Below are positions 1-64,000 of a stretch of DNA of 64,000 bases, in pieces. The translations under genes and the position numbers were made by a program. The stretch is from Enterobacteria phage vB_EcoM_IME540. Numbering within the stretch: position 1 is the first letter of the stretch; each line of letters opens with the position of its first letter. Where the stretch lies: the sequence record MT150133.1. One strand, given 5' to 3'. The notes beneath the pieces were generated by a model. That model was not told where the DNA came from. It saw nothing but the letters and a program-made list of their open reading frames with translations, and ran no database searches.

Positions 1-877
1 AGATTTTGATGTTATTTCTGAAGCTTTTATAACGTATATAAATTCTATACCGGCCAATAGAATAGTTTGTTTAGTATCTTCTGGTAGATTAAATGCTTCA
101 CAAAAACTTATCGATTGGTTCCGTGCAGCAGGAAGTACCGCATTCCCGACTAAATGGTTAATAGACCGGTTTGAGCCATCTTATTCTGCATTTTATGTTT
201 CAGGAAGGAATGCTATAGTAATGGAACATGTGCTTTATAATGATGGGGTGCTTGTCGAAGATGTTTCTACTCCATTAGAAGTGGTATTTGATGATATCAG
301 CGACGTCGGTGGTACAGGATATCCTGTCAGAATTGTTGAAGACGAAAGCACTTATCTAAGCAATGAGGGAGATGAAATTAAGCGATTTCCTACCGAATCT
401 CCTACCACCCCATTAACAGATTATAACATGAAGCCAGGTGAATTCTTTTACCTTAAGTTTCAATTAATGTGTGACCAAGCTTTAAAAGACGTCGGGACCT
501 CTCAGATGTCTGTTAGATTTTTTAATGCCTCAGGTGCTTTAACCGGGACAGTTAATATGGACGTTCCTTCCAACGTTCCTGCTGGTGCATGGATGACATT
601 TGAACGGGTAGTAATGGTTCCTGAAGGTACTACAGACTTTACCCTTTATGCCAGAAAAACAGCTTCGGCCGGACAAGGTGGAGTTCGAAATGTTATGTTC
701 GGTGAGATATCTGAATCAGAACCTCAGCCAAAACCCGCTGAATTTGGTGTTAACGGTATTCGTATGAACTTTGGTACGGAAACTAAAAATATGGGTACTA
801 CCATAGCCCAGCTATATGATAAAACAGGCACTAAACCCGGTCAGGTTTGGGTCGCTGAATTTAGAGAAAAATATTAA
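1..877 (+). CDS. 35: long tail fiber hinge protein gp35, C-terminal part (5' end lies outside window)
   Basis: Frame of track ORF 221..877 stays open back to position 2 with no stop; sits directly upstream of gp36-gp37-gp38 as in T4-like tail fiber operons; identity is by position only. Confidence 0.5.
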   Translation, partial: DFDVISEAFITYINSIPANRIVCLVSSGRLNASQKLIDWFRAAGSTAFPTKWLIDRFEPSYSAFYVSGRNAIVMEHVLYNDGVLVEDVSTPLEVVFDDISDVGGTGYPVRIVEDESTYLSNEGDEIKRFPTESPTTPLTDYNMKPGEFFYLKFQLMCDQALKDVGTSQMSVRFFNASGALTGTVNMDVPSNVPAGAWMTFERVVMVPEGTTDFTLYARKTASAGQGGVRNVMFGEISESEPQPKPAEFGVNGIRMNFGTETKNMGTTIAQLYDKTGTKPGQVWVAEFREKY

Positions 878-905
878 GGAACCTTCGGGTTCCTTTTTCG
901 TTTTT
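878..905 (+). terminator. intrinsic terminator (GGAACC-TTCG-GGTTCC hairpin plus T-run)
   Basis: Perfect 6-bp GC-rich stem with TTCG loop immediately after gp35 stop, followed by TTTTTCGTTTTT. Confidence 0.6.
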
Positions 906-951
906 ACGGCCATAAATATATAAAAGGCTATAACTCCCAAAGGAAACTCAA

Positions 952-1599
952 ATGGCAGATTTAAAATTAGGTTCTACAGCAGGAGGTTCGGTATTATGGC
1001 ACCAAGGTAATTTTCCCTTAACGCCTGTATCAAACGACCTTCTTTACAAAACATATAAAGTTTACACTGAATATAATAAACCACAAGCCGCTGATAACGA
1101 CTTTGTTTCAAAAGCAAACGGCGGCAATTATAAGAATAACGTGTATTTTGAAAAAGGTTTGACCTTTAATGATACCAATGGATATGGTATTAAATTAGGA
1201 GCAAGAACTGGCGGAGCCCCGTTCACAGCTTCTTTCCGTATTAAAGGTGCTTTTGGATATGAAACGGAAGATGGTACACCGTTCGTTATATTTGACCCAA
1301 GTACAGTAGTGGGTGCTAAACGCCTCACAGTAATGGGTGATTCATTATTCCGCCAAGTATATGACGAATCAGGTCGTGTATTCAGCCCAGGCAACACCCC
1401 TACTAAAGCCCAAGTAGGATTATCGTTAGTAGATAACGCAAAACAGGTCCAAATAAATAATACTAACATGCAAACAATGACCGGAGTACTTGCTGCTCCT
1501 AACTTTATTTCGCTGAATCCGGCCTCTGACGCAGGACACGTTCCTCGTTTTGACCAGATTGTTATTAAAGATTCTATTCAAGATTTTGGTTATTATTAA
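952..1599 (+). CDS. 36: long tail fiber distal subunit gp36
   Basis: N-terminus MADLK.GST.GGSV.WHQGNFPL and C-terminus HVPRFDQIVIKDS.QDFGYY match recalled T4 gp36; 215 aa; gene order 36-37. Confidence 0.9.
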   Translation: MADLKLGSTAGGSVLWHQGNFPLTPVSNDLLYKTYKVYTEYNKPQAADNDFVSKANGGNYKNNVYFEKGLTFNDTNGYGIKLGARTGGAPFTASFRIKGAFGYETEDGTPFVIFDPSTVVGAKRLTVMGDSLFRQVYDESGRVFSPGNTPTKAQVGLSLVDNAKQVQINNTNMQTMTGVLAAPNFISLNPASDAGHVPRFDQIVIKDSIQDFGYY

Positions 1600-1607
1600 G
1601 AGGCATT

Positions 1608-4600
1608 ATGGCTACTTTAAAGCAAATCCAATTTAAAAGAAGTAAAGTAGCCGGTGTACGTCCGACACCGGCCCAGTTGGCTGAAGGCGAACTGGCTATT
1701 AACTTAAAGGACCGATTACTTTTTACTAAAGACGATACCGGAGCGATTATCGACCTTGGCTTTGCTAAAGGTGGTAATATTGACGGCAATGTTATTCATA
1801 CCGGTAACTACAATCAAACCGGTGATTATACCCTAAATGGTACCTTTACCCAAACAGGTGATTTTAATTTAACCGGTATTGCTCGCGTAACTCGTGATAT
1901 TATTGCTGCAGGTCAGATAATGACTGAAGGCGGAGAACTTATTTCTAAGAGTGCTTCAACTTCTCATTTGAGATTCTTTGACGGTGCATCACGTGAACGT
2001 GGTATTATCTTTTCTCCTAATAATGCAGGGTTGACAACTCAGGTAGTTAATATCCGTGTTCAAGATTATGCCGCTGGTAGCGAAAGCACTTATGCATTTT
2101 CAGGCAATGGTCAATTTACTTCACCTGAAGTATCGGCATGGAAATCTATTTCATCCCCACAAATTCTGACCGATAAAGTTATTACAAATGGTAAGAAAGC
2201 TGGCGATTATGATATATCTTCATTAGCAAATAATAATTCTGCCACGGATAAAAACTATTTGCGCGTTGTACGTACCGACCCGGCGTCTGCAATGCTCCAT
2301 GAAATTTGTGAAAATAACGGTATCAGTTGGTATTCTGGTTCAACCCCTACTGATTATATGTTGTCTTTTGCTTATTCTGGCGGTTTTCAAGCTGGACATT
2401 CGATTGCAGTAGGTATGGAATCAGGGCCTATGACATATTCAGCCTTAGGTAAAGGTTCTATTGCTTTGGGTGATAATGATACCGGATTAAAATGGCATCA
2501 AGATGGATATTATTTCAGCGTTAATAACGGCACAAGAACTTTACTGTACGGCCCTGCAGAAACAACTAGCCTAAGAAAATTTGTGGCCGGTTATTCTGTA
2601 AACGGTACCGATTTAACCACTCCTCCGTCGGAAAACTATGCATTAGCCACTGTTGTTACTTACCATGATAATAACGCGTATGGTGATGGCCAAACTCTTT
2701 TAGGTTATTATCAAGGTGGTAATTATCACCACTATTTCCGTGGTAAGGGTACTACAAACGTTAACACTGCAGGTGGTCTGTTAGTTACTCCTGGTAATAT
2801 TGATGTTGTTGGTGGTTCGGTTAATATTGACGGCCGCAACAATGCTTCTACTCTGTTTTTCAGAGGAAATACTACAGGAAATAGTTCAGTTGATAACATG
2901 TCTATCAACGTTTGGGGTAACACCTTTAGTACAGTAGATGGCTTTCGTAAAAACGTGATGGAAATATCTGATGATATTAGTTGGATGCATTATATCCAGC
3001 GCAATAAAGATAATACCATTGAGGCTGTATTAAATGGGCAACAAACTATTAACGAAAATCTTGTTGTTAAAAAAGATATTTTGGTTGATAGAGCGGTCCA
3101 CACCGCTGGTGAAATTACTACAAATGCTGTTAACGGGCTCCGCATCTGGAACAACGATTACGGGGTCATTTTTAGACGTTCAGAAGGAAGTCTTCACATT
3201 ATTCCTACTGCATTTGGTGAAGGTAAAAATGGTGATATCGGACCACTTCGTCCATTTAGTTTGGCTTTAGATACCGGTAAGGTTGTTATTCCTGACTTGG
3301 ATTTGAGTTATGCTTCTTTTGCAGCAAACGGCTATATTAAATTCGGTGGACATGGTGCAGGTGCAGGCGGTTACGATATTCAATATGCACAAGCAGCTCC
3401 TGTTTTCCAAGAAATTGATGATGATGCTATAAACAAATATTATCCTATTGTTAAACAGAAGTTTTTAAACAGCAAAGCTGTTTGGTCTTTAGGTACTGAA
3501 ATTAATTCAGGTACATTTGTTTTACACCATATCAAAGAAGATGGTTCACAAGGCCATACATCAAGATTTAACGCTGATGGTACAGTTAACTTTCCGGATA
3601 ACGTTCTGGTCGATGGTGGTATTAACATGAAAGGCGTGATGACTTTTGACGCCGGACATTTAGGATCACAAGATTATTTTAAATTTAACCATTTGGGTGA
3701 TAGTAATAATGCTCGTGATAACATCATCCAGTTAGAAGATAGTCAAGGCGCTCATTTTTCCACTGAACGTACTTTAGCGACAGGTGCAATTAAAACTCGT
3801 TTCTTTGGCGAAACATCCACTGATGGTACATTATACCTAAATCAGATGAATAATAGCTCTGAACGATTCTCTATTAATAATTGGGGAAATTCAGAAGTTG
3901 GTCGCGCGGCAGTGATGGAAGTCAAAGATTCCAAAGGTTATCACTTCTATACTGAACGCAGGACAGATAACAGTTTGAATTTTGATGTTGGTGGCAATTT
4001 TACTGCGCATGGACCTTCCGGAATAACCATCAAAAACTCTGCTGGCGCTCGCCACATCTGGTTTAAAGATGATAGCGAATCGGAAAAGGCTGTTATCTGG
4101 GCTACAGATGAGGGTATTTTACATATACGAAATAATTATGGGGGTTCATTTAGTCATCACTTCCGGGGTGCAATGATTCTAGCGGAAGAGCGTGTTCCAT
4201 ATAATAGTGAATACGCTCTTATCCGTGGTAATATTTCCGGTGGTGCATGGGTAGACTGGCGAGATCGTCCGGCTGGATTGTTGGTAGACTGTCAGGACTC
4301 ACGAAATCAAGCATATAACATTTGGAAAGCTACTCATTGGGGCGAACAGCACATTGCGGCGATGGGTGTTCATGCCGGCGGTGGTAATCCTCATGTTGTA
4401 TTGCATGTGGGTGGGAGTGATTACGCATTTGGATTTAACGGTGATTTTACTGCTGGTGCTGCTGTATATTGTAACGACGTTTATATTCGTTCTGACCGTC
4501 GTCTGAAAATTAATGTTGAAGACTACGAAGAGAATGCGGTGGATAAGGTAAATAAACTCAAAGTTAAAACCTATGATAAAGTTAAATCTCTTTCTGACCG

Positions 4601-4844
4601 CGAAGTTATCGGCCATGAGATTGGTATTATCGCACAGGATTTGCAAGAAGTATTACCGGAAGCTGTTAGCACTTCTAGTGTCGGATCTCAGGATAACCCA
4701 GAAGAAATTTTAACAATTTCTAACTCCGCTGTGAATGCTCTTTTAATTAGGGCCATTCAGGAAATGAGTGAAGAAATTAAAGAATTGAAAACGCCTTTCT
4801 TCACTAAAATTGCTCGCAAAATTGGTAAATACTTTAAATTCTAA
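1608..4844 (+). CDS. 37: long tail fiber distal subunit gp37 with C-terminal intramolecular chaperone-like domain
   Basis: N-terminus MATLKQIQFKRSK.AG.RP...AEGELAINLKDR matches T4 gp37; 1078 aa; C-terminal ~120 aa (DRRLKINVEDY...IGHEIGIIAQDLQEVLPEAV) resembles the self-cleaving chaperone domain of fibers and endosialidases; SD AAGAGG. Confidence 0.93.
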   Translation: MATLKQIQFKRSKVAGVRPTPAQLAEGELAINLKDRLLFTKDDTGAIIDLGFAKGGNIDGNVIHTGNYNQTGDYTLNGTFTQTGDFNLTGIARVTRDIIAAGQIMTEGGELISKSASTSHLRFFDGASRERGIIFSPNNAGLTTQVVNIRVQDYAAGSESTYAFSGNGQFTSPEVSAWKSISSPQILTDKVITNGKKAGDYDISSLANNNSATDKNYLRVVRTDPASAMLHEICENNGISWYSGSTPTDYMLSFAYSGGFQAGHSIAVGMESGPMTYSALGKGSIALGDNDTGLKWHQDGYYFSVNNGTRTLLYGPAETTSLRKFVAGYSVNGTDLTTPPSENYALATVVTYHDNNAYGDGQTLLGYYQGGNYHHYFRGKGTTNVNTAGGLLVTPGNIDVVGGSVNIDGRNNASTLFFRGNTTGNSSVDNMSINVWGNTFSTVDGFRKNVMEISDDISWMHYIQRNKDNTIEAVLNGQQTINENLVVKKDILVDRAVHTAGEITTNAVNGLRIWNNDYGVIFRRSEGSLHIIPTAFGEGKNGDIGPLRPFSLALDTGKVVIPDLDLSYASFAANGYIKFGGHGAGAGGYDIQYAQAAPVFQEIDDDAINKYYPIVKQKFLNSKAVWSLGTEINSGTFVLHHIKEDGSQGHTSRFNADGTVNFPDNVLVDGGINMKGVMTFDAGHLGSQDYFKFNHLGDSNNARDNIIQLEDSQGAHFSTERTLATGAIKTRFFGETSTDGTLYLNQMNNSSERFSINNWGNSEVGRAAVMEVKDSKGYHFYTERRTDNSLNFDVGGNFTAHGPSGITIKNSAGARHIWFKDDSESEKAVIWATDEGILHIRNNYGGSFSHHFRGAMILAEERVPYNSEYALIRGNISGGAWVDWRDRPAGLLVDCQDSRNQAYNIWKATHWGEQHIAAMGVHAGGGNPHVVLHVGGSDYAFGFNGDFTAGAAVYCNDVYIRSDRRLKINVEDYEENAVDKVNKLKVKTYDKVKSLSDREVIGHEIGIIAQDLQEVLPEAVSTSSVGSQDNPEEILTISNSAVNALLIRAIQEMSEEIKELKTPFFTKIARKIGKYFKF

Positions 4845-4877
4845 TAACAAGGGGCAATGCCCCTTTGGAGATAAATT

Positions 4878-5681
4878 ATGGCAGTAGTTGGTGTTCCTGG
4901 TTGGATTGGAAGTTCAGCCGTAAATGAAACGGGCCAGCGCTGGATGAGTCAAGCGGCTGGTCAATTAAGATTAGGTGTTCCTTGCTGGATGAGTCAATTT
5001 GCAGGTCGCTCAAGAGAAATTATTCATACACTTGGAGCGGACCACAACTTTAACGGACAATGGTTTAGAGACCGTTGTTTTGAAGCCGGTGCTGCACCTA
5101 TTGTGTTTAATATTGTAGGCGATATAGTATCTTACGACCGTAACGTTCCGCTGTTCTTTATGAATGGTGATACTCCTAATGAATATGTTACTTTGAATAT
5201 TCATGGTGGGGTTCATATGTGGGGACGTGGTGGTCATGGCGGTTGGACCCACTCAGGTGGAGACGGTAACGGTCAATGGGGTGGCGATTGTATAGTCAAC
5301 CATATAGGTCATAGACTACGTATTTGGAACTATGGGGTTATCTGTGGCGGTGGCGGTGGTGGTGGTGGCATTGCGTATCGTCCTCACTCAGGTGCTAACT
5401 GGCAAGATATCGGTGGTGGTGGTGGACGTCCATTTGGTCCTGGTGGCGGTGGTGGATACTCCGGTGGTGGTGCTTCTTATGAAAGCCCTGGTGGTGGATA
5501 CGATTATGGTAATGCCCACTCAGGTCGTGGCGGTGATGCTGGCGGCGCTGGCGGCAACGCATGGAATGATGGTGGTAAAGTTCTTAAAGTTGGGGCTGGG
5601 GGCGGTTCTGGAGCTGCTGTTGCCATTTCTGCTCCTGCATGGGGCGCGACAGGTACGATTTACGGTCCTTGGCTTAGTTAA
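4878..5681 (+). CDS. 38: tail fiber tip adhesin gp38 (T2/T6-type, glycine-rich motifs)
   Basis: 267 aa directly after gp37; several poly-Gly stretches (GGGGGGGG, GGGGG) separated by short variable segments, as in T2-type receptor-binding gp38; SD GGAG. Confidence 0.8.
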
Positions 5682-5686
5682 GAAAT

Positions 5687-5694
5687 TATAAATA
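5687..5694 (+). promoter_or_regulatory. T4-type late promoter core TATAAATA
   Basis: Exact TATAAATA about 19 nt upstream of holin start, followed by SD AAGGAG. Confidence 0.55.
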
Positions 5695-5712
5695 TCTTTA
5701 AAGGAGAAAAGT

Positions 5713-6366
5713 ATGGAACCAAAAGTAGGAATATCATTATCAGACCTACTTTTTGGACTTCTTGATAGAATTTTTAAAGATACTTCTTCCGGGAAAGTAG
5801 TTTTTTCCCGGGTCCTAGTCGTGATATTATTGTTCTTTATGGCATTGGTTTGGTATAAAGGCGAGTATATTCTAAACTTTTATAAAGAGACAACTTATGC
5901 CTCTTATACTGAAATGATTAGACAAGACCAGGACAATAGATTTAAAATTGCGGCTATCGAGCAGCTCCGAATAGTGCATTCTTCTTCAGGCGCAGACTTC
6001 ACAGCAATATATTCTTTTAGACCAACCAACATGAATTATTTTGTGGATATGGTGGCTTACGAGGGTAAATTACCGGAAACGGTAGACGCAAAAAATACGG
6101 GAGGGTTTCCAATTGACAAAACGTCAGTAGAATATATGGTGGGAGTTAACGGGAACTATTTTGAATCAAGTACCGAAACTGTATTCCTTCCTACAAAGAA
6201 GAAAACACAATTCACGTATATGTTTTCGTGCCCGTTTTTTAATTTGGATAACGTCTACGCCGGCTCGATATCGTTGTACTGGTATGATATCAAACCGGAT
6301 TTAGGATTTCCTAGACTTTCGTCTATGTGCGGTCAGGCTGGGAGGACATTAGGTCGAACACGTTAG
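5713..6366 (+). CDS. t: holin T
   Basis: 217 aa; strong match to recalled T4 holin (LFG.LDR.FKD...GKV..SRV.VVILLF.MA.VWY, YSFRP.N.NYFVD..AYEGKLP, FLPTKK, YMFSCPFFNLDN.YAG). Confidence 0.95.
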   Translation: MEPKVGISLSDLLFGLLDRIFKDTSSGKVVFSRVLVVILLFFMALVWYKGEYILNFYKETTYASYTEMIRQDQDNRFKIAAIEQLRIVHSSSGADFTAIYSFRPTNMNYFVDMVAYEGKLPETVDAKNTGGFPIDKTSVEYMVGVNGNYFESSTETVFLPTKKKTQFTYMFSCPFFNLDNVYAGSISLYWYDIKPDLGFPRLSSMCGQAGRTLGRTR

Positions 6367-6638
6367 AAATTGGAGGTATACATCATTAAGTAACGGTGTA
6401 TATCTTCATACCCTTCATTAAATTGCTCAATAAGAGTGTCACGTTCATCTTCAGTTAATGACTTAAATAATTTGTTATAAGACAAACCATTAAGTTCCTT
6501 TCCATGTTCATTACGAATACCCAACTCATTCAAAAAGGCAATAAACTCATCACGACGTTGCATGATGTCTTCACAATCCGTTTTAATCAAAATGGAAACA
6601 ATAGTAGCAATTTCGGAAACAATTTCAATTTTAGTCAT
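6363..6638 (-). CDS. asiA: anti-sigma70 factor AsiA
   Basis: 91 aa; matches recalled T4 AsiA (ASILIK, FIAFLNE.G, LI.EFNEG.E...RYL.MYT); SD GAAGAGAA. Confidence 0.93.
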   Translation of the reverse strand: MTKIEIVSEIATIVSILIKTDCEDIMQRRDEFIAFLNELGIRNEHGKELNGLSYNKLFKSLTEDERDTLIEQFNEGYEDIHRYLMMYTSNF

Positions 6639-6681
6639 AATATTCTCTTCAATTCAGTACGTGTCATTATCTGATAGGGCT

Positions 6682-6710
6682 ATACTAACATATCCTTAGG
6701 GATTGTAAAC
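6682..6710 (-). promoter_or_regulatory. early sigma70-type promoter (-35 GTTTAC, 17-nt spacer, TGn-extended -10 TAGTAT)
   Basis: GTTTAC at 6705..6710 and TAGTAT at 6682..6687 on minus strand, 43 nt upstream of asiA ATG; leader starts AGCCCTATCA. Confidence 0.5.
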
Positions 6711-6854
6711 ATGTCCTTCGTTCTTTTTAACATATTCCTGATACATCTCTTCTATTGGTTCCTGGAACTTAAAATCAGCTCCCAGGAATTCCTCAAAGCA
6801 CTCCTGATCACGCGTACGCATGCCTGTTACGGTATTCTCTAAGTTATGACTCAT
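6696..6854 (-). CDS. hypothetical small protein (52 aa)
   Basis: Sub-threshold ORF MSHNLENTVTGMRTRDQECFEEFLGADFKFQEPIEEMYQEYVKKNEGHVYNP filling the gap between arn-region gene and asiA; SD-like AAGGGTAAAGG; speculative. Confidence 0.3.
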   Translation of the reverse strand: MSHNLENTVTGMRTRDQECFEEFLGADFKFQEPIEEMYQEYVKKNEGHVYNP

Positions 6855-6943
6855 AGCCTTTACCCTTATGTTTCTGTTTACGTTTAGACTCTTTAAAGTT
6901 TTTCTTCTTATCCTTATGGACAGAAGCCTTATTGAAATCGTGC

Positions 6944-7225
6944 TTAGCTACCAGATTGTTCACGTAATTTCCTTAATTGATATTCAAGAGAGCTGATAAT
7001 TTCTTTATTAGTTGCAATATACATATCACGTAGGAACGGCTTCAACCCTTCCATATTCCCATGGATTGTCTTGGAACTAATATTCTTTATATATTCATGG
7101 TCCAATGCATCCCAAGCTGGTTGGTTGACATAAGTTCCCCAGTTGTCTTCCACCATAACATTAAGACGTTTAATATGGTTAATATGGGCTTCGATTGCAT
7201 CAATCTGGAGTTGTTTAAGATTCAT
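6944..7225 (-). CDS. hypothetical protein (arn-region position)
   Basis: 93-aa ORF in gene string; start overlaps upstream stop (TAATG); T4 Arn is similar in size and position but sequence identity not verified. Confidence 0.6.
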   Translation of the reverse strand: MNLKQLQIDAIEAHINHIKRLNVMVEDNWGTYVNQPAWDALDHEYIKNISSKTIHGNMEGLKPFLRDMYIATNKEIISSLEYQLRKLREQSGS

Positions 7226-7713
7226 TAGTAAAGGTCCTCAGAGTAAAGTTCTTTTTCACTACCACCACGTTCAATACGTACTTGTCCGGCGTAAGTTGCA
7301 ATAATCATTGCTTCTTCACGGGTCCAATAGTTTGAATATTGGTCAATAAAGCCTTGGTCATCACCACAAACATGGTCTGATACAAGTTTATCACTTACCT
7401 GGTCAAGAACTTCAGCCATATCTTTAGAATAATGACGAGCGCCAGGAATAACCAGAGTCCCACCATCTTTTAACTTAAAGCGGTTGGCTGCACACACAAT
7501 TCGACGTTGATATTTTTCATTATTGTTCCAATAGGCAATCTGCCAACAGATTTCAGGAACCTCTTCTAAAACATCCTCTTCCGTATATTTGGTGTAGTCG
7601 CCATAGGCCTGTAATTTAGCTGCTAGACTTTCGGGCGTCTCACGAGAAAGAGCTTTATCTAATAAGGCCATTCGGTCTTTAAAGGATAATTCTTTACCTT
7701 TTAATGGATTCAT
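7225..7713 (-). CDS. hypothetical protein
   Basis: Track ORF begins at TTG; likely ATG start MNPLKGK at 7713 overlapping upstream stop (ATGA). Confidence 0.65.
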
Positions 7714-8039
7714 TTGAACCAACCTTTAACACGTTGCCACAGACTTTTCTGTTGAGCTTTATTAACACCAATTGAACGAATGACAGGTTGTGATTCCTGG
7801 TATTCTTTATAGTCTGCTTTATAAACTTCGTAAGCTGCGTCAACAAAGGAAGAAATAGCTGCCATATAATTTTTACGAATACCGAGTGGTGCTTTTCCAT
7901 CGTCACGATGAATAAAGTATGAACCGGCTTTAATCTTCACAATACTTCCGAGATAAGCACCATGATACCAAATGTCCCAACCTTCTTGAGTAGGTTCTGC
8001 ACAACGACGAAGTTCATTAACAATATTCAGCTTGTTCAT
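7710..8039 (-). CDS. hypothetical protein
   Basis: 109 aa; SD GAGGAAATT before ATG; co-directional in motA-asiA early cluster. Confidence 0.65.
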
Positions 8040-8049
8040 AATAATTTCC

Positions 8050-8682
8050 TCAGATTGCGTTAGTTACGGTTTTGATAACTTCAGATGATACATTTTGGAA
8101 GTCGATATAAGTATTCTTACCACCAGTCTTAATCTTAACATCAAGATTCAAGGAAGTAAACACTTGTTTTTCTTTATCAGTCATATTATAACCGAAGATA
8201 CGCATCATTCCGTCGCGACGGACTTCGATTTGACGAATACCATTGGTGCGTTTAGCGAATCGAACTTCAAGGTTGCTACGGTTTTCAGCAATTTCACGAA
8301 TCTCGATACGGTCTTCTAATAAAGCTTTAACTTCATCAGCCAGAGTTACCATTTCAGGAGTAACACCACGTGAACTGCGTGTTTTACGTTTTTCCAACAT
8401 CTCTGGAGCATTTTCAGAAGCGAACAGGTCGGCAGCTTTTTGAACTAGGTCCATTGCTTCACCTGTAGCCACTAAACCATCACCAGATTTTTCGATGAAT
8501 CCTTTCTTAATCAATACACCGATGTTAGAGTTAACTACCGCAGCACTAAATTGCTCACTCAGGGCTTCACGGACTTCGCCTGAAGTGATGAAGTTATGCT
8601 TGATGATATGTACTAAGATCGAAGCAGTTTTTTCATTCAGGACGTCTTCAGAAGCTTTGATGATATAAGTAATTTTAGACAT
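8050..8682 (-). CDS. motA: middle-transcription activator MotA
   Basis: Matches recalled T4 MotA (MSK.TYIIKAS.DVLNEKTA, VNSNIGVLIKKG..EKSGDGL..TGEA, KRTNGIR, MRIFGY.M); track start is GTG, true start ATG MSKITY with SD GGAGA. Confidence 0.93.
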   Translation of the reverse strand: MSKITYIIKASEDVLNEKTASILVHIIKHNFITSGEVREALSEQFSAAVVNSNIGVLIKKGFIEKSGDGLVATGEAMDLVQKAADLFASENAPEMLEKRKTRSSRGVTPEMVTLADEVKALLEDRIEIREIAENRSNLEVRFAKRTNGIRQIEVRRDGMMRIFGYNMTDKEKQVFTSLNLDVKIKTGGKNTYIDFQNVSSEVIKTVTNAI

Positions 8683-8720
8683 TTTGTATCTCCATTTCAC
8701 TCTATTGTTTTGATAGGTCT

Positions 8721-8749
8721 ATAGTATCATGTTTAAAGCAGAAGTAAAC
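8721..8749 (-). promoter_or_regulatory. early promoter (-35 GTTTAC, TGa-extended -10 TACTAT)
   Basis: Minus strand GTTTAC-TTCTGCTTTAAACATGA-TACTAT, then conserved leader AGACCTATCAA, 38 nt upstream of motA ATG. Confidence 0.6.
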
Positions 8750-8767
8750 ACTTTTTTCACTAAACCC

Positions 8768-8788
8768 AAAAAAGAACCCGAAGGTTCC
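8768..8788 (-). terminator. intrinsic terminator (GGAACC-TTCG-GGTTC hairpin plus TTTTTT)
   Basis: GC stem with TTCG loop and T-run on minus strand right after the micro-ORF that follows gene 52. Confidence 0.6.
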
Positions 8789-8893
8789 TTACTTTTTAAA
8801 GTGGGCCGCTATTAAACCTATAGCTAAGCCTGTCGCCAGGCCTAGAATAACAGCAAAGATACAGAGTAACAAGAACTCGACTCCAAGGCTCAT
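8789..8893 (-). CDS. small hydrophobic peptide (34 aa), translationally coupled to gp52
   Basis: ATG overlaps gp52 TGA stop (ATGA); sequence MSLGVEFLLLCIFAVILGLATGLAIGLIAAHFKK is a single predicted transmembrane helix; sub-threshold ORF. Confidence 0.45.
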   Translation of the reverse strand: MSLGVEFLLLCIFAVILGLATGLAIGLIAAHFKK

Positions 8894-10218
8894 AGAGCCT
8901 CCAAATCTTTAACATACTCAGTTACCACATCAGTGGTTTTCCAGTATTGATGCTCTTCTTTCTTAGCCTTGGCTTCGAGGGCCAGTTTCTTGGCTTCATC
9001 GGATGTGATATGGAAAATGTTCATGGCCACTAGTTTATCGGCATATTCGCCATAGACTTTATTACCAGCCAATTCCTCAGTTAAAACCTTACGGGTCTTA
9101 CCTTGGATAACTACAGTCCCATCAATAACATCTTTGATAAATGTAGCTTTAGCCAATGCTAGTTTAAAAGCTTCTTCGGTTTCGATGATTTTACCATCAA
9201 TACGTTTTTGTACAAAGGTCTTACGGACCTCAACGAAATCACGAATCAGTTCAACTGCATCTTCGTAAACCTTAAGCTTACCTTTTTCATTAATGACGGT
9301 CAGGTTTTGTGAACGACGTTCGATTAACCCGAAGTCCTTCATGAGTTTTTCGTGTTTCTTATCTTCATCAGTAGGCAATTCGTATTCTTTACGAATCTTA
9401 ACCTTGAAGCCAAAACCGTTCTCATCACAGTCATCATCATATGTGATATACCCTTTGTCTTCCAGAGGGTCTAATATCTTAGCCACATATGTTTCACGGT
9501 CATATTTGTACGGGATTTCCGTGATATGCATTTGGGTTCGGGATGTGAACTTATACGTTCCACGAATCTCATAACTACCAGGTTCAATCTCAACAACATC
9601 ACCGCGGAATTCAGGATAAGCCACTTTGGGTTTGGTTACTCGTTTTTCCTGAAGAATTTGCAGTACAGCTTTCTTAACAGAATCAAAACTATGAGGAAGA
9701 ATATTAGTTGCATAACCAGTTGCAATACCGGAAACGCCATTAAGAAGAACAGTAGGAATAATAGGCAGATAAAAAGCCGGTGGCTTATGTTCAACATCCG
9801 CATGAACCGGAGCATATTCTGTGTCCTTATAAACTTTTGCAAAGTTACTTCCAATACGAGCAAAAATATAACGAGAGGCTGCAGCTTTTTGAACCAATCG
9901 GGAACCAAAGTTACCTTGACCGTCTAACAATGGATAGTTGTTGTTCCATGTGTTAGCCATCAAAGCCCCTGCTTCCTGAGCAGAACCTTCACCGTGGTGA
10001 TATCCGAGGTCGGCTACACCACCAGCGATAGAAGCCAGTTTGTGGAATTTTTCTTTATTACCACGAGCCATATCAAGACAACGAGCCACTACAAAACGTT
10101 GTACAGGTTTAAAGCCATCAATCATATTTGGAATGGCTCGGTTTTCGACAGTATACATTGCATAAGCCAATGCTTCGTTGTCGATAATACTTTTTAAACC
10201 ACGAGATGTTAATTCCAT
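8890..10218 (-). CDS. 52: DNA topoisomerase II medium subunit gp52 (GyrA-like)
   Basis: 442 aa; near-identical over long stretches to recalled T4 gp52 (LKSIIDNEALAYAMYTVENRAIPNMIDGFKPVQRF, GNFGSR.VQKAAASRYIFAR). Confidence 0.97.
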   Translation of the reverse strand: MELTSRGLKSIIDNEALAYAMYTVENRAIPNMIDGFKPVQRFVVARCLDMARGNKEKFHKLASIAGGVADLGYHHGEGSAQEAGALMANTWNNNYPLLDGQGNFGSRLVQKAAASRYIFARIGSNFAKVYKDTEYAPVHADVEHKPPAFYLPIIPTVLLNGVSGIATGYATNILPHSFDSVKKAVLQILQEKRVTKPKVAYPEFRGDVVEIEPGSYEIRGTYKFTSRTQMHITEIPYKYDRETYVAKILDPLEDKGYITYDDDCDENGFGFKVKIRKEYELPTDEDKKHEKLMKDFGLIERRSQNLTVINEKGKLKVYEDAVELIRDFVEVRKTFVQKRIDGKIIETEEAFKLALAKATFIKDVIDGTVVIQGKTRKVLTEELAGNKVYGEYADKLVAMNIFHITSDEAKKLALEAKAKKEEHQYWKTTDVVTEYVKDLEAL

Positions 10219-10222
10219 AATT

Positions 10223-10363
10223 TTACCATACTAGTGAATGAATAGCCATAATAACATCGGAAATAAAAAGCACAACTTGGATAAGTCCGAACATTACTCC
10301 GTAATACAGCGCTACTAATAAAGCAGCAAGGGCTAACGAGTAGCCCAGGATTTTATTAATCAT
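10223..10363 (-). CDS. small membrane protein (46 aa)
   Basis: Track ORF starts at TTG; internal ATG gives MINKILGYSLALAALLVALYYGVMFGLIQVVLFISDVIMAIHSLVW, strongly hydrophobic; occupies the T4 ac/stp-like slot between 52 and ndd. Confidence 0.5.
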   Translation of the reverse strand: MINKILGYSLALAALLVALYYGVMFGLIQVVLFISDVIMAIHSLVW

Positions 10364-10517
10364 TTTTAATCGTCTTAAGTAAACCGACAAAAGTAGAAAG
10401 AACCCAACCAATAAGCAGAAAACTTAAGAATATCGGACCAGGGGTCCACACACCTAAAAAGAAGCAAACCGAACAGACTATAGCCGTAATAAGTTCAATA
10501 AAAACTACGATAATCAT
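10356..10517 (-). CDS. small membrane protein (53 aa)
   Basis: Sub-threshold ORF MIIVVFIELITAIVCSVCFFLGVWTPGPIFLSFLLIGWVLSTFVGLLKTIKND with SD GAGGAAAAT; stop overlaps next start (ATGATTAA); a GCGTC-TTCG-GACGC hairpin lies just upstream of its SD. Confidence 0.45.
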   Translation of the reverse strand: MIIVVFIELITAIVCSVCFFLGVWTPGPIFLSFLLIGWVLSTFVGLLKTIKND

Positions 10518-10604
10518 ATTTTCCTCATTAGCGTCCGAAGACGCCTTTAGTTTTAAGATTGTTACGATAGAACTGCATCACATGTTCGTTATGGAAATTA
10601 CTCA

Positions 10605-11054
10605 TTAGTAAGCCTGAAGGATGAATTTAAAGTTATCAGCCAACATACGGTTCATTTCTTCCAGTGTCTGGAGGTCGGAACTATGATTGCGAGTGAAAGC
10701 CATTGCAATTTGACCCTTACCAAAACCAGTAGTCAGAGGTTTCATCTTAGAAGCCGGTACATAAAGAACTTCATACACAACACCGTTCACTGCCATAGTG
10801 CGAGCTGATTGAGAACGTTTCTTACGAATGTTAGCCACGATACCATCGAGACCTTGAGCAGAACGTTGATTACCGACATAAAAACGAGCAGCTACGACAC
10901 GAGAATCAGCACCACCTTTAACAAAGAAGTAGAAGCCTGGTTGAGCAGAGATTTCTTTAGAAGGTTTACCATTTTGGTATTCACCGTTCTTAACATAAGC
11001 AACAGTAGTAGCACCAGCAGACAGAACGTTACGGCGAGTCATATAAGTATTCAT
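10605..11054 (-). CDS. ndd: nucleoid disruption protein Ndd
   Basis: 149 aa; matches recalled T4 Ndd ([52 protein letters not shown]); SD GAGGAAATT. Confidence 0.9.
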
Positions 11055-11103
11055 ATCAATTTCCTCAGTAGATTAATGTTTTGTTATCCGGTCAACGAGA
11101 ACC

Positions 11104-11132
11104 ATTATAACATGATTCTCGAGGTTGTAAAC
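11104..11132 (-). promoter_or_regulatory. early promoter (-35 GTTTAC, 17 nt, -10 TATAAT)
   Basis: Consensus hexamers on minus strand 49 nt upstream of ndd ATG; inverted repeat CGAGAA / TTCTCG brackets the -10. Confidence 0.65.
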
Positions 11133-11476
11133 TATTTTTGTAGCTGTTCTAAAATAAATCCGCTGGTGTAAAGGCTTGCATTATACAGGCGGTCAAGAGA
11201 TAACGAATCCAATCCATAAGCTTCACGAATTGCATTGATAGCACTCTCATAACTTGTATAATAAACATCGCGATAATCGCGGTCCATAGTCATGCGGAAC
11301 TTAATAAATTTGTAGAAACCAGTTTCAGGGTCCTGATAGAATGCAAATTCTGCAGACGCTAAATTTTTAAGGTTAACAGCTTTTGTGTCGCCTGAATAAC
11401 TTAAATCAAATGTTTCTGACATGCTAATCTGTTTAAAGAACATAATGTTGCGATTACCAAAAAATAATTTAGACAT
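11132..11476 (-). CDS. hypothetical protein
   Basis: Track ORF trimmed to ATG MSKLFFG with SD AAGGAAAAT. Confidence 0.6.
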   Translation of the reverse strand: MSKLFFGNRNIMFFKQISMSETFDLSYSGDTKAVNLKNLASAEFAFYQDPETGFYKFIKFRMTMDRDYRDVYYTSYESAINAIREAYGLDSLSLDRLYNASLYTSGFILEQLQK

Positions 11477-11486
11477 AATATTTTCC

Positions 11487-11699
11487 TTATTCAGCGTCAA
11501 CAGAAATAGCCATCAGTTCATCAACAGTAAGGCATTGCACACTAGGGCCTACACAAAAACGCTTAGTTGAATCATAAAGGTCTGTAGCATTAACAGGTTG
11601 TAATTCAGTCCCAACTTGCAAAGGAGAAATGCGAATCAGTTGTTGGCCATTATGCAATACAAAGCTCTCGCCGACTACCACATCTTTAAAAAGTTTCAT
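11487..11699 (-). CDS. hypothetical protein (70 aa)
   Basis: Track ORF starts at TTG; ATG MKLFKDVVV preceded by SD GAGGAAAAT. Confidence 0.55.
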   Translation of the reverse strand: MKLFKDVVVGESFVLHNGQQLIRISPLQVGTELQPVNATDLYDSTKRFCVGPSVQCLTVDELMAISVDAE

Positions 11700-11709
11700 A
11701 ATATTTTCC

Positions 11710-11820
11710 TCAGAAGTTAAAGAATACACGTACATGGTCAATCATAAAAACGATTGGGAAAATGCTCAATACCATTAACAACACAAACATGTTCCAAATT
11801 GCTTTAAGTAAGTTTTTCAT
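11710..11820 (-). CDS. small hydrophobic peptide (36 aa)
   Basis: Sub-threshold ORF MKNLLKAIWNMFVLLMVLSIFPIVFMIDHVRVFFNF directly downstream of an early promoter; SD GGAGA; its stop TGA forms part of the next gene's SD. Confidence 0.4.
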   Translation of the reverse strand: MKNLLKAIWNMFVLLMVLSIFPIVFMIDHVRVFFNF

Positions 11821-11846
11821 AATCATCTCCATTAGTTGATAGGTCT

Positions 11847-11875
11847 ATAATATCATGATTAATGGAGATGTATAC
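11847..11875 (-). promoter_or_regulatory. early promoter-like element (-35 GTATAC, -10 TATTAT with TGa)
   Basis: Same module and leader (AGACCTATCAACTAATGGAG) as other early promoters; spacer ATCTCCATTA is complementary to leader TAATGGAGAT. Confidence 0.5.
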
Positions 11876-11965
11876 TGATTTATGCCAATTTCCACAACAA
11901 TAAACTAAAACATACGCAAATCACTGGGATACAGGCCATCCAAATAAGGCACCACATTTTGCTAC

Positions 11966-12232
11966 TCAAAACACCACCTCTTTTATCTCAATTAATCCCC
12001 TGTGCAATGCAGTACGAAGGTCATAAAGAATATCTATGCCGTCAACATTATCCAGTTTTCCATCAATAAGCTTTTCTAAATCTTCCTTGGATGCGATTAA
12101 GGGGCGGAGAAATTTACATTCAGAAAGAGATAACTCTGTAGTAACATCATCACCTTCACCTGATGCATCATACATAGCGGCAACAACCATACCTGTAACT
12201 TTGTGTTTAGCGTAATATAATTTGATATCCAT
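11966..12232 (-). CDS. hypothetical protein (88 aa)
   Basis: Track ORF begins at GTG inside the promoter; ATG MDIKLYYAK follows SD GAGGAG in conserved leader. Confidence 0.6.
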   Translation of the reverse strand: MDIKLYYAKHKVTGMVVAAMYDASGEGDDVTTELSLSECKFLRPLIASKEDLEKLIDGKLDNVDGIDILYDLRTALHRGLIEIKEVVF

Positions 12233-12260
12233 TTTGTTCTCCTCATTAGTTGATAGGAAG

Positions 12261-12290
12261 ATAGTAACACCATCCATGGCGTATGTAAAC
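12261..12290 (-). promoter_or_regulatory. early promoter (-35 GTTTAC, 18 nt, -10 TACTAT)
   Basis: GTTTAC-ATACGCCATGGATGGTGT-TACTAT then leader CTTCCTATCAACTAATGAGGAG on minus strand. Confidence 0.55.
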
Positions 12291-12306
12291 ACCTATTTTA
12301 AAAAAA

Positions 12307-12864
12307 TTATAAGGCGAGATACCAGCCGTTGTAATTGCTCTTACGGACTAGCTTTGTGATGGCTTCTCTGTCACCAGAGAACTTAGGAGTGAACAGGACA
12401 TCGCCTGCCTCATTTACCGAAGTGTCGAATATAATTATACAATCTGCAACTTTATGATTCAAGAGCGGGCCCAGGTTAATCCCTGTTCCATAAGGGAAGT
12501 CACCGGAGTATCCTGTAGTGCAGGAAATCCACTTAGAATCCGACTGATGGGTCTTGACCTCTACGCGTAGTCCACAGTACATAGGATGAGCTAAAACATC
12601 CCATGCATAGGTATAAGGGTCGTCATGGTCTTCCAGACCACTGTTAACATATCCTTTCAACCAATCGGCAACCATGTACTCGGCGTACGTTGCAATGACA
12701 CACCGAGTCAATACTTCTTTCTTATCTTGGGACGGGTCTTGACTTAAGGAATACAATACGGTATCCTTAATCTTGACCTTCATTTCGCCTGTTAAATCAG
12801 ATGTCTTCAGGGTAAATGTCGGCATCGCTGCCAATCGGAGTAGTCCCGGGTTCGTCTTCACCAT
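12307..12864 (-). CDS. denB: putative endonuclease IV (DenB-like) by position and size
   Basis: From ATG with SD GAGG the product is 185 aa, the size of T4 DenB, and it lies between ndd and rIIB; sequence identity not recalled; start could also be 12825 or 12888. Confidence 0.5.
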   Translation of the reverse strand: MVKTNPGLLRLAAMPTFTLKTSDLTGEMKVKIKDTVLYSLSQDPSQDKKEVLTRCVIATYAEYMVADWLKGYVNSGLEDHDDPYTYAWDVLAHPMYCGLRVEVKTHQSDSKWISCTTGYSGDFPYGTGINLGPLLNHKVADCIIIFDTSVNEAGDVLFTPKFSGDREAITKLVRKSNYNGWYLAL

Positions 12865-13096
12865 AAATGCCTCGAATATGAAGTTCACCGTAATAAATTC
12901 GGTCGTCGGGTTCTAAAGTATCAGAATCTGCTAAAGGAAATTCGCCTTCGACCACCTCATCGCATTCTAGAAAAGCGTAATGAACATCACCCGGGTGTTT
13001 AACGAGCTTAGCACAATAAACAGTACCTGCTTTATGGAATCCACGCAAATTAGAAATCTTGATATCACGTTCACCGACATTCAGGTAATTAATCAT
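12797..13096 (-). CDS. hypothetical protein (99 aa)
   Basis: Track ORF starts at GTG; ATG MINYLNVG with SD GGTGAG; 3' end overlaps denB-like start. Confidence 0.5.
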   Translation of the reverse strand: MINYLNVGERDIKISNLRGFHKAGTVYCAKLVKHPGDVHYAFLECDEVVEGEFPLADSDTLEPDDRIYYGELHIRGIYGEDEPGTTPIGSDADIYPEDI

Positions 13097-13097
13097 T

Positions 13098-13295
13098 TTA
13101 CTCACCGAAATAAGAAATACGAACCTCTAAACAATGAGCATAAGCGCCCATCGCATCCAGTTGTGCAATCAGTAACCCTTGTTGACGGATATCAAGAGTT
13201 TCAAAAACACCACCTTCAATAAAGGTTTCTAGTGCGTTAATTTTAAGAACCAACTGGTCGTATTCTTCAACTACACGTGCTTGGTAACCTAACAT
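13098..13295 (-). CDS. hypothetical protein (65 aa)
   Basis: SD GAGGAATT before ATG; immediately downstream of rIIB. Confidence 0.5.
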   Translation of the reverse strand: MLGYQARVVEEYDQLVLKINALETFIEGGVFETLDIRQQGLLIAQLDAMGAYAHCLEVRISYFGE

Positions 13296-13307
13296 AATTC
13301 CTCATTA

Positions 13308-13323
13308 GGAGGCCGAAGCCTCC
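13308..13323 (-). other. RNA stem-loop (GGAGGC-TTCG-GCCTCC) abutting the next SD
   Basis: 6-bp GC stem with TTCG tetraloop between rIIB stop and downstream SD; no T-run, so more likely a processing or stability element than a terminator. Confidence 0.45.
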
Positions 13324-13332
13324 GTTATTGAT

Positions 13333-14301
13333 TTAGTATTTGTATTCGTTTGCGAACTGTTCGGTGACGTCTTCTAGAACTTCATAATAACATACACGCA
13401 TTTTAGCATCACCGTAATCGACCGGAATACTAACAACATCACGTGGGTTAACTTTACATGAAACCACTTTACAGCTTGAGTTACCAAAATGACCGATATA
13501 ACTACGAGAGCAAACGTGCAGACCACTTGAACAGGTTACTTCATCATCGTCATTTACACGAGAACGAGGCATTTTAACCGGTTTGCCTGGTGAGTTATCA
13601 AACGTACCGGTACGGCAGTCGGTGTAATCGGAGTTAACCACCTTCCACGTAATAAAGTGACCATCTTCAGTAATTTTGATGTCGTTTGCCACCAAGAAGT
13701 CGAACAAACGTTGTACAGCTTTTTCGCTTGGGTTTTCTAACAGGTTCTCAAGGAACGGCAGGTAGAATTCGAAGTCTTCACCGTTTTCCATTGAAGTGAT
13801 AATACGGTCAATCAACCCTGAACGCAATTCAATGCCTTGGTAAACCAGACGTCCACCTTCAATACGAACGTTGCCTTTAACAAAGGCCTTAACGGCTTCT
13901 TTAATGGAAATCAGTTTAATCGCGTCATCGAAACGAGATTCTTTAAGAGCCTGTACGATGGCATCAAAATGTTTGTTCTTATTAGTGGTGTTCCATACTG
14001 TACGACCTTCAGTGATGGATACGAATTTAGAACTCGCGTTCCAGATAATTTCAGGGCGAGAGCCGCCAATAGTAACTTCAACGGGAACTTCACGAGGCTC
14101 GTTAGGAACTGTTACTTTGATATTTCCGGTAATAACTACCTGGGCCTGTCCAGCTCCTTTAGCATTTTTCAGGACTTTACGGATTGTATCAACTGATACA
14201 CCGTACCAGTCAGCCAACTCATTCTGAGTATAATTACCAGAAATATATAACTTAACGATTTCAACTTGCTCAGCGGAGGTCAAACACTTAATATTGTACA
14301 T
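13333..14301 (-). CDS. rIIB: rIIB protein
   Basis: 322 aa; matches recalled T4 rIIB (MYNIKCLT..EQ.EIVKLY.SGNYTQ.ELADW.GVSVDTIR.VLKNA, SRLFDFLVANDI.ITEDG, CS.GLHVCS.SYI.HFG). Confidence 0.95.
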   Translation of the reverse strand: MYNIKCLTSAEQVEIVKLYISGNYTQNELADWYGVSVDTIRKVLKNAKGAGQAQVVITGNIKVTVPNEPREVPVEVTIGGSRPEIIWNASSKFVSITEGRTVWNTTNKNKHFDAIVQALKESRFDDAIKLISIKEAVKAFVKGNVRIEGGRLVYQGIELRSGLIDRIITSMENGEDFEFYLPFLENLLENPSEKAVQRLFDFLVANDIKITEDGHFITWKVVNSDYTDCRTGTFDNSPGKPVKMPRSRVNDDDEVTCSSGLHVCSRSYIGHFGNSSCKVVSCKVNPRDVVSIPVDYGDAKMRVCYYEVLEDVTEQFANEYKY

Positions 14302-14315
14302 AATATTTCCTTAGA

Positions 14316-16526
14316 TTAAGCCGCTTCCACGGCTTTCATGAATTTAACAATTTGAGCTACAGAAGCCTCGGTAATGGATGTTCCACGACGATACATGTAG
14401 TCCGAAACTAAATGGTAATCAGATTCAAACTGTACAGTCATTTTATCATTGTTGCTTGAAGCATTATCAGTCAACTTAAAAAAAGTATTGTTACAAATTT
14501 TCTTGATAACGGAAAGCTTATCATCAGTGATATAACCATGGAAATTCATATAACGGAATATATCATAGAAATTACTCAGACGAGTATATGCTTCAGTTAC
14601 CGGCTTATCACTGAAATACTTGGTCATGAAATTAAGCTGAGGGAACTTAGCAATGATTTCAAGGTAATACCTAGCTCGAGTATTGCTACCAAGGTAGTCA
14701 TCAACATCTACCGCGTCTAAGGCTTCAGCATAAGCTTCTAATGTAGCTTCCATCAAGCATTCGCATTGGCCTAACTTTTTAATCTTTTTGGCAATCTGAG
14801 GGCGAATGATATGGAATTCGGTAGAACCAATCAAATTAGCCATACGACACATGGTAGTGGTATTGATGTCAAAGATACCATAAGCTTCATCCATTCCCAT
14901 AATATCAGAACGACTGCCAAACAGAACATAACCTGTAATTTCTTCTGCTTCGGCAGCAGTCAAATACATGGTCTCTTGTTGCCAGCGCCCGTCTTTAATG
15001 AACCAACGATAAGCACTCGGTGTTTTAGGACGCGGTTCTGATGAACGGACAGTAACCGGAATCCATGGCTTAACAATTTTATTCAGTTCAGAGACTTTAT
15101 AAAAATGAATTGTGTCACCTTTAAAAAGTTCTTTAACCTTTTCAAGTTGTTGCATTTGCAACATTGAATTTGGGTCGACAAAAATAAGGTCAGTTCCGTA
15201 TTTAGGAATATTGTTCTCTTTAACAATTTTCTTAGCCGAAGCACTGTTGTCCATTGCCAGAGCCCAAAGACCTCGAACTAATGGCACACGACCTTTTTCA
15301 TCATCATAAACAACATGGATTTCTTTCTTATTAATGCCTAATAAATTACTAAGTCCTGCTACCGAAGAAGTATTACCACTTGACTTAATTCGTTTCAAAC
15401 GTGGGTCTGAAACGACTTCGTAAACCACACCTAAATTAATAAGGTCGTTTTGAAGGGTATAACGCTGGTATAATTTCTCATATGTCAATTTTTCTGTAGT
15501 AAACAGGCTAGTTCCACCTTTTTTGGTAAGATAGTCACGAGCACTGTAACCAAGGTTAGAAAGGTCACGATAAACATGGCGTGGATTATCAGATTCAACC
15601 CATTCCTGTGTATCGTTTTTAAAGACCACTGCATCCAGTGCTTCGATACGGGTTGCAATATTTTCCATCGTACGTTTATCAAGAGACAACACTTCACGAG
15701 AAGGAGCAATATCCAGTGAACCCATAGGGAACTTAATATAAACTACATCATGGCGAGTACGCATCCACGTGCCTTTATTATAGGCGGAATCCAATGGATA
15801 AACAATACCACCATAAACTGCATAAAGTCCTGAACGTTCGAAGCTGCCATAATTTGTAGTGGTTACAGGATGGTAATCGTCAAATTCAGGGAAATAATCA
15901 ACTTCAACACCGTCTACATCACCAAGACCAATGAAAGGCCGCATGATATAACGAACTTCAGTTTCAAACTTACGGAAATCTTCTTCATCAACAGGAACCG
16001 TGATTTCGATACCTGTTTTATCACCTGGCTGCATAGGTTCTACGAAAGTAGGTTTAATCTGCGGGCCATCACCATCCATATAAGCTACATAACCACGAAC
16101 TTCACCGTTATGCCATGAGGTGATATTAAACGTTTCGGTATAACTGAACGGAGATTTTGAACCAAGGCCAAAGCCACCGATGAAATCGTTAGAAGCCGTT
16201 TTGGATGATGCGAAATAAGAGTTGTACAAACCTGTTTCGTTTTCATCACCACGAATTTGGAAATCACTCATACCCGGACCGAAATCACGACATACAAAGC
16301 GAGGGTCTAGTTTACCAGGAACCTGTACTTTCCAACGTTCTTTATTACCATTTAGAATATGGGCATCAATCATGTTGGTAATTAGTTCACGAACTACGGC
16401 ACGTACTTTATTACTATAAAGGTCTGATGACAAAATTTTAAAGACCTTAGGCGATGCCTGAATAGTAAAGCCTGTGGACTTAGCACCATTACCAATGATT
16501 TGTTCTTTTTCGGTTTCAATAATCAT
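14316..16526 (-). CDS. rIIA: rIIA protein
   Basis: 736 aa immediately upstream of rIIB; GHKL-like N-terminus (VVRELITNMIDAH); conserved rIIA-rIIB arrangement. Confidence 0.93.
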   Translation of the reverse strand: MIIETEKEQIIGNGAKSTGFTIQASPKVFKILSSDLYSNKVRAVVRELITNMIDAHILNGNKERWKVQVPGKLDPRFVCRDFGPGMSDFQIRGDENETGLYNSYFASSKTASNDFIGGFGLGSKSPFSYTETFNITSWHNGEVRGYVAYMDGDGPQIKPTFVEPMQPGDKTGIEITVPVDEEDFRKFETEVRYIMRPFIGLGDVDGVEVDYFPEFDDYHPVTTTNYGSFERSGLYAVYGGIVYPLDSAYNKGTWMRTRHDVVYIKFPMGSLDIAPSREVLSLDKRTMENIATRIEALDAVVFKNDTQEWVESDNPRHVYRDLSNLGYSARDYLTKKGGTSLFTTEKLTYEKLYQRYTLQNDLINLGVVYEVVSDPRLKRIKSSGNTSSVAGLSNLLGINKKEIHVVYDDEKGRVPLVRGLWALAMDNSASAKKIVKENNIPKYGTDLIFVDPNSMLQMQQLEKVKELFKGDTIHFYKVSELNKIVKPWIPVTVRSSEPRPKTPSAYRWFIKDGRWQQETMYLTAAEAEEITGYVLFGSRSDIMGMDEAYGIFDINTTTMCRMANLIGSTEFHIIRPQIAKKIKKLGQCECLMEATLEAYAEALDAVDVDDYLGSNTRARYYLEIIAKFPQLNFMTKYFSDKPVTEAYTRLSNFYDIFRYMNFHGYITDDKLSVIKKICNNTFFKLTDNASSNNDKMTVQFESDYHLVSDYMYRRGTSITEASVAQIVKFMKAVEAA

Positions 16527-16533
16527 ATTTTTC

Positions 16534-16737
16534 TCAATTCAGGTTACGTTTAAAAATGTCTGCCACTTCAAGGAGCTCGTCCTTAGTAGCGATGTCGTTG
16601 AGTATTTTATATCTGATTTCTTTAAAGCGTTCTTTAAAATCCTCAGCCGCATTGATATCAAAAAATCGTTGGATTAACCGGAATTCTTTATGGACGGCTT
16701 TATCGAACAAATCAATATTCACTTTAAAGTTTGTCAT
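16534..16737 (-). CDS. hypothetical protein (rIIA.1-like position)
   Basis: 67 aa, SD GAGGTAG, directly upstream of rIIA. Confidence 0.55.
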   Translation of the reverse strand: MTNFKVNIDLFDKAVHKEFRLIQRFFDINAAEDFKERFKEIRYKILNDIATKDELLEVADIFKRNLN

Positions 16738-17047
16738 TTTTAACTACCTCATGTTGAACATATTCTCTGGTAGAACCTAGTTCAGCCAGAATTCTTCTCA
16801 TAGAACCCATTGTACTCTTGTGATCCCGATGGCGATACATTATCTCTAAAACCTTTTCCTGGACCACAGGAGAGAGCGCCTGGTTATCTTTAATCTTTAA
16901 GGCAATAGATTTTACAGCCTTAAGGTATTCAAGTCCCTTACCGCTTGTAGTCACTATTCCTTCGTCCTTACAATTTCGTATGGCTGTTTCCATAAAGGAT
17001 AGAGCCAGGTTGTCAGTGTTCACTATACTGTTATCTTGCATAATCAT
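16724..17047 (-). CDS. hypothetical protein (107 aa)
   Basis: Track ORF trimmed to ATG MIMQDNSIV after SD AGAGGTGAG. Confidence 0.55.
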   Translation of the reverse strand: MIMQDNSIVNTDNLALSFMETAIRNCKDEGIVTTSGKGLEYLKAVKSIALKIKDNQALSPVVQEKVLEIMYRHRDHKSTMGSMRRILAELGSTREYVQHEVVKNDKL

Positions 17048-17097
17048 ATTCTCACCTCTAGATAATCCTATCATAACCACGGGTCTTTGTAAACCCC

Positions 17098-17118
17098 GAA
17101 AAGGGCCCGAAGGCCCTT
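17098..17118 (-). terminator. intrinsic terminator (GGGCC-TTCG-GGCCC hairpin plus TTTT)
   Basis: GC-rich hairpin with TTCG loop just after the stop at 17125; a -35-like GTTTAC (17089..17094) follows. Confidence 0.6.
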
Positions 17119-17124
17119 ATTAGT

Positions 17125-17286
17125 TTAGTTACTTGAATCGACCTTATAGACTTGTCCGCGGGTTTGGTAAACTTCGCCGTCCCATGTCTCGACTGTAATA
17201 GTCACGTATTCTGCAAACTGAGGTCTAGTATCAGTCCAGATATAACCGTATTCACCGGTGACGAGCGTAACCCAGTACTTTCTCAT
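17125..17286 (-). CDS. hypothetical protein (53 aa)
   Basis: Track ORF trimmed to ATG MRKYWVTLV with SD AAGGAGA; directly downstream of gene 39. Confidence 0.5.
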   Translation of the reverse strand: MRKYWVTLVTGEYGYIWTDTRPQFAEYVTITVETWDGEVYQTRGQVYKVDSSN

Positions 17287-17330
17287 AAAGTCTCCTTTTG
17301 TATGGCACCAATTAGTACCATACATATTTA

Positions 17331-19148
17331 TTACGACATCCAGGCCTTACGGAGTTGAGGGTCATTACCAAGGAGCATTTCGAACTGTTCTTTCCAATCT
17401 TCAGGTAATTGAACAACATCAAATTTAGGGTCTTGAATCATTCGGCGGTATTCAGCTTTCTCAAGAGAACCTAGTCCTTTGATATACCGAATAGAATGTT
17501 TTGGTAGAGAGTCCTTAGCTTTGGTATAACTAGGAACATCATAGAACCATTCCTGTTCTTTACCGACCTGGGCAATAATTACCGGAGTTTTACAGAAACG
17601 TACTCGGCCTTGTTCGAACAATTCAGGCCATTGACTAAAGAAGGCTAGCAATGATGGATAAATCGAACCAGTACCATCCACATCGGCATCGGTCATAATA
17701 GCAATATTACGATAGTTGGTTTTCTCTGCGGGTTCACCAATAACCAATCCAGTGATTGCACAGATATCAAATAGTTCCTTGTTCTTCATGATATCTGTTG
17801 CTGTCATTCCCCAGGTATTCATAACCTTACCACGTAATGGATAGCCACCTTGAAGGTCTTTATTACGGACTTCAATGAAAGGACCCATAGCGGAATCACC
17901 TTCGGTTAGGAACAGGGTTGTATCAGCATCTTTGCCGTATAAGTTAGCTTTAATATGCTTATGGACCTTGGCTTTAGAAGCTTTCTTAGCGGCTTTAGTT
18001 TCAGCGGCCTTTTCAGCTGCTAATTTACGTGCTAAAGCAGCTTCAACGATAGGCATAATCAACCCATCGACCTTAAGAATAGCTGTGGCAATTTTCTTAG
18101 CATCAATTTGGATATGATTGCGAATCTCACCAAAAGGAGAGGTCAAACGTTCTTTAGTCTGTGAATCAAAACGCATGTTGCTCATATCACGAATGAACAT
18201 CACCATCGTAAGGCATTCTTTAACACGAGCTTTAGTTACTTCAATTCCACGGTATTTCTTTTTAATGCCTGGCAGAAGGTGTTCACAAATATCATCGAAT
18301 ACACATTCAACGTGGTGGCCACCATTCTTGGTGTGGATATTGTTTACATAAGTCAGTTGACGGAATCCATCCGGAGAAGGAGTGAACGCCATCGAAACAT
18401 TATCGGTTTCTTGGATTACAAAGTCTTCACCAAATTGCTTAGCATACTTTTTAAAGTTGCCATCTACTTTTTTACCATTAAAAGTAAATTGAATATCAGG
18501 ATAAACTACGGCCAGAGTTTGCAATCGGTCTAATGTAATATCCAGATAAATTTGTGACAGGCTATTTTCTTCGAAATGATTAAAGTCTGGGGTGAATATA
18601 ACCGAAGTACCCTTACCTTTAGATTTCTTAGTAGACCAACCTTTGTTTTCCATTCCGTTTGAACAGTTAACAGTAATCTCATTCTCACCATCAGAGGTGA
18701 TGCCTGTGAACAAAACAGAGAAGATATTAGTTAAACTACTACCGACACCATTCATGCCGCCTGTCTTACGCTCAGCGTCATCTCCAAAGTTACCACCTGC
18801 CTTTGGAATAGTCCATGCAGCTACAGGACCTGGAATCTGTTCACCATTTTGGTCGGTGACCATTGCTTGTGGAATACCACGACCATTATCAGAAACTGAA
18901 ACCTGGTTATTCTTAATTTGAACATCAATTTTATTTGCGAATTTAAAATTGGTACGAATAGCTTCATCGACAGAGTTATCAATGATTTCATCAATTAATT
19001 TAACCAGTCCAGGAACATAGTTTACCTGTGTAAAATTACCAAACAGGAATCGACCGTGAGCTTCATTAGCACTTGAGCCAATATACATCCCACTACGTTT
19101 TTTGATATGTTCAATGTCGGACAGTACTTTAATTTCATTCTTAATCAT
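17331..19148 (-). CDS. 39: DNA topoisomerase II large subunit, uninterrupted gp39+gp60 equivalent (GyrB-like)
   Basis: 605 aa with GHKL ATPase (NSVDEAI, DNGRGIP, GGMNGVGSS) and TOPRIM (LFLTEGDSA, IMTDADVDG) in one frame; SD GAGGAAATAAC. Confidence 0.95.
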   Translation of the reverse strand: MIKNEIKVLSDIEHIKKRSGMYIGSSANEAHGRFLFGNFTQVNYVPGLVKLIDEIIDNSVDEAIRTNFKFANKIDVQIKNNQVSVSDNGRGIPQAMVTDQNGEQIPGPVAAWTIPKAGGNFGDDAERKTGGMNGVGSSLTNIFSVLFTGITSDGENEITVNCSNGMENKGWSTKKSKGKGTSVIFTPDFNHFEENSLSQIYLDITLDRLQTLAVVYPDIQFTFNGKKVDGNFKKYAKQFGEDFVIQETDNVSMAFTPSPDGFRQLTYVNNIHTKNGGHHVECVFDDICEHLLPGIKKKYRGIEVTKARVKECLTMVMFIRDMSNMRFDSQTKERLTSPFGEIRNHIQIDAKKIATAILKVDGLIMPIVEAALARKLAAEKAAETKAAKKASKAKVHKHIKANLYGKDADTTLFLTEGDSAMGPFIEVRNKDLQGGYPLRGKVMNTWGMTATDIMKNKELFDICAITGLVIGEPAEKTNYRNIAIMTDADVDGTGSIYPSLLAFFSQWPELFEQGRVRFCKTPVIIAQVGKEQEWFYDVPSYTKAKDSLPKHSIRYIKGLGSLEKAEYRRMIQDPKFDVVQLPEDWKEQFEMLLGNDPQLRKAWMS

Positions 19149-19172
19149 GTTATTTCCTCATGTAGTAGGAGA

Positions 19173-19199
19173 ATATTATCCCATTTCACTTAAAGCATA
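19173..19199 (-). promoter_or_regulatory. MotA-dependent middle promoter (MotA box TATGCTTTA, 12 nt, -10 TAATAT)
   Basis: MotA-box consensus (a/t)(a/t)TGCTT(t/c)A at the expected distance from a TAnnnT -10, 24 nt upstream of gene 39 ATG. Confidence 0.55.
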
Positions 19200-19216
19200 A
19201 AAGGGCCGAAGCCCTT
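19199..19216 (-). terminator. intrinsic terminator (GGGC-TTCG-GCCC hairpin plus TTTT)
   Basis: Hairpin overlaps stop of lipoprotein gene; T-run merges into the MotA box. Confidence 0.5.
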
Positions 19217-19475
19217 AATCAAATCGAATGGTCGACTTTTTAAAGAATAAACCAGAACAAACAGTCCCTTCAACCCTTTTACCTGTCGGACCCACAGCAA
19301 TAAAGCCTGTACGTTGGAAATCATCTTCAGAACAGCCAAATAGGTTGTATCCTGTGATTTGGATTTGTTCGTAGCCATTTGCATCCAATACACGGGTAGC
19401 ATTATCGCCATCAGTACATCCAACCAACGAAACCGCTAATACGAGAGCTGCAATAGAACGATTAATATATTTCAT
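19215..19475 (-). CDS. predicted lipoprotein (86 aa)
   Basis: N-terminal signal MKYINRSIAALVLAVSLVGC with lipobox LVGC. Confidence 0.6.
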   Translation of the reverse strand: MKYINRSIAALVLAVSLVGCTDGDNATRVLDANGYEQIQITGYNLFGCSEDDFQRTGFIAVGPTGKRVEGTVCSGLFFKKSTIRFD

Positions 19476-19481
19476 AATTTC

Positions 19482-19658
19482 TCACTTAGTCAGCAGGTCG
19501 TAAAAACCGCCATTAACATGTTTAGGAGCCGAGACTAACCGAACAGCCAGCCGATGGCAATCAGGACAAACATCATTATCTCTTTCAGAGATTTTCTTGA
19601 TTTTTTCGTATTCTTTTGCACAGTCTTCAGATTGGCATTTGTAATCATAAAGTGGCAT
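19482..19658 (-). CDS. zinc-ribbon protein, FmdB-like (58 aa)
   Basis: Begins MPLYDYKCQSEDC ... CPDC, the FmdB-type MPxYxYxCxxC...CPxC signature; track ORF has an upstream alternative start. Confidence 0.55.
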   Translation of the reverse strand: MPLYDYKCQSEDCAKEYEKIKKISERDNDVCPDCHRLAVRLVSAPKHVNGGFYDLLTK

Positions 19659-19869
19659 TATAAGTTTCCTTCCAGAAGTCGGTGCCTTCAGCAGTGATTT
19701 CACGGAACACCGCATAGATAGGGTTTTTATCACCTTGATTTTCGTATACATAAACCGATGATAAATGAGAAAACATATCAGAATGTTCCTTTTGGACCAC
19801 GATTAAATCAGGGTTGAACAGAACATCTTCAAATTCTTCACGAGTCGAGTTCATAGTAACTTTAGCCAT
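19645..19869 (-). CDS. hypothetical protein (74 aa)
   Basis: ATG MAKVTMNST with SD GAGAGGAAAAT; downstream of an early promoter-like element. Confidence 0.6.
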   Translation of the reverse strand: MAKVTMNSTREEFEDVLFNPDLIVVQKEHSDMFSHLSSVYVYENQGDKNPIYAVFREITAEGTDFWKETYNATL

Positions 19870-19899
19870 TTTATTTTCCTCTCATTTGTTGATAGGGTA

Positions 19900-19929
19900 A
19901 TCTTATCACTACCCTACCATATTGTATAC
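19900..19929 (-). promoter_or_regulatory. early promoter-like element (-35 GTATAC, -10 TAAGAT, TGa)
   Basis: Weaker hexamers; inverted repeat GGTAGGGTA / TACCCTATC brackets the -10. Confidence 0.4.
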
Positions 19930-19942
19930 TGTTTTTTAAACT

Positions 19943-20509
19943 TTATGCAAAATGAATATCAGCATACTCAACGATAAAGCTCTCAGGAACAACCTTAAAG
20001 GTTCCAAGGAATACGATGTTATAGAGCTTAACGCCTTCTTCAACCCATTGGTCTGTGATGTAACCGGACATACTAGTGGTTTCATAAGTCGGACCATACT
20101 TGCAATTGTATTCAAACGGTTTAGGTGAAACGAAAAAGACACCTTTACCCAATTTCCATTTGAAATCAACACCAACATGAGATTGGTCAATAGTTTCAAC
20201 GTCTTGAGCTACTACGCCACGGATATCATTGCTTTCACATACATACCTATCATGGGATTCAACTTCTTCAACTACAGGAGCGATGTATCCGGTAAATTCA
20301 GTCGATTCCAAGAATTTAGCACGCACATAAGCGAATTGAGTTTCAGTCTGGCCATTTTTAGGAATGATACGCACTTTTACTTCAGAATTTTCTACACTGA
20401 CACCTTCTTTAAGTTGGATGCTAACAACTTCAACTAAACGGCCTGCAGCTTTTGAACGAGACTTTTTGGATACACGAACGATACCGCCGATATCGGAAAT
20501 AGTAATCAT
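19943..20509 (-). CDS. hypothetical protein, paralog of 20583..21338 (shared C-terminal domain)
   Basis: 188 aa; C-terminus GYITDQWVEEGVKLYNIVFLGTFKVVPESFIVEYADI aligns with CGWVTDQWVEDGVELLNVVHAGDFSVVPRSAVVNVLN of the upstream gene. Confidence 0.65.
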   Translation of the reverse strand: MITISDIGGIVRVSKKSRSKAAGRLVEVVSIQLKEGVSVENSEVKVRIIPKNGQTETQFAYVRAKFLESTEFTGYIAPVVEEVESHDRYVCESNDIRGVVAQDVETIDQSHVGVDFKWKLGKGVFFVSPKPFEYNCKYGPTYETTSMSGYITDQWVEEGVKLYNIVFLGTFKVVPESFIVEYADIHFA

Positions 20510-20551
20510 AATTTTTCTCTCTTGGTTAAAGGTTTATAATCCATGAGAGCC

Positions 20552-20580
20552 ATTATAACATGGCTCTCGATAAAGTAAAC
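20552..20580 (-). promoter_or_regulatory. early promoter (-35 GTTTAC, 17 nt, -10 TATAAT)
   Basis: Consensus hexamers; 7-bp inverted repeat GAGAGCC / GGCTCTC flanks the -10. Confidence 0.65.
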
Positions 20581-20582
20581 TA

Positions 20583-21338
20583 TTAATTCAATACATTAAC
20601 CACTGCACTACGAGGTACTACACTAAAATCACCAGCATGGACAACGTTCAGGAGCTCAACACCATCTTCAACCCACTGGTCTGTTACCCAACCACAGATA
20701 GGATTATCAAAAGGACGACGGATAGACACAGCAGCACACAACAGGTCGGTAGGGTCTTGTTCTTCAACTTCTTGGAACAGGATTAACTCTGCTTCATAAA
20801 CCAGGTTTTTCTCTACTTTGTTATTATCTAACCGGCGACCGTGGATGACATAAGATTTGGCAAACCAGTCACTTTTGGCAAATTCTTCAACAATAAATTC
20901 GCCTTCGCCAAAAACAGCAGTCAGAGTTTTATAACCAGAAATCAAGGCCTTAGTTTTAATTTCAGGTTCAACCAGTTTGTAGGTTTTGCCGATTTCGATA
21001 GTCTGAGTAGTCATAGGTGATTCCTTAATTTCCAGTGGTTTAACAGGGCATACATAAGTGCTTAAAACATCAAAATCAATTAGCTGGCTTGCCATTGGGG
21101 CCAAACGAATAAATGAATCAATTTCCCGTTGTGACAAGCGAATGGTGTGGATTTCCGGGACACCGCATTCTTGAACTGTTACAGATTTAATATTATCAAA
21201 CTCATCAGGTTCAATAGAAAGAATACGGAACTCGGTACCTTTAGTCATCTTTTTAAGGATGTCATAAGCTTGGTTGTGGAGCTTAAGGGCTGAAAACGGC
21301 GTAACAATATATTTGGCATTCGGATCAAAAGTGTTCAT
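20583..21338 (-). CDS. hypothetical protein, paralog of 19943..20509
   Basis: 251 aa; start overlaps upstream stop (ATGA); shared C-terminal motif TDQWVE.GV.L.N.V..G.F.VVP. Confidence 0.7.
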   Translation of the reverse strand: MNTFDPNAKYIVTPFSALKLHNQAYDILKKMTKGTEFRILSIEPDEFDNIKSVTVQECGVPEIHTIRLSQREIDSFIRLAPMASQLIDFDVLSTYVCPVKPLEIKESPMTTQTIEIGKTYKLVEPEIKTKALISGYKTLTAVFGEGEFIVEEFAKSDWFAKSYVIHGRRLDNNKVEKNLVYEAELILFQEVEEQDPTDLLCAAVSIRRPFDNPICGWVTDQWVEDGVELLNVVHAGDFSVVPRSAVVNVLN

Positions 21339-21844
21339 AATTTTCTCATTTCAATAAAATCTACAAGTTCGGCATGGGATTTGCGGAACATTACTTGGCG
21401 GCCGCCGATGACAACCTCATCTTCTGGTATTTCGTAAACAGCGAGGTAAAATCCTTTAGAAGATAATTCTTCACGCTCTTCACGAGTGAACCAGCGCATC
21501 ATATCATACTCGCTGGCAAAAGCAAAATGGTAGAGGTTAACAAACCAACCTGGAATATAATCATCAGAGCCTTCATAATCAGACCGTTTCCACTTGGTTC
21601 TAATGGCTTTATTAGAATTTTCTACCAACAACTTATCTTGACCTGGTAGCGGAATATTTTTATTAATGCTATGATGATGCCTAAAATTAGGTCTGTTGAA
21701 ACCTACTTCCAATAACCAACCTTCACTCCACGGGTCCATTGTACTTCTATATGGAGTCATTTGGATACAGAGGTCTCGACGTATTGTTACAGCATCTTCA
21801 TAATCTAGGATACTGAACGATGACTCCACTCGATAAATTTTCAT
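21335..21844 (-). CDS. hypothetical protein (169 aa)
   Basis: ATG MKIYRVESS after SD GAGGAG in conserved leader. Confidence 0.7.
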   Translation of the reverse strand: MKIYRVESSFSILDYEDAVTIRRDLCIQMTPYRSTMDPWSEGWLLEVGFNRPNFRHHHSINKNIPLPGQDKLLVENSNKAIRTKWKRSDYEGSDDYIPGWFVNLYHFAFASEYDMMRWFTREEREELSSKGFYLAVYEIPEDEVVIGGRQVMFRKSHAELVDFIEMRKL

Positions 21845-21871
21845 TTTGTTCTCCTCATGTTGATAGGGTAG

Positions 21872-21900
21872 ATAATATCATGTCATGAGGAGAAGTAAAC
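21872..21900 (-). promoter_or_regulatory. early promoter (-35 GTTTAC, TGa-extended -10 TATTAT)
   Basis: Spacer TTCTCCTCATG is the reverse complement of leader CATGAGGAGAA, which contains the SD. Confidence 0.6.
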
Positions 21901-21904
21901 ATTT

Positions 21905-22579
21905 TTATCGATTTTTTATACTTAATGGGTCAGGATTCTCAGGGACATCTTCCAGGCCCAAAGCGTATCGTTGGGCATATTTAAGCATCAGGATATCCTT
22001 AGCACAGTCATGGATGGAGTCATGGGCAACAAAGCCATTCAATGTTCCGTTAGGCAGAGGACACATGCTCAATCCACGAGTTAGTGAATATGCTTCAATA
22101 GCCGTACGGATATCGCGTTGGTTCCAGAATTTAACCGGTTCTAATTTACTGGTATCAATTTCATTCTCGGGAACACCTTCAGAACGATAAGCATCACGAA
22201 TAAGGTCGACTAAGATAGGAAAGTCAAATGACATTCCACGGCACCACATCTGTGATTTCCATTGGTCTACTTCGTTTTTACGGCAGTATTCCAGGAAATT
22301 GCCAAGGCCGATAGAAGTGGACACATCAATTTCGGATGGCGCCAGGTTTTTACGTGCTTCAGGCCCTTGCTCTTTCCACCACTGCAACGTGCTTTTAGAA
22401 AACAGTCGTCTATCACGTTGAGAAGCGAGGTCAAATTTAATACGAAGGCCTCGTTGAGTAAGCTCTTCAAACGTTTCTACAACCTCTGGATTAGGGTCAT
22501 AAGCAATTACCGCGAGGTCAATAACCGCCGCATTTTGGGTTGTGGCAAAGGTTTCGAAGTCGATAATTATATCTTTCAT
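21905..22579 (-). CDS. dexA: exonuclease A (DexA), DEDDh 3'-5' exonuclease
   Basis: Matches recalled T4 DexA (IIIDFET, AVIDLAVIA.DPNPEVVETF.EL, WCRGMSFDFPILVDLIRD, FVAHDSIHDCAKDILM.KYA). Confidence 0.9.
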   Translation of the reverse strand: MKDIIIDFETFATTQNAAVIDLAVIAYDPNPEVVETFEELTQRGLRIKFDLASQRDRRLFSKSTLQWWKEQGPEARKNLAPSEIDVSTSIGLGNFLEYCRKNEVDQWKSQMWCRGMSFDFPILVDLIRDAYRSEGVPENEIDTSKLEPVKFWNQRDIRTAIEAYSLTRGLSMCPLPNGTLNGFVAHDSIHDCAKDILMLKYAQRYALGLEDVPENPDPLSIKNR

Positions 22580-22815
22580 TTAACATACCTCATAAGGTCA
22601 CGGATTTGACCGACGGTGTAGTCTTCAATATAAACCGAAGAGATATTGTCGTCCATCAGTTTTTGTACAGCAATAAAATCACTTTCAATCTCTTTAAGAG
22701 AATGCAAGACCTTATGAGCCTTGCCACGAATATTTGTATCGTCTTGGTTGACCTTAATAATATATTCGGTTTCAAATTTCAACTTATAAAATTGGTCTTT
22801 AGTTACTTTAATCAT
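22576..22815 (-). CDS. hypothetical protein (79 aa, dda.1-like position)
   Basis: Track ORF trimmed to ATG MIKVTKDQ after SD GAGGAAAAT; stop overlaps dexA start (ATGA). Confidence 0.6.
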   Translation of the reverse strand: MIKVTKDQFYKLKFETEYIIKVNQDDTNIRGKAHKVLHSLKEIESDFIAVQKLMDDNISSVYIEDYTVGQIRDLMRYVK

Positions 22816-22822
22816 ATTTTCC

Positions 22823-24154
22823 TCAAACGTAATAAGCGTCAGTACGAGCACGAGTAATACTAACATAAGCCAGCTGTGAAGCTAAATTCACATCAGCCAT
22901 GTGCATACACGGGGTATAGATGAAACTGTTCTGGACTGTGAGGCCTTGTGATTTATGGACCGTGCTTACAGGAAGAGCTCGAACCTTAGTAAACATTCTC
23001 TTAGCTTTCCAAAAATCAGCCCACTTAGGTTTCTTACCCGTTCCACGCATGGCTTTGTACTCAGTAGCAACCTTAGCCAAGAAATAATGAAACTTCTCAA
23101 CTGAAGCCTCATCGATAACCTTTAAATGCTCTACGTAATACTCATCATCTTCATCGACGGATTCTACTTGAAGGTCCCAGTAATTAATCATTTGACGGGT
23201 GCCTACATCCTTAGCAGACAAGAACAATGAGGTGTGGTTCACATCCAGAATACGAACCATTTGTCCGTTATTAAAAATGGTTTCAGAGAATTTCTTACCG
23301 TCGTATTCAAGTTCCTTCATAAAAGGCTCTTGCATCACTAGGATTTCGCCCTTGATATAAGGCGCATCGGTTTCATAAAGCTTTTTACGAATAATACTAT
23401 TCAGCTTTTCAACCGATTTATTTGTATAAGCAAACATCCTATTTTCAAATAAGGCATCCGCGTCTTTTACGATGGAAAAATAATTCATCATAAAATCTTT
23501 TAAAGCAGTTTGAGATTTAAAGCCATGGACACCATGTCCTTCGAATACACAATCTCTAAACCATCCGCCATTACGGATTTCGGTAGCCACCTCAATGATA
23601 GGAGCATTACTACGCATTACTTCAGTCAAATGCAATTGCTTGATTTTTGGATGAGTAAAGAACGGAGACAACTGTGGACTACCATCACTTCCAGGTTCCA
23701 CTGGCTGTAGCTGAGCTCTGTCGCCAATCCCTAATACAGTACACCATGGCGGCACAGAAGATTCGATAATCTTAAACAGCTTACCGTCAATCATCGAGCC
23801 TTCATCAACGACCAGCACATTACATTTGCTCAAGTCAGGAGCTTCGCGTTGTTCAAAGATGTCCTGGTCTTCGTATGTGGTAGGGTTAATCTTTAAGATT
23901 CTATGGATTGTTGATGCTTCTTGACCTGCGAGTTTCGACAACACCTTTTTGGCCGCATGAGTAGGTGCAGTCAAAATAACTCCGAGTTCACCATTCTTGA
24001 CTAGATGGTCAAGAATAAATTTGGTAAGGGTTGTTTTACCCGTACCGGCAGGGCCATTCAATGTAATCCATTCGCCCTTACGTCGTTTAATGGCTTCAAT
24101 GATTTCTTTAAAAGCCGTCCTCTGGCCGATATTCAAGTCTTCAAATGTAATCAT
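22823..24154 (-). CDS. dda: Dda DNA helicase (SF1B)
   Basis: 443 aa; matches recalled T4 Dda (INGPAGTGKTTLTKFI, ILAAPTHAAKK.LSKL.G.EASTIH, NGQ.VRI, ALP.ST.HK.QG); Walker A present. Confidence 0.95.
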   Translation of the reverse strand: MITFEDLNIGQRTAFKEIIEAIKRRKGEWITLNGPAGTGKTTLTKFILDHLVKNGELGVILTAPTHAAKKVLSKLAGQEASTIHRILKINPTTYEDQDIFEQREAPDLSKCNVLVVDEGSMIDGKLFKIIESSVPPWCTVLGIGDRAQLQPVEPGSDGSPQLSPFFTHPKIKQLHLTEVMRSNAPIIEVATEIRNGGWFRDCVFEGHGVHGFKSQTALKDFMMNYFSIVKDADALFENRMFAYTNKSVEKLNSIIRKKLYETDAPYIKGEILVMQEPFMKELEYDGKKFSETIFNNGQMVRILDVNHTSLFLSAKDVGTRQMINYWDLQVESVDEDDEYYVEHLKVIDEASVEKFHYFLAKVATEYKAMRGTGKKPKWADFWKAKRMFTKVRALPVSTVHKSQGLTVQNSFIYTPCMHMADVNLASQLAYVSITRARTDAYYV

Positions 24155-24450
24155 GCCAATTTTACTCGCTTAACATATAAAGTGTCTAAAACTAATTTAA
24201 GTTCTCGGGCCCGTTCTTCAGTAGGATATACGGTTTTAGTTTCCCGCTTATCAAACCACCATTTTCTAGGTGTGTACACTGTTTCAATGCGTCCCTTACT
24301 TAAATATAGTTTTGTAGTGTATGAATACCCAGCGCATTCTAAATCAGCAGCGGCTTTTGTGGAATATAAGGTCACCTTTCCTTCATATTCCAATGGAATT
24401 TCGTACCCATCTTTGTCCTTGTGAACTAATACGTATGCATAGTACATCAC
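24151..24450 (-). CDS. hypothetical protein (99 aa)
   Basis: SD GAGGT before ATG; stop overlaps dda start (ATGA). Confidence 0.65.
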   Translation of the reverse strand: MMYYAYVLVHKDKDGYEIPLEYEGKVTLYSTKAAADLECAGYSYTTKLYLSKGRIETVYTPRKWWFDKRETKTVYPTEERARELKLVLDTLYVKRVKLA

Positions 24451-24451
24451 G

Positions 24452-25186
24452 TTAACCTCTAATCAGTGAAAAAATTGAAGCATTCAGCGGAAGACCTTTT
24501 TTCAACTTCATTTTGTCAATAAAAGAAAGGTGTTCTAAACGCTCCAGACCTTGAATAATTTTATCATACATATCGTAACGCGTTTCTGCTTCAGACAATT
24601 TAAACTTGACACGCCAATCAGGCCCACCAATTAAAGATTTAAGACCCTTTTCCATAGTACCTATTGAAGCGTTAGAACCGTGGATACGAGCTTTAACCGC
24701 GATAACAGAAGGGGTCTTATCAGTAGCTCCTGATTTAATAAGGTCTTTAAGACGTTTTTCACGCTTTTTAAGACCTCTTTGGGTATCTTTAATATTTTTA
24801 ACGATTTTACGAATTTTATAATAATTATCGGGGGTAACTTTAAAACTATTAGGCATTTTAGAACTACCTGAAATACGGACCGCTAAACGGGTCTGGGCTC
24901 GTTTCAATTCATCTAGAGACAAATCGGCACGTAAACTGTTGTACTTAACTTTAACTGGGATTACATTACCTTCAATATAACCAATATCGTTATTAAAACG
25001 TTCAAATGAAATCTTATCATTAACTGAATTCTCATCAAAGCACTCGCCTGAATAAGCACACACTTTTTGTTCGAGAAGTCTACGAACATACTTACTAGAT
25101 AGGTTGAAGTCCTTACCGCGTTTATAAGCAGAAGCTTTGGTGTGTTTGCGGCGGTTGTAAACCTTTAACTCAAATTCAGTAGTCAT
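24452..25186 (-). CDS. hypothetical protein (Srd-like position, 244-248 aa)
   Basis: Basic, K/R-rich protein downstream of an early promoter; T4 has srd between dda and modA but sequence identity not verified; start 25186 or 25198. Confidence 0.6.
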   Translation of the reverse strand: MTTEFELKVYNRRKHTKASAYKRGKDFNLSSKYVRRLLEQKVCAYSGECFDENSVNDKISFERFNNDIGYIEGNVIPVKVKYNSLRADLSLDELKRAQTRLAVRISGSSKMPNSFKVTPDNYYKIRKIVKNIKDTQRGLKKREKRLKDLIKSGATDKTPSVIAVKARIHGSNASIGTMEKGLKSLIGGPDWRVKFKLSEAETRYDMYDKIIQGLERLEHLSFIDKMKLKKGLPLNASIFSLIRG

Positions 25187-25224
25187 GATTTTTCTCATCT
25201 TACGGACGATTAGTTGATAGGTCT

Positions 25225-25253
25225 ATAGTATCATGTTGCTAGGTAAAGTAAAC
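25225..25253 (-). promoter_or_regulatory. early promoter (-35 GTTTAC, TGa-extended -10 TACTAT)
   Basis: Same module and leader AGACCTATCAACTAA as other early promoters. Confidence 0.6.
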
Positions 25254-25322
25254 ACTTTTTTGCTTTAAATTTTCGACGGTATAATGAATCAAGGACTTTG
25301 CCTTTCAATTAAACCGGGTGGT

Positions 25323-25937
25323 TCAGTAAGAAAGAACGGAAAGATTCCAAATGGTGTAATTATTCCATTTAGGATTTCTCTCAATAGAGTCTATGCGCAG
25401 CGTAGTTCCCGCAGGGAACATCATCTCATCTTCATCATTGATTAATTGTAAGTTTGCTACACGGGTAGATTCAGGAAATGCACCTGGGAACTCTTCAGGG
25501 GGCGCGGCACATAACATTTTAAAGATTTCTTCCTGATAATTGTACACAAATGGTGCATCATTAATACAAAAGATATTAAATGTGCCGTAGAAGTTATAAG
25601 ATGCGAAGTTACGAGCTACATTGAAATCTTTTGAGAAGCTCATTACTCGGTCGAATTCAATTACGGCACCTACACACATAGTAGATTCAAGATATGCCAT
25701 AGTCTTCTTAGAAATCCCACGGTACAACTTGTCAGGCACTGCAGAAGTCAGGTTCTTACGAATAATTTTGTTCAGAGTTTCCTGGATATTATCTGGTTTA
25801 TTTTCCATGCACTGCCAGAGGGTACTCTGTTCTAAATCAGAATACACCTCATCAATTTCTATCTGAGTATTCTCACGGAAATCATCGCATTTGGCATTGT
25901 TGATAAATTCTGCTAATTTATGGCTTGGATATAACAT
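25323..25937 (-). CDS. modA: ADP-ribosyltransferase, ModA-like
   Basis: 204 aa with R-S-E ART signature in order (LYRGIS ... MSFSKD ... YQEEIF); tandem with a second ART as in T4 modA-modB. Confidence 0.7.
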   Translation of the reverse strand: MLYPSHKLAEFINNAKCDDFRENTQIEIDEVYSDLEQSTLWQCMENKPDNIQETLNKIIRKNLTSAVPDKLYRGISKKTMAYLESTMCVGAVIEFDRVMSFSKDFNVARNFASYNFYGTFNIFCINDAPFVYNYQEEIFKMLCAAPPEEFPGAFPESTRVANLQLINDEDEMMFPAGTTLRIDSIERNPKWNNYTIWNLSVLSY

Positions 25938-25962
25938 ATTATTCTCCTCAGTTGGTAGAAAG

Positions 25963-25992
25963 ATAGTACCACAAGCTTCCTTGCCTGTAAAC
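25963..25992 (-). promoter_or_regulatory. early promoter (-35 GTTTAC, 18 nt, -10 TACTAT)
   Basis: Hexamers on minus strand 25 nt upstream of the modA-like ATG; SD GAGGAG. Confidence 0.55.
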
Positions 25993-26561
25993 TAAAAATC
26001 CAACATTTTTAAATGAATTGTTTTATACTCGATTTCGTACGGGTCTCTTTTGACGGTTTCGATTGCAACAATCTCAAATCGCGATTGGCTGGAGACCATG
26101 AACTCACATTCAGTTTCAACCATATCATAGAGGTCAATACGAGTTTCATCAATTTCAAGGTCGTCTACATTCCCTGCAAGAACAAGGTCGATAGCATGGT
26201 TGTAGTAGTCGAAAATGAACGGTGCATTCCTGAGACTTAAAATGGTTTTGGTTCCGTATTCCCATGCCCCTGCAAACTGACGAGCCTGAGAGTATTGTGT
26301 ACTAAAAGAAGTAACGCGACCAGGAGACCATTGACACCCAACAGAAAGAACTTCAAGTTGCTCAAGTTCTCTGGTGGTAATCCCACGATAAAGCTCTACC
26401 GGAACCGCTGAAGTAACATGCTTACGAACTAGCTTATCAAGGTCGTAATGTAAGTTAGGGTCTTTTTTGGCATCTAGACATTTTTCTAAAAGATTCTGTT
26501 CGTGTTTTGAGAATTTGGAATTGATTCGGTCTTGATAAAGACATTTTTGTTCGATGTTCAT
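25992..26561 (-). CDS. modB: ADP-ribosyltransferase, ModB-like
   Basis: 189 aa with R-S-E signature (LYRGIT ... TSFSTQ ... ETECEF); paralog of the downstream ART. Confidence 0.7.
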   Translation of the reverse strand: MNIEQKCLYQDRINSKFSKHEQNLLEKCLDAKKDPNLHYDLDKLVRKHVTSAVPVELYRGITTRELEQLEVLSVGCQWSPGRVTSFSTQYSQARQFAGAWEYGTKTILSLRNAPFIFDYYNHAIDLVLAGNVDDLEIDETRIDLYDMVETECEFMVSSQSRFEIVAIETVKRDPYEIEYKTIHLKMLDF

Positions 26562-26585
26562 ATGACCTCCAGTGATTTAGAGGTC

Positions 26586-26614
26586 ATTATAACATGAAGG
26601 GAGGAGGTGTAAAA
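26586..26614 (-). promoter_or_regulatory. early promoter-like element (-35 TTTTAC, -10 TATAAT)
   Basis: Spacer ACCTCC is complementary to the SD GGAGGT of the downstream gene. Confidence 0.5.
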
Positions 26615-26616
26615 CT

Positions 26617-26805
26617 TTATTTTACCCAAGGAGCCCAGGGTGGAGGGTCTAAGTAATAAGAAGCTAGGTCACTAAGAACATCTTTAGGCAACTTAAAACC
26701 ATGCTTCTGTATAATCATATCAAGTTCGTTGACGAGGTCAACAGGCGGCTCCTGAGTTGTTTCAGGCTCAGGGTCCGGAATGACAAACATATCAAATAAG
26801 TCCAT
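26617..26805 (-). CDS. hypothetical acidic protein (62 aa)
   Basis: ORF in gene string, start abuts upstream stop. Confidence 0.5.
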   Translation of the reverse strand: MDLFDMFVIPDPEPETTQEPPVDLVNELDMIIQKHGFKLPKDVLSDLASYYLDPPPWAPWVK

Positions 26806-27296
26806 TAGTAACCACCGATAGGACCGTAGCCATACATACGAGCTCGCGCCTTAGCATCGCAAATAGCGTCTTCAGTCATGGTAAAGCGCAATCCAATATC
26901 AAAGTGTTTCCAAATCTGACGTTCGACTTCAGTAAGGTCTTCGGTGGTGGAAATCAAATATGTATGACCTTTAAGACGCTCATTTGCCATTTTATCTCTA
27001 TCTTTATAGAAAATGTCCATTGTTCCTTCAGCATAAGGGTCTGCCGGATAACGATAACCCTTGATATGTAATGCTTCGGCCAGGCTAAAAGGACAACCTT
27101 CAGCAACATCAACATTTTTATTATGATACGCCTTCATTAGAATATTTTCTGGCGGCTTAATATCTTTTAATCGTGTTTCTAACTGGGTTATAGAATTCGT
27201 GCCATTATCGACAAGGATAAGACATGCCGTAGCATCATAAGGTCGCGTTTGTCCGGCAGAATCACGTACATGGAATTCGAGTTCATAGACTTTCAT
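26805..27296 (-). CDS. hypothetical protein (163 aa)
   Basis: Co-directional ORF between modB and soc; no motif recognised. Confidence 0.65.
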
Positions 27297-27449
27297 TATA
27301 TTTTCCTCTTTTTAGTTTACCTACTAAAGGACCATCCGGAATTTTATTTTCTTGGATGTATTTCTCGTTTTCTTCCATCATTTTACTACCAATTTTAAGA
27401 AGCAAATCCAGTGCCTCTTTAGCTTGTTTTTCGGCCTCTTCAGTAGTCA
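27291..27449 (-). CDS. hypothetical small protein (about 52 aa)
   Basis: Sub-threshold [39 protein letters not shown]... whose ATG overlaps the upstream stop (ATGA); fills an otherwise non-coding gap; coordinates approximate. Confidence 0.35.
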
Positions 27450-27650
27450 TGATTTATCCCCATAGATGTCACGCATAATTCTAAGAGCTTCGCGTTCTAA
27501 TTTCTTTTCGCGTTCTTCACGGATACCTTTAAGAATCCATTCTTCGGACTCGCGTTTCATTTCTGCATTAGCTTGGTCCAACCACCCGTCATCAAGATAA
27601 TCACCAGGACGGTCTAGCCAATCTTTAAGCCATGATAAAGGTTTCATCAA
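27447..27650 (-). CDS. hypothetical protein (67 aa)
   Basis: ATGA overlap with upstream gene. Confidence 0.55.
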
Positions 27651-27964
27651 TCACACGAGCCGGACGATGAGCCACAGCTTCCTGAGTCAGAATAAGACGA
27701 ATCGCCGGTCCATGAACTAACAGCAGCCGCAACCATAATAGGAGTACTATCAATATGGCTTGTGCGACGAGCTTCTAAATGTTCTTTAAACTTTTTAGAA
27801 TTCAAAGGAAGGGCACCCAGGCCCACATTACCTGCTTTTTCAGGTTGCCGTATAACTTCTTCCATCATACCATCGCCCACATAAACATATTCCTTCAGAC
27901 CTGAGATAGGAACCACCCCTTCACCAGGTTTGGTCTTGAAAAAATTCTTAAGCCAACGAATCAT
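27647..27964 (-). CDS. hypothetical protein (105 aa)
   Basis: ATGA overlap with upstream gene; Ser/Gly/Cys-rich C-terminus. Confidence 0.6.
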   Translation of the reverse strand: MIRWLKNFFKTKPGEGVVPISGLKEYVYVGDGMMEEVIRQPEKAGNVGLGALPLNSKKFKEHLEARRTSHIDSTPIMVAAAVSSWTGDSSYSDSGSCGSSSGSCD

Positions 27965-28170
27965 AGGAAACCTCGTTTAAATTCAACTTTATCAATATCA
28001 TCAGTCTCGTGACGGATTTCGGCATTAAATTCGATAGAACCGTCTTCATGCATCATAAATGAATGGACAATAACTTCGGTATACCAAGGCGTATAGAAGT
28101 ACTTTTTCAATACATGATTAGCGATAATTTCATCTAAAGTTTTATTTGGTTTAATCCAACGATTTAACAT
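27961..28170 (-). CDS. hypothetical protein (69 aa)
   Basis: Track ORF start lies inside the promoter; ATG MLNRWIKPN follows SD GAGGAG. Confidence 0.55.
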   Translation of the reverse strand: MLNRWIKPNKTLDEIIANHVLKKYFYTPWYTEVIVHSFMMHEDGSIEFNAEIRHETDDIDKVEFKRGFL

Positions 28171-28196
28171 AGCATTCTCCTCTATAAGATAAGACC

Positions 28197-28226
28197 ATCT
28201 TAACATAACCTTCTTAGAAAGTAAAC
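28197..28226 (-). promoter_or_regulatory. early promoter-like element (-35 GTTTAC, 18 nt, -10 TAAGAT)
   Basis: Immediately downstream of the soc terminator. Confidence 0.5.
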
Positions 28227-28236
28227 CCTTAAAACC

Positions 28237-28258
28237 AAAAAAGGAACCCGAAGGTTCC
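28237..28258 (-). terminator. intrinsic terminator (GGAACC-TTCG-GGTTCC plus TTTTTT)
   Basis: Same hairpin sequence as at 878 and 62683; directly after soc stop. Confidence 0.65.
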
Positions 28259-28264
28259 TTATAA

Positions 28265-28498
28265 TTAAACTACTGGGGTAGGCGTAAACATCGCCGCGTT
28301 CTTAGTTCGCCAATCGGCTGCATCAGTTACTACAGTAGTGTATGCCGCCTTTTCAGAAGGAAATGTCTGATAGTGTGCATTCGCAATACGATGCTCGTTT
28401 GAATAGATTTCAAACGGAACAGATACTTCAACACCTTTAACTTCTTTACCTTCACCAGCCGGATGCGTAAAGGTTTTGATATTAACGAAACCACCCAT
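28265..28498 (-). CDS. soc: small outer capsid protein Soc
   Basis: 77 aa; matches recalled T4 Soc (G.VNIKTF, AHYQTFPSEKAAY.TV); SD AAGGAG. Confidence 0.9.
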   Translation of the reverse strand: MGGFVNIKTFTHPAGEGKEVKGVEVSVPFEIYSNEHRIANAHYQTFPSEKAAYTTVVTDAADWRTKNAAMFTPTPVV

Positions 28499-28529
28499 AA
28501 TTAACTCCTTTGTTGTTTAATTACAGGTG

Positions 28530-28537
28530 TATTTATA
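28530..28537 (-). promoter_or_regulatory. late promoter core TATAAATA
   Basis: Exact TATAAATA on minus strand 31 nt upstream of soc ATG; soc is a late gene in T4. Confidence 0.6.
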
Positions 28538-28539
28538 AC

Positions 28540-29058
28540 TTAATAACCTCGGTCCTGGCGAGCAAAGTTCTCGGCATTTTTCAGATAATACAGTTTAAAG
28601 ATTTCTTCAGCAGTCAGACCAAGACCTTGGAACATATTCAGAACGAAATGGAGAATATCGATCATTTCAAATTTAATTTCGAGCTGGTCTTCAGGAGACA
28701 AATCGTTAATCAAGGTTTCACGACGTTCAGCATGCTGAGCTTTCCAAGGCTTCCATACTGCTGATGCATCTTTTTCACCATTGCTCATACCACCAAGAGA
28801 AGTCAGAAGTTCACGGAATTCATCATCAATATAATCTTTCTGATTACGCAGCCAATCAACAACTTCACCTGCAGTAGCCAAATCATCAGGATGACGGTTG
28901 TATTCAGGTTTATCTTTAGATAAACGGACCTGTAATGATTTCTGCATATCAAGCATAACCTGCAGAGGGTCTTTATCTTCATGAATCAGAGCATTAAAAT
29001 AAGCTTCCTCAGCTTTATCAACACCAGCAATTAGGTTTGCGCATTCGTTAAAGTGTGC
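28540..29058 (-). CDS. 56: dCTPase/dUTPase gp56 (MazG-like)
   Basis: Matches recalled T4 gp56 (MAHFNECA.LI.GVDKA, DPLQVMLDMQ, CIDDEFRELLTSLG, EEIFKLYYLKN.ENFARQDRGY); track ORF has an upstream alternative start. Confidence 0.92.
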   Translation of the reverse strand, partial: AHFNECANLIAGVDKAEEAYFNALIHEDKDPLQVMLDMQKSLQVRLSKDKPEYNRHPDDLATAGEVVDWLRNQKDYIDDEFRELLTSLGGMSNGEKDASAVWKPWKAQHAERRETLINDLSPEDQLEIKFEMIDILHFVLNMFQGLGLTAEEIFKLYYLKNAENFARQDRGY

Positions 29059-29151
29059 CATTATATTTTTCCTTTTCAATTCATTAGTAAGTTAGATAAT
29101 TATAAACTGTTAGATTAAAGCGAATAAATATTAATTTAACAGGAGGATAAC

Positions 29152-29352
29152 ATGGGCAGTATTTTTTACCAAATCTGGAAATTGGCCGAAAAGAAAGACA
29201 AGAAAATGATGTTAGGTTTTCTTGCGCTAGACGTATTCCTTTGGAATCTTTTAGTAGTCCCTGTAGCCGCTAGCCAAGGGATAATTTTACCAGCGGTTAC
29301 AATGGAACACGTATTAAGCATAATTGGATTCTTTAGCGGAATTCCTGCCTAA
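29152..29352 (+). CDS. small membrane protein (66 aa) on the opposite strand
   Basis: Strong SD AGGAGG 5 nt before ATG; hydrophobic segments (MMLGFLALDVFLWNLLVVPVAA, VLSIIGFFSGIPA); late-promoter-like AATAAATA about 22 nt upstream; 3' end converges on the primase stop. Confidence 0.5.
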   Translation: MGSIFYQIWKLAEKKDKKMMLGFLALDVFLWNLLVVPVAASQGIILPAVTMEHVLSIIGFFSGIPA

Positions 29353-30377
29353 ATTTTGGAATATTTCGAAAGTCTCATTTTAGCCATTAGACCTTGGGCT
29401 ATATTAGCTTTCATATATGCCAGTACATCATTTATATCAGCTTTATCTTTCATAATCATATCATTTATATCTTTAGAAGGCCATGGAGCCTTGTCCCAGA
29501 ATAGAACCCTTTCGCCGGCATCAACTAATCGTTGCATACGCTTAATTGTGTCAGGATGGCGGGGTTCATTGTCCATTACCCAGGCACGAGTTTCTTTACA
29601 TGGAACCATAGCCAAGTCCAACGACCCGCCAGTAATTGCTATTGCATTCGGTACGAATAATGAATCGATAGGACCTTCCATTACCCACACCAACTGACGT
29701 TCGTCGACAGTATCCATTCCATATATTTTTGTAGCTTGGTCATGAGCTTTTATTGTAATATATTTTTGTGGAGCATCTTTACGTAAGGCTCGACCCTGAA
29801 AACTTTCTATTTGTTTATCCTTATTGAAAATAGGAATAACCAAACGAGGCTCAGGCATTTCTTTAGAATAGGTCCCTGGATTGACAGAGTTCACCAATGC
29901 CGGCCATTCTTTAGTAAACCATAAGCGATTCCATTTGTTTTCAGGAATGCAACGTAGTGTTACATATTTGATAATAGGATGGTCCTTCGGCATTCTATCT
30001 AATCGTTCGCAGAAATTAAGCTTTTCGATAACGGGCATCTTAGCTTTAATTTTTTCAGATATCTCCACCTTAGGTGCAGCTTGTCTCCCGAACGATTGCT
30101 CTTTATGTTTCTCAAGAATATATTCTCGATATAAATCCGGCTCGTATTCGTATAGATACTTCTTAATTCCTGCCGAATAGTCGCAGTTAAAACAGTGCAG
30201 CATTACGGAGCCATCATTAGCCGGATAGGCCCAAAAACGAGCTTTGTTCTCATCTTTTTGGGAGTCGCCACATACACGACAACGACAGTTTAATTTAAAA
30301 TCACTACCAGTTACTTGTCTGAATTTAGGTTGGTAATTCAAGGCACGTACAGCAAATTCTCTATCGACATATGACAT
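29349..30377 (-). CDS. 61: DNA primase gp61
   Basis: 342 aa; matches recalled T4 gp61 (zinc ribbon CRVCGDS...NK.R.W, EPRLVIPI.N, FQGRALKKDAPQKYITI, LDNEPRHPDTIKRM.KLVDAGERV.FWDK, NIAQGLMAKMRLSKY.KI). Confidence 0.95.
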   Translation of the reverse strand: MSYVDREFAVRALNYQPKFRQVTGSDFKLNCRCRVCGDSQKDENKARFWAYPANDGSVMLHCFNCDYSAGIKKYLYEYEPDLYREYILEKHKEQSFGRQAAPKVEISEKIKAKMPVIEKLNFCERLDRMPKDHPIIKYVTLRCIPENKWNRLWFTKEWPALVNSVNPGTYSKEMPEPRLVIPIFNKDKQIESFQGRALRKDAPQKYITIKAHDQATKIYGMDTVDERQLVWVMEGPIDSLFVPNAIAITGGSLDLAMVPCKETRAWVMDNEPRHPDTIKRMQRLVDAGERVLFWDKAPWPSKDINDMIMKDKADINDVLAYMKANIAQGLMAKMRLSKYSKI

Positions 30378-30389
30378 TATTTTTCCTTG

Positions 30390-30415
30390 GGCTCTAAATT
30401 AATAGAGCCATTATA
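30390..30415 (-). promoter_or_regulatory. TGa-extended -10 TATAAT followed by 7-bp hairpin in primase leader
   Basis: TATAAT 32 nt upstream of gene 61 ATG, then GGCTCTA-TTAATT-TAGAGCC and SD AAGGAAAAA; no good -35. Confidence 0.4.
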
Positions 30416-30577
30416 TCATTCGTTTTCGGATTTTTCTTTACGCTTTTTAGATGGGATTTGTTCAGGCCCTTTGTTGACGACCGCGCCTGAGGTAGTTCCG
30501 GAGGCAATATTAGATGGGTTACCACCTGCATCGCCTGCGACCATATCTTCGTTCATAACTTCTTTAAAAGATTTCAT
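30416..30577 (-). CDS. hypothetical small hydrophilic protein (53 aa)
   Basis: Sub-threshold ORF MKSFKEVMNEDMVAGDAGGNPSNIASGTTSGAVVNKGPEQIPSKKRKEKSENE with SD AGGAG and a late promoter TATAAATA just upstream; a TTG-initiated plus-strand track ORF overlaps antisense. Confidence 0.4.
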   Translation of the reverse strand: MKSFKEVMNEDMVAGDAGGNPSNIASGTTSGAVVNKGPEQIPSKKRKEKSENE

Positions 30578-30590
30578 AGGCTCCTGGCCT

Positions 30591-30598
30591 TATTTATA
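30591..30598 (-). promoter_or_regulatory. late promoter core TATAAATA
   Basis: Exact TATAAATA on minus strand overlapping the stop of ORF 30594..30785. Confidence 0.4.
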
Positions 30599-30785
30599 TT
30601 ACGAAAATAGCTTTATCACCATTCGCATCAGTGACTTCATAGGTATCTTCATGATACAGTGGGATAATCCAAGTCACACCATCACCGGCAATAATATGGA
30701 TAGCTTCTTGGTCCTTTGATACGATTTCATACTCTTCGAATAATTCGAATACAGAAATCTTAGAGCCCGTACACATTGCACTCAT
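30594..30785 (-). CDS. hypothetical protein (63 aa)
   Basis: Co-directional ORF in gene string. Confidence 0.5.
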   Translation of the reverse strand: MSAMCTGSKISVFELFEEYEIVSKDQEAIHIIAGDGVTWIIPLYHEDTYEVTDANGDKAIFVI

Positions 30786-30981
30786 ATTGTTCCCTTCTTT
30801 TAATCAGTTTACGATGAGCCTTTTTAAGTTTACGAAGCTGGCGTTTAGTTGGTCGCGCAACATAAGCTTGAGTAGTTACTCGTCCAAAAACACCGTACTT
30901 AGGTGAAGGAGAATCGATAAAGACTTCCCACTGACAAGAGTAACTATACACTGCTTTAGAGAATTGGGTTAAGACAAACAT
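30760..30981 (-). CDS. small basic protein, PTKRQ-motif paralog family (copy A)
   Basis: 73 aa; C-terminal motif ARPTKRQLRKLKK shared with ORFs at 31769, 55872 and 62703. Confidence 0.55.
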   Translation of the reverse strand: MFVLTQFSKAVYSYSCQWEVFIDSPSPKYGVFGRVTTQAYVARPTKRQLRKLKKAHRKLIKRREQYECNVYGL

Positions 30982-30982
30982 A

Positions 30983-31423
30983 TTAACCTCGATTCATAAA
31001 AGCATTAAAAATTTGGTCATCAATTGAATAAACCGGGGCTTCCAGAATTTTCAACAGACTATTTTTGATATACTTGCTAGGGATATCCATGTTAATGCCG
31101 TCATTCAATTCATTGTCCGGGAGGATATCTTTAAATTCAAACCCATCAAACTCAACCCTATCAGGAATACCATCAGCGAAAAAATAAACCAATTGGTGCA
31201 TTGCATTGCACGAAAATAATTTAGACTTGACCGCAATAAGTTCTTGCCAATGGTTTAATTCTCTGTTAAGGAGTTTACGAGCAAATATAATTCTATCATC
31301 ACTATCAACAAGAAAATAACCTAGGTATTGGTGGTCGTCGCTCCAATACATCCTGTATGCTTGCGCATTTGGATTTTTACAACGAAGTTTTTTGATAACT
31401 AAATTTCTGTTAATCTTATTCAC
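30983..31423 (-). CDS. hypothetical protein (146 aa)
   Basis: ORF in 61-to-41 intergenic gene set. Confidence 0.65.
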   Translation of the reverse strand: MNKINRNLVIKKLRCKNPNAQAYRMYWSDDHQYLGYFLVDSDDRIIFARKLLNRELNHWQELIAVKSKLFSCNAMHQLVYFFADGIPDRVEFDGFEFKDILPDNELNDGINMDIPSKYIKNSLLKILEAPVYSIDDQIFNAFMNRG

Positions 31424-31709
31424 CTGTCACCTCTTTAACGATATTTTTGTTATCGAAATTGGCATCGCAATACAAAACATAGTTATATTGCATAACACCG
31501 CCTGAAGCTAATTGGTCTGACACTTCTTTAGCCATATCAGGGCGGTCGCGTTTAGTGATGTTCATTATATCAGCATAAATCTGATGTTCGACTGATTCTT
31601 GGTCTGCAGTCATAGACCATTCACAAAGGTCTTTATCCAATCCAGCCGTAACTGGAGCGGTGCCACATGATGCTACTGTAAGGATTGCTGCGATTAATAA
31701 CTTTTTCAT
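31416..31709 (-). CDS. sp: spackle periplasmic protein Sp (superinfection exclusion, lysozyme inhibitor)
   Basis: Track ORF trimmed to ATG MKKLLIAAILTVASC; matches recalled T4 Sp (DKDLCEWSMTADQ, IMNI.KRDRP.M, GGVMQYNYVLYCD.NF.NKNI); 97 aa. Confidence 0.85.
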   Translation of the reverse strand: MKKLLIAAILTVASCGTAPVTAGLDKDLCEWSMTADQESVEHQIYADIMNITKRDRPDMAKEVSDQLASGGVMQYNYVLYCDANFDNKNIVKEVTGE

Positions 31710-31737
31710 TTTTAACTCCTCGTTAGTTGATAGGTCT

Positions 31738-31767
31738 ATAGTATCACTACCATAGACCGTTGTAAAC
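31738..31767 (-). promoter_or_regulatory. early promoter (-35 GTTTAC, 18 nt, TGa-extended -10 TACTAT)
   Basis: Followed by leader AGACCTATCAACTAACGAGGAG; spacer GGTCTAT is complementary to leader ATAGACC. Confidence 0.6.
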
Positions 31768-31768
31768 A

Positions 31769-32008
31769 CTATTTCAACGAATCTTCCAAATAAATTTTAC
31801 GGAATTTACGTTTTGTCTGACGAATCTGACGCTTAGTAGGTTTCACAGGAAAATCGAAGAACTCTACGTATTCTTGTTCATAATCGTTGTGACCGACTGA
31901 AAGAACCAGTTCCCAGTTGCTTACGGTACGTTGGATAAACATGTTATGCTTACCAAAAGATTTATTCCAAAAAGAACTAGGAGTTGGTTTCATTAAGGTA
32001 ATATTCAT
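31769..32008 (-). CDS. small basic protein, PTKRQ-motif paralog family (copy B)
   Basis: 79 aa; motif VKPTKRQIRQTKRKFRK. Confidence 0.6.
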   Translation of the reverse strand: MNITLMKPTPSSFWNKSFGKHNMFIQRTVSNWELVLSVGHNDYEQEYVEFFDFPVKPTKRQIRQTKRKFRKIYLEDSLK

Positions 32009-32149
32009 TTATTCCTCACCTTCATGTTTATGAGCAATTTCTTCGAATTCGCTGTCACAGTCTAAACAGGTTGCGTTATCCCAAGCATCAAATACCGCTT
32101 GGTCTTCATAGACTGAACAACCACATACTACACATTCAAATTCTTCCAT
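32009..32149 (-). CDS. hypothetical zinc-ribbon micro-protein (46 aa)
   Basis: Sub-threshold ORF MEEFECVVCGCSVYEDQAVFDAWDNATCLDCDSEFEEIAHKHEGEE with two CxxC pairs; ATG directly after dmd stop, using SD GAGGAAAT at the dmd 3' end. Confidence 0.4.
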   Translation of the reverse strand: MEEFECVVCGCSVYEDQAVFDAWDNATCLDCDSEFEEIAHKHEGEE

Positions 32150-32344
32150 TTAGATTTCCTCAATGCGAGCATCATGTTCATAAACTTCTACGTCGTCGAC
32201 ATAGGCCTTGACTAGAATACTATTGACTTCAGCGAATTGGGTAGCCACCCACACAATATCGTTTTCACGCACTGAAGCTTCTTTGGTAGCGGTATCACCG
32301 TTGGCGAAATGGCCGACAAATTTTACTTTAATTGATTCAGACAT
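32150..32344 (-). CDS. dmd: Dmd antitoxin (inhibitor of host RnlA/LsoA RNase toxins)
   Basis: 64 aa; matches recalled T4 Dmd (VWVATQFAEVN..LVKA..DD..V versus T4 VQWATTQYAEVNKALVKAFIDDKKV); located between 61 and 41. Confidence 0.8.
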   Translation of the reverse strand: MSESIKVKFVGHFANGDTATKEASVRENDIVWVATQFAEVNSILVKAYVDDVEVYEHDARIEEI

Positions 32345-32662
32345 TTAGATTTCCTCGCAGAAGGCCCATTCAGCATGATAAACCGTAGCGCCTTTAGTAT
32401 CATTTAAACAAACCACATCCACCGGAGCAATTACACGATAAAGACGGGGTTCTCCTCCCACTGAACGAGCTGCACGTCCAGCATAAATCTTAGCCAAACC
32501 GATATCTTCAGTAAAGAACACACGATTTAGGTTTTTCTTACGACCGGTTTCAGACAGAACTCCTGTTTCCTCAGGAGGACAAAGCATATTACCGATATTA
32601 GCGACACTACAACTTCCATGGTAATACACTTTATATTCTGCTTTACAGTCGATGGTTTTCAT
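32345..32662 (-). CDS. hypothetical protein (105 aa)
   Basis: Track ORF begins at TTG; ATG MKTIDCK after SD GGAGAA; contains YYHGS and RLYRV motifs of unknown significance. Confidence 0.6.
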   Translation of the reverse strand: MKTIDCKAEYKVYYHGSCSVANIGNMLCPPEETGVLSETGRKKNLNRVFFTEDIGLAKIYAGRAARSVGGEPRLYRVIAPVDVVCLNDTKGATVYHAEWAFCEEI

Positions 32663-32686
32663 TTTGTTCTCCAAGTTGATAGGTCT

Positions 32687-32715
32687 ATAGTATCACGCCT
32701 ACAGGAGATGTAAAC
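32687..32715 (-). promoter_or_regulatory. early promoter (-35 GTTTAC, TGa-extended -10 TACTAT)
   Basis: Immediately downstream of the gene 41 terminator; leader AGACCTATCAACTTGGAG. Confidence 0.6.
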
Positions 32716-32719
32716 CCTT

Positions 32720-32745
32720 AAAAACAAAAAAGGAGCCGAAGCTCC
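32720..32745 (-). terminator. intrinsic terminator (GGAGC-TTCG-GCTCC plus TTTTTTGTTTTT)
   Basis: Hairpin begins at the gene 41 stop codon and is followed by a long T-run. Confidence 0.65.
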
Positions 32746-34185
32746 TTAAAATTTGATAGATGCTGCTAAATCGTCCAAATCACTTCTATTAACACGCGTC
32801 TGTCGATTGACCTCGGCCTGGCGATTCATCTCACCTGTAGCCTCACGAACAGTGTTCACTGGGCCTGGGTTGGAATCATCTTCAACTTCGTACCAACGTT
32901 GATTTCCTTTCTTAACGCCAATCTTAAATTTGTTGTAGTAGCTCTTATCGCCATAACGAGATTTAAGCTGCTTAACCATCTGCATACCCATCTGAGCGAA
33001 CTCTTCTGTCTCGACCACACCCAACATGAAGTCTGCAGTATGTGCAATACCAAAGGATTCAGCAATATCGGCCATATCGATTTCGGCTGCAACGTTCGCA
33101 CCACGAGTAGTCTGGGCTGCAGTCCACAACAGTAATTTCTTCTCTACTGCAAGTCCACGTAGTTCTTCAGCAACCATCTTAATCAATCCGTAACTGTTTT
33201 CAGAGAAAACTTTCGTACGAGACGATGCACAGATAGCCAAGTAGTCAACGATAACGACCTGTGGGACAAAGTTTTGTTTGAGCTTGTATTCGTTTAATAA
33301 TGCACGGAATGTATCGGCATTAGCACCGCCAGTAGGATACTGTTTAATCTTTAAACGACCCAAGGTAGCAGTTGAACGCCATTTATCCATCTTAGCTTTA
33401 TATTCAGGCCAAGAGACGTGACCATCGTCAATATCGTCTAGTGATACATCCAGAAGGTTGGCATCGATACGCTTAGCACATACTTCCTCTGCCATCTCCA
33501 TGGAGATATAAAGAACATCGTAACCCGATTGAAGATAATCAGCAGCCAATGAACACAGACCCAGAGACTTACCTACGTTTGTTCCTGCCAACAATACGTT
33601 TTCAGTACCAAACTCAGCACCACCCTTGGTAATCTTATTCAGAATATTAAGACGGAATGGAACCTTACGTGCTTTATCAGAATAACTTTTGAATCGTTCT
33701 TCATAGTCATCCATCCAGTCATGACCTAATTCAGAATCGAAACAAATCGATAATGCATCACGCATGATATCTGGAATAGCACCAATACCTGGAAGTTTTC
33801 TATTTTGTTGCTCAACTGGAAGGTCGGCATTAGTTTGGATTTCAATGATTTTTGAAGTTGCATTATACATCGCTGCTTTCTGAACGTATTTCTCCGTCTC
33901 TTTAACCAACCATTCTTGGTCTTCAGGCCCGGAGTTCAGCGAACTTAAAAGCTCTTTAGCGCCTTGATGTTCAACTTCTGAAAGCGTACTGTTATCTAAT
34001 GCAATGCTCAATGCGTTCTTAGAAGGCACTGCATTATATTCATTGACGTGTTTTTTAATTTCTTTGAAAAGGGTCTTTGCAGGACCCTGGTCAAAATAAG
34101 AATCATTCATATAAGGCCAGACCTTAGTGAAATAATCACTATTGCCTAGCAGTTGAGCCAAAATAGTTTCTACCACTTCCACCAC
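32746..34185 (-). CDS. 41: replicative DNA helicase gp41 (DnaB-like)
   Basis: 479 aa; matches recalled T4 gp41 over long stretches (WLVKETEKYVQ, NATSKIIEIQTNA, KARKVPF.L.ILNKITKGGAE.GT, NVGKSLGLCSLAADYLQ, YISMEMAEEVCAKRIDAN). Confidence 0.97.
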   Translation of the reverse strand: MVEVVETILAQLLGNSDYFTKVWPYMNDSYFDQGPAKTLFKEIKKHVNEYNAVPSKNALSIALDNSTLSEVEHQGAKELLSSLNSGPEDQEWLVKETEKYVQKAAMYNATSKIIEIQTNADLPVEQQNRKLPGIGAIPDIMRDALSICFDSELGHDWMDDYEERFKSYSDKARKVPFRLNILNKITKGGAEFGTENVLLAGTNVGKSLGLCSLAADYLQSGYDVLYISMEMAEEVCAKRIDANLLDVSLDDIDDGHVSWPEYKAKMDKWRSTATLGRLKIKQYPTGGANADTFRALLNEYKLKQNFVPQVVIVDYLAICASSRTKVFSENSYGLIKMVAEELRGLAVEKKLLLWTAAQTTRGANVAAEIDMADIAESFGIAHTADFMLGVVETEEFAQMGMQMVKQLKSRYGDKSYYNKFKIGVKKGNQRWYEVEDDSNPGPVNTVREATGEMNRQAEVNRQTRVNRSDLDDLAASIKF

Positions 34186-34499
34186 CTCTTAGATTTAATT
34201 TTATCCAGTTCTTCTTGTATTTGCATTGTAACACATTTTTCTACATGAAGCGCTAGCTCTTCTTTTCGGTCTTCGGAAGGTGTTCCGAAATCAACCGACA
34301 CTTTTCCATCTTTCTCAATAACAATATTCATCACATAAACGATGTGAGCAGTGCCATCGGGTAAAGTAAGCATAATTTCCTGCTTAACCGATCCCATTGA
34401 CTTACGGATTATATCTAATGATTTCTCATAATAACGAGGGTCACTAGGACCCTCTTCGGTATCTTTAACGAAATTATCTAAATCAGATAAATCAGTCAT
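34170..34499 (-). CDS. 40: hypothetical protein in the gene 40 position
   Basis: 109 aa between uvsX and 41, the T4 uvsX-40-41 arrangement; sequence identity to T4 gp40 not verified. Confidence 0.55.
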   Translation of the reverse strand: MTDLSDLDNFVKDTEEGPSDPRYYEKSLDIIRKSMGSVKQEIMLTLPDGTAHIVYVMNIVIEKDGKVSVDFGTPSEDRKEELALHVEKCVTMQIQEELDKIKSKRWWKW

Positions 34500-35664
34500 C
34501 TAAATCCATCTCTTCCAAATCGTTTTCGATATCAGCGGCGCTTTGGGCATTACCACCTAATTTAACAGCAACGTTCTTAGAGACACGAGAGTTAATAAGG
34601 TCGTTCACTGCATCGTCAACTTCTTTAATAGAATTAATTGCACCGAGCTTATACTTATTCTCGATTGCTTCACGGAACGGGGCATGTTTAAACAGCGGTC
34701 CCCAGAACTCGACACAATCGGTAGCTTTAGCACGCCATGCTTTTTCTTCTTGAACCATTTCGCCTGTGGTTTCGTCAAGGAATGCACGATTATACCAGCC
34801 AGCTTTAGGTTTCACGACAAAGCCAATATCAGTAGCCATTTCAAGCAATCCACTGAATGGGTCGATACCACCTTCGAAGTTAACGGTGATAGGGAACGTT
34901 GATTTCTCTTTAACCGTACGAGATTTCTCAGCCTTCAGTGTGAAGTCATAACCAGTGAGCTCGGTACCATCTTTAACCTGACGTTTAGAGATAAAGAACA
35001 CGGTAGAAGCAGAGTACAGAATACCAGTACCACCACCCATAATCTCTTTAGGATACATTCCACCAATTTCCATAGCCGTGTGGTTGATTGCTACACAAGG
35101 GATATCTTTGATAGTCAGATAAGGTGTTACGATACGGAACAGAGATTTCAGTGACTTAGCACGGGTCATATCACCTACAACTTTCTCGTTCAAAGCATCT
35201 TCGGTTTCTTTCTTAGAAGCAGTGTTACCAATGGAGTCGATAAAGATAATAACCTTTTCGCCACGAGTAATTTCTTCTAACTGGTTGGTCATATCAACTT
35301 TAAGCTGTTCGACTGACTGGATTGGTGTATGAACCACACGTTCCAAATCAACACCCATCGAACGGAAATAAGATTCTGAAGCACCAAACTCAGAGTCATA
35401 GAACAAACAAATTGCGTCTGGATATTTCTTCATATATGCCGCAACCATGGTAAGTCCAAACAACGTTTTAAAGTGTTTAGATGGAGCAGCAAAGATTGTC
35501 AAACCTGATTGTAAGCCTGCATTCAACGCACCGCCTAATGCAATATTCAGCATAGGGATACGAGTAGGAACTTCGTCACGACCATTAAACAATTTAGATT
35601 TGGTCAGGTCGGCGGTCATTTTAGAAGTAGAAGCTTTAATCAAACGGGATTTTAAATCAGACAT
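34492..35664 (-). CDS. uvsX: UvsX recombinase (RecA-like)
   Basis: 390 aa; near-identical N-terminus to recalled T4 UvsX (MSDLKSRLIKASTSK), Walker A region, NEKVV.DMTRAK..KSLFRIVTPY. Confidence 0.97.
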   Translation of the reverse strand: MSDLKSRLIKASTSKMTADLTKSKLFNGRDEVPTRIPMLNIALGGALNAGLQSGLTIFAAPSKHFKTLFGLTMVAAYMKKYPDAICLFYDSEFGASESYFRSMGVDLERVVHTPIQSVEQLKVDMTNQLEEITRGEKVIIFIDSIGNTASKKETEDALNEKVVGDMTRAKSLKSLFRIVTPYLTIKDIPCVAINHTAMEIGGMYPKEIMGGGTGILYSASTVFFISKRQVKDGTELTGYDFTLKAEKSRTVKEKSTFPITVNFEGGIDPFSGLLEMATDIGFVVKPKAGWYNRAFLDETTGEMVQEEKAWRAKATDCVEFWGPLFKHAPFREAIENKYKLGAINSIKEVDDAVNDLINSRVSKNVAVKLGGNAQSAADIENDLEEMDLDD

Positions 35665-35741
35665 TATATTTTTCCATAGGCATCATTATATTTTACTCAC
35701 GTTTTAAGATAGGGTAATTATATCACTTCACATTTACAGCG

Positions 35742-36635
35742 TTAAAGGACCACGTCCTCATAACTTGGCATTTCGTGCTCAGAATGGATGTGGGCACCGA
35801 AATAAATGAATTCAGCCAGACCAGGATGGAATACTAAACTGGGATTCTCATGATAAATGATATGAGGTCTTGATTTCAGAATCTGATAATATTCAACCTT
35901 ACTCGGTTTGAATTTAATAATCTCTACATCAGGACGATGGTCTTCACGCTTAAATGAATCATTCGGATCGGTGATATAAAGGCGAGAACCTTCAGCCGCA
36001 GCTTGGTCTACAACTCTTTCGAATTGATAGCATTTATCTGAGATACGGAATGGATGGAAAATACCATCAATTTTAATAGGCGCTAGACCTTCAGAGTAAC
36101 GCTCAATTACTGCGGGATTAATTACCTTTTGGTCTACAAAAATCTTATCAGAGGACGCACCTCGTGACACCAGGACGTCTTTCTGACATTGATTCAAGAC
36201 TGTAGTATAAATCGAACGTTCAACTGAGGACACGTCGGTATCAATAAACTCGTCGATATAATAACGAGGAACTTCAGGGTCCATTGTAATGTTAAAGTTG
36301 AATTGTACAGTCTGAGTGCCATCATAACCTGTGATATCGGTTACCAATCCTGAGCAGTCATAGTATTCGATTAACGAATCAACAACGAACTCGTTTTCAG
36401 ACCAAAAATGTTTACGAGTTTCATAAGCATTTTCTTTATACCAAAGCGGTACAAAATTCAGTTCAGGAAATAATTCAATGCATTCTTTGATATCGCTCGA
36501 ATTTCTAGGATAAGCCAGATAATCACCTGGGCAAGCACGGTTTAAATGGAGTTGAAAATTACCGTCCTTAAGGACGGCATATTCACCTGTTTCGTAACTA
36601 CGCATACTGAAAATAGGAACGATAAACAAACTCAT
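35742..36635 (-). CDS. hypothetical protein in the beta-glucosyltransferase slot; candidate DNA-sugar transferase
   Basis: 297 aa between uvsX and 42 where T4 has bgt; no similarity to recalled T4 beta-GT; ATG overlaps gp42 stop (ATGA); function inferred from context only. Confidence 0.4.
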   Translation of the reverse strand: MSLFIVPIFSMRSYETGEYAVLKDGNFQLHLNRACPGDYLAYPRNSSDIKECIELFPELNFVPLWYKENAYETRKHFWSENEFVVDSLIEYYDCSGLVTDITGYDGTQTVQFNFNITMDPEVPRYYIDEFIDTDVSSVERSIYTTVLNQCQKDVLVSRGASSDKIFVDQKVINPAVIERYSEGLAPIKIDGIFHPFRISDKCYQFERVVDQAAAEGSRLYITDPNDSFKREDHRPDVEIIKFKPSKVEYYQILKSRPHIIYHENPSLVFHPGLAEFIYFGAHIHSEHEMPSYEDVVL

Positions 36636-37330
36636 TTCAGGAATCCTCGAACGTAGTCAAAATCACGTTCAAATACGTGTGCACTAACCATAGTATGGGA
36701 ATACGTACCCAGACCAACACCACACTGTTCAGCAATAAAGGCCATCAGTTTACCCTGCAGATAGAAATCCAGCTGCATAACAATAGCACAGTTCTGTGAA
36801 CGCATATGGGTATGTGCATAAAGACGTCCATCACGAATATAATATGTCACTGAATCAGTACATGGATATTCTAAGGATTCGTCAGAATCAAGGAGGGCTT
36901 GGTCTTGTTCTTGGAGAATTTGGAACACAACTCGTCTTGAGTTAGGCTTCTCTTTAAGCTCTTTAAGTAAGGCTGGGAGTTGGGCCACAATTCTAGGTCC
37001 ATAGAAAGTGTTGAAGTTTGCAGGCAATACGTCACTTTTCGGCTTATCAATGAACTTAGCAACATTAGGGTATTCCTTAAATGCTTCGGCGGCGTCAGTA
37101 CCACCAGAAATCATAAACTTCCAGAAAGATTCGGCATAATCATAGTTGATACGATTAATACGAGGGTCGGTGAATTTATAGGTGCTTGCATCCAGTACTT
37201 CTACCGAAGCAGAACCAATTTCATAACAACAGCCGATACGAGAATCAACTGCAAACTGTGGAGCTTCCAGGATTTCTTCGTTCATTTGCTTAAACGCGTT
37301 TTCAAAACTAACAGCGGTAATGTGTTTCAT
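36632..37330 (-). CDS. 42: dCMP hydroxymethylase gp42 (thymidylate-synthase fold)
   Basis: 232 aa; TS-family core PCTDSVTYYIRDGRLYAHTHMRSQNCAIVMQLDF parallels T4 gp42 MCTNTVQYLIRDKKINAVVNMRSNDVVFGFRND; SD AAGGTGA. Confidence 0.8.
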   Translation of the reverse strand: MKHITAVSFENAFKQMNEEILEAPQFAVDSRIGCCYEIGSASVEVLDASTYKFTDPRINRINYDYAESFWKFMISGGTDAAEAFKEYPNVAKFIDKPKSDVLPANFNTFYGPRIVAQLPALLKELKEKPNSRRVVFQILQEQDQALLDSDESLEYPCTDSVTYYIRDGRLYAHTHMRSQNCAIVMQLDFYLQGKLMAFIAEQCGVGLGTYSHTMVSAHVFERDFDYVRGFLK

Positions 37331-37863
37331 TTATTCACCTTATTTTCAATATATTCATTCAGACGTTTTAATTCTACCATATCGACGTTAAGCAAGTTAT
37401 TATGGCCGTCGTGATTTAAGATTTTAAACACGTTTTCAAAACATGTTTCATATTGCCGGATAGTTAGGTTGAACTCATCTTTGGTTAATTTAATAAGGTC
37501 ATCTTCAAAGTCTTTATCCAGTGGATTACGGGTTAAAATAACCTCAATAATATTGAATTCAGATTTAAACCCTTTCCAATCTTCCAGTTCTACATAAGGG
37601 TCCATTTCACCACGAAGGAATCCAGAGTAAACAATATTACTAGGATACCCACGGTCTAAGATGTAGACAAAATTAGGGTCTAAAAACTTATACAACGTCT
37701 CGACTAAAGCCTTGTCATTATCAGTCCCTAATGAAATGCATTTGCCATTAATCTTTTTAGGGAAATCAATAAGACGATATTTCTTATCAGATAAAAGTGA
37801 TTCAATTAAAGTAGACTTCCCGGAATTATCCGGGCCGTCGATAACAATGATTTTTGGTTTCAC
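37327..37863 (-). CDS. P-loop kinase, thymidylate-kinase-like
   Basis: 178 aa; Walker A IVIDGPDNSGKST and TMPK-like LDRGYPSNIVYSG; GTG start overlapping the upstream stop (GTGA); no early in-frame ATG. Confidence 0.65.
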   Translation of the reverse strand: MKPKIIVIDGPDNSGKSTLIESLLSDKKYRLIDFPKKINGKCISLGTDNDKALVETLYKFLDPNFVYILDRGYPSNIVYSGFLRGEMDPYVELEDWKGFKSEFNIIEVILTRNPLDKDFEDDLIKLTKDEFNLTIRQYETCFENVFKILNHDGHNNLLNVDMVELKRLNEYIENKVNK

Positions 37864-38219
37864 GGATGATATGCCTTATAGGTTTCAAGAGTTCCTTCAC
37901 GAACCATTTCTTTAAAGTGGTCAGGACGGATTGCTCGGTCATCGATGATAAAAGTATAACTCGGCTTATGTGTAAGCAGATTGTGATATTTCAATCCAAT
38001 CTTTTCAAGGTTCTTAACTAATGCAGGAACTACTTCAACCAAGATTCGACCTGGGCCGCATGAAGTCATACCACGGGCAGTGAACAAGGTAATCTCGTAC
38101 CCTTCATCATAAAGCTTATTAATCACGGACACCATTTCGGTGTCCGGTTTAAAGTTTTCGTAATCACGGTCATCTTGCCAGTGAGTAATGGTATTATCGA
38201 TATCAAAACACAGATGCAT
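37860..38219 (-). CDS. HAD-superfamily phosphatase
   Basis: 119 aa; HAD motif I FDIDNTIT near N-terminus; ATG overlaps upstream stop (TAATG). Confidence 0.65.
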   Translation of the reverse strand: MHLCFDIDNTITHWQDDRDYENFKPDTEMVSVINKLYDEGYEITLFTARGMTSCGPGRILVEVVPALVKNLEKIGLKYHNLLTHKPSYTFIIDDRAIRPDHFKEMVREGTLETYKAYHP

Positions 38220-39892
38220 TAAATTTTCTTCCATTGTTTGTGGAGTTCGGTAGAACCTGTAGGTTTATATTTTACACCAGTTTCCTGGTCAAGCAAAACC
38301 CACTTATCAGGACAACGAGTGATAATTTGAGCCGTGATAGGGTCGCGAACTTCATCAACGAATTCACCTGTGATAAGCTTACGCTTACGAGGATGCCGCT
38401 TCAGCAGCACACTCAGTTGATATAGCCCATTGTAATAAGCGCCCAGAGCTTTCAGAGGGTTATTTTTAAAGTAACCTGCCAATGCCATCCAGATAACAGC
38501 AATCCAGAGCTTGTGCTTAAATGTACACATCGGAATATCATCTAAAGGCATAACCTTTTCAATATCAACGAATACACGAGTTCCGTTACGAGTTAAGCCA
38601 CCCCATAGAGGGTCAGAGTTAAATTTGTCATAACCATCGATAGAATAAAGCACCTTAGCTTCATCATAAATCGCAGGGCCTTTAGAACTATTACCAAAAT
38701 AACCACGTGGGTCGATGATTTTAATATTACCTTCGTCCGACAACATAATATTACTGTAGTGCGGGTCGCCATGAATAAGTTGGTACGGTTCTTTATGTTC
38801 AGACAGAATTTCTAAGGCGTGACGAAGAAGTTTTTCTGGGTCGCCTACCTTGAAGTCGTTAACATGGGTAATACCCTGTGGAGCAAAGCCTTCAATCAAT
38901 CCGGCAATAGAAGCATTACGAATAAGGACCTTGTCCAATACTTCTTTCTTAACATCAGAATACCATTGCTCATCGGATGGATTATCGATAGTTCCACCGA
39001 ATGAACGTAATGCACTAATGACCTTATAAACCATGAGGACTTTAGTTTCTTTAGACATAAACCGATAGGCGTCTGCCATGGTGCGACCAAAGATACGTTC
39101 CATTTTAATGAATTCACCTGGAGCAAAGTCTACAATGCTAGGAACGAATTCAGAATCAATAGAATTGTACCAATTGATTTCTTTAGATTGGATTTCTTTA
39201 CCTAATTCGTTTGTAGGTACTTTAATAGCTAGATTCTCAGTGAACTCTAATTTATTAAATTCACGGTTAATTTCAGAATCTTCATGGGCCTTAGCCAGTT
39301 TCAGTTTGTCACCAACATCAACTACAAAGTCTAACTTACGTTCAGTCAAATGGACCATTGAATCCAGGTTGTCAGCAAGGTCTTCACCATAATTAGAACG
39401 GTCGAAACCTGTCCAATTAGCCACCTGATACAAGCCAACTACGCCACCACCGGTACCAATTTCACGCAAGTACGGTTCTTCAAATGTAAAACGACAGTCA
39501 GTCCCATAGGTATAACAGTAGTCGTTATCCCACTCAACTTTATGACCTTCAGGAATAATATCACACCAGTTAAACAAGACATTGTGCCCAATGATATCTT
39601 CGGCAATGCAATCGATAGCATGAGCCGAACCATTGGCAACATCAACGTTACGAATAGTGAATTTAGGCTTATCACTATTAATCATGTTAATGGATTTAAT
39701 ATAGCCTTTAACGAGGTCGTTAAATTTGCTGTGAATAACCAGAATAATTTCATCTGATTGATTACTATACAAATCATACAAATGTTTTAATACAGTATGT
39801 TGTTTGTAGTTAACCAGTACCTTCGGGATTTCGTTGGTAATTGGATACAACCGTGAGCCAAGACCCGCGCCTAAAATAACAACCTTTTTCAT
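38219..39892 (-). CDS. bifunctional protein: N-terminal sugar-phosphate nucleotidyltransferase, C-terminal APH/choline-kinase-like kinase
   Basis: N-terminus VVILGAGLGSRLYPITNEIPKVLV fits the G-x-G-x-R-x-P...PK signature; C-terminus LIHGDPHYSNIML ... IKIIDPRG fits a protein-kinase-like fold; start at ATG MKKVVIL after SD GAGGAA. Confidence 0.7.
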   Translation of the reverse strand: MKKVVILGAGLGSRLYPITNEIPKVLVNYKQHTVLKHLYDLYSNQSDEIILVIHSKFNDLVKGYIKSINMINSDKPKFTIRNVDVANGSAHAIDCIAEDIIGHNVLFNWCDIIPEGHKVEWDNDYCYTYGTDCRFTFEEPYLREIGTGGGVVGLYQVANWTGFDRSNYGEDLADNLDSMVHLTERKLDFVVDVGDKLKLAKAHEDSEINREFNKLEFTENLAIKVPTNELGKEIQSKEINWYNSIDSEFVPSIVDFAPGEFIKMERIFGRTMADAYRFMSKETKVLMVYKVISALRSFGGTIDNPSDEQWYSDVKKEVLDKVLIRNASIAGLIEGFAPQGITHVNDFKVGDPEKLLRHALEILSEHKEPYQLIHGDPHYSNIMLSDEGNIKIIDPRGYFGNSSKGPAIYDEAKVLYSIDGYDKFNSDPLWGGLTRNGTRVFVDIEKVMPLDDIPMCTFKHKLWIAVIWMALAGYFKNNPLKALGAYYNGLYQLSVLLKRHPRKRKLITGEFVDEVRDPITAQIITRCPDKWVLLDQETGVKYKPTGSTELHKQWKKI

Positions 39893-39952
39893 TATCTGTT
39901 CCTCAAGTGAATGTAGGTACATTATACACTATTTTTAATAAATTGGTATTGC

Positions 39953-40453
39953 TTAAATCTTATCTTTACCGATTTCAATACACTGTTCTATTGCCGCCGG
40001 TGCTTTGGTCTTGAGCTTATCGATTTGTTTCTTATAATCACGAGCTTTACCGAAGCTCTCGGTTTCGAGCATTTCGTAATAACGAGCCTCGTGGATGGAA
40101 ATCTGTAGATTGATATGGTTTACGCACATCGCATACAGTTTCTGCTTTTTGTACAAATCATCTTGACGCTTCATTTCTGCCTGGTGTTTGGCTAGTACCG
40201 CTTCACGCTTGGACTCTTGTTCACGTTGGAATTCGATTTCTTGTTGAGCATATTTTGCACAGTTATTACCGCATTGATTATTAGCTCGGGTGTACACAAG
40301 TCCAGAACCTGCACGGAATTTCATTTCGCCATCGAATTGTTTCTGTTCAGCTGCGATACGAGCTTTACCAACTTCATCGGCCGAAACTGTATCACCATAT
40401 TGGACCGCGCAACCTGATAGGAGCATACTCATTGCGATAATTAACTTTTTCAT
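39953..40453 (-). CDS. predicted lipoprotein (166 aa), coiled-coil rich
   Basis: Signal MKKLIIAMSMLLSGC with lipobox LLSGC; lies two genes downstream of imm; SD GAGGA. Confidence 0.65.
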   Translation of the reverse strand: MKKLIIAMSMLLSGCAVQYGDTVSADEVGKARIAAEQKQFDGEMKFRAGSGLVYTRANNQCGNNCAKYAQQEIEFQREQESKREAVLAKHQAEMKRQDDLYKKQKLYAMCVNHINLQISIHEARYYEMLETESFGKARDYKKQIDKLKTKAPAAIEQCIEIGKDKI

Positions 40454-40460
40454 AATATCC

Positions 40461-40598
40461 TCAATTAAAACAGTTATACTTAATTTGTGCTATAAGAATA
40501 ATCCATCCAATGATGAGTGTCGGAATCATTGGGGGAATTGCCACTGCCCAATAAATGGTAAAGGCAGTCATTATAAGAAATAAAATAATTATTTTCAT
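40461..40598 (-). CDS. small hydrophobic peptide (45 aa), translationally coupled to imm
   Basis: ATG overlaps imm TGA stop (ATGA); MKIIILFLIMTAFTIYWAVAIPPMIPTLIIGWIILIAQIKYNCFN; its stop sits within the lipoprotein SD. Confidence 0.45.
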   Translation of the reverse strand: MKIIILFLIMTAFTIYWAVAIPPMIPTLIIGWIILIAQIKYNCFN

Positions 40599-40831
40599 TG
40601 CTTAACAATAATGATTTGTGCGTTTGATTTACGTTCAGCGACGATAGCCCAGATTAAAGCCACTACCCAACCAATCATCGTCCAGCCTAACAGGAGATTA
40701 AGGAAGAAAATTCCGACATTACTACGAGTGCCTCGCAGAAGAGCCAGAATCCATGGTAAAAAGTAACCGATGAACATAATAACCAGAGAACCGAATCCTA
40801 AAACACCAGCACTAACGATTAAAGCTTCCAT
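40595..40831 (-). CDS. imm: superinfection immunity protein Imm-like membrane protein
   Basis: 78 aa, two predicted TM helices, motif LLGWTMIGWVVALIWA; located between 42 cluster and 43 as T4 imm; call rests on motif memory and position. Confidence 0.65.
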   Translation of the reverse strand: MEALIVSAGVLGFGSLVIMFIGYFLPWILALLRGTRSNVGIFFLNLLLGWTMIGWVVALIWAIVAERKSNAQIIIVKQ

Positions 40832-40861
40832 TGTAATTTCCTCATGTAGTTGATAGGAAGG

Positions 40862-40891
40862 ATACTACCACGTTCCTTGTGGTATGTAAAC
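40862..40891 (-). promoter_or_regulatory. early promoter (-35 GTTTAC, 18 nt, -10 TAGTAT)
   Basis: Overlaps the 3' end of gene 43; leader CCTTCCTATCAACTACATGAGGAAATT. Confidence 0.55.
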
Positions 40892-40893
40892 AC

Positions 40894-43605
40894 TTAAAAG
40901 TCGAACATATCAAATAATGTTGCTTTTTTCTCGTAGTCGATTTTAGCAGACTCAGTAAAACCGGTCAGAGGTTTGATAAAGGTCTTTTGGAACAGTACGT
41001 TGTAGTCCATCCAACGGAGGACTTGGTCACGAATCTGAACCGGAAGTTCAATACCTGACGGCCATGCCATACAAGCTTCACCAAACGGGTTGCCTTCTTT
41101 AAGTGGCAGTACATATACCTTTTCACCATCAACGATACGAGGCATAGTCAAATCACCTGCAGAAGCACGCATGTAAGCTAAGCAACCTTTGATGTGGTAT
41201 GGACATTTAGAACCCGGGAATCCACCTTCATTATATTTCTCGATGTTGTTAGCACTGGATACTGCTGCAATGCTTACATAATCGAGTTCGTTAAATTCCT
41301 TATTAAACTGTTTGAAATATTCTTGCAAAGATGCCTCGCCTTCCTGAAGCATACGACGGATACATTCCTTCAGAGCTTTCTGAACTGCTTTAGGTGTACT
41401 TGATTTCTGAGTTTCGAGACCCATGATTTTCAAGTGTGGTTCAGCATAACGAGTACCTTCCATGTCCCAAACGTTAAGTGCATAACGTTTCTTGCCTGTC
41501 CAGAATCCACCAAGGCCTTTAGAACCAAGTGGAGGACCTGCGATAGCTTCTCGGTCCATGAACATCAAGTGTTGTTTGTTGTTCATGTATTCGCACATCT
41601 CACGGAAGCCTGCATCAATAGCTGGTTCCATACGTTCACGTGCAAATTTATCTAAGAAGTCTACCCAGTGGTTAGTATCACGGAATTTATCTTCGCCTAC
41701 TTTATTGATGATTGCATCTGCCTTAACATAAATGGAGTCAGTATCACCGTAGAGCACGAACTTCTGGTTTTCAGTCTTACACACGCTATTCAGATATTCG
41801 TTAACCTTACGTTCAATCCATTGGAGGGCCATTTGACCAAACAATGTGATTGCAGTTGCGTTCCTGAGGTCATAGTAACGGAACCATACGTTACCAAGTG
41901 CACCATAAAGGGAGTTGATAAGCAACTTACGGTTAATCTGAGCAGTGTTACCTGCAACTTCAGTGAGCTCGGCTTTCTTCAACATTTCTCTTAAAGAAGG
42001 CGCTGACAGTGCTTTAATCTGGGCTTTTATTTCGTCAGAGAAGTCAAAACGATAATCGATATCCAGTGGACTATCAACTGAGAGATTAGGATTTTCCAAT
42101 GCTTCTTTAATTAACTCACCATTACGTTGAGCTGCAAGCATGTAACCTTTATGTTCTTTACGCTGCAAGAATACCTTGGTGATTTCTGTCGGAATCACAC
42201 CTTCACGGTCTTTATAGTACATCATGCCGTTAGGAGAGCAACTGTAGGTGTCGCTAGGACGCTGAGCAGTTCCGGCAATATATTCATGTATCGGTGCGTT
42301 AGCGAATGTCCCTGCGATGGTCTCTGGGCTTATATTCACTTGTCGAATGATACTCGGATACAGAGATGTAAGGTCGAAACTCATTACATATTTGTAAGCG
42401 TTAGGAATCGGTTCCTTAACGAAAGCACCAGGATAAGGTTGGACCACGTGCGAACGAGCTTGTGGAATTACCTTGCCTTGTTCTTTAAGGCTATTAAAGA
42501 TAATAGCGTCCCAAGTCTTAATTGGGCTGAACACCGACTGAATCTGCATCTTGGCATAATAACCCATGTCCAAACTCAGAAGAATGAACTGACGCTTCAT
42601 ATCAATCTGCACTACACGATATACGTCGATAATGTTATAGGAAATATATCGTTGGTGGTTCGTCTCACGTAACTTGGAGATTGGGCCATCATATTTCAAC
42701 TTACCTACTTTCAATTCATATTCAGAAACATAATCCAGAGAATAAGAAGGCTGGTTGGTGAAGCTGAATTTTTTATAGAGGTCGATATAATCCAGAACAG
42801 AGATACCGAACAATGTAATGATTTCACGAGCACCGTACATGTTCTCAATAACTTTAACACGAGTTTTACGATGTGGGCTTAATCGCTTAGCAGTGTTCTC
42901 ACCGAACAGATTTTTCAGACGGTTATAAACGTACGGTACGTCAAACGACTCAACGTTCCATCCAGTCAAAATCACAGGAGTTTTCTGTTGCCAGAAATTC
43001 AAGTACTCAAGCATCATTTCTTCTTCAGAATTAAACGGAAGATAAACGATTTTGTCAATGATTTCCTGTGGAACTTCGTCACCACCTTCGTCTTGGAGTT
43101 TCTCAGCGATTTTAATCGACCACTCTTCAACAGTACCATAAGGCGAAACTAAAAGGTCGAATACATAGAATTTATCGTCAATCGAGTCGTAGTGGGTAAT
43201 GGCATCGATAGGATGTTTAGCCTGAGCTGGTTCAGGGAATCCATCAGGAGATGTTACCTCGATGTCGAAGTTAGCAATACGAATCTTAGAAGAATCATAT
43301 TTGATTTCTTTACGATAGGTATCAGACAAATAGGCTAATTTATAGTCGTCCATACCCAGGGCTTCGAGACCCATATCATCCATACGTTTCATCCATTGGG
43401 ATGCATCACGCATAGAATCGAATTCTTTCTTAACACAACCCTTACCATAGATATCAATGTATTTTACGGCTTGCTCTGGATTAGCATGCATAAACATTGT
43501 AGGCTTGTATGGAACTTCACGACTACGTTCGTTACCATTTTTATCGATGTAACGTTCGAGAATATTATCACCGATTTGTTCGACTGTCAAATAGAATTCT
43601 TGCAT
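40894..43605 (-). CDS. 43: DNA polymerase gp43 (family B)
   Basis: From ATG MQEFYLTVEQIGDNILERY; long near-identical stretches to recalled RB69/T4 gp43 (FDIEVT exo motif, SLYPSIIRQVNISPETI, YGDTDS, KKRYALNVWDMEG); track ORF extends 20 codons further upstream. Confidence 0.97.
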   Translation of the reverse strand: MQEFYLTVEQIGDNILERYIDKNGNERSREVPYKPTMFMHANPEQAVKYIDIYGKGCVKKEFDSMRDASQWMKRMDDMGLEALGMDDYKLAYLSDTYRKEIKYDSSKIRIANFDIEVTSPDGFPEPAQAKHPIDAITHYDSIDDKFYVFDLLVSPYGTVEEWSIKIAEKLQDEGGDEVPQEIIDKIVYLPFNSEEEMMLEYLNFWQQKTPVILTGWNVESFDVPYVYNRLKNLFGENTAKRLSPHRKTRVKVIENMYGAREIITLFGISVLDYIDLYKKFSFTNQPSYSLDYVSEYELKVGKLKYDGPISKLRETNHQRYISYNIIDVYRVVQIDMKRQFILLSLDMGYYAKMQIQSVFSPIKTWDAIIFNSLKEQGKVIPQARSHVVQPYPGAFVKEPIPNAYKYVMSFDLTSLYPSIIRQVNISPETIAGTFANAPIHEYIAGTAQRPSDTYSCSPNGMMYYKDREGVIPTEITKVFLQRKEHKGYMLAAQRNGELIKEALENPNLSVDSPLDIDYRFDFSDEIKAQIKALSAPSLREMLKKAELTEVAGNTAQINRKLLINSLYGALGNVWFRYYDLRNATAITLFGQMALQWIERKVNEYLNSVCKTENQKFVLYGDTDSIYVKADAIINKVGEDKFRDTNHWVDFLDKFARERMEPAIDAGFREMCEYMNNKQHLMFMDREAIAGPPLGSKGLGGFWTGKKRYALNVWDMEGTRYAEPHLKIMGLETQKSSTPKAVQKALKECIRRMLQEGEASLQEYFKQFNKEFNELDYVSIAAVSSANNIEKYNEGGFPGSKCPYHIKGCLAYMRASAGDLTMPRIVDGEKVYVLPLKEGNPFGEACMAWPSGIELPVQIRDQVLRWMDYNVLFQKTFIKPLTGFTESAKIDYEKKATLFDMFDF

Positions 43606-43663
43606 TTCATTTCCTTTATAGACGAGTGATTGTCTTTTGTTTGTTGATGAATCATTATACTCC

Positions 43664-43681
43664 AAAAGGGACCGAAGTCCC
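43664..43681 (-). terminator. intrinsic terminator (GGGAC-TTCG-GTCCC plus TTTT)
   Basis: Hairpin after the small ORF downstream of regA; a TATAAT at 43654..43659 and a 48-nt leader precede the gene 43 ATG. Confidence 0.6.
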
Positions 43682-43686
43682 TTTGC

Positions 43687-43902
43687 TTAAATTTCTATTG
43701 TCTGACGTTTAATAGTTGAATTACCATCTTCGTCTTTAGTTTTAATCATAGCCTGGAAGACTTGCTGGCCAGGATGTAGTAACTTTTGGAGGTCCTTTTG
43801 AAATTCTATTTGGAGCTCTTCGGAAAGGTCAAAAATCGTTTGAGTTGGAGAAAGTCCGTATACCTCTTTAAGACGTTCACACGTTTCAATTTCAAGAATC
43901 AT
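43687..43902 (-). CDS. hypothetical protein (about 71 aa) between regA and 43
   Basis: Track ORF trimmed to ATG overlapping regA stop; no recalled T4 counterpart at this position. Confidence 0.4.
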   Translation of the reverse strand: MILEIETCERLKEVYGLSPTQTIFDLSEELQIEFQKDLQKLLHPGQQVFQAMIKTKDEDGNSTIKRQTIEI

Positions 43903-43903
43903 A

Positions 43904-44266
43904 TTAATTACCAATGGTATACTTAGACAGTAGTTCCCAGTCATTTTTCTGCTTAAAGGAAATGACACGGAAATTATTAGTGATTTCGAACAGCTCAGAG
44001 TCGTCTACTATATCAATCAGTCCCCACTCCTTAAGAAGCTGGGCAATTGAATCACGACGTTGGTAGTCTTCACCATCGATATCAACTTGGCGGCCATCCA
44101 TACGTAACATCTCTTTAAAGTGGACGATATAATATAGCCCTTGCTTTTGCAGAATGTGGCAGGATTGATATAGTTTCTTTTCTTTATTATTAGCGATACC
44201 CATACGAGTTAGGGTCTCTTTCACTTTCAAGAAGTCTTCAGGTTGTTTCAGAGTAATTTCAATCAT
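43904..44266 (-). CDS. regA: translational repressor RegA
   Basis: 120 aa; near-identical to recalled T4 RegA (MIEITLK.PEDFLKVKETLTRMGIANNK, LYQSCHILQK.GLYYIVHFKEMLRMDGRQV, NNFRVISFKQK). Confidence 0.95.
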   Translation of the reverse strand: MIEITLKQPEDFLKVKETLTRMGIANNKEKKLYQSCHILQKQGLYYIVHFKEMLRMDGRQVDIDGEDYQRRDSIAQLLKEWGLIDIVDDSELFEITNNFRVISFKQKNDWELLSKYTIGN

Positions 44267-44272
44267 TTTAAT

Positions 44273-44845
44273 TTACCATTCCAATGCTTTCTTTTTCAAG
44301 TCTTTTTGTTCTTTAACATTTTTGGTTACGGATTTCAGGAACTCGTCCGTAACCAACCCTTTCATCTTCTTAAGCATCGCCGGAAGATGGCCTTTAATTT
44401 TATAAGTCTCGAGATAACGATAAGCGTCATCATTATTAATTGAATGGTATTTCATCAATAAACGAGTAATAAAAACTACACTAACTTCATCATCATGGGC
44501 CTTAGCCCATTTACCAAATCTCTTACCCTTAGGAACCGCGTGTAAAAGATAGTTAAAATGACTTTGGTCATCAAGTTTCAAACAGTTAACCATTGCAGCT
44601 TGCATAATGCAATCCACATGTTGGCTCAAACTATTATCGAGCCAAAATTGATTGTAGTTTTCCGACTGAGCCAAGTTACGTTGGTTCTTACCATATGTGA
44701 TATCGTTCATAATGGCAAACAATTCGTTTTCAGCCTTTTCTTTAAATGAATCGGCCAAGGCTTGAATAGCGGCATCGTTACGTTGTTTCCAAGCAACTTC
44801 ATGTTCGTTCAGTTCGACGTCATCATCAAAAAGACTTATAGCCAT
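44273..44845 (-). CDS. 62: clamp loader small subunit gp62
   Basis: 190 aa; matches recalled T4 gp62 (LNEH.VAW, ADSFKEKAENE.F, GKR.GKWAK, LKGLVTD.FLK.VTKNVKEQK.LKK.ALEW). Confidence 0.93.
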   Translation of the reverse strand: MAISLFDDDVELNEHEVAWKQRNDAAIQALADSFKEKAENELFAIMNDITYGKNQRNLAQSENYNQFWLDNSLSQHVDCIMQAAMVNCLKLDDQSHFNYLLHAVPKGKRFGKWAKAHDDEVSVVFITRLLMKYHSINNDDAYRYLETYKIKGHLPAMLKKMKGLVTDEFLKSVTKNVKEQKDLKKKALEW

Positions 44846-45795
44846 TGGAGCTCCAGAGCAAGTTGGATGAACAGATAAGTCATGTGAATTTCTGGGTTAG
44901 CCGCAATACCGTGGTATTGGTTATTTTCACCGACAATTTCATACATTCTAACAATGCTTGGCCCAGGCAATTTACCATAGAGTTCGTTAGCCAGCGCCAT
45001 AATAAAGTTGGAATAGTCATTGACATGGCGTGGAGCTAATGCACGGAGTTCTTTAAAGTTTTTATCTTTAAGTGCAGCCACTACTTCATCAATAGGCGAA
45101 TTGGTATTCATTACAATACTCAAAATGCCTGTATCGATTTTACCACTGGATGAGTAACGGTCTAGTTGGTTAACTGTTTTACGGAAGTCAGGAAAGTTTT
45201 GTTTAACTAAGGCAGCAATAACTTTAAGGTCTTCGACTTCGATATTTTCGTTTTTACAGATTGCTACAGCACGATGAATCATTTCTTTCATCATGGATGT
45301 TTGGTCGGCCGGAGTGGCTTCACCAAATTTAATAACACGACAACGGGATTGAAGTGGACCGATAATACCATCAATATTGTTTGCTGTAATAATTACAGAA
45401 CAGTTTGAGGAATAGGCTTCTAAGAACGAACGAAGGTGACGTTGAGCTTCAGCAACACCGGCGCGGTCGAATTCGTCGATAACAATTACCTTACGCTTAC
45501 CTTCGATAGATTTGGAAGATGCAAAACGAGTAAGTTCATTACGAACGAAATCAATACGGCAGTCAGAACCGTTAACAAACAACATGTCTGAATTTGTATC
45601 AGCACACAATGCTTTAGCTACGGTAGTTTTACCTGTGCCTGGTGAAGCAGAGACTAGGATAATGTTAGGGATTAGGCCCTTATTAACAATGGCTTGGAGG
45701 GTTTCTTTATCATGCGCAGGCAGAATACACTCAGATAAAGTACCTGGACGATATTTCTGTTCGAACATGAATTCATTATTGTTTACTGTAAGCAT
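44836..45795 (-). CDS. 44: clamp loader large subunit gp44 (AAA+)
   Basis: 319 aa; matches recalled T4 gp44 (EQKYRP, SPGTGKTTVAKALC, KVIVIDEFDR, RSFMEAYSSNCS.IITANNIDGII.PLQSRCRVI, MYEIVGENNQYHGIAAN). Confidence 0.97.
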   Translation of the reverse strand: MLTVNNNEFMFEQKYRPGTLSECILPAHDKETLQAIVNKGLIPNIILVSASPGTGKTTVAKALCADTNSDMLFVNGSDCRIDFVRNELTRFASSKSIEGKRKVIVIDEFDRAGVAEAQRHLRSFLEAYSSNCSVIITANNIDGIIGPLQSRCRVIKFGEATPADQTSMMKEMIHRAVAICKNENIEVEDLKVIAALVKQNFPDFRKTVNQLDRYSSSGKIDTGILSIVMNTNSPIDEVVAALKDKNFKELRALAPRHVNDYSNFIMALANELYGKLPGPSIVRMYEIVGENNQYHGIAANPEIHMTYLFIQLALELQWL

Positions 45796-45857
45796 ATTAA
45801 TTTCCTCAGGTTTGTTTTTACATTATACTCCAAGGGAGGAATATTCCTCCCTATGCT

Positions 45858-46556
45858 TTAGAACGAGTGGCTTGAGCCTGCTTCCATAGCCAATACATAA
45901 GAAGCTTGTGAACCTTCAAACTTGGCTGCGAAACGAGCGTCCTGGCCTTCACCACGGGCCCATAACAATACATGGTAATCGGCAGGCATCATTTTCATAT
46001 TAGTTTTGTTGATAATGAATTTGAATTCAGGGCCATCATGGTCTGCAACCACTAAGGAATACAATGGACGGGCCAGGTCCTTATCATCAACTTGTTTGTA
46101 GCCATTGATTACAATTTTACCATTGTCTACAGTAATAGCAAATGTATCAATACTCAGTCCAGAGGACACACGCATCAACTGTTGGTAATCTTCGGCTTTA
46201 AGGTCAAAAATAACTTCAGCCACCGGGAACGGAATAGCTTTGCTTGGGAATGCAATTGTACTTGGGTCGGCAATAGGCCACTTAATAGTTGAACGTTGGT
46301 CTTTAATAATTAGAGTGGTTTGGTCTTCACTTACCGAAACTTCAGCACTATCAGATACCAATGACAGAATACTTAAGAAGCCGTTCAAATCATAGATTGC
46401 GGCTTCGATATCAAAGGTATCACTTACAGTAGCTTCACCATAACTTGCACCCGTTACTGAACGAGTTAGAATAGTGTTACCAGGCTTAAGCATGATACCT
46501 GGGTTAATACTGGAGAAGTTTTTCAGAATGTTCAGAGTTTCTTTAGAGAATTTCAT
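45858..46556 (-). CDS. 45: sliding clamp gp45
   Basis: 232 aa; matches recalled T4 gp45 (AIYDLNGFL.ILSLV.D.AE.S, ST..WP.ADPST, LRVS.GL.IDT.AITV, FKF.INK.NMKM.P..Y.LLLWA). Confidence 0.95.
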   Translation of the reverse strand: MKFSKETLNILKNFSSINPGIMLKPGNTILTRSVTGASYGEATVSDTFDIEAAIYDLNGFLSILSLVSDSAEVSVSEDQTTLIIKDQRSTIKWPIADPSTIAFPSKAIPFPVAEVIFDLKAEDYQQLMRVSSGLSIDTFAITVDNGKIVINGYKQVDDKDLARPLYSLVVADHDGPEFKFIINKTNMKMMPADYHVLLWARGEGQDARFAAKFEGSQASYVLAMEAGSSHSF

Positions 46557-46580
46557 AATGTTTCCTTATCAAGTCAAAAA

Positions 46581-46994
46581 TTAAGCAATAACGATCATTT
46601 GTTTACGAATGGATTCAGGCAGAGATTCAATATACTCTGGAATCTGGGAAGCAACAATAGCACCAGCTTCAAGCAGTTGTTCGTCAAAATCTACACAATA
46701 ATCATCTTCGAGACGTTCAGAACCATCACGGTCGATAACCAGTTTAGCACCTGCGGCCAGTGAATCATTATAGTGGCGACGCATAATTTCTACCCACTTA
46801 TCGGATACGTCGTTATCAATGATACCGTAGAGCATGAACTTAGTTTCTTGTGGAAGAGACTGCAGACGACGTGCAGAGTCGGTATCAATATTCAGTACCC
46901 ATGATTTACGGATACGGTTTTGATTATGTGGGTTGGAATCAGTACGAATGGTTTTAACTTGGATATCTTTAACAGTAATAGCGTTAGCAAACAT
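46581..46994 (-). CDS. rpbA: hypothetical protein in the rpbA position (RNA polymerase binding protein A-like)
   Basis: Located between 45 and 46 as T4 rpbA; trimmed to ATG MFANAITVKD with SD-like AGAGA; sequence identity not verified. Confidence 0.5.
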   Translation of the reverse strand: MFANAITVKDIQVKTIRTDSNPHNQNRIRKSWVLNIDTDSARRLQSLPQETKFMLYGIIDNDVSDKWVEIMRRHYNDSLAAGAKLVIDRDGSERLEDDYCVDFDEQLLEAGAIVASQIPEYIESLPESIRKQMIVIA

Positions 46995-47024
46995 AATATT
47001 TTCTCTCATTTGGTTGGTAGATGT

Positions 47025-47050
47025 ATTATAAATCAATATTTTAAAGCACT
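47025..47050 (-). promoter_or_regulatory. candidate MotA-dependent middle promoter (MotA box AGTGCTTTA, 11 nt, -10 TATAAT)
   Basis: MotA-box-like 9-mer at the expected spacing from a consensus -10, 30 nt upstream of the rpbA-like ATG. Confidence 0.45.
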
Positions 47051-47054
47051 TAAT

Positions 47055-47246
47055 TTAATCAAAGTATTCATAAACGAACCAGGCAGGATTCCTGTTCGAC
47101 ATGATTCTATCATACTCTGACTTAAAAGCATTTCGGAGATAATCTTCAGTAACAAGATGTTCGTCTCCAGAGAAGTTATTAACTAAAACATACCGCTTTA
47201 GTTCAGGAACGGCCAACAAATGCTGGCCTGTTATAAAATCACTCAT
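47055..47246 (-). CDS. hypothetical protein (63 aa)
   Basis: ORF between 46 and rpbA-like gene. Confidence 0.55.
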   Translation of the reverse strand: MSDFITGQHLLAVPELKRYVLVNNFSGDEHLVTEDYLRNAFKSEYDRIMSNRNPAWFVYEYFD

Positions 47247-48925
47247 TCCAACACCGTGAATCGTCCAACTTTCTTCATTTGAAGATGTTGGCCATAAGCT
47301 TGTGGGTCATGGTCTCGGTGAGAGATAATGAACACGTTCGTATCCTCAAGGCTATTCAAGATGGTTGCAATGGTCTTAACGCCTTCAGCGTCAGTAGCAC
47401 TGTCAAATACCTCATCAAGAATTAACGTGCTGATATTAACACCTGATACCTTAGAAGCAATATCGCGCCATGTAAAAAGTAGTGCGATATCAATACGTGC
47501 TTTCTCACCCTGTGAAAATGAAGCATAACTAAAGTCTTCACGTCCACGTGATTTAATCGTCTCATTGAACTCTTCGTCTAGTGTAAAGACGTAGTCAGCT
47601 TCCATAATCTTCAAATAAGAATTTATCTGCTTATTAAAGATAGGAATGTATTTCTTAATAATGGAACCTTTAATACCAGTATCCTTCAACATTTCTGTCA
47701 GAATTCCACGATGATATTTTTCCATTACTAAGGACGATTTGGTAGAGACGATTTTATCAAGCTCTGCTTGAAGCGCGGCAATCTCTTCGGCATTACTTAC
47801 GAACTCAGCAGCTGCTTGGTCAATTAATACCTTAACTTTTTTGGCTTTCTCTACAGCAGTAATAGCTTGTTGCTTATGAGTAGCTATCTGAGATTTAATA
47901 GCCAGCGCTTTATTACGTTGTTCGGTTACTTGGTCCTTAATGAGCTTGAGTTCTTGGTACTGCTCATTAATCTTATCCAAAGATTTTTGAAGCTCAAAAT
48001 TCTTATCCTTAATTTTAGTAAGGATATTTCCATGCTCTTCCAATCCTTGCATACATGTAGGACAACTACCACCGGTTTCGTATAACTTAACAACCTTAGT
48101 AAAGGTCGCCATATCATTCTTGATTGCAAATCCTTTATTGCTCAGGTCACTCATAGAGTCGCTAGGGTCATCATCGACGATGACATTGAGTAATTCATCA
48201 GTTAGTTTTTCTATATTGCCCTTCGCAGTCCTGGCTTCTTTAACGAGCTCGTCATACATTACTTGTAGACGTGCTGCGTTCTCGCCGGATAATTTACGCT
48301 GTCGTTCTTCGTTATCATTATAAATTTTAATTTGCTGGGTAATAGAATCCTGTTTAACATCGATTACTTGGATTTGGCTATTAGTCTCACGAATCAAAGA
48401 TTTGTTCAACTTATCCATATCCGCTAATACAGAAACCTCTAAGAGGTCTTCGACGAGTTTTCTTCTTGCAGGAGTGGATAGGCCCATAAAAGGGGTATAT
48501 CCAGCTGTGCCGAGTACGACAATCTGTTTGAAGCTTGTGTAGGACATTCCGATAAGCTGTTCAAATTCCGCTTGGAAGTCTTTACTGCTGGCAGATTCAT
48601 CAAGACGTTCACCGTCACAAGAGATTTCAAAAACGTTGGGTTTTTGCCCGCGTTTGATGTAGTATTCTTTGCCATCATATTCCATCCACAGTTCGACCAA
48701 AAGGTCTTTCTTATTACTTGAGTTAATCAACTGCCCTTTCTTAACATCACGAAAAGGCTTACCGAACAGAGCAAATGTAACGGCTTCAAGGAACGTAGAT
48801 TTCCCTGCGCCGTTTTTACCCGTGACTAAGGTCTTTTGGACCTTATCAAGTTGGATTGTAATAGGTTGCTGGCCTACCGACATAATATTTTTATATGTTA
48901 CTTTCTTTAACTTAAAAGTCTTCAT
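47243..48925 (-). CDS. 46: recombination endonuclease subunit gp46 (Rad50/SbcC-like ATPase)
   Basis: Walker A TGKNGAGKST near N-terminus; matches recalled T4 gp46 (KYKNIMSVGQ, IQLDKVQKTL); start at ATG MKTFKLKK with SD AAGGA. Confidence 0.93.
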   Translation of the reverse strand: MKTFKLKKVTYKNIMSVGQQPITIQLDKVQKTLVTGKNGAGKSTFLEAVTFALFGKPFRDVKKGQLINSSNKKDLLVELWMEYDGKEYYIKRGQKPNVFEISCDGERLDESASSKDFQAEFEQLIGMSYTSFKQIVVLGTAGYTPFMGLSTPARRKLVEDLLEVSVLADMDKLNKSLIRETNSQIQVIDVKQDSITQQIKIYNDNEERQRKLSGENAARLQVMYDELVKEARTAKGNIEKLTDELLNVIVDDDPSDSMSDLSNKGFAIKNDMATFTKVVKLYETGGSCPTCMQGLEEHGNILTKIKDKNFELQKSLDKINEQYQELKLIKDQVTEQRNKALAIKSQIATHKQQAITAVEKAKKVKVLIDQAAAEFVSNAEEIAALQAELDKIVSTKSSLVMEKYHRGILTEMLKDTGIKGSIIKKYIPIFNKQINSYLKIMEADYVFTLDEEFNETIKSRGREDFSYASFSQGEKARIDIALLFTWRDIASKVSGVNISTLILDEVFDSATDAEGVKTIATILNSLEDTNVFIISHRDHDPQAYGQHLQMKKVGRFTVLE

Positions 48926-49175
48926 CGTTATAAGCATCCTTGATGCATGATTCAGCCATATGAATTAATGTTTCTGGAGTATCATCTACCATTACATTAA
49001 AGCTAAATTCCACAGCCCAATCGGTAGCAACATAGACTTTAATAAGCTCGTTGGTATCGCGAGTGCTCACGGCTTCAAACCAGAACTTGATTGTACTAGG
49101 CTGTCCATCGTCATCAATAACGATACAGTCGTGTTCTAGTTCGAGGCCTGATTTTTTGAATTCATCTAAAGTCAT
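48912..49175 (-). CDS. hypothetical protein (87 aa)
   Basis: ORF between 47 and 46. Confidence 0.6.
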   Translation of the reverse strand: MTLDEFKKSGLELEHDCIVIDDDGQPSTIKFWFEAVSTRDTNELIKVYVATDWAVEFSFNVMVDDTPETLIHMAESCIKDAYNDEDF

Positions 49176-50194
49176 CGTGTAACCTCATTATAAAGTTGTG
49201 CAGCCATGGTCTTAAGGGCTTTAACATCGTCTTCAGTGTGGCCGTCAGGAAGGGCATCGATATAATCATACATCATATCCAAGAGGGACTTGACTTCATC
49301 TTCCTCTTCAGAATCATCGATATCAACACTGTTATCTACCTTAGACACAATACGTAAAGAATGGACGACCTTTTCAAGCTCTGATTCGAACTTGGTAAGC
49401 CCGTCATCAATTTTATCGACTATAACACGAACCGCAATATTTGTAAAATCTTTGTAATCGATAGTCGCATTCGGATAATGAATCTTACGATGCCAACAAG
49501 TTTCATTGATGATGAAATCCATTTTATGGGTTTCTGTATCGAAAATCCAGAAGCCACGAGGGTCGTTCTCATCACCTGCAGTCAGGGTCCATGGCGTACC
49601 AATATACTTAACGTTTGCTGCATCAGAAATAGTGTGGAAGTGCCCAGACCATACCTGCTTATACTTCTTAAGGAAATCAGGTTCTAAACCATGAGATTTC
49701 ATTCCTTTATAGAAATAGAAACCATTTAATTCCCAGTGACCTATACAGAAATCTGCTGTGGTATTTTTGATATGGTCCATGATATCGGTCGTGTTTTCTT
49801 CACACATCCATGGAATCAAATCAATTTCGGTGCCATCAAAGTTAACCGTAGTGGGTTTCTCAATAACCTTGATATGGTCATATTTACCCAGAACTTCAGA
49901 AGCAGCGTTCGGTGTCAAGGTATTTTTGTAGTGGGCATCGTGGTTGCCTACGACAGTATACATGGTAATGCCGTTGGTTTTAAGCAAATCTGAAATATGT
50001 CTAGCAAATTCCATGCACTTATGAGTAATTGCTTTACGAACATCAAATATATCACCGTACTGAATCCATACAGTAATGCCATTTGCTTTAGAATAATTGA
50101 TGGCATCTTTGATGCCGGCCAATTGGATGTTTTGCACCCAAGGGTCGTCGTTCTTCACTCCAAGGTGCCAGTCACCCGTATTAAGAATTTTCAT
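49172..50194 (-). CDS. 47: recombination endonuclease subunit gp47 (Mre11/SbcD-like)
   Basis: Calcineurin-like phosphoesterase motifs (ILNTGDWHLG, GDIFD, VVGNHD, GHWE); track ORF extends 24 codons upstream of the likely ATG MKILNTGD. Confidence 0.92.
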   Translation of the reverse strand: MKILNTGDWHLGVKNDDPWVQNIQLAGIKDAINYSKANGITVWIQYGDIFDVRKAITHKCMEFARHISDLLKTNGITMYTVVGNHDAHYKNTLTPNAASEVLGKYDHIKVIEKPTTVNFDGTEIDLIPWMCEENTTDIMDHIKNTTADFCIGHWELNGFYFYKGMKSHGLEPDFLKKYKQVWSGHFHTISDAANVKYIGTPWTLTAGDENDPRGFWIFDTETHKMDFIINETCWHRKIHYPNATIDYKDFTNIAVRVIVDKIDDGLTKFESELEKVVHSLRIVSKVDNSVDIDDSEEEDEVKSLLDMMYDYIDALPDGHTEDDVKALKTMAAQLYNEVTR

Positions 50195-50798
50195 TACGTA
50201 TTCGTTCCCACATTTTGGAGGCTGCTTTAGAAGCAGAGCCAGGAAGTTTACCTTTGACCCACCCATCAGGAATATTAGATGGGTTAATCAGTTTATGTTC
50301 TATTCCGTTATTATACCACTTCCTGCCCTTATTATGACTAGATGCTTTATAATTAGGTGAACGACCTTCTACGTATCCTTCCGGGACTGTAGGTGCAAAG
50401 GTTTGTTCCAATGTAACAGGATTATAGGAATGAATATACCCTTTAGCATTATGAGAGCCGTAAAGAGGGTGTTGCTCTTTAGGTAGCGAAAGCCCAAAGA
50501 ATCCTTTAGGAGCTGCGACAGCCCTATTAAAGAATAGAGGATTTTGGGCCGCATCGGTTCTTAACTGGTACATTCTTTCAGCTTCTAAAGCCTCTTCTCT
50601 TGTAGGGTGTTCACTTACAATACACGAGTCAAATAATTCTGGATGCTCTAAAAGCTCATTTTTATAGATTTCTTTATATGCTTTAGAAAGGACACTCCCG
50701 TGATATCCTTTTAAATGCTTCTCTAAAGTGGTAGACCCTATATAAAACGGTGGAAGCTTAGTCCCGGAATATATTGTCAGGTATGTGATGTATTTCAT
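50181..50798 (-). CDS. GIY-YIG family homing endonuclease (Seg-like)
   Basis: N-terminal YITYLTIYSG...PFYIGST with downstream conserved R/E and N; C-terminal NUMOD3-like NKGRKWYNNGIEHKLINPSNIPDGWVKG. Confidence 0.65.
   Translation of the reverse strand: MKYITYLTIYSGTKLPPFYIGSTTLEKHLKGYHGSVLSKAYKEIYKNELLEHPELFDSCIVSEHPTREEALEAERMYQLRTDAAQNPLFFNRAVAAPKGFFGLSLPKEQHPLYGSHNAKGYIHSYNPVTLEQTFAPTVPEGYVEGRSPNYKASSHNKGRKWYNNGIEHKLINPSNIPDGWVKGKLPGSASKAASKMWERIRNENS
50181..50798 (-). mobile_element. free-standing homing endonuclease gene inserted between genes 47 and 55
   Basis: Seg-type endonuclease ORF at a locus that in T4 carries a-gt and mob/seg elements; bounded upstream by a terminator. Confidence 0.5.
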
Positions 50799-50826
50799 AG
50801 ATTTATTTTATCATCCATTCAGAAAG

Positions 50827-50847
50827 CAAAAAAGGAGCCTAAGCTCC
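50827..50847 (-). terminator. intrinsic terminator (GGAGC-TTAG-GCTCC plus TTTTTT)
   Basis: Hairpin with T-run upstream of the homing endonuclease gene; overlaps stop of a small ORF. Confidence 0.55.
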
Positions 50848-51012
50848 TTTACCAACTAATACACCATACAGAGGTTCATGAGAAGACCTGAACTTAATAG
50901 GCTTATATGTAATAGTACCTTCATTTTCTGCTTTAATACGAGCGGCTTCAAATTGAAGAATCATCTCGTTTTTGTCAGATTTAATCTTATCAAAATCCAT
51001 CGAATTCGTCAT
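50839..51012 (-). CDS. hypothetical small protein (57 aa)
   Basis: Sub-threshold ORF MTNSMDFDKIKSDKNEMILQFEAARIKAENEGTITYKPIKF... with SD AAGAGG; stop lies in terminator loop; coordinates approximate. Confidence 0.35.
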   Translation of the reverse strand: MTNSMDFDKIKSDKNEMILQFEAARIKAENEGTITYKPIKFRSSHEPLYGVLVGKGA

Positions 51013-51070
51013 TCATACAACCTCTTAAACTTTTTCGTATTCGTCTTTCATTAGCCGCCTGTCCACGTTA

Positions 51071-51271
51071 TCATCGTTGCCACCATTTCTTAAGTTGATG
51101 AGAATCTACCCAAACCTTGGCTACGGGCTCAATCCGAAAAATTCCATCGGAATACTGGCCGACCATTTTATATTCGGTTTCGGACTGCTTAATACAGATA
51201 TTACCGTATGAGCGAAGTCTAAAGGCGGCTCCAATAAGAAGCCGTTTAAAGGGTTTATTTACTAGGGCCAT
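51071..51271 (-). CDS. hypothetical protein (66 aa)
   Basis: Track ORF in gene string, overlaps 3' end of upstream ORF; weak support. Confidence 0.35.
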   Translation of the reverse strand: MALVNKPFKRLLIGAAFRLRSYGNICIKQSETEYKMVGQYSDGIFRIEPVAKVWVDSHQLKKWWQR

Positions 51272-51566
51272 TGACGATTTCCCAAATTTGTTTGCGGGTA
51301 GATTCCCACATCAATTGAACAAGTTCATCAGTAACAGGTTGACGGTAAATACCACGTAATTTAATTAAAGCGTACTTATATGCTTCAAAGTTGTTTTCAA
51401 GTACAGCGCCTTGGGCATGGAGATTTAAACGACGGATTTCACGAGCATTCTTCTTAAGAATCTTGGCCGCTTGAGAATTAGCTTCTTTAATATTGTGCTC
51501 TTCTAAACGTTGCTGGGCTTCTTCAATTTGCTCATCAGTCAATTGAGAAATGTCATGGCTTTGCAT
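51255..51566 (-). CDS. hypothetical protein (103 aa)
   Basis: ORF downstream of gene 55. Confidence 0.6.
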   Translation of the reverse strand: MQSHDISQLTDEQIEEAQQRLEEHNIKEANSQAAKILKKNAREIRRLNLHAQGAVLENNFEAYKYALIKLRGIYRQPVTDELVQLMWESTRKQIWEIVNGPSK

Positions 51567-51567
51567 A

Positions 51568-51798
51568 TTAATCCTTTGGAGTCAATTCAATAGTGAAGTA
51601 GAAATTAGCGTTCTCAACATGATAACGGTAATCTACGTTATTGTCAGGAGAAGTGAATTCAATATTCCTGACGTTAAGTGGGTCAATATCAATAGGAAGA
51701 CCTTTAACATCCCGTAATATCAATTTAATAAAATAAGGGAGTGCTTCAAAGTCTTCCATTCCATCTAAAAGTGGAGTGATATTAATCTGATGTTCCAT
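51568..51798 (-). CDS. hypothetical protein (76 aa)
   Basis: Track ORF trimmed to [11 protein letters not shown], which overlaps the gp55 3' end. Confidence 0.55.
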
Positions 51799-52339
51799 AT
51801 AAAAAATCCAGTTCACCAACTTTAGGTTCGGCACTCTTATCAGACCCTGGCGCTTTAGTTAAAGAGGTTTCATACTGTGTCATTTTATCGTAGATATCTT
51901 GGATAAAGGTTTCATCTGCAATACCTACCATATCGTCATCATTACTGTCATAGACATTATGGACGAAGTAGCTATATTTCTTTGCCATTTCTTTACGTTC
52001 TTTTTTGATACGCTGAACGAAGGCATTAAAACAAGCCATAGTGATATATGCATGCGGGTTGTCGTATTTTGTTTCGTCGAAGTTGTGAAGACCTTTAATC
52101 GAAGCTTCGATTCCATCAGCAATCATTTCTTGCTTCCAAGATTGGGTATATCCTGAGAAGTTGAAACGTTTACTTAGTCCTTCAGCAATGAGCATAATAG
52201 CCAAGCCGATAACGTCGTTCTGGCGAACTATTTTATTAGGATCGGTATTTTCTCTAAGCTCTGTTTTCCATTGGGTAATAGCTTTCAGAAGCTCCTTATT
52301 ATTTACATAGTTATTTTTAGTCAGTTTAATTTCGGTCAT
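51782..52339 (-). CDS. 55: late-transcription sigma factor gp55
   Basis: 185 aa; near-identical to recalled T4 gp55 ([81 protein letters not shown]); SD GAGGT. Confidence 0.95.
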
Positions 52340-52370
52340 TGTTACCTCAGATAACTCAAATCATAGGTCT

Positions 52371-52379
52371 ATTATATCA
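52371..52379 (-). promoter_or_regulatory. TGa-extended -10 TATAAT upstream of gene 55
   Basis: TGATATAAT followed by AGACCTATGA leader; no convincing -35 or correctly spaced MotA box. Confidence 0.35.
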
Positions 52380-52405
52380 TAGTATTTGAAGACCCTTTTA
52401 AAGCA

Positions 52406-52669
52406 TCAACGGAGTAAGCAATAAGCCTGAAATACGGTTTCAAGGATTTGTGTGAACTCGGAATAAGAAATTGTATCAGTACATCCATGTTCAGACATAT
52501 ATCCACAAAATTCTTTAAAAAGACCTGGATATTCGCGATGGTTGTATTTGGAAATATGAGACTTCCATACTAAAGAAGTCTCACCACAAACAAACTCAAC
52601 ATCCATACAGTTATCTATTAAGAAAAATCCGAGACCTTCGTAGGCGAGGGTGGTGGATATGGGTTTCAT
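52406..52669 (-). CDS. hypothetical protein (87 aa)
   Basis: ORF in small-gene array upstream of 55. Confidence 0.55.
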   Translation of the reverse strand: MKPISTTLAYEGLGFFLIDNCMDVEFVCGETSLVWKSHISKYNHREYPGLFKEFCGYMSEHGCTDTISYSEFTQILETVFQAYCLLR

Positions 52670-52932
52670 TGTAGGAATCGAGCTCCTTCCAAGGCATCAT
52701 CTAGGTTATCGAACTCGTCGACGTAATCAACACCGCCAACCTCATCTTTTGCATACAGCCAATACTGTTTAAACTCGTATTCAATAATAAAGTGGTCGCC
52801 TTCAATTTGAAGAACCCCATCACCATTAAATTGAACTGCATAACCTGTAAAGCGGACATCATTCAAGAGTTCTTCTTTCATAGCAATCATTTCCAAGTTT
52901 TTATCGTAATTAGAGAGTTTTATTTTAATCAT
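52666..52932 (-). CDS. hypothetical protein (88 aa)
   Basis: ATGA overlap with neighbours. Confidence 0.55.
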   Translation of the reverse strand: MIKIKLSNYDKNLEMIAMKEELLNDVRFTGYAVQFNGDGVLQIEGDHFIIEYEFKQYWLYAKDEVGGVDYVDEFDNLDDALEGARFLQ

Positions 52933-53258
52933 TTCGCTGCCTTAACAATTTTCAGGTCAACGAATTTTTTCTTACGTTGGTTTTTCATACGACGGATAGT
53001 TTTATCAGAGATTTCACCAGGGGCCCAAGCTTTAGATTCTACACCAAAGGCAGCGACATCGAATTCATCGAGGATATATTGAACCAGAATTTCACGAATA
53101 CCGTTCTTACCAATTTTCTGGTCTTTAGAGTGCATGATAGGTAACAGTTCAGCAACCCATTGGTCAAGAACCTGAGGAGTTACAAAACCAGTTTTCATCA
53201 GTTCGTTTACTTTATCGAAAGCGAAAGAGTTCAGTACGTTTTTAATAGCTTGTGACAT
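52929..53258 (-). CDS. hypothetical protein (109 aa)
   Basis: Track ORF start lies in the promoter -10; ATG MSQAIKNV follows SD GAGGAAATT. Confidence 0.6.
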   Translation of the reverse strand: MSQAIKNVLNSFAFDKVNELMKTGFVTPQVLDQWVAELLPIMHSKDQKIGKNGIREILVQYILDEFDVAAFGVESKAWAPGEISDKTIRRMKNQRKKKFVDLKIVKAAK

Positions 53259-53297
53259 AATAATTTCCTCAGTTTTAAATTTATAATCCGTAGGACC

Positions 53298-53327
53298 ATT
53301 ATACTCTGGTCCCAAGAGTTTGTAAAC
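53298..53327 (-). promoter_or_regulatory. early promoter (-35 GTTTAC, 18 nt, -10 TATAAT)
   Basis: Consensus hexamers; -35 overlaps upstream stop codon; inverted repeat GGACCA / TGGTCC brackets the -10. Confidence 0.65.
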
Positions 53328-53527
53328 TATTTTTGTGTTTTGGCGCCTTTCCAACCTTCATACATCATTGCTGCGGAAATTAACAAAGCACCTGAGCAAC
53401 TTGAATATTTGTGATTCCAAAACCAGTTCAGAAAAACTTCATCATCAATACCTTGGGCCATCATATTTTCAAAGAACTGACGACGGGCTTCAGCAATTCG
53501 CTGTGATAATTTAGATTCAGGATTCAT
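53327..53527 (-). CDS. hypothetical protein (66 aa)
   Basis: ORF in gene string. Confidence 0.5.
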   Translation of the reverse strand: MNPESKLSQRIAEARRQFFENMMAQGIDDEVFLNWFWNHKYSSCSGALLISAAMMYEGWKGAKTQK

Positions 53528-53659
53528 TTAAATTTTCCAATTGCCATTTTCATCAATGAATTTAACCCAGTCATTTACTGACCACTTGGTTGTATCGCCT
53601 TTTGGAGCAGAATTTAAAGTATATAGTCCTTGCTTAAAAAGCATTCGTTTGATATTCAT
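53528..53659 (-). CDS. hypothetical protein (43 aa)
   Basis: Track ORF trimmed to ATG MNIKRMLF after SD GAGGAAAAT. Confidence 0.45.
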   Translation of the reverse strand: MNIKRMLFKQGLYTLNSAPKGDTTKWSVNDWVKFIDENGNWKI

Positions 53660-53666
53660 ATTTTCC

Positions 53667-53960
53667 TCAGCTGTAACGATAGCACTCGTTTGATTTACGT
53701 TTTGCAACTCGATGAGAAGTATTGTAATCAGGTTCATCATCGTTGTAAACATCTTTTTTCAGCTTTCTTACTTCTTTACGAAGCTGTCGATTCATTTCAT
53801 TCTTAACTTCAGAATCAACGCCTCTCATACGTTTCCACTTGTCAGAACGGAAGATATTTTCTTCAACCAAATCCTGACTTACGCCGTCTGGTGCTTTACG
53901 ACGTCCGGAATAATAAAAATCTTTTACAGACAATTCTTTACGACGGATAGTTTTACCCAT
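53667..53960 (-). CDS. hypothetical basic protein (97 aa)
   Basis: K/R-rich ORF in gene string. Confidence 0.55.
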   Translation of the reverse strand: MGKTIRRKELSVKDFYYSGRRKAPDGVSQDLVEENIFRSDKWKRMRGVDSEVKNEMNRQLRKEVRKLKKDVYNDDEPDYNTSHRVAKRKSNECYRYS

Positions 53961-53962
53961 AG

Positions 53963-54217
53963 TTACCTCAGCAGTTTGTATCCAATAAGATTTTTAATGT
54001 ATTGGACATCTTTGACATCCAAATCCAACTTAATATCTTTCAGGCGTTCAGCCAGAGTAAGAAATGTTACACGTTTCCAATTCTTAACAGGACAGCAATA
54101 AGTTTTTGGGCCGTTAGCGATTTCAATATTTTTATCAGTGATGGTGAGAAAAATCAGGCGCTCATCATCCAGATTAAGGGTGACGATATTTTTCATTGAA
54201 TGTAATTTCAGGCTCAT
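53963..54217 (-). CDS. hypothetical protein (84 aa)
   Basis: SD AAGGAAAT; ATG overlaps upstream stop. Confidence 0.55.
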   Translation of the reverse strand: MSLKLHSMKNIVTLNLDDERLIFLTITDKNIEIANGPKTYCCPVKNWKRVTFLTLAERLKDIKLDLDVKDVQYIKNLIGYKLLR

Positions 54218-54390
54218 AATTTGATTTCCTTAGCTATCGAACAAAATACACCACGGTCACAAATCATTTTAATATTAAGATCAATTATGATATACCACAC
54301 ATCCAGGCTAGATATTTCAGTTACTAGAACAGCTTTGCCGTTGATTGAATAATACTGGTCGACTTTAATTTCTTTATCTTGGATAGTCAT
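54214..54390 (-). CDS. hypothetical small protein (58 aa)
   Basis: Sub-threshold ORF MTIQDKEIKVDQYYSINGKAVLVTEISSLDVWYIIIDLNIKM... after SD GAGGAG in conserved leader; stop overlaps next ATG (ATGA). Confidence 0.4.
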   Translation of the reverse strand: MTIQDKEIKVDQYYSINGKAVLVTEISSLDVWYIIIDLNIKMICDRGVFCSIAKEIKL

Positions 54391-54419
54391 AATGTTCTCC
54401 TCATGTGTTGATAGGATAG

Positions 54420-54448
54420 ACTATAACACATGAGGAGAGGAAGTAAAC
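54420..54448 (-). promoter_or_regulatory. early promoter (-35 GTTTAC, TGt-extended -10 TATAGT)
   Basis: Spacer CTCCTCATGTG is complementary to leader CACATGAGGAG, which contains the SD. Confidence 0.55.
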
Positions 54449-54449
54449 A

Positions 54450-54815
54450 CTAATCTTCAATTAAATCTCGGTCATAACCAAGTTCAATCAAAAGTGACTT
54501 AAAGGCAGGAATATTTTCTATTTTCTTATTATCGACAAAGATGACAGGATAGCGTATCGCTAAGCTCTTGAAACCGGCGCGTTTGGCCAATGATACTATA
54601 AGAGGCTTGTCATATACTGCGCCTGACGGCGTCTGGTTAATCACAGGATAGAAAGTATGTGGGATAGAAAGGGAATTTAGGAGCGATAGAACTGCAATGC
54701 ACCCTGGACAGCGCATGACTGTCTCAGGGATGCCATAGATTTCGATTTTAGTTAACTTTTGGTCCACAGGAAATAACTCCTTGGTAGTCCCAAGTTTTGA
54801 TAACTTCGTCTTCAT
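54450..54815 (-). CDS. thioredoxin-fold redox protein with CPGC active site (NrdH/glutaredoxin-like)
   Basis: KIEIYGIPETVMRCPGCIAV resembles a glutaredoxin-type beta1-CxxC-alpha1 start; start uncertain (ATG at 54815 without SD, or GTG at about 54767 after SD AAGGAG). Confidence 0.55.
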   Translation of the reverse strand: MKTKLSKLGTTKELFPVDQKLTKIEIYGIPETVMRCPGCIAVLSLLNSLSIPHTFYPVINQTPSGAVYDKPLIVSLAKRAGFKSLAIRYPVIFVDNKKIENIPAFKSLLIELGYDRDLIED

Positions 54816-55044
54816 TAGTTCTGTATGGGACGTAAATCTGTACAAGGAAACCTGTGTCATCAAAAGAGAAGTAGACAGTAGGTTTAATACCATGAATCTC
54901 TGACAGAGCATAGATGTCTTTAAGGTCTTCTTCCTTACCTTTAAAGAATTCAGGGTTCAGGTCACAGTCATGGAAGTACCAGTCATCACCGAACTTTTCC
55001 CAAGTGGTCCAATTCAAAGCTACATACTCTTCAAAACGTTTCAT
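54748..55044 (-). CDS. hypothetical protein (98 aa)
   Basis: ORF in gene string; 3' end overlaps next gene. Confidence 0.5.
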   Translation of the reverse strand: MKRFEEYVALNWTTWEKFGDDWYFHDCDLNPEFFKGKEEDLKDIYALSEIHGIKPTVYFSFDDTGFLVQIYVPYRTNEDEVIKTWDYQGVISCGPKVN

Positions 55045-55268
55045 TCTTTCACCTTCATCATTTTTGCAATAACACTATGAACAGCCTGGATTCGTTTGTC
55101 GAACTCGGCCCCTTCAAGACCTTTTTCAGTACTCAGAGCACCAATAATCATGAACAGCAATCCAAACGGAATAGCCAGGATTAAAAGGCATACGATAAAC
55201 AGAACCAATGTTATATTAGCCAGGATATCAGAAACAGCATTACGAAATTTATTCATACGATAGTCCAT
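55041..55268 (-). CDS. hypothetical membrane protein (75 aa)
   Basis: Central hydrophobic stretch ITLVLFIVCLLILAIPFGLLFMIIGAL. Confidence 0.55.
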   Translation of the reverse strand: MDYRMNKFRNAVSDILANITLVLFIVCLLILAIPFGLLFMIIGALSTEKGLEGAEFDKRIQAVHSVIAKMMKVKE

Positions 55269-55362
55269 GTATTAGTTACAACAAATAACCATTGAGCAGG
55301 ATACTCAACACCCATGCGCCGGATAATATCATTCATAGATTCGGTTAAGCCATAAAAATTAA

Positions 55363-55836
55363 TCATTTAAGCGATTTCCTCAGTTGTTTTTTGAATGAAT
55401 CCACCATTTGTTTCTTAGTGTCAGATTCATTATAAGTCATTCCATGTGAAAGCATTTCAGCAATCATTTCTTCCTTACCCAACCTGCTGAACTCTTTGGT
55501 TTTATCAGGAACGAAATTAGGATGAATATTGTTTTCAGTATAATCAGCTTTCAGATAGACCAGCAAATTCTCTAACCATTCGAGGTAGTCAACGTTTTGA
55601 CCTTTAAGACCAGAACGGTTGAACTTATGCTTCATTTGTCCTTCTGCAGCATTGCACAGGTTACATAGTAAACCACGAACCTTACCGGCTTTTGGCCCGT
55701 TTAACTCGTGGTCGTGGTCAAGGTGGTTACTTTGAACATCAGGGTTTAATTCACGTTTACAAATCAAACACTTACCACATTGTGCATCATAAAGTTTTTG
55801 TTTTTCTTCTTTGTATAATTTGCCGGTCAACAACAT
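55363..55836 (-). CDS. 49: endonuclease VII gp49 (Holliday junction resolvase)
   Basis: 157 aa; near-identical to recalled T4 gp49 (MLLTGKLYKEEKQK.YDAQ.GKCLIC.RELNPDVQ.NHLDHDHELNGPKAGKVRGLLCNLCNAAEGQMKHKFNRSGLKGQ). Confidence 0.95.
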   Translation of the reverse strand: MLLTGKLYKEEKQKLYDAQCGKCLICKRELNPDVQSNHLDHDHELNGPKAGKVRGLLCNLCNAAEGQMKHKFNRSGLKGQNVDYLEWLENLLVYLKADYTENNIHPNFVPDKTKEFSRLGKEEMIAEMLSHGMTYNESDTKKQMVDSFKKQLRKSLK

Positions 55837-55841
55837 AATAA

Positions 55842-55873
55842 ACCCTTACCATTATTAGATAAGGGTATTTATT
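55842..55873 (-). promoter_or_regulatory. gene 49 leader: late-promoter-like AATAAATA abutting a hairpin that contains the SD
   Basis: Minus strand AATAAATA then ACCCTTA-(11 nt)-TAAGGGT; the 3' arm includes the SD; resembles the T4 gene 49 early-versus-late translational control. Confidence 0.4.
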
Positions 55874-56057
55874 ATTTTTCAAATGTACTATAAAACGAGC
55901 GATGCAACCGTTTAAATTGTCGAAGCATCTTTTTAGTAGGACGGGTGTATAATCCTACACAGGTGGCCATAAACTGGTCGGTAGGACTTCCTTTAATAAG
56001 AAGTTTCCAGACCTTACCACCGTTTAACTTTTCGGTATAAATCAATTCAGTTTTCAT
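55872..56057 (-). CDS. small basic protein, PTKRQ-motif paralog family (copy C)
   Basis: Track ORF begins at TTG; ATG MKTELIY; motif TRPTKKMLRQFKRLHR. Confidence 0.55.
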   Translation of the reverse strand: MKTELIYTEKLNGGKVWKLLIKGSPTDQFMATCVGLYTRPTKKMLRQFKRLHRSFYSTFEK

Positions 56058-56103
56058 AGTAAAACCCAAACTCCATATCAATTAAATCATTGTTTGAAGG
56101 TTC

Positions 56104-56133
56104 ATTATACTCTATTTCGGAATCGTTGTAAAC
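56104..56133 (-). promoter_or_regulatory. early promoter (-35 GTTTAC, 18 nt, -10 TATAAT)
   Basis: Consensus hexamers upstream of paralog copy C. Confidence 0.6.
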
Positions 56134-56179
56134 AGGTTCCTCTGGCTCGACAGTTTCCCATCGAGCGGTATACCATGGC

Positions 56180-56488
56180 TTAACGGTCACACCACCAACT
56201 ACTTACTTCAAAATCAGGTTCACCGTGTTCCCAGTACCAAGGGCCGACTGGATGCCAATCACCGTGTTCATCTTCTTCAAATTCTTCAGATTCAAGCCCA
56301 ACGTATTGCCATTGGACTTCATAAGCAGTACCACCGATTACAACGGTGTTCTCGCCATATGGATGGGCTACAACAAAGTCAATACCTTCTGCTTTGGCTA
56401 ACCAAACCATATATTCGTATAGTTTATATTCCAGGTCATCTTCGGTGCCATCACCTAGAAAAATGGTTTGTTCGTTTAATTCAATCAT
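56180..56488 (-). CDS. hypothetical acidic protein (102 aa)
   Basis: ATGA overlap with upstream ORF; Trp- and acid-rich. Confidence 0.55.
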   Translation of the reverse strand: MIELNEQTIFLGDGTEDDLEYKLYEYMVWLAKAEGIDFVVAHPYGENTVVIGGTAYEVQWQYVGLESEEFEEDEHGDWHPVGPWYWEHGEPDFEVSSWWCDR

Positions 56489-56673
56489 AACTCCACCATA
56501 AATTCAAATAGCTGGCCATGTACACAGGTATCAGTCCAACCCCATTCGTTGGCTTCTTCTTTTAACCAATCCGGGAGATTTGCCAATACGGTTTCTTTAC
56601 TAGGCGCAGGAGTATTAAACTCACTTGCAAACTCTCTTGCGCAGGTTTCATAAGCTGTATCAAATTCGGTCAT
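56485..56673 (-). CDS. hypothetical protein (62 aa)
   Basis: ATG overlaps stop of upstream micro-ORF (ATGA). Confidence 0.55.
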   Translation of the reverse strand: MTEFDTAYETCAREFASEFNTPAPSKETVLANLPDWLKEEANEWGWTDTCVHGQLFEFMVEL

Positions 56674-56831
56674 TTAAAGTTCCAGAATGAAGCACCAACC
56701 AGAAATAAAGGCCAACAAATCATAGACGTCAGCCACCAACAAAAATCACCGGAATCATCTAATTTAGCTAGGGTCTTAGCATAACCAATACCGATGATAA
56801 GATACAAAACAACCAACATTAATTCAATCAT
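56670..56831 (-). CDS. small membrane peptide (53 aa), translationally coupled to nrdC
   Basis: ATG overlaps nrdC TGA stop; MIELMLVVLYLIIGIGYAKTLAKLDDSGDFCWWLTSMICWPLFLVGASFWNFK with two hydrophobic segments; sub-threshold ORF. Confidence 0.45.
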   Translation of the reverse strand: MIELMLVVLYLIIGIGYAKTLAKLDDSGDFCWWLTSMICWPLFLVGASFWNFK

Positions 56832-57091
56832 TTGAAATAAGCTCGCAGTCGGTCAAAGCCACCAATAGAAGTTCCGTCCGGAGCAAATACCTGAGGCATA
56901 GTCAAACCTACCTGAGATTCGCGACCAAGAGCAGTCAAGAGTTCAGCAATCTTCTCATCATCAAATACACCTTTTTCCGGCATCACGTTAATGAATTCGT
57001 AAGGTTGTTTCTTAACATCAAGCAGACGTTTGGCATTATCACAGAAAACACAACGGTGGATATTTGAATCGTAACCATAAACTTTAAACAT
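56828..57091 (-). CDS. nrdC: glutaredoxin NrdC (T4 thioredoxin)
   Basis: 87 aa; near-identical to recalled T4 NrdC (MFKVYGYDSNIH.CV.CDNAKRLL.VKKQP.EFIN.MPEKGVFDDEKIAELLT.LGR, GLTMPQVFAPDG); CxxC = CVFC. Confidence 0.88.
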   Translation of the reverse strand: MFKVYGYDSNIHRCVFCDNAKRLLDVKKQPYEFINVMPEKGVFDDEKIAELLTALGRESQVGLTMPQVFAPDGTSIGGFDRLRAYFK

Positions 57092-57092
57092 T

Positions 57093-57332
57093 TTAAATTC
57101 CTAATATTTGTTTGAATGCTTCAGAACGGTCGAGTTCTGTTCCATATTTTTCCATGTGCTCATATTTTAAATTATACACATCAGATAGTATATTATTATA
57201 CGAGCGAGTTAAAGCAGATTTTAAAACTGAATAACTGTCTGGGAATTTACCATGCTCTTTATAATAAGCTAGGGTAAGTTCGCGGACCGCCTTATCGGCC
57301 GCCTCTACATATTCTTTGCGCTTTGCCATTTT
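57093..57332 (-). CDS. hypothetical protein (80 aa)
   Basis: Track ORF trimmed to ATG MAKRKEY; still overlaps the upstream ORF by about 40 nt, so one of the two boundaries is uncertain. Confidence 0.45.
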
Positions 57333-57627
57333 CGTCTCGCTCAAATCGGTGTTTACAATGACGGCATTTGTAACGAAGATTACTAGTCTGCCAATGGACC
57401 AATTGGACCTGTTCTGTACCGCACTCAGGACAGTTAGGAACATCCTTAGAAGCTTGTTCTCGTCGTGCGACCATAGCCATTACAGCATCCCAATTAACGG
57501 CATCACCATAATCATCACAACCATGAATTTTACCAACCAATTCAACTTCAACATCCTCGGCTTTAATAAATTTCAATAAACCAGTATTAGATGCTGAAGC
57601 AATATCTTCAGCTAAACGTTGTTTCAT
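57292..57627 (-). CDS. hypothetical zinc-ribbon protein (111 aa)
   Basis: C-terminal CPECG ... CRHC cysteine pairs; ATG overlaps upstream stop (ATGA). Confidence 0.5.
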
Positions 57628-58634
57628 TTCAGCAGCTCCAGAGCCTGTTCAAGACGGTCTAAACGATTGGTAGACTCTTCCCAAAGTTTCTTGGCGGCGG
57701 TATATTGGCCAGTCAGTTTTTTGTTGATAGCAAGGGCGTCTTTATACGCTTTTTCCAAGGCAACGACTTCCGGTAACTTGGATTTAGTAATTGGTGTAGG
57801 GGCCATGATAGGGCTGTTCAAGTCGTTAATCAAGTCTTCTAATGTAGCAGGCTCTTTATCAGTGTTCACAATTTCCTCACATTTTTCTTTGTAAATTTCA
57901 GCATCAGTTTTTGGAACGGTACATTTGATTTCACGGACTGTTACTAAGACCTCATATCCTTTCCAGCCTAAGTGGTGTTTAACTTCTTGGGTCTCATATT
58001 TCTCTACGGTATCCATCAGAGCTAAAGCTTGTTCGATAGTATTCAAGGTATCGTAAGCAATATCTTGATACTTTACAACTTCCGCATCATCTTTAGGTTT
58101 CCTATTAGGTGACCAAATAACAGAAATAATAGCTTTTCCTTTATAACTATTTGTTTTAATCATGCAATTAGCCATCGGGTGAATAGTACGACAATCACCG
58201 GAAACTATAGTTTTAGAGGCCGCTTTGAGAATTAATGCAGAGTTAGCCTTGAATTCGCTAACCCAACGTTGCGGAAATAAACTATTAGGGTCCATACCTT
58301 TAATTTTGATATAACCTTTTATGGTATCACCAAACCATTTGTAGCTAACAACACGGTTGGAACCTGGATATTTCTCTTTACCGAACTCAGAAAGGATGTC
58401 CTTATTGACCAGGCGCGAAAGCAGTCGAGAACCTTTAAATGTTTTAATGATATCATGAATGCACAAACGGCCTGCAATCTTTTCGATTTCAGCTTTGAAA
58501 CAGCGCGATAATGCATCATCAATTTGGTCGACCCATTTATTGATATTAGAAACTATTACCTCGTATGGGGTTAACGGAGGGGTGTTGGTAGTGATATACG
58601 TAGTAAAGGCATTGATGTATTCAGTACGAGTCAT
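57624..58634 (-). CDS. hypothetical protein (336 aa)
   Basis: Track ORF start lies in the promoter -10; ATG MTRTEYINAF follows SD GAGGAG; no motif recognised. Confidence 0.7.
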   Translation of the reverse strand: MTRTEYINAFTTYITTNTPPLTPYEVIVSNINKWVDQIDDALSRCFKAEIEKIAGRLCIHDIIKTFKGSRLLSRLVNKDILSEFGKEKYPGSNRVVSYKWFGDTIKGYIKIKGMDPNSLFPQRWVSEFKANSALILKAASKTIVSGDCRTIHPMANCMIKTNSYKGKAIISVIWSPNRKPKDDAEVVKYQDIAYDTLNTIEQALALMDTVEKYETQEVKHHLGWKGYEVLVTVREIKCTVPKTDAEIYKEKCEEIVNTDKEPATLEDLINDLNSPIMAPTPITKSKLPEVVALEKAYKDALAINKKLTGQYTAAKKLWEESTNRLDRLEQALELLK

Positions 58635-58661
58635 GATATTCTCCTCAGTAGATTTAAAAAG

Positions 58662-58691
58662 ATTATACTCCATCCGTCCTTGGATGTAAAC
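58662..58691 (-). promoter_or_regulatory. early promoter (-35 GTTTAC, 18 nt, -10 TATAAT)
   Basis: Consensus hexamers; leader CTTTTTAAATCTACTGAGGAG. Confidence 0.6.
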
Positions 58692-58692
58692 A

Positions 58693-59574
58693 TTATTTTA
58701 GAGCTAATACTGCCGCGCTAAGCTTGTCACGCTGGATTTCCATGTTCTTGATGCGAATCAATACGTCTTGAATACTCTTTTTCTCATCTTCGATCTGGCC
58801 GTTTAAACGGTGGATTGATTCCTGGAGGTGGTCCTCATGATACTTCTCGATAGGTTTCATCGTAGGGTTAGTAACAACCAAAGAATTATCAGGTTTAATT
58901 TTCCAATGATACGGTTCAGAATTGAATGGACTCGGTACAGCCGTGGTTTTGAATCTGTCATAGGCTGCATACTGGCCTACGCTGTCACATGATACTGCAG
59001 AGATACGTCGTTCCATTTCCGGTTCCTTTTGTTGGGATTGATAAGGGGCATAAGACAAAAGATATTCACGAGTTAGTTTAACATTAAAATACACTGCATC
59101 GGGCCGTCCGGAACAATCAGCATATTCATCTGTTGTAACCTTATATGATTCTACAGCCTTAATACGGGTCATTGCTTCCCTGAATAAGGTTTCAAATGCT
59201 TCACGAAGGGCCTTATTACCTTTTGAGGTAGGACGGAAACGAACTTGAATGCCGTCATTCAGAATATTAATGACTAGGTTACGAGCCGTAAAATTAATAT
59301 TCTTGATATTGACAGGAACCGTAGAAATACGTCCCGCGGTAGCCAAGAGGTCTTTGATATTAGCTCGCAATGTTACACCAAACAGGTGGGCTGGGCCACG
59401 GCAATAATCGTTCAAAGAACTAATATAAGTCCCTTTACGACCTACACCATAAGTATAATTACCATTACAAATATGGCCGAAGTCGGCCAGCCGATCGATA
59501 GCGATACGCTTGGTTACACCAAAATCATATCGGGAATATTCTTTACGTGTTTTAATGTTCATATTAAAGTCCAA
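58693..59574 (-). CDS. hypothetical protein (293 aa)
   Basis: Co-directional ORF with C-terminal coiled-coil-like region. Confidence 0.7.
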   Translation of the reverse strand: MDFNMNIKTRKEYSRYDFGVTKRIAIDRLADFGHICNGNYTYGVGRKGTYISSLNDYCRGPAHLFGVTLRANIKDLLATAGRISTVPVNIKNINFTARNLVINILNDGIQVRFRPTSKGNKALREAFETLFREAMTRIKAVESYKVTTDEYADCSGRPDAVYFNVKLTREYLLSYAPYQSQQKEPEMERRISAVSCDSVGQYAAYDRFKTTAVPSPFNSEPYHWKIKPDNSLVVTNPTMKPIEKYHEDHLQESIHRLNGQIEDEKKSIQDVLIRIKNMEIQRDKLSAAVLALK

Positions 59575-59779
59575 ATAATTTTTTATAGAATTTAGCCATA
59601 GGCCACACTATAGCCAGAACAATACCTGTAACCCAGAATATAGGCCAGGCGAGAGTAGTGAACACTGCATCATACTCATCACCTTTTTCAAAACAGCTGT
59701 CAAATTTGTGGATTAATACAGTAGTAATGAATCCTATCACAAGGTATCCAAAAATAGAACCAATAATTAAAGTAGCCAT
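59564..59779 (-). CDS. hypothetical membrane protein (71 aa)
   Basis: Two hydrophobic segments (LIIGSIFGYLVIGFITTVLI, AWPIFWVTGIVLAIVW). Confidence 0.6.
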   Translation of the reverse strand: MATLIIGSIFGYLVIGFITTVLIHKFDSCFEKGDEYDAVFTTLAWPIFWVTGIVLAIVWPMAKFYKKLFGL

Positions 59780-59780
59780 A

Positions 59781-60620
59781 TTAATCCTTAAGAAGATTTA
59801 GGATATCGATATATTTCTGGCGTTCAGCCTTGGCTTTAGCATTCAAACCAGAGAGTCGGAAAATCTCATCATCTTGTTGCTGAATTGTAACATTCAAGCA
59901 AGTAAGCAAATTGCTAAAATACTCGATTTGAGCTTGATGCTTCTCATTGCTGCGCACTGGTACAGGTTCCGGTTTAGGAGCTTCTGAATGACTCTTAACT
60001 TCATTACCTGGCTTAACAAGTTTAATACGCCAGCCTGTACTGGTATTAACATTATCGAAGGTAAGAATACCGCTACGTTCGAGTTCAGACAAAGCCAATC
60101 GAAGATGGAATTTCCAGTTGTCATATTGACAACCACTAAAAGTTGAAGTAAGATACTCGTTTTCGTTACCTGGTTGGTTGACAATATTAAAGATAATCCA
60201 ATCGCCTGAACCATTAGTCTTAAATGGCATTTGCTTATCTTTACCTAAAGCTAGACGAGCACCCAGTGCTAGTAAACGTCGTTGGTTAGTACGAAGGTCT
60301 TTAACAACTTCATCAAATGACATCGCCGGGATTAAACGACCATAGAGGTCATAGCCTTTGTTATAATTTCTAAGAATAATTCTGGCGTTAGCACGAGTCA
60401 ACATACCGGCCCTGTGAAGAGATTTCATGACTCGGTCTTCTAACGTAAACATCCTAGTCTTGTCAAAGATTTTAGTGAATTCATCTACAGAAATACAAAC
60501 TTCAAACTTTTCCCACATCATGGCCAAAACCTTTTCAACCACTTCTTTAGAACTCGGAATACGTCCGAATTTAACAACTTTTTTAACTTCAGAACGAATT
60601 TGATTAATTGCCTGTGACAT
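59781..60620 (-). CDS. hypothetical protein (279 aa)
   Basis: Co-directional ORF; no motif recognised. Confidence 0.7.
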   Translation of the reverse strand: MSQAINQIRSEVKKVVKFGRIPSSKEVVEKVLAMMWEKFEVCISVDEFTKIFDKTRMFTLEDRVMKSLHRAGMLTRANARIILRNYNKGYDLYGRLIPAMSFDEVVKDLRTNQRRLLALGARLALGKDKQMPFKTNGSGDWIIFNIVNQPGNENEYLTSTFSGCQYDNWKFHLRLALSELERSGILTFDNVNTSTGWRIKLVKPGNEVKSHSEAPKPEPVPVRSNEKHQAQIEYFSNLLTCLNVTIQQQDDEIFRLSGLNAKAKAERQKYIDILNLLKD

Positions 60621-60683
60621 AATAATTTCCTCAGTAAGTAATTAAGAACCTAGAACCATTATACCATCCTTGGTATAAAGCGT

Positions 60684-61208
60684 TTATGCGAGAACCGTCT
60701 TTAAACGCTCTTCAAATTTCTGAAGCAGAGCTTGGCGTTCAGCTCGTTGTGATTTGTACTGCTCGATACGACCTGAAGTGAGGGCGTACTGTTCGTTTAC
60801 TGATTCCCGCATGAATTCAGGAATCTCTTTACAAGCTTTGATTTCGTCAAACTTATCAATAACAGCTTGTTGTTCAGCAATCAGATTATCGAAATAAGCG
60901 ATATCAGATTTAACGTTTGCCAGGTCGGATTCGGTAGGCATTAAACGTTTGTTACGTTCAGCTTGATAAGCTTGATTGGTTTCACGGCTCCAGTGAAGAG
61001 TACGTTTTTTGTTGGTGTTTTTATAGAGCTCTACAATACCAACTGAATCGATGATAACAATCCAGTTCCAACGGCTTTTGTAAATCTCTCCTCCAGATAC
61101 AGTAATCTCATTACCACAAGCAACGTCGTTAAAGAACTTGCTTTGTTTTTCAGATTTGAAATTACCGTTGTTGAAATTAATCAGTGAAAAAATATCTTTA
61201 GCGTTCAT
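60684..61208 (-). CDS. hypothetical protein (174 aa)
   Basis: ATG after SD GGAGG in conserved leader. Confidence 0.7.
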   Translation of the reverse strand: MNAKDIFSLINFNNGNFKSEKQSKFFNDVACGNEITVSGGEIYKSRWNWIVIIDSVGIVELYKNTNKKRTLHWSRETNQAYQAERNKRLMPTESDLANVKSDIAYFDNLIAEQQAVIDKFDEIKACKEIPEFMRESVNEQYALTSGRIEQYKSQRAERQALLQKFEERLKTVLA

Positions 61209-61234
61209 GATAACCTCCAGTAGTTGATATGTCT

Positions 61235-61263
61235 ATAGTATCATTTCTACTGGAGATGTAAAC
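61235..61263 (-). promoter_or_regulatory. early promoter (-35 GTTTAC, TGa-extended -10 TACTAT)
   Basis: Spacer CTCCAGTAG is complementary to leader CTACTGGAG, which contains the SD. Confidence 0.6.
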
Positions 61264-61265
61264 AA

Positions 61266-61607
61266 CTAATAGAAACTTTTTTCACCTGCTTGTCCACTAA
61301 ACCACGCTGATTGGGTCACAGTTTTCCTTTGTTGAGCGATACGCTCTTGATAATCACTACGAATGGCGCGCTGCTTATCTCTGAAGTCGCCTGCCAACTT
61401 TACCTGCTTGCGGTCTAGATTTATTAAGGCCTGGGTCTTCGCGGCCAAGAGCAATCTCCTGTAGTCTCCTTCTTCGGATTCAGTTTTATAAACTCTATTA
61501 GTATATCCGTCGACAACTTCTTTATCATAGTCCTCGACGGACTGTTTCATGGCATCACGATGGGCCAAACCTGCGTTATAAAGATTGTAAATAAATTGTT
61601 CGAACAT
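61266..61607 (-). CDS. hypothetical protein (113 aa)
   Basis: Co-directional ORF. Confidence 0.65.
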   Translation of the reverse strand: MFEQFIYNLYNAGLAHRDAMKQSVEDYDKEVVDGYTNRVYKTESEEGDYRRLLLAAKTQALINLDRKQVKLAGDFRDKQRAIRSDYQERIAQQRKTVTQSAWFSGQAGEKSFY

Positions 61608-61616
61608 AATTTATCC

Positions 61617-62597
61617 TTATTTCAGAAGTGTAACTTCAGAGATTTCACCCCAGTCATTTTTATCGGTGGCAATGAAATCCGCCAGATAAAGAGCTGTACG
61701 TAATGATACGTTACGAAGACGAGATACATTAGCCTTCATCCATGCTAAAGCTTGGTAAGTCTCGGCGTCAGTCAGACCACGGTTTTGCATCATATCAGTG
61801 GACAGGATAACGTCTTCAACACGAACCATAATCTCTTCGTTCGAGTGAACTCCGAGGTCTAAGTAAACTGAACGCGATACTAAAGCCTGGAGGTGTGGAG
61901 CAAGTTTAGTTCCACGCTCTAATTCACGGTCGATATCAACGTTGGTGATGAACACGATGGTGCCTTCGTATTCGAATTCTTTATCGATGTTTTTATCATC
62001 GAGATAAGAACTTGAAGTGCTCCAGCACACCTTACGTTTTTCACCGGTATCCAATGCCGCTTTCAGAAGGTTCAGGATATCCATATCAGAGAATACATCA
62101 ACATCATCGATAAGAAGAACACTATTAGGGCCGCGGTTATTCCAAAGCTGCTCGTAAAGACCGATTCCACTAATCTTTCCGTTGATTGATTTATATTCGA
62201 TAGTTTCATTTTCGTGGGCATTCTGTAATGCTTTATCCAAAGAATACGTTTTACCAATACCTGCGGCACCAGAGATGATAAGGGAACGAATTTTACCATC
62301 GATGATTCCGTTGGTCATCATGTTCATTACTTTAAAACGTTTGTTGATGCGATGTTTCATTTCTTCAGCGGATTCAGTAACAACTGCAGGAGCTTCAGCA
62401 CCTTCGGTTTCGATATCACATTTGAACACCCATACACCACGTTCAACACCATCAATCTGTACGAATACCTTGCCATCACCGAGGTGAGCTTCGGATTCAT
62501 GAATTTTATTAGGGAACCAGGTTTTACCTGAACTCATGAACGTACCAGAGATTACATTACCGCGATAGATACCTTTGTTGATTTTGATAGTTAACAT
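61617..62597 (-). CDS. AAA+ family ATPase (327 aa)
   Basis: Walker A GAAGIGKT and Walker B LLIDDVD; track ORF extends upstream through the promoter, true start ATG MLTIKINKG after SD GGAGAA. Confidence 0.7.
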   Translation of the reverse strand: MLTIKINKGIYRGNVISGTFMSSGKTWFPNKIHESEAHLGDGKVFVQIDGVERGVWVFKCDIETEGAEAPAVVTESAEEMKHRINKRFKVMNMMTNGIIDGKIRSLIISGAAGIGKTYSLDKALQNAHENETIEYKSINGKISGIGLYEQLWNNRGPNSVLLIDDVDVFSDMDILNLLKAALDTGEKRKVCWSTSSSYLDDKNIDKEFEYEGTIVFITNVDIDRELERGTKLAPHLQALVSRSVYLDLGVHSNEEIMVRVEDVILSTDMMQNRGLTDAETYQALAWMKANVSRLRNVSLRTALYLADFIATDKNDWGEISEVTLLK

Positions 62598-62634
62598 TAT
62601 ATTCTCCATTTCACTCAGTAGATTTGATAGGTCC

Positions 62635-62663
62635 ATAATAACATGCTCTACGAGAGTGTAAAC
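62635..62663 (-). promoter_or_regulatory. early promoter (-35 GTTTAC, 17 nt, -10 TATTAT)
   Basis: Directly downstream of terminator at 62683; leader GGACCTATCAAATCTACTGAG. Confidence 0.6.
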
Positions 62664-62682
62664 TCTTTTTTGCACTAAACCC

Positions 62683-62703
62683 AAAAAGGAACCCGAAGGT
62701 TCC
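62683..62703 (-). terminator. intrinsic terminator (GGAACC-TTCG-GGTTCC plus TTTTT)
   Basis: Same hairpin sequence as at 878 and 28237; starts in the stop codon of the upstream gene. Confidence 0.65.
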
Positions 62704-62891
62704 TAAATTGCATTCCAATAATTATGGAAGCGGATATTATTAATGGCCCACTCAACAAATCGTCTTATCTGTTTAGGCGTTGGTTTACATACGTACTTGA
62801 TATTGCCGCGGCGTCCAGTTTCTTTACATACTGCTTCAAGATACCATCGGCGAGTTTTATGAGGCCTTCCATATGATAAAAAGACCTTCAT
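62703..62891 (-). CDS. small basic protein, PTKRQ-motif paralog family (copy D)
   Basis: Track ORF begins at TTG; ATG MKVFLSYGRPHK; motif CKPTPKQIRRF. Confidence 0.55.
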   Translation of the reverse strand: MKVFLSYGRPHKTRRWYLEAVCKETGRRGNIKYVCKPTPKQIRRFVEWAINNIRFHNYWNAI

Positions 62892-62898
62892 TTCTTCG

Positions 62899-63909
62899 TT
62901 ATCGATAATAAGCGTTGTGATTGTCAAGGTATACCTCTTCAACAAACTTGTCCCAGAACTTCATATCTACCTTCTCAGGCATACCGTTCTTAGCAGCCTG
63001 GATGGCTAGGACTTCAACCAAATCAACAGTATCTTCAAGAAGTTCTTGAACTTCTTTAAATGGTAATTCACCGGCTTTAATAAGCTTAATGATAGAGGCT
63101 TCGCGCAATGGGAACACCAGGTCGCCTGTTTGGTAGATTTCCAACAATTGATACCCTGCGCGATAAGCATGGCTCAGAGCTTTCCAGTCAATACCTTCGT
63201 TAGCTTCAGCTTTACGGGCCCGTTCACCATATTCCGCATCGAGCTTATTCAGAGATTGCTTGAGCTCGATTAAAGATAAAGTAGTTTGGTACTTACGTCC
63301 GAGAACAGTATAGAACGTTTGAGGGCCTGTTTTCTCATGGTTATGGAATACCCATTCACAGAACTCGTTTTCAGGGAGTCGATGTTTAATATCTTCTACA
63401 CGAGTACGACGTTGCTTAGTCGAACCATCTTCTTGATAATCGACCCACTGTTCAGGAATCTGGTTGACTATTGCCAATACACCACGCAGAGCAGCCAGAC
63501 GAGAACCCTTAACACCATATTTAGAAGCTTGCTTGCGGACGTACCCTAAATAGGCTTTCATGTTGGTTGTATAGAACCGTGAACGGTTGTCTTGGATAAA
63601 TTTCCATACATCAGGTAAATCAGATTTAACCACCATTTCGGGTGGAGTGTGGAGCATATCCAGAGCAACGGTTTCGCCATCAGCAGCCAGTTTAAAGAAA
63701 TATTTCAGGCTATAAAGCTCATGGTCAACATCATCTTTAGTGTTTTTGGAAGCAGTGTTATTCGTGTTCAGGTTGGTATGGTTCATAGCCGTACCTAACA
63801 GAATATCACGCGGATGCGGAACAAAGATTTCTTTAAAATCGACATCAGATTCCGGAGTACTTGTTCCATAAAGGTGGCTACCGAAGTAGCCCTTCATAAT
63901 TGTTCTCAT
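62899..63909 (-). CDS. Pol-beta-superfamily nucleotidyltransferase of unknown substrate
   Basis: N-terminal GS-x(10)-DVD motif (YFGSHLYGTSTPESDVDF) with a later acidic residue (VALDML); track ORF begins at GTG at 63939, likely ATG at 63909 or 63897. Confidence 0.65.
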   Translation of the reverse strand: MRTIMKGYFGSHLYGTSTPESDVDFKEIFVPHPRDILLGTAMNHTNLNTNNTASKNTKDDVDHELYSLKYFFKLAADGETVALDMLHTPPEMVVKSDLPDVWKFIQDNRSRFYTTNMKAYLGYVRKQASKYGVKGSRLAALRGVLAIVNQIPEQWVDYQEDGSTKQRRTRVEDIKHRLPENEFCEWVFHNHEKTGPQTFYTVLGRKYQTTLSLIELKQSLNKLDAEYGERARKAEANEGIDWKALSHAYRAGYQLLEIYQTGDLVFPLREASIIKLIKAGELPFKEVQELLEDTVDLVEVLAIQAAKNGMPEKVDMKFWDKFVEEVYLDNHNAYYR

Positions 63910-64000
63910 TCTTTGTTCTCGAAGTGGATTACAGGACACATCTTAGATTTACGAGCTTTAATGTATTGAATAACGATATTTTCTTTAATTTCCTTTCCTT

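Follow-up and report, generated by a model that had tools for sequence, protein, structure and literature searches.

Four diverged members of the TifA family encoded in the genome of Enterobacteria phage vB_EcoM_IME540

Four small basic proteins with a common motif

Scattered over a 64,000-nucleotide stretch of the genome of Enterobacteria phage vB_EcoM_IME540 (record MT150133.1; the whole stretch is referred to below as the window) are four small genes on the minus strand whose products appear to share a basic C-terminal motif. Are these genes related to one another, do they belong to a family that is already known, and what might a single phage gain from four of them?

All four ORFs translate as described in the sequence-only reading of this DNA: ORF1 (30760..30981) to 73 residues, ORF2 (31769..32008) to 79, ORF3 (55872..56057) to 61 and ORF4 (62703..62891 as first delimited) to 62. 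They occupy three different variable regions, as was claimed: ORF1 and ORF2 share the 61-41 interval, ORF3 adjoins gene 49 and ORF4 lies between nrdC.10 and nrdC.11. Their pI values lie between 9.9 and 10.6. Of the 1253 six-frame ORFs of the window (72,167 aa), only these four contain the core motif PT[KP][KR]x[LI]R, once each: ORF1 (PTKRQLR), ORF2 (PTKRQIR), ORF3 (PTKKMLR) and ORF4 (PTPKQIR). The longer pattern proposed earlier, (R/K)PT(K/P)(K/R)Q(L/I)R(R/K/Q)..K(R/K), is thus sound in its core and slightly over-strict as written: Met replaces Gln in ORF3, the trailing K(R/K) is missing from ORF4, and one residue, not two, precedes K(R/K).

Membership in the TifA family

The sequence-only reading was unaware of any named T4 protein that bears this signature. 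There is one: T4 gp61.4, which was renamed TifA in 2022 and inhibits ToxN, a type III toxin and endoribonuclease (PMC9391042). TifA scores 72.7 bits on the Pfam profile PF23945 (DUF7279). In the same profile search ORF1 to ORF4 scored 69.8, 69.7, 56.6 and 41.6 bits (E 1.9e-19, 2e-19, 2.5e-15 and 1.2e-10), and all four exceeded the curated gathering score of 24.5 bits. ORF1 and ORF3 are assigned to phrog_3272, ORF2 to phrog_2375 and ORF4 to phrog_8921.

The likeness was also assessed by comparing pairwise Smith-Waterman scores with those of 2000 composition-preserving shuffles. The pairs ORF1-2, ORF1-3 and ORF2-3 are clearly related (z = 7.1, 8.2 and 6.4), and to this extent the shared motif survived the shuffle control. 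The pairs that include ORF4 are weak (z = 4.2 with ORF1, 2.2 with ORF2, 2.6 with ORF3), so that the membership of ORF4 is convincing at the profile level only. The N-terminal halves alone showed no pairwise significance among the four, which indicates that the similarity is carried by the helix with its Pro-Thr (PT) cap and basic residues. Identity among the copies is only about 20-25%. A fifth member was found neither in the window, where the next best match had an E value of 0.26, nor in a complete genome from the Dhakavirus lineage to which this phage belongs. Across the four genes dN/dS ranges from 0.03 to 0.21, the mark of purifying selection, and hundreds of phage genomes contain conserved orthologues. 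Judged by these comparisons the four ORFs are true if diverged members of a family already known, that of TifA (T4 gene 61.4, DUF7279), and the paralogy first claimed for them is genuine.

Copy number distinguishes this arrangement from that in T4. The whole T4 genome contains one family gene whereas a complete Dhakavirus genome contains four, and all four types are on record in Gaprivervirus. The gene order around each paralog type is preserved from genus to genus. ORF1, ORF3 and ORF4 are old duplicates, and each has a conserved slot to itself.

The two genes of the 61-41 interval

Gene order and sequence match identify ORF2 as the positional orthologue of T4 tifA. It alone occupies the gene 41-sp position in the dmd-containing early operon; ORF1, ORF3 and ORF4 lie elsewhere. 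The best match of T4 TifA in the window is ORF2 (score 127), followed by ORF1 (112), and ORF2 matches phrog_2375, the PHROG of T4 and RB69 TifA, with an E value of 6e-35 (T4 TifA itself: 2e-38). ORF2 is identical to T4 TifA at 33 of 67 positions, its orthologues in IME08 and JS98 are annotated gp61.4, and its dN/dS is 0.03-0.08. Upstream, separated from it by one 46-aa ORF, lies dmd (32150..32344, minus strand; Pfam PF17587 E 1.3e-15), which encodes an inhibitor of the RnlA/LsoA toxins and is annotated in relatives. A consensus scan placed a promoter-like site, TTTACA-16-TACTAT with TG, at 32687..32714 on the minus strand, just past the gene 41 terminator; it is a candidate for the early promoter of the dmd-ORF2 operon. 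In T4, dmd-tifA is reportedly driven by an early promoter (PMC9391042).

ORF1 follows sp and a 146-aa gene at the AdfA position, and together with ORF2 it lies within the 'anti-TA island' formed by dmd and the gene at the AdfA position. It retains the FGRV loop of T4 TifA, ends in a short tail (...ECNVYGL), is preceded at 6 nt by the Shine-Dalgarno sequence GAGG and has a dN/dS of 0.03-0.10.

Dmd (T4 gp61.5) resembles the four proteins in being a small early phage product directed against host RNase toxins (RnlA, LsoA), and its gene shares the operon and island of ORF2. It belongs, however, to an unrelated family: PF17587 matched none of ORF1-4, and Dmd is regarded in the TifA papers as a direct protein antitoxin that does not require RNA.

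ORF3 beside gene 49 and ORF4 beside nrdC.11

ORF3, a minimal family member adjoining gene 49, matches phrog_3272 with an E value of 7e-34, has orthologues in 357 phage records and a dN/dS of 0.08-0.12. Consensus scans revealed a promoter-like site (TTTACA-17-TATAAT, 11/12 matches) at 56104..56132, 47 nt upstream of the start codon, and a terminator-like hairpin with a T-run at 55842..55866, immediately 3' of the stop codon, both on the minus strand. ORF3 apparently forms a stand-alone promoter-gene-terminator cassette.

ORF4 is the most divergent copy. It was rightly recognized as a gene, and only its start needs revision: translation most likely begins at a TTG at 62927 and yields 74 residues (62703..62927), as compared with 62 from the ATG at 62891. 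The TTG, which four phages share, follows a GAGG Shine-Dalgarno sequence at a distance of 6 nt, the internal Met is Ile in one homologue, and the 74-residue product spans positions 1-74 of the 74 positions of PHROG 8921 (E 3e-38). The gene has a dN/dS of 0.09-0.21 and overlaps by 29 nt the 3' end of the nrdC.11 homologue (62899..63939, minus strand), an RlaP-type nucleotidyltransferase of the kind found in RNA-repair pathways (Pfam PF10127 RlaP, E 3e-12). It directly follows nrdC.11 here and in ABTNLS3, VR26 and TU02, in three genera in all. IME08 lacks ORF4 through a clean indel of about 193 nt. A terminator-like hairpin at 62687..62704 (minus strand), recognized by consensus match, overlaps the ORF4 stop codon and is kept in IME08 despite the absence of the gene.

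Predicted fold and conservation

AlphaFold2 predicted for both ORF3 and ORF4 a three-stranded sheet followed by a C-terminal helix that begins just after the PT cap: strands at residues 2-9, 15-22 and 31-36 and a helix at 42-59 in ORF3 (pLDDT 88.6), and strands at 2-7, 16-21 and 28-33 and a helix at 39-54 in ORF4 (pLDDT 82.9). The predicted fold matches the architecture published for TifA, for which there is no solved structure to compare; no significant fold match was found.

In TifA of T4 and RB69, binding of RNA by the basic helix has been shown experimentally. RNA binding and function depend on the Pro-Thr cap and on basic residues of the C-terminal helix, K55, R56 and R59; the protein contacts RNA by P53, T54, K55, R56 and R59 and keeps ToxN trapped on the RNA (PMC10853763). 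Its specificity, which varies between homologues, maps to a loop residue at position 41. ORF1 to ORF3 keep equivalents of all five RNA-binding residues; ORF4 keeps the Pro, the Thr, a basic residue at position 56 and R59, with Pro at position 55. The loop around position 41 differs in each of the four copies. In a non-redundant family alignment of 36 sequences the W, P, T and R hardly vary, and information content amounts to 2.5-4.3 bits in the helix columns, as against 0.6-1.5 bits in most sheet and loop columns.

The idea that the basic tail binds nucleic acid is therefore in agreement with the experiments on TifA, the founding member. Judging from the homologous T4 and RB69 TifA, the helix that ORF1-3 have conserved very probably binds RNA. 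For ORF4 this is doubtful: its helix contains 4 K/R in 20 residues compared with 6-11 in ORF1-3, and its positive charge is located in the sheet instead. With most of the basic stripe gone, any RNA-binding mode of ORF4 may differ.

TifA (T4 gp61.4; T2, T6, RB69) thus resembles the four proteins in its PF23945 match, small size and early-region location, in the invariant Trp of strand 2, the PT cap and basic helix and in the predicted sheet-plus-helix fold; with ORF2 it further shares phrog_2375 and a position near dmd. ORF1, ORF3 and ORF4 differ from it in genomic slot and PHROG and in the absence of its long beta1-beta2 insertion, the beta2-beta3 loop is different in each copy, and the helix of ORF4 is only weakly basic.

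What the four proteins may do

Orthologues of ORF1 and ORF2 are already in the literature as tifA homologues, where they have been listed and tested. The panel of Guegler 2023 comprised 'TifA homologues' of EcS1, VR7, PM2, vB_PatP_CB4, vB_EcoM_005 and JS98, all with the PT-basic motif of ORF1-4. The vB_EcoM_005 protein is the ORF1 orthologue (71/73 residues identical) and the JS98 protein the ORF2 orthologue (76/79); the ORF3 and ORF4 types are not represented. The ORF1 and ORF2 types neutralized none of six ToxN homologues, nor TenpN, and expression of the ORF1-type protein was verified. These genes should hence not be annotated as ToxN inhibitors, and an anti-toxin role is unproven for this lineage. 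Neither TifA paper uses the word 'paralog', and the homologues are presented there as belonging to separate phages, whereas here they coexist in one genome; JS98 has both the ORF1 and ORF2 types and vB_EcoM_005 has three types.

The putative specificity faces are almost wholly different and the ORF1 and ORF2 types are inactive against the ToxN and TenpN toxins of the panel, which suggests that the copies have been tuned to separate effectors. We propose, as on balance the probable explanation, that ORF1-4 are expressed TifA-family paralogs that combine an RNA-binding helix with divergent docking faces. In these small early proteins a beta-sheet of three strands would be followed by a basic C-terminal helix with a Pro-Thr cap. 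The helix would bind RNA, docking onto a specific host protein would fall to the sheet and the beta2-beta3 loop, both poorly conserved, and the target would be held inactive in a ribonucleoprotein complex. Each copy would address a different RNA-associated host defence effector, for example an RNase toxin. It is conceivable, if rather doubtful, that the TifA fold serves as a modular platform for 'RNA-tethered inhibitors', in which a single conserved RNA-binding helix is paired with interchangeable docking faces, and that four versions of it counter four RNA-targeting immune effectors, none of them the ToxN or TenpN of the panel, with ORF4 and the adjacent RlaP-type nucleotidyltransferase acting together.

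The strongest competitor, which we nevertheless consider unlikely, is that the four are general small RNA-binding proteins serving host takeover, mRNA stability, translation or RNA repair and have no specific defence target. RNA binding by TifA shows little apparent dependence on sequence, and 16S rRNA co-purifies with the protein (PMC10853763), ORF4 is tightly coupled to an RNA-repair nucleotidyltransferase, and the negative assays of the ORF1 and ORF2 types fit such a role. However, the patchy presence of the genes (T4 lacks three types, IME08 lacks ORF4) is what one expects of accessory counter-defence genes and not of core RNA metabolism, known anti-toxin genes are neighbours of ORF1 and ORF2, and the only characterized member works via a specific protein-protein interface.

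Four redundant ToxN inhibitors that raise the dosage of TifA are improbable. Dosage does matter, in that T4 overcomes plasmid-borne toxIN by amplifying dmd-tifA (PMC9391042), and the PT-basic helix required for ToxN inhibition is common to all four copies. Yet copies of such low identity, with N-terminal halves that cannot be aligned, are unlike recent amplifications; each resides in an old syntenic slot and has its own specificity loop, and no ToxN or TenpN tested was neutralized by the ORF1 and ORF2 types. That the four act on DNA and not on RNA, perhaps as small modulators of transcription or of the nucleoid, is more improbable still: in vitro TifA binds short ssDNA and dsDNA with an affinity similar to that for RNA (PMC10853763), and the high pI of all four would suit such a role, but the nucleic acid that co-purifies with TifA is sensitive to RNase and insensitive to DNase (PMC10853763), and ORF1-4 matched no DNA-binding family. 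A chance or compositional resemblance of unrelated basic ORFs, some of them not genes, to which the low ORF4 scores and the non-significant N-terminal halves might point, is ruled out by the matches to an independent Pfam model, the restriction of the motif to these four ORFs, the common predicted fold of ORF3 and ORF4, the dN/dS values and the conserved orthologues.

Significance

The family itself was already known, and its presence in four copies in one genome provides a modest, testable lead. Public annotations of these genes, among them 'nucleotidyltransferase' and 'DNA polymerase', are misleading and are corrected by the present result. TifA has so far been the story of one target, ToxN; the non-neutralizing 'homologues' prove here to be co-resident, anciently diverged paralogs. 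Should each of them prove to neutralize an RNA-directed defence of its own, this compact family would offer a supply of new anti-defence specificities, and it could also help to explain differences in host range among therapeutic T4-like phages.

Four members of the TifA family

The four small genes proposed as a family by the sequence-only reading all lie on the minus strand: ORF1 (30760..30981), ORF2 (31769..32008), ORF3 (55872..56057) and ORF4 (62703..62927, or from 62891 in its ATG-start form). Translation gives 73, 79, 61 and 62 residues, respectively, as claimed, and all four products are strongly basic (pI 9.9-10.6). The phage is of the JS98/IME08 type, T4-like and assigned to the genus Dhakavirus; three of the four products match proteins of phage vB_EcoM_IME540 without a difference. 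A scan of 1253 six-frame ORFs from the window finds the pattern PT[KP][KR]x[LI]R four times, once in each of ORF1-4. The core of the motif described earlier thus stands, but its literal form, W...PTKRQ(L/I)R followed by basic residues, was slightly too strict: ORF3 has Met for Gln, the final basic pair is absent from ORF4, and the spacer consists of one residue, not two.

The curated Pfam profile PF23945 (DUF7279), which is independent of the four ORFs, matches each of them above its gathering score (E 1.9e-19, 2e-19, 2.5e-15 and 1.2e-10 for ORF1 to ORF4), and PHROG profiles cross-match among the four copies. When pairwise Smith-Waterman scores were compared with those of 2000 composition-preserving shuffles, the mutual pairs of ORF1-3 reached z = 6.4-8.2 and pairs containing ORF4 only z = 2.2-4.2. 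With the helix removed, the N-terminal halves lost pairwise significance among the four in the shuffle test; those of ORF1 and ORF2 scored z = 7.7 and 10.4, respectively, against T4 gp61.4. Together with the independent Pfam matches, the similarity exceeds chance. That the resemblance is fortuitous, or that the ORFs are not real genes, is refuted by the Pfam E-values, the confinement of the motif to these four of 1253 ORFs, the predicted fold common to ORF3 and ORF4, the presence of orthologues in hundreds of phage genomes and dN/dS values of 0.03-0.21 across ORF1-4 in comparisons with orthologues. For ORF3, dN/dS between the window and vB_SalD_ABTNLS3, a phage with a closely related complete genome, is 0.08. 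A search of all six-frame ORFs of the window with a four-sequence HMM and with a 47-sequence family HMM yielded no fifth member (next best E 0.25 and 0.26).

Contrary to the sequence-only reading, a named T4 protein does have this signature. T4 gp61.4 scores 72.7 bits against DUF7279, which identifies DUF7279 as the TifA family, and ORF1-4 therefore belong to a known and named family. In IME08 and JS98, ORF2 is annotated as gp61.4, and it lies in a dmd-containing operon. Since 2022, T4 gene 61.4 has been called tifA; its product is an inhibitor of ToxN, a type III toxin, and amplification of dmd-tifA lets T4 escape from toxIN (PMC9391042). The predicted fold of TifA is a three-stranded sheet packed on a basic C-terminal helix. 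RNA binding, co-precipitation of ToxN and neutralisation all depend on the conserved Pro-Thr cap (P53, T54) and on three basic residues, K55, R56 and R59, and TifA apparently traps ToxN on abundant RNA such as 16S rRNA (PMC10853763). Specificity depends on residue 41, in a loop of low conservation within the predicted interface (PMC10853763). The motif picked out by the sequence-only reading is this experimentally mapped functional element, and that reading had good grounds for proposing nucleic-acid binding. Nothing was retrieved from the literature under 'DUF7279', and later work on TifA yielded no paper on paralogs or new targets.

Copy number and genomic slots

Copies were counted by applying the 47-sequence HMM to six-frame translations. 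The complete T4 genome contains a single member, gp61.4; the window contains four, and the complete ABTNLS3 genome exactly four at matching positions, which bears out the paralogy. T4 gp49.1, the expected counterpart of ORF3, was rejected because gp61.4 is the sole member in the whole T4 genome. Among the PHROG families, phrog_2375 comprises ORF2 and the TifA proteins of T4 and RB69, phrog_3272 comprises ORF1 and ORF3, and phrog_8921 contains ORF4.

The copies occupy their own slots. By tblastn, 357 phage records, many of them Tequatrovirus, have an ORF3-type gene next to gene 49 and pin. ORF4-type genes occur in 211 records by the same method; in Dhakavirus, Gaprivervirus (VR26) and Klebsiella Jiaodavirus (TU02) they come immediately after the nrdC.11 homologue. 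In another T4-like lineage, represented by MN882610.1 and metagenome contigs, the ORF1 slot 3' of sp is the sole one occupied in a 12-kb stretch around genes 41-61; it comes after sp and a 126-aa gene, and no dmd or tifA-slot copy was called within that stretch. The occupant (6001..6279) is a 92-aa member with a long C-terminal tail. ORF4 is missing from IME08 through a clean indel of ~193 nt that retains the terminator hairpin. The indel places window positions 62687..62891 against 9146..9168 of IME08. Its junction coincides with a brief AAGG/AGG similarity, as would fit either microhomology-mediated deletion or the insertion of a gene cassette. Judged from the separate slots across lineages and the patchy presence, the copies behave like accessory genes that arose by old duplications. 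An exhaustive HMMER search of 1.84 billion representatives produced 36 clusters (50% identity) at E <= 1e-3, and the TifA family is therefore small; a word-indexed protein search retrieved only 15 close relatives.

Expression signals and neighbouring genes

Good Shine-Dalgarno sequences precede ORF1 and ORF2. At 47 nt 5' of the ORF3 start codon there is a promoter-like site that agrees with the consensus at 11 of 12 positions, and terminator-like hairpins are found directly 3' of the ORF3 stop and at the end of ORF4. The most likely start of ORF4 is the TTG at 62927, which would yield 74 residues and a 29-nt overlap with the end of nrdC.11. A GAGG is situated 6 nt 5' of this TTG, the TTG is kept in four phages, the internal Met is replaced by Ile in one homologue, and the 74-aa form spans PHROG 8921 end to end. 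The segment 62899..62927 thus places the TTG inside the 3' end of nrdC.11, with the GAGG conserved. ORF4 is tightly coupled to nrdC.11, which encodes an RlaP-type RNA-repair nucleotidyltransferase, and the position of the TTG 29 nt inside that gene together with the conserved GAGG suggests that the coupling is translational.

On the other side of ORF4, the nrdC.10 homologue (61617..62684, minus strand) has sub-threshold matches to AAA/STAND-type NTPases and a C-terminal HTH_37, a domain combination unusual for a phage early gene adjoining an RNA-repair-type nucleotidyltransferase.

ORF1 and ORF2 lie among anti-toxin genes, namely dmd and a 146-aa ORF (30983..31423, minus strand) at the position of T4 61.2, which encodes the anti-DarT factor AdfA. 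The match of this ORF is sub-threshold (E 0.006) and confined to the final 15 residues of the profile for AdfA, so that it may be a diverged AdfA or an unrelated occupant of the slot. A 46-aa ORF (32009..32149, minus strand) separates dmd from ORF2; in T4, dmd adjoins tifA directly. The 46-aa ORF has no Pfam match and is a 'hypothetical protein' in ABTNLS3. A promoter-like TTTACA-17-TACTAT with a TG (31738..31769, minus strand) sits in the opening codons of the longest ORF for sp, which has a GTG start. Since the Spackle Pfam match begins only at residue 21 of that ORF and JS98 is annotated with a shorter sp, the true sp start is probably downstream, and the promoter-like sequence is a candidate for transcribing sp together with the 146-aa gene and ORF1.

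In several GenBank records, orthologues of ORF1 carry the name 'nucleotidyltransferase' and those of ORF2 'DNA polymerase', and nrdC-region genes of ABTNLS3 are labelled 'thioredoxin'; all three look like annotation-transfer errors.

Fold and divergence of the copies

AlphaFold2 models of ORF3, the smallest copy (pLDDT 88.6), and ORF4, the most divergent (82.9), share one architecture: three beta-strands followed by a helix that starts just past the Pro-Thr. In the non-redundant family alignment, the strand-2 Trp and, within the motif, Thr and Arg show no variation, and the Pro is 97% conserved; helix columns carry 2.5-4.3 bits, compared with 0.6-1.5 bits for most sheet and loop columns. Relative to T4 TifA, ORF1 keeps the FGRV loop, including position 41, whereas ORF2 differs in the loop but retains the long beta1-beta2 insertion. 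ORF3 represents the fold in minimal form. In ORF4 the loop is short and the helix weakly basic, with 4 K/R in 20 residues versus 6-11 in the other copies, and the positive charge is shifted to the sheet.

Many distant family members end in a conserved tail, E.ENSWEGIHCD(I/V)xGL. ORF1 ends in ...EQYECNVYGL and T4 TifA in ...VTCDYAEILK; the tail is missing from ORF2, ORF3 and RB69-type TifA. Its pattern suggests a second, optional module in which a Cys is conserved.

No solved relative emerged when PDB sequences were searched with a profile, which gave only a chance-level match to eL18 (E 0.14). With Foldseek, nothing was obtained at E <= 0.001 for the ORF4 model against the PDB, where matches to the Hsp70 substrate-binding domain had an rmsd of ~10-11 A, or for the ORF3 model against BFVD. 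The best BFVD matches to ORF3 are all uncharacterised small proteins from T4-like phages, one example coming from Citrobacter phage Merlin (TM 0.77/0.86), and are probably further relatives. NCBIfam has no model for any of ORF1-4.

Function of the paralogs

Near-identical orthologues of two of the four copies have already been assayed. The 'tifA vB_EcoM_005' of Guegler et al. (Table S2) is identical to ORF1 at 71 of 73 residues, and JS98 gp61.4, listed there as 'tifA JS98', is identical to ORF2 at 76 of 79. TifA homologues of these other E. coli phages failed to neutralise TenpN or any of six ToxN homologues; the strain list includes a FLAG-tagged vB_EcoM_005 construct, and an immunoblot check of expression was reported for two homologues (Guegler et al., PMC10853763). 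JS98 carries both the ORF1 and ORF2 types, and vB_EcoM_005 the ORF1, ORF2 and ORF3 types; the two assayed 'homologues' are therefore co-resident paralogs. The word 'paralog' is absent from both TifA papers (PMC9391042, PMC10853763), and co-residence is not pointed out there. In view of the negative ToxN results, none of ORF1-4 should be annotated as a ToxN inhibitor.

The best-supported model combines a shared RNA-binding module, the C-terminal helix common to all paralogs, with docking faces that differ between them; we infer RNA binding by ORF1-4, a role against host defence and distinct targets. A general function in RNA metabolism is possible, in particular for ORF4. That four copies merely raise the dosage of one activity is unlikely, given their identity of only ~20-25%, the old synteny of each copy and the negative ToxN/TenpN assays. 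A DNA-directed role, to which the binding of DNA by TifA in vitro (PMC10853763) might point, is also unlikely.

The initial observation of the family is confirmed and its interpretation was partly right. The TifA family was already known; modestly new are the four-paralog set per genome, its conserved slots and the divergent, putative specificity faces. Under the model given above, the paralogs would each keep a separate RNA-associated host effector in an inactive state on RNA.

Follow-up and report, generated by a model that had tools for sequence, protein, structure and literature searches.

A predicted ADP-ribosyltransferase gene, dmd, and a small CxxC gene in a proposed immediate-early unit of a Dhakavirus

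In phage T4, Dmd is proven to mimic an antitoxin. In Enterobacteria phage vB_EcoM_IME540 (MT150133.1) its gene lies directly between two small genes, raising the question of what these neighbours do and whether the three genes form one functional system. A sequence-only reading of the window (the whole 64,000-nucleotide stretch of DNA analysed here) had called both neighbours uncharacterised and, reasoning that anti-defence genes often cluster, had proposed them as candidates for further host-interference functions.

The proposed transcription unit between genes 41 and 61

The source phage is a Dhakavirus (JS98/IME08-type T-even) with approximately 97% identity to IME08 and WG01, and the locus is an ordinary T-even accessory region: proteins identical to those it encodes are already present in GenBank, and the WG01 RefSeq record annotates all three genes. 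Rechecked ORF coordinates place the genes abutting one another on the minus strand at 32662-32009, in the order 105-aa gene (32345..32662), dmd (a 64-aa allele, 32150..32344), and 46-aa gene (32009..32149). The first corresponds to orf35 of IME08, annotated as similar to RB69 orf040c; its ATG has GGAG 8 nt upstream, and we prefer the 105-residue form over the 109-residue form given by the ORF lister (TTG start, 32674) because homologues begin MKTI. The last gene of the unit, on the same strand, encodes a 79-aa gp61.4-like protein (31769..32008; DUF7279, Pfam PF23945, E = 2e-19), and its start codon follows the 46-aa stop with no gap (GAGGAATAA, then ATG).

Directly past the stop of gene 41 is a terminator-like stem-loop, AAGGAGCTTCGGCTCCTT plus a T-run (32730..32747, minus strand; 7-bp stem with four GC pairs), and right after it a T4-type early promoter (32687..32714, minus strand; TTTACA, a 16-nt spacer, TG, and TACTAT) that would drive all four genes. 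The 22-nt core of this promoter, GTGATACTATAGACCTATCAAC, occurs six times in the window and never in shuffled sequences. Composite stem-loop terminator/early promoters of T4-type phages, or PeSLs, have a published early consensus (TTTACW-N17-TAYWAT; PMC4122927) that the promoter fits, and the succession of stem-loop (32747-32730) and promoter (32714-32687) in a hyperplastic region is that of a PeSL. The unit resembles described PeSL cassettes (Arbiol 2010; Comeau 2014) both in this stem-loop with TTTACA-N16-TACTAT just upstream and in the gene-by-gene replacement seen among relatives.

At the other end, the motif of the next T4-type early promoter (31738..31766, minus strand) opens the sp unit, so the four-gene unit is bounded there. 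The context genes beyond it, also on the minus strand, are sp (spackle; 31416..31709; Pfam T4_Spackle, E = 2.5e-42) and ORF146 (30983..31423), which stands at the position of AdfA (T4 61.2) with an AdfA match limited to its last 14 residues. Searches returned no Rfam match within 30000-35000 and no tRNA in the window. The layout suggests a four-gene immediate-early unit between replication genes 41 and 61, in which a terminator and early promoter precede the gene for a predicted ADP-ribosyltransferase (ART, the 105-aa protein), dmd, a putative zinc-ribbon gene (the 46-aa ORF), and the 61.4-like gene; its members would be accessory cassettes under one promoter, chained through stop/start junctions.

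Two of these junctions are identical. No nucleotide separates the dmd stop TAA from the ATG that opens the 46-aa ORF, and GAGGA lies inside the final dmd codons (GAGGAAATCTAA followed by ATG), as the sequence-only reading had described for a 46-aa ORF with two CxxC pairs that starts directly after dmd and takes its SD from the dmd 3' end. The ART/dmd junction is the same 15-mer. Both copies of this repeat, GAGGAAATCTAAATG, are on the minus strand, one at 32342..32356, comprising the final ART codons (E-E-I-stop), the SD, and the dmd ATG, and the other at 32147..32161, comprising the final dmd codons (again E-E-I-stop), the SD, and the ATG of the 46-aa gene.

The 105-residue protein and its predicted enzymatic class

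The YYHGS and RLYRV motifs by which the 105-aa protein had been recognized are indeed present, at residues 13-17 and 73-77, and the protein belongs to PHROG 2110 (1.5e-60; 609 phage records matched). The label uncharacterised holds at the level of experiment: our literature search found no experimental work on the phage ART, and no biochemical or genetic data for it or for the 46-aa protein from any phage. It does not hold for the family, which some GenBank records name ADP-ribosyl transferase and which is most likely the one already published as an ART (Iyer et al. 2022; PMC9503650).

We predict that the protein is an NAD+-dependent ADP-ribosyltransferase. It has the split beta-sheet of the ART fold; its best two fold matches are KptA and Arr, with Arr the top Foldseek match. 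In an alignment with Arr-ms, which covers only Arr residues 14-80, H15 pairs with H19 and F49 with Y49, and the NAD+ motifs of the family, H-G-[ST] in strand 1 (H15 and G16 invariant, residue 17 S or T) and aromatic/His-x-[ST] in strand 2 (F49 and T51 invariant), have Arr counterparts in H19-G-T and Y49-I-T51. Invariant residues of the family include H15, G16, E38, G40, R41, K43, N44, F49, T51, and Y60, and an invariant basic GRKKNL loop adjoins the NAD site. The aromatic residue of the second motif is Phe and not the canonical Tyr or His, so the protein may instead be an inactive NAD binder or purely structural. Members of the H-Y-[EDQ] clade have a catalytic Glu, Asp, or Gln in strand 5. At the one catalytic-acid position that HMM and hhalign alignments made comparable, D84 of Arr-ms, the phage family varies (N87/D88). 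As judged from sequence alignments, E103 is kept by at least 90% of the T4-like members and lost in divergent ones, and E38 is invariant but placed in the loop between strands 1 and 2.

Profile searches of the neighbours against anti-defence families, as the sequence-only reading had proposed, gave no PADLOC match for the ART, Dmd, or the 46-aa protein. In the general family libraries the ART matched Arr below threshold (Pfam Arr-ms, 15.1 against 25; NCBIfam Arr equivalog, 12.9 against 130). Divergent members of the ART family clear the Arr-ms gathering score, in Pfam only, at 25.5-31.5 bits. A sequence search of the PDB with a profile of the T4-like ART family (A1) found no match, and a broadened profile (A2) reached Arr at E = 0.23.

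That the protein is a true rifamycin-inactivating Arr, shielding host RNA polymerase and phage transcription, is hardly credible. Arr is its sole Pfam/NCBIfam family match as well as the leading structural one, and a rifamycin reading has been given for genuine actinophage Arr genes (Iyer et al. 2022; PMC9503650), but the distance to the equivalog cutoff, the confined alignment, and the length all argue otherwise: Arr (PF12120; PDB 2HW2, 9IAF) has 143 residues, and the phage ART, at 105, lacks about 40 C-terminal Arr residues and hence the full-length architecture of approximately 140 aa that includes the C-terminal part. Furthermore, Arr has Tyr in the second motif and D84, where the phage ART has Phe and a position that is not conserved; the phage family carries its own invariant GRKKNL and AKIYAGRA signature, unlike Arr; and it occurs in polyvalent proteins and in phages whose hosts are enteric and aquatic Gram-negative bacteria.

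Relationship to KptA is likewise limited to part of the enzyme, since the phage ART has no counterpart of the N-terminal lobe. The catalytic Arg-His-Arg residues of KptA sit in that winged-helix lobe. Comparison with KptA/Tpt1 (PDB 9LD3, 8TG3) thus concerns its C-terminal NAD+ lobe, and the phage protein, without the N-terminal RNA-binding lobe and its catalytic residues, cannot be a Tpt1 orthologue. We suggest that it is a stand-alone ADP-ribosyltransferase domain of Arr/KptA-like type that would be made at the very start of infection, bind NAD+, and transfer ADP-ribose to an acceptor shared by many Gram-negative hosts or by the phages themselves.

Phages use ADP-ribosyltransferases for host takeover and anti-defence, among them Alt, ModA, and ModB of T4, and AcrIF11. 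As for acceptors, KptA modifies a phosphate on RNA, and Arr a hydroxyl on a small molecule. Because of these non-protein acceptors, the lack of an invariant acid at the D84 position, and the basic GRKKNL loop, we infer that ADP-ribose is somewhat more likely to go to a nucleic-acid end, a nucleotide, or a small molecule than to the side chain of a protein. It is possible, if rather doubtful, that the ART acts on a conserved protein of the host, whether RNA polymerase, a translation factor, or one involved in defence, for takeover or for blocking immunity in the manner of ModA/ModB or AcrIF11. This reading has on its side that proteins are the substrates of AcrIF11 and of every characterised T4 ART, that the p0068-like family, discussed below, was assigned to the H-Y-[EDQ] clade, whose members modify macromolecules (Iyer et al. 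2022; PMC9503650), and that the gene is immediate-early by placement; weighing against it are the non-protein acceptors of the best fold matches, the lack of an invariant acid at the D84 position and the Phe of the second motif, and the fact that ModA and ModB are already encoded, as annotated in WG01 for the region that corresponds to the window. AcrIF11 itself (PDB 6KYF) shows no significant sequence similarity to the phage ART, for which there is no PADLOC or NCBIfam match to it either; its phyletic distribution is unlike that of the phage ART, which has no link to CRISPR.

In most T4-like phages outside the T4 genus, the ART may be a near-core immediate-early enzyme. Its identity is at least as high as that of gp41, the replicative helicase, at 90% versus 68% for an RB69-type phage and 75% versus 55% for Acinetobacter phage 133. 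The domain also occurs within polyvalent proteins, as long as 3,924 aa, that additionally contain ART-PolyVal, NUDIX, GNAT, and Toprim domains, a deployment resembling that of effectors. The fullest form of our proposal, in which this near-core enzyme performs Arr/KptA-type ADP-ribosylation of a non-protein acceptor (such as the phosphate end of RNA or DNA, or an immune signal or toxin that is a nucleotide or small molecule), with the acidic zinc-ribbon protein, its ancestral downstream neighbour, as partner in some lineages, is speculative and, taken whole, unlikely. If true, an ART with a non-protein acceptor would represent a new enzymatic counter-defence or RNA-protection strategy. Naming the target of the ART would give a fourth class of T-even ADP-ribosylation besides Alt, ModA, and ModB. 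Sequenced phages that carry the gene number at least 609, and many of them are candidates for therapy directed at E. coli, Klebsiella, Acinetobacter, and Aeromonas.

We also considered links to other neighbours. A connection with the primase/helicase, suggested by adjacency to gene 41 and by Toprim-ART fusions in jumbo phages, was rejected, Toprim being a common module of polyvalent proteins and the upstream neighbours of the ART being others in Klebsiella- and Aeromonas-type loci. The gene for RNA ligase 2 (Rnl2) lies 1.5-2 kb downstream in Klebsiella-type loci, an arrangement that is suggestive and not conserved, and this link, too, was rejected.

dmd and its probable exchange within the unit

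The identity of Dmd as given by the sequence-only reading is secure in profile searches (Pfam PF17587, 57.9 bits against a cutoff of 27, E = 1.3e-15, residues 3-60 on profile positions 2-59 of 60; PHROG 2102, 1.8e-30), and a shallow word-indexed search returned four clusters for Dmd and four for the 46-aa protein. The protein is 48% identical to T4 Dmd over its full length and occupies the same slot after gene 41 and before 61.4 and sp; by homology, it would neutralize the host RnlA/LsoA RNase toxins as in T4. The two differ in that the window Dmd has 64 residues and T4 Dmd 60, in that the C-terminal I-E-E-I tail of the former duplicates the 3' end of the ART gene, and in that dmd is the second gene of the transcription unit here and the first in T4. 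The order is 41-dmd-61.4-sp in T4 and 41-ART-dmd-zn-61.4-sp in the window, zn being the 46-aa gene, and neither the ART nor the zinc-ribbon gene was found in the 10-kb region around T4 dmd.

Several observations suggest how dmd reached this position. The perfect 15-bp repeat that brackets it occurs in only these two copies in the 64 kb, even with up to two mismatches allowed, and relatives without dmd carry GAGGAAATCTAA joined to ATGGAAGAA, exactly the junction expected from excision. Between the window and JS98, flanking genes have pS of 0.17-0.36 and pN of at most 0.02, and dmd has pS of 0.67 and pN of 0.27; protein identity is 100% for the ART and 53% for Dmd. These patterns are consistent with dmd being a mobile cassette that was put between the ART and zinc-ribbon genes by recombination at the junction repeat and was afterwards swapped for a distant allele in some Dhakaviruses. 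Unlike in PeSL cassettes, the exchange point would be a stop/SD/start junction within the operon and not a PeSL, and such a 15-bp repeat may offer a simple way to swap anti-defence cassettes within an operon.

The pairing of the enzyme with dmd was already described in 2022, when Iyer et al. (PMC9503650; Viruses 14:1977) predicted a type II system of ART toxin and Dmd antitoxin in Escherichia, Shigella, and Salmonella phages and assigned the p0068-like ART family to the H-Y-[EDQ] clade. The 105-aa protein is most likely this p0068-like ART, judging from its matching gene context, an ART gene immediately upstream of dmd in the same T-even phage group, whereas the fold and motifs reported here look closer to Arr and KptA than the clade assignment suggests. 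Under this proposal, toxicity would come from the ART, with RNA as a possible target, and Dmd would serve both as its cognate antitoxin and as an RnlA/LsoA blocker. This is the sole published hypothesis for the locus, made for exactly such a context, and the genes do abut, TAA against ATG, in the same orientation, share the stop/SD/start junction, and appear co-transcribed from the single early promoter upstream; T4 Dmd has proven antitoxin activity, and the adjacency recurs in several related lineages, including RB69-type and other Escherichia and Shigella T-even phages (L001-L010, L014).

Comparative data nonetheless argue against an obligate pair. Co-occurrence was counted in 69 loci (68 from the scan plus IME08, L001) and in tallies by organism name. 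The pair is not conserved across the loci: dmd lies directly downstream of the ART in only 11/69, the zinc-ribbon gene without dmd in 4/69, and unrelated genes elsewhere, in other phages with the same junction. By organism name, the 609 ART-bearing records include Klebsiella, Acinetobacter, Aeromonas, and Vibrio phages, and the 796 Dmd records come with few exceptions from phages of Escherichia, Shigella, Yersinia, and Salmonella, so that the host distributions are disjoint for roughly half of each set; approximately 300 of the 609 ART records come from host genera outside the top ten of the Dmd tally, and Dmd is seen without the ART in at least 380 records of Escherichia phages, as in the T4 dmd region. 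Nor do the two genes co-evolve between the window and JS98, identical ARTs standing beside 53%-identical Dmd alleles exchanged by recombination, with dmd pS saturated, and the ART domain also occurs in injected polyvalent effectors without Dmd. We therefore regard the toxin-antitoxin pair as quite improbable. A functional link restricted to particular lineages would fit the tight ART-dmd coupling of Dhaka-, Mosig-, and related viruses.

The best explanation, and on balance a probable one together with the roles proposed here for the ART, Dmd, and the zinc-ribbon protein, is that the three genes are independent immediate-early accessory cassettes of a hyperplastic region. The suggestion that the neighbours are host-interference candidates stays reasonable on other grounds, namely the predicted ART class and the slot between genes 41 and 61, which in this phage also houses spackle and in relatives Imm and AdfA, genes related to competitors or defence. 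Adjacency to dmd, on which that suggestion was built, carries little weight because the three genes are gained, lost, and swapped independently.

The 46-residue CxxC protein

On the evidence of its sequence conservation, the 46-aa ORF is a real coding gene. It is very short and is unannotated in the IME08, JS98, JS10, CIP9, and VR5 records, which might suggest a non-coding spacer merely carrying translational signals between dmd and 61.4, but such a spacer is very improbable given that dN/dS is 0.05-0.38 with synonymous sites near saturation, that all four cysteines (C6xxC9 and C28xxC31) are retained without exception in 12 orthologues spanning several genera, and that the ORF has its own family (PHROG 13952, 9e-32; 69 phage records matched). 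A confident zinc-knuckle fold prediction also speaks against a spacer: in the AF2 model, residues 1-30 have pLDDT of approximately 88 and form four short strands, then a helix. With a net charge of about -14, the product is predicted to be an acidic zinc-ribbon micro-protein, and it scores below threshold against curated zinc-ribbon families (Zn_ribbon_8, 10.4 against 34.4; DUF7129, 11.5 against 30; ECs_2282_CxxC, 16.5 against 37). Two of the loci, L016 and L020, carry a tandem paralogue of the gene, a further point against the spacer.

A predicted early transcription unit behind gene 41

The 3.5 kb around the flagged genes is 97% identical to the Dhakavirus genomes FB, IME08, WG01, QL01, and Bp7, and the gene order, all on the minus strand, is uvsX, 40, 41, a 105-aa gene, dmd, a 46-aa gene, a 61.4-like gene, sp, ORF146, and then 61.1 and primase 61. 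The coordinates and motifs that the sequence-only reading had given for three of these ORFs were confirmed on the sequence: the 105-aa ORF (32662-32345, -) carries YYHGS at residues 13-17 and RLYRV at residues 73-77, dmd follows at 32344-32150 (-), and the 46-aa ORF (32149-32009, -) contains C6xxC9 and C28xxC31. The assignment of the middle gene to Dmd also holds, and it is bona fide (Pfam Dmd 57.9 bits, E 1.3e-15; PHROG 2102 1.8e-30), as does its proposed coupling to the 46-aa ORF, whose ATG comes directly after the dmd stop, with GAGGA inside the final dmd codons. All three are annotated in the WG01 RefSeq entry (ORF38, ORF37, and ORF36), and the 46-aa ORF is unannotated in IME08, JS98, and JS10. 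The flagged genes are real, and their arrangement is that of a typical T-even accessory region.

Directly after gene 41 lies a terminator-like stem-loop (32747-32730, -), and next a TG-extended T4-type early promoter, TTTACA-N16-TACTAT (32714-32687, -); a second copy of this promoter stands ahead of sp (31766-31738, -), and four abutting genes fill the space between the two. From this arrangement we infer that the three flagged ORFs are immediate-early genes within one four-gene unit. The PeSL motif reported from hyperplastic regions of T4-type phages likewise consists of a stem-loop and an early promoter, TTTACW-N17-TAYWAT (PMC4122927). The 22-nt promoter core [AG]TGATACTATAGACCTATCAAC, in which conservation reaches well past the -10 hexamer, has six copies in the window at up to 2 mismatches (8709-8730, 11835-11856, 25213-25234, 31726-31747, 32675-32696, and 61223-61244, all -) and none in shuffles.

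A predicted minimal ADP-ribosyltransferase

The earlier suggestion was that both neighbours of dmd might have host-interference functions. In profile searches the 46-aa protein matched no curated family above threshold, and the 105-aa protein fell into PHROG 2110, which carries no assigned function, its sole Pfam match being a sub-threshold one to Arr-ms (15.1 bits, E 0.026). Divergent members of its family exceed the Arr-ms gathering score (25.5-31.5 bits), hhalign gives 80.6% probability against Arr-ms, and an AF2 model from a 43-sequence alignment reaches pLDDT 86.9. HMM alignment to Arr-ms (2HW2) matches H15-G-S with H19-G-T, E38-x-G40-R41 with E40-x-G42-R43, and F49-F-T51 with Y49-I-T51, pairing the H-G-[ST] motifs and placing Phe in the phage protein where Arr has Y49. 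Invariant in the broadened family are H15, G16, P30, E38, G40, R41, K43, N44, L45, F49, T51, A57, Y60, A61, G69, G70, and G91, with no invariant acidic residue at the position aligned to Arr-ms D84, the only comparable catalytic-acid position. The 105-aa protein is thus predicted to be a minimal ADP-ribosyltransferase (ART) with intact NAD-site motifs. It is not an Arr orthologue, because it scores 12.9 against an NCBIfam equivalog cutoff of 130 and has 105 rather than 143 aa, and it is not Tpt1, since the N-terminal RNA-binding lobe is absent. As the phage also encodes ModA and ModB (WG01 annotation), it would be an additional ART.

By tblastn, ART is found in 609 phage records, mostly at 60-90% identity and from many hosts (Escherichia 216, Klebsiella 116, Acinetobacter 68, Aeromonas 62; also Enterobacter, Cronobacter, Vibrio, and others). 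Its conservation equals or exceeds that of the replicative helicase gp41 (90% vs 68% in an RB69-type phage, 83% vs 68% in Yersinia-type loci, and 75% vs 55% in Acinetobacter phage 133), and purifying selection on it is very strong. ART would be catalytically active, produced as infection begins and directed at an acceptor that many hosts or phages share. Of the proteins closest to it in structure, KptA uses a phosphate acceptor and Arr a hydroxyl; together with the lack of an invariant acid at the D84 position and an invariant basic GRKKNL loop adjoining the motifs, this makes us lean towards a non-protein acceptor, although a protein, as with ModA/ModB or AcrIF11, is almost as probable a target. 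Should the substrate prove to be non-protein, interest in the locus would increase sharply.

The family has 247 representatives at 50% clustering among 1.84 billion proteins, many of them domains within proteins of 500-3,900 aa whose other domains include DUF7178, GNAT, Toprim, ART-PolyVal, and NUDIX; one 850-aa protein holds three ART-like domains, one weakly KptA/AcrIF11-like. These large fusions have the architecture of the polyvalent proteins, which Iyer et al. 2017 regard as effectors that are injected when infection begins. On jumbo-phage contigs we find ART joined to a DnaG-like Toprim (618 aa; L063/L064, 1447-3303), GNAT+Toprim+ART in protein P0165, and ART-PolyVal with NUDIX in protein P0155; the 850-aa protein and locus L062 (2455-5007) belong to the same jumbo-phage set. 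Klebsiella-type loci, where checked, have a gene for RNA ligase 2 ~1.5-2 kb downstream of ART, making a tie to RNA repair possible. One 180.5-kb phage contig (L054) carries such a ligase at 4822-5865 (Pfam RNA_ligase 5.8e-20, plus T4_Rnl2_C) and an ART frame at 3001-3319 broken into overlapping ORFs of 33 and 95 aa, which is probably either a pseudogene with a frameshift or an artefact of sequencing. Some public annotations look mistaken: KY979109 (Salmonella phage SHP1) and MW233709 (Escherichia phage UPEC01) give ART as "clamp loader subunit DNA polymerase", and MW149274 (Salmonella phage ABTNLsp5) gives dmd as "translational repressor protein".

Mobility of dmd and the toxin-antitoxin question

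Iyer et al. 2022 (PMC9503650) predicted an ART-Dmd toxin-antitoxin pair and speculated on RNA substrates; matched by context, that pair appears to be the one described here, and the most interesting component of the region had already been noted computationally in 2022. Literature searches yielded no experiments on this ART. The present comparison adds a case against the toxin-antitoxin reading, a repeat-mediated route by which dmd moves, and the observation that ART is, unexpectedly, conserved much like a core gene.

We compared 68 ART-encoding loci from IMG/VR, with 3-kb flanks, and the IME08 locus (69 in total), running the window proteins iteratively against their ORFs and clustering the neighbours. 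The gene directly downstream of ART is dmd in 11/69 loci (L001-L010 and L014) and the 46-aa gene, without dmd, in 4/69 (L011, L016, L019, and L020); in the remainder the gene there falls into unrelated clusters, and ATGA overlaps are frequent. For Dmd there are 796 records; phages of Escherichia, Shigella, Yersinia, and Salmonella account for nearly all of them, and most are of the T4 genus at ~48% identity. By record tallies, ~300 ART records come from host genera outside the top ten for Dmd, and Dmd without ART occurs in at least 380 records of Escherichia phages. T4 itself shares the synteny 41-promoter-dmd-61.4-sp-61.2, with ART and the 46-aa gene both absent from its 10-kb region around dmd.

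Within Dhakavirus, ART is 98-100% and gp41 ~99% identical, and Dmd exists as two alleles, one of 64 and one of 67 aa, which share 53% identity. Between the window and JS98, dmd has a pS of 0.67 and a pN of 0.27 vs 0.17-0.36 and at most 0.02 in flanking genes, which indicates that dmd was replaced by recombination rather than having diverged in place. The 15-mer GAGGAAATCTAAATG forms both the junction of the ART gene with dmd and that of dmd with the 46-aa gene, and even at up to 2 mismatches these are its only two copies in 64 kb, one precisely at each end of dmd. The ART-to-46-aa-gene junction in L016, L019, and L020, GAGGAAATCTAA|ATGGAAGAA, is exactly the product that excision between the two 15-bp repeats would be expected to leave. 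Dhakavirus Dmd ends in I-E-E-I, a copy of the C-E-E-I with which ART ends; T4 Dmd has no such tail. In L015 the same junction is followed by another gene, of 188 aa, and a second, longer Dmd-like gene follows dmd in L010 (3319-3873) and L014 (3289-3824), where a Dmd of 68-70 aa precedes a 110-113-aa protein with a Dmd-like N-terminal half (Pfam E 0.0017) and a C-terminal extension.

These genes are gained, lost, and swapped independently. Given the locus counts, the allele swap, and the junction repeats, we argue that ART-dmd adjacency reflects cassette traffic at portable junctions and not an obligate two-component system; a lineage-specific interaction may nonetheless exist where the two adjoin. 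Dmd itself most likely acts as in T4, by homology.

The 46-aa gene and neighbouring cassettes

The 46-aa ORF, which the sequence-only reading had taken for a CxxC micro-protein, is judged a real gene, coding for a predicted zinc ribbon. It occurs in 69 phage records (by name, Escherichia, Shigella, Salmonella, Enterobacter, Kosakonia, Yersinia, and Pectobacterium phages), its four cysteines are invariant in 12/12 orthologues, with an acidic tail of varying length, and although synonymous sites are close to saturated, its dN/dS is only 0.05-0.38. AF2 models residues 1-30 (pLDDT ~88) as four short strands in two knuckles, leading into an acidic helix, and the net charge from sequence is ~-14. 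In 11/11 fetched loci that have it, the gene lies downstream of ART, directly or with dmd alone between, a linkage that may be simple shared ancestry. A 47-aa paralogue (MKHFTCDDCG...CQDC...GEEE) sits directly behind the 46-aa homologue in L016 (3447-3590) and L020 (3423-3566), phages without dmd.

ORF146 (30983-31423, -) lies after sp, at the position of AdfA (T4 61.2, anti-DarT factor). Only its last 14 residues (SIDDQIFNAFMNRG, 93-100% identical) match the AdfA of T4 and of RB69-type phages, the gene body being unrelated, which suggests that the 3' junction was retained while the body was replaced, the same pattern as at dmd. In RB69-type phages, as in locus L009 (3576-4254), a DUF5481 lipoprotein-like gene and one for superinfection immunity (Imm_superinfect) take the place of the CxxC and 61.4-like genes between dmd and sp, which would suit a region serving as an island of cassettes for competition and defence. 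On either side of the sp-ORF146 pair lie two DUF7279 (gp61.4-like) paralogues (31769-32008 and 30760-30981, both -; Pfam E 2e-19 each), and in L007 the first copy is swapped for a distant allele (51% identity) between neighbours at least 98% identical.

Follow-up and report, generated by a model that had tools for sequence, protein, structure and literature searches.

Among the closest known systems to the locus analysed here are the Mosigvirus clusters of RB69 (gp45-gp55) and HY126 (the Afh genes), which make arabinofuranosyl-5-hydroxycytosine. The modified base of RB69 was first reported as arabinosyl-hydroxymethylcytosine (PMC6024577), the version on which the initial annotation of this locus drew, and has since been reassigned to 5-hydroxycytosine by NMR, MS and 18O2 labelling (PMC13326640; PMC13390438). 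The activity of the RB69 5-hydroxy-dCMP synthase, gp48, was shown by expression and LC-MS, and an Asn at position 169 of E. coli ThyA was proposed as diagnostic of 5-hydroxylases (Lee et al. NAR 2026, PMC13326640). The same paper relays that AfhE and AfhF of HY126 are reported to form the route to UDP-arabinofuranose, and it lists the Dhakaviruses among the groups with a syntenic arabinosylation cluster (PMC13326640). In our search of the literature, no Dhakavirus turned up whose DNA had been analysed chemically. The same cytosine arabinosylation cluster is reportedly also the subject of He et al. (Nat Chem Biol 2026) and Mahler et al. (Cell Host Microbe 2025).

Within the window, meaning the whole 64,000-nucleotide stretch of phage vB_EcoM_IME540 DNA that was analysed, five minus-strand ORFs (297, 232, 178, 124 and 567 aa in the ORF list, with the same coordinates as first annotated) very probably encode the arabinosyl-5-hydroxycytosine pathway of RB69, HY126 and DLP3 in its Dhakavirus form (Table 1). 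The cluster is real, but the pathway had already been worked out in related phages in 2025-2026, so that the initial description of its enzymology as uncharacterised no longer stands (Lee et al. NAR 2026, PMC13326640). The picture of five co-directional, overlapping genes agrees with the ORF list and with the junctions read directly from the sequence: three show four-base overlaps (GTGA, ATGA and ATGA), and the one between the fusion and HAD genes reads as TAATG or as a 16-nt overlap, the HAD gene having an alternative start at 38219 that gives 119 aa. This reading also shows a single, translationally coupled unit of five genes, the transferase included, in the order fusion-HAD-kinase-hydroxylase-transferase. 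Strong homologues, with E values of 1e-30 to 1e-140, exist for each of the proteins, and for this reason the arrangement is, as judged from homology, not a chance one. A promoter scan found no -35 partner for the TATAAT box upstream. The module lies between uvsX and imm, as had been proposed, except that a sixth gene separates it from imm. The polymerase is 83% identical to that of RB69 versus 61% to that of T4, in keeping with the suggested RB69 affinity, and the functions for cytosine exclusion (gp56, denA, denB and alc) are retained in the genome.

Table 1. Coordinates of the arabinosylation module and associated features in the window
Feature	Coordinates	Strand	Basis
Putative gp56 dCTPase/dUTPase homologue, companion function	28543..29061	-	98% identity to QL01 gp027 (annotated gp56 dCTPase)
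GT-B fold glycosyltransferase, 297 aa	35742..36635	-	structure comparison, homology
Predicted TS-fold dCMP 5-hydroxylase (5-hydroxy-dCMP synthase), 232 aa	36632..37330	-	homology, structures, signature residues
Thymidylate-kinase-like P-loop nucleotide kinase, GTG start, 178 aa	37327..37863	-	phrog_761, homology, P-loop
Small HAD-family phosphatase, 124 aa	37860..38234	-	homology, DIDNT motif
Predicted bifunctional sugar-1-phosphate nucleotidyltransferase (N-terminal) and APH-like sugar kinase (C-terminal)	38219..39892	-	Pfam, PHROG, homology, motifs
TATAAT box, possible -10 element for the five-gene unit	39921..39926	-	consensus match only, direct reading
Lipoprotein-like ORF, 166 aa	39953-40453		between module and imm

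The cluster shares its genomic site with those of RB69 and HY126, having the DNA polymerase gene on one side and uvsX on the other, and its five products represent the same families over their full lengths (36-79% identity), with the same hydroxylase signature residues and the same GT-B fold matches for the transferase. The gene order differs from the fusion-HAD-U32-hydroxylase-transferase-kinase of those phages, and imm and the lipoprotein-like gene separate the polymerase gene from the cluster here. The window lacks the RB69 isomerase gp55, U32-like gp50 and small ORFs gp49/gp54, as well as the second transferase gp3, which in RB69 lies between rIIA and gene 39; the isomerase and U32-like gene of HY126 are likewise absent. 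Shewanella phage Thanatos (TH1_060 to TH1_063; PMC12838424), compared by description, has a mono-pentosylated genome and a minimal layout in which a single transferase of about 300 aa accompanies one fusion enzyme and a TS homologue, as in our phage, but belongs to a distant lineage with another host, and its 300-aa protein was assigned pyrophosphorylase activity by its authors.

The fusion protein matches Pfam NTP_transferase (PF00483) at residues 13-110 and APH (PF01636) at residues 356-427, as the initial call of a sugar-phosphate nucleotidyltransferase/kinase fusion would have it, and matches phrog_4098 (E=5e-269) from residue 11. It aligns with HY126 AfhE over its full length (42.7% identity, 576 aligned columns, E=4e-143) and shares its architecture: an N-terminal, RmlA/MurU-like nucleotidyltransferase with a GxGxRL-type motif (GAGLGSRL) and a C-terminal, APH/choline-kinase-like domain with an HxDxxxxN-type motif (HGDPHYSN); a DPRG motif is also present. 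These alignments make HY126 AfhE and RB69 gp52:53 its orthologues and predict activity as an arabinose-5-phosphate 1-kinase and UDP-arabinofuranose pyrophosphorylase; at 43% identity, specificity for D-arabinose-5-phosphate and UTP is inferred. The open frame does reach 39922, giving the 567 aa originally assigned, but the start is most likely the ATG at 39892 (557 aa), since the first ATG sits inside the TATAAT box (39926-39921), a GAGGA Shine-Dalgarno sequence lies at 39904-39900, and residue 11 is where the alignments of all homologues begin.

The proposed small HAD phosphatase is likewise borne out: the 124-aa protein carries the catalytic motif DIDNT (HAD motif I, DxDxT), as AfhF-type enzymes do, is 62.3% identical to the HY126 and RB69 proteins, and matches PDB 9IQW (E=2e-53), PDB 1XPJ (E=6e-12) and the capsule biosynthesis phosphatase family TIGR01689 (E=2e-14). 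Homology thus makes it the orthologue of HY126 AfhF and RB69 gp51, with removal of the 5-phosphate from arabinofuranose-1,5-bisphosphate as its predicted reaction. Together, the fusion and the phosphatase fit the ADP-heptose-like logic by which the initial annotation derived an NDP-sugar from a sugar phosphate, here an NDP-pentose: as in the HldE/GmhB pathway, phosphorylation at C1 would give a bisphosphate, a HAD phosphatase would remove the distal phosphate and a nucleotidyltransferase would form the NDP-sugar, with kinase and transferase on one polypeptide. HldE itself joins a ribokinase-like domain to a cytidylyltransferase-like domain, whereas Pfam finds APH and NTP_transferase here, in reversed domain order; the domains are non-homologous, and we rejected HldE and GmhB as homologues, the analogy being functional only.

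For the 297-aa protein we found no Pfam or NCBIfam match, but a search at the level of structure recovered the glycosyltransferase fold that had been sought: it has a GT-B fold with 3c4q and 6kih as top structural matches, which are likewise those of RB69 gp46:47 (PMC13326640, Table 1). It is 66.7% identical to the HY126 299-aa protein, and its gene adjoins that of the TS homologue, as also in L011 and L012, in the slot that beta-gt occupies in T4, between uvsX and gene 42. Fold and sequence together mark it as orthologous to RB69 gp46:47 and to the 299-aa protein of HY126, a family proposed to contain the first, base-proximal arabinosyltransferase (RB69 gp46:47, DLP3 gp79). As initially observed, there is no alpha- or beta-glucosyltransferase homologue: tblastn of the whole 64-kb window and of the near-identical QL01 genome recovered neither alpha-gt nor beta-gt, and the two contain no RB69 gp3 homologue or other recognisable glycosyltransferase. 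The 47-55 interval (the alpha-gt locus) holds an HNH endonuclease, and the rIIA-gp39 slot only ORFs of up to 118 aa. With one transferase encoded, mono-arabinosylated 5-hydroxycytosine is predicted, the state that Lee et al. assign to Thanatos with its single syntenic transferase (PMC13326640).

The suspicion that the sugar is a pentose is supported, and the sugar is most likely arabinose, as in RB69. There is a small chance that the same architecture places another pentose or deoxypentose (xylose-like, as suggested for Thanatos) on 5-hydroxycytosine. This would suit a fusion that is just 42.7% identical to AfhE and a phage without an arabinose-5-phosphate isomerase, but the phosphatase (62%) and transferase (67%), which see the sugar most directly, are closer to HY126, and E. 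coli makes its own arabinose-5-phosphate, for Kdo synthesis. Hexoses occur in other 5-hydroxycytosine phages such as RL38J1 (PMC13326640), and Thanatos is reported to have a deoxypentose mass and a 300-aa protein with UDP-xylose pyrophosphorylase activity (PMC12838424), yet Lee et al. class it as mono-arabinosylated (PMC13326640).

Arabinose remains the preferred sugar, and the enzyme that prepares its acceptor departs from T4. The 232-aa protein matches Pfam Thymidylat_synt (PF00303, E=6e-14), as expected of a thymidylate synthase fold, and matches PDB 9IQU/9IQC/9IR2, hydroxylase crystal structures identical in sequence to the HY126 gene product, at E about 1e-124 (9IQU, E=1.7e-124), versus E=4e-6 for T4 dCMP hydroxymethylase (1B49). 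Its identity is 78.8% to the HY126 enzyme and 78.4% to RB69 gp48, versus 25% over 159 residues to T4 gp42. In ThyA numbering, it carries C146 (the catalytic cysteine, C157), L143E (E154, acidic at 143), D169N (N180, motif MRSQN) and N177D (D188, the dCMP-specifying Asp), the signature published in PMC13326640; T4 gp42 (D171) and E. coli ThyA keep the Asp at 169, and the folate-site Trp (W80) is lost here (A91). We infer that the protein converts dCMP to 5-hydroxy-dCMP in a flavin- and O2-dependent reaction and, because it matches the hydroxylases and not gp42, that the acceptor is 5-hydroxycytosine rather than hydroxymethylcytosine. The gp42-type hydroxymethylase and hydroxymethylcytosine acceptor of the initial annotation, which we reject as scarcely credible, can draw on the location of the gene at the site of gene 42, with imm and uvsX on either side, on the gene 42 allele listed for JS98-type phages in older reviews and on the first RB69 report, but they run against the identities, the Asn and Ala substitutions and the corrected RB69 assignment. 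The claim of a cytosine hypermodification system replacing the T4 glucosyltransferases thus survives, with 5-hydroxycytosine as its base.

As in T4, a TS-superfamily enzyme at this map position would modify dCMP before replication, a dCTPase would exclude dCTP and a GT-B enzyme would add a sugar. T4, however, uses folate-dependent hydroxymethylation in place of flavin/O2 hydroxylation (PMC13326640) and takes UDP-glucose from its host, whereas the donor here would be phage-made and the sugar ether-bonded directly to the C5 oxygen; at the level of sequence, the transferase is not homologous to alpha-GT or beta-GT.

The 178-aa protein is the thymidylate-kinase-like P-loop kinase with a GTG start that had been described (ORF list; phrog_761, E=2e-39; P-loop GPDNSGKS), and its alignment with RB69 gp45 (36.7% identity, from residue 3) makes it, by homology, the orthologue of that protein. 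Its assignment to the sugar-activating set does not hold: in distant phages, it stays beside the hydroxylase and transferase and not with the sugar genes, from which we take it to be a nucleotide kinase outside sugar activation, its substrate probably modified dCMP. That the fusion and HAD enzymes serve a non-DNA target such as a host surface polysaccharide, leaving only bare 5-hydroxycytosine in the DNA, is most improbable: although a likeness to capsule biosynthesis phosphatases is seen for the HAD protein both in TIGR01689 and in the name that the depositor gave to PDB 9IQW, and one jumbo-phage contig has the hydroxylase-transferase-kinase triad without sugar genes nearby, translational coupling ties the sugar genes and the GT-B transferase into a single five-gene unit, the cluster has no linked genes for membrane or export functions, and RB69, HY126 and DLP3, with the same gene set, have fully arabinosylated DNA (PMC13326640).

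In the arabinosyl-5-hydroxycytosine pathway that we propose, gp56, by homology and T4 biology, would turn dCTP into dCMP, the hydroxylase substrate, and keep unmodified cytosine out of DNA. The TS-fold enzyme would hydroxylate C5 of dCMP with flavin and O2, as suggested by 79% identity to enzymes of demonstrated activity and by the diagnostic residues. The product would be raised to the triphosphate by gp1 dNMP kinase, which handles 5-hydroxy-dCMP in RB69 (PMC13326640), possibly the TMK-like kinase, and host NDP kinase, and built into DNA by gp43 polymerase instead of dCTP. Because the phage encodes no arabinose-5-phosphate isomerase (tblastn, window and QL01), host KdsD/GutQ would supply D-arabinose-5-phosphate. 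Given 43% and 62% identity to AfhE and AfhF and intact motifs, the fusion kinase domain would phosphorylate C1 to give the 1,5-bisphosphate, the HAD phosphatase would take off the 5-phosphate, and the nucleotidyltransferase domain would join arabinofuranose-1-phosphate and UTP into UDP-arabinofuranose. Sugar or nucleotide specificity could differ, the fusion and kinase being 43% and 36% identical to those of characterised phages. Finally, the GT-B enzyme is proposed to move arabinofuranose to the 5-hydroxyl, which would place the sugar in the major groove, joined by an ether linkage.

We consider it unlikely that the first arabinose is instead added to the free nucleotide, with the 297-aa transferase glycosylating 5-hydroxy-dCMP before replication. 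Such an order is allowed by the hydroxylase-transferase-kinase triad (DLP3, RL38J1; PMC13326640, Table 1), which stays together even in remotely related phages, independently of the sugar genes, by gp1 already handling 5-hydroxy-dCMP, and by the lack of activity seen for single transferases on 5-hydroxycytosine-containing DNA; Lee et al. could not reconstitute the first-transferase step, and nucleotide-level and DNA-level addition are indistinguishable in their data (PMC13326640). The dedicated TMK-like kinase would then serve to phosphorylate a bulky arabinosyl nucleotide that the general gp1 dNMP kinase is unable to accept, and the dCTP analogue used by the polymerase would carry its sugar beforehand. 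To our knowledge, every classical case of phage DNA glycosylation takes place after replication, and pre-replicative addition, if true, would be a different mode. Mono-arabinosylated 5-hydroxycytosine protects against type I-III restriction and against some CRISPR nucleases, and through this modification the DNA of the phage most likely resists bacterial nucleases.

The five-gene module had first been read as a nucleotide-sugar pathway acting on hmC, with its TS-fold enzyme as the hydroxymethylase gp42. Aligned with E. coli ThyA, T4 gp42, RB69 gp48 and the HY126 enzyme, this protein retains the catalytic cysteine (C157, corresponding to C146), an acidic residue at position 143 (E154) and the dCMP-specifying aspartate (D188, corresponding to N177D), and the folate-site Trp80 is replaced by alanine. 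ThyA position 169, an aspartate in both ThyA and gp42, is an asparagine (N180) here; with an identity to T4 gp42 of only 25% over 159 residues as well, the protein is not gp42. RB69 gp48 and DLP3 gp80 convert dCMP to 5-hydroxy-dCMP with O2 and flavin, and D169N is the mark of this hydroxylase branch, activity having been found in nine further D169N enzymes (Lee et al., NAR 2026, PMC13326640). The modified base of RB69 DNA, initially reported as arabinosyl-hmC, is arabinosyl-5-hydroxycytosine with an ether link. Because of the residue signature, including D169N, and this corrected RB69 chemistry, the predicted acceptor base in the window phage is 5-hydroxycytosine, not the hmC of the initial annotation. 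In each of two jumbo-phage contigs, a gene of the Flavodoxin_2 family (NAD(P)H-dependent flavin reductase-like) lies directly upstream of a D169N TS homologue, which fits a hydroxylase needing reduced flavin; in the window phage, which carries none, a host flavin reductase presumably takes this role.

The stretch shares approximately 99.5% identity with Escherichia phage QL01/WG01, a member of the genus Dhakavirus (JS98/Bp7/IME08 group). The ORF listing and a reading of the junctions bear out five co-directional genes with overlapping stops and starts: on the coding strand, direct reading gives four-base overlaps of GTGA, ATGA and ATGA, and the fusion and HAD genes meet at TAATG or in a 16-nt overlap, as expected of genes that are translationally coupled. 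The fusion most likely starts at 39892, since the ATG at 39922, where the frame opens, falls within a TATAAT box (39926-39921), a GAGGA Shine-Dalgarno sequence (39904-39900) precedes the ATG at 39892, and every fusion homologue aligns from residue 11. For the HAD gene, the longer form keeps an N-terminal E-E-N-L stretch alignable with the HY126 protein; RefSeq uses the TAATG start in QL01. The module is flanked upstream by a 166-aa lipoprotein-like ORF, with imm and the DNA polymerase gene beyond it. The five genes said to lie between uvsX and imm are all there, but this 166-aa ORF, a sixth, had been left out; it has no counterpart in the corresponding RB69 or HY126 interval, and its N-terminus resembles a lipoprotein signal (MKKLIIAMSMLLSGC). 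A putative operon boundary is marked by the TATAAT box and Shine-Dalgarno sequence of the fusion gene, both read by eye. To judge from a promoter-like site (TTAACG, 17-nt spacer, TATAAT, TG extension), uvsX may be transcribed from a promoter of its own, in a region (35500-41000) where a scan for sigma-70 promoters and terminators found sites no more numerous than in shuffled sequence.

Coordinates of the module, its surroundings and related genes in other phages and contigs
Feature	Coordinates	Strand	Remarks
Five module ORFs (297, 232, 178, 124 and 567 aa)	35742-39922	minus	178-aa ORF with GTG start; from ORF listing
Fusion gene, most likely extent	38219-39892	minus	557 aa
HAD gene	37860-38234	minus	start ambiguous: ATG 38234 gives 124 aa, TAATG 38219 gives 119 aa
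166-aa ORF	39953-40453	minus	phrog_1754 (unknown function); between imm and module
Promoter-like site	35717-35745	minus	in the 77-nt gap between transferase stop and uvsX
uvsX	34492-35664		downstream of module
gp56 dCTPase	28543-29061		
HNH endonuclease gene	50184-50798	minus	fills canonical alpha-gt slot, gene 47 to a-gt.2/gene 55; overlaps gene 47 end
QL01 cluster	L002 20143-24293		
U32-peptidase-like gp50 of RB69	L001 6493-7662		
U32-peptidase-like gene of HY126	L003 10142-11302		
U32-like gene	L013 9049-10125		Logan SRR22071707 contig; beside TMK-like gene and homologue of 297-aa transferase
Flavodoxin_2 gene	L011 6426-6932		directly upstream of D169N TS homologue
Flavodoxin_2 gene	L012 1-523		directly upstream of D169N TS homologue

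The 297-aa protein had no match in Pfam, NCBIfam or PDB sequences, and was resolved, as a GT-B transferase, only by structure prediction and a fold search. Searches by tblastn, which covered the window and the complete QL01 genome, found no alpha- or beta-glucosyltransferase, in agreement with the absence claimed earlier for both canonical loci, nor an arabinose-5-phosphate isomerase, a U32-like protein or a second transferase of the RB69 gp3 type. In the slot between rIIA and gene 39, the site of gp3 in RB69, no ORF is longer than 118 aa. At the alpha-gt locus, a small a-gt.2-like ORF is still present although a-gt is gone. Pfam detected no glycosyltransferase domain in ten large uncharacterised QL01 proteins; as five of the ten had no Pfam match at all, a cryptic transferase may be among them.

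In the pathway we propose, gp56 dCTPase would supply dCMP, the hydroxylase would convert it to 5-hydroxy-dCMP, and kinases would raise this to the triphosphate for incorporation by the polymerase; RB69 gp1 accepts 5-hydroxy-dCMP (PMC13326640), and a gp1 homologue is present in QL01. In parallel, the kinase domain of the fusion would phosphorylate D-arabinose-5-phosphate, probably provided by host KdsD/GutQ, at C1, the HAD phosphatase would take off the 5-phosphate, and the nucleotidyltransferase domain would yield UDP-arabinofuranose, from which the GT-B enzyme would attach the first arabinose. The sugar-activation activities have been reported for HY126 AfhE and AfhF (He et al. 2026, as cited in PMC13326640), and we infer them here from homology to these proteins and from intact motifs (GAGLGSRL, HGDPHYSN, DPRG and DIDNT). 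The analogy with ADP-heptose synthesis drawn at the outset was correct in its reaction logic, but by Pfam there is no domain homology to HldE. By analogy with Thanatos, the DNA would be mono-arabinosylated, and the retention of denA, denB, alc and dCTPase is consistent with full cytosine replacement.

A place for the TMK-like kinase in the sugar pathway was rejected: a sugar kinase is already part of the fusion, and the TMK-like gene is found along with the hydroxylase and transferase genes. Among the distant homologues of the 297-aa protein, a 383-kb contig has, in this order, a flavodoxin-like gene, a TS homologue with 53% identity and an RSQN motif, a transferase with 37.5% and a TMK-like kinase with 36% identity; no gene for sugar activation lies within 8 kb. 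A 356-kb contig carries the full arabinose set plus isomerase. The hydroxylase-transferase-kinase triad is also adjacent in DLP3 and the hexose-using RL38J1 (PMC13326640). Because the triad persists across such distant contexts, the TMK-like kinase goes with the hydroxylase and first transferase. A 26-kb contig has adjacent genes for a TMK-like protein, the transferase and a U32-like protein that is 51% identical to that of HY126, and no TS homologue lies within 8 kb of them. Among U32-family proteins are O2-independent enzymes that hydroxylate RNA and ubiquinone at C5 (RlhA, TrhP and UbiU/V), and by analogy the U32-like protein could provide 5-hydroxycytosine by another route, or anaerobically. 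Conservation of the triad also leaves room for a pre-replicative first glycosylation at the nucleotide level, which we consider rather improbable; Lee et al. were unable to reconstitute the first transfer on DNA containing 5hoC, and could not distinguish addition to the mononucleotide from addition to DNA (PMC13326640).

This system was already described, contrary to the initial statement that its enzymology was uncharacterised. A role of the fusion and isomerase as UDP-arabinose enzymes was put forward by Thomas et al. (2018), who listed the Dhakavirus protein IME08 gp43 as a homologue over the full length; a survey of 2021 recorded where these genes occur in the Tevenvirinae; Lee et al. (2026, PMC13326640) list Dhakaviruses among groups with a syntenic arabinosylation cluster; and biochemical and biological results for HY126, Bas46/47 and others come from He et al. 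(2026) and Mahler et al. (2025). According to older reviews, JS98 has an allele of gene 42 and lacks a glucosyltransferase, and our literature search found no chemical analysis of any Dhakavirus genome. The initial annotation correctly recognized a described system, with one wrong enzyme assignment; its observation is confirmed and its interpretation partly supported.

In RB69 and HY126 the TMK-like kinase gene follows the transferase gene; in the window phage it stands between those for the HAD phosphatase and the hydroxylase, and the cluster lacks the U32-peptidase-like protein; Thanatos likewise has a single syntenic transferase. The cluster is a natural minimal version, with five genes, one transferase and neither a phage isomerase nor a U32-like gene. 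This hints at which parts are indispensable, and the prediction that follows is mono-arabinosylation dependent on host arabinose-5-phosphate. The added biological value is limited to this aspect, and no new question is raised. Public annotations are misleading: in QL01 and other Dhakavirus records 'thymidylate synthase' stands for the hydroxylase, 'thymidylate kinase' for the nucleotide kinase and 'phosphoheptose isomerase' for the HAD phosphatase, and the transferase and fusion are each a 'hypothetical protein'. In the JS98/Bp7/QL01 group, whose phages are therapy candidates, the cluster genes should be reread as a 5-hydroxycytosine arabinosylation pathway, and the DNA of these phages is predicted to resist many restriction enzymes, to hinder Cas9-based engineering and to be open to attack by type IV systems such as BrxU/GmrSD.
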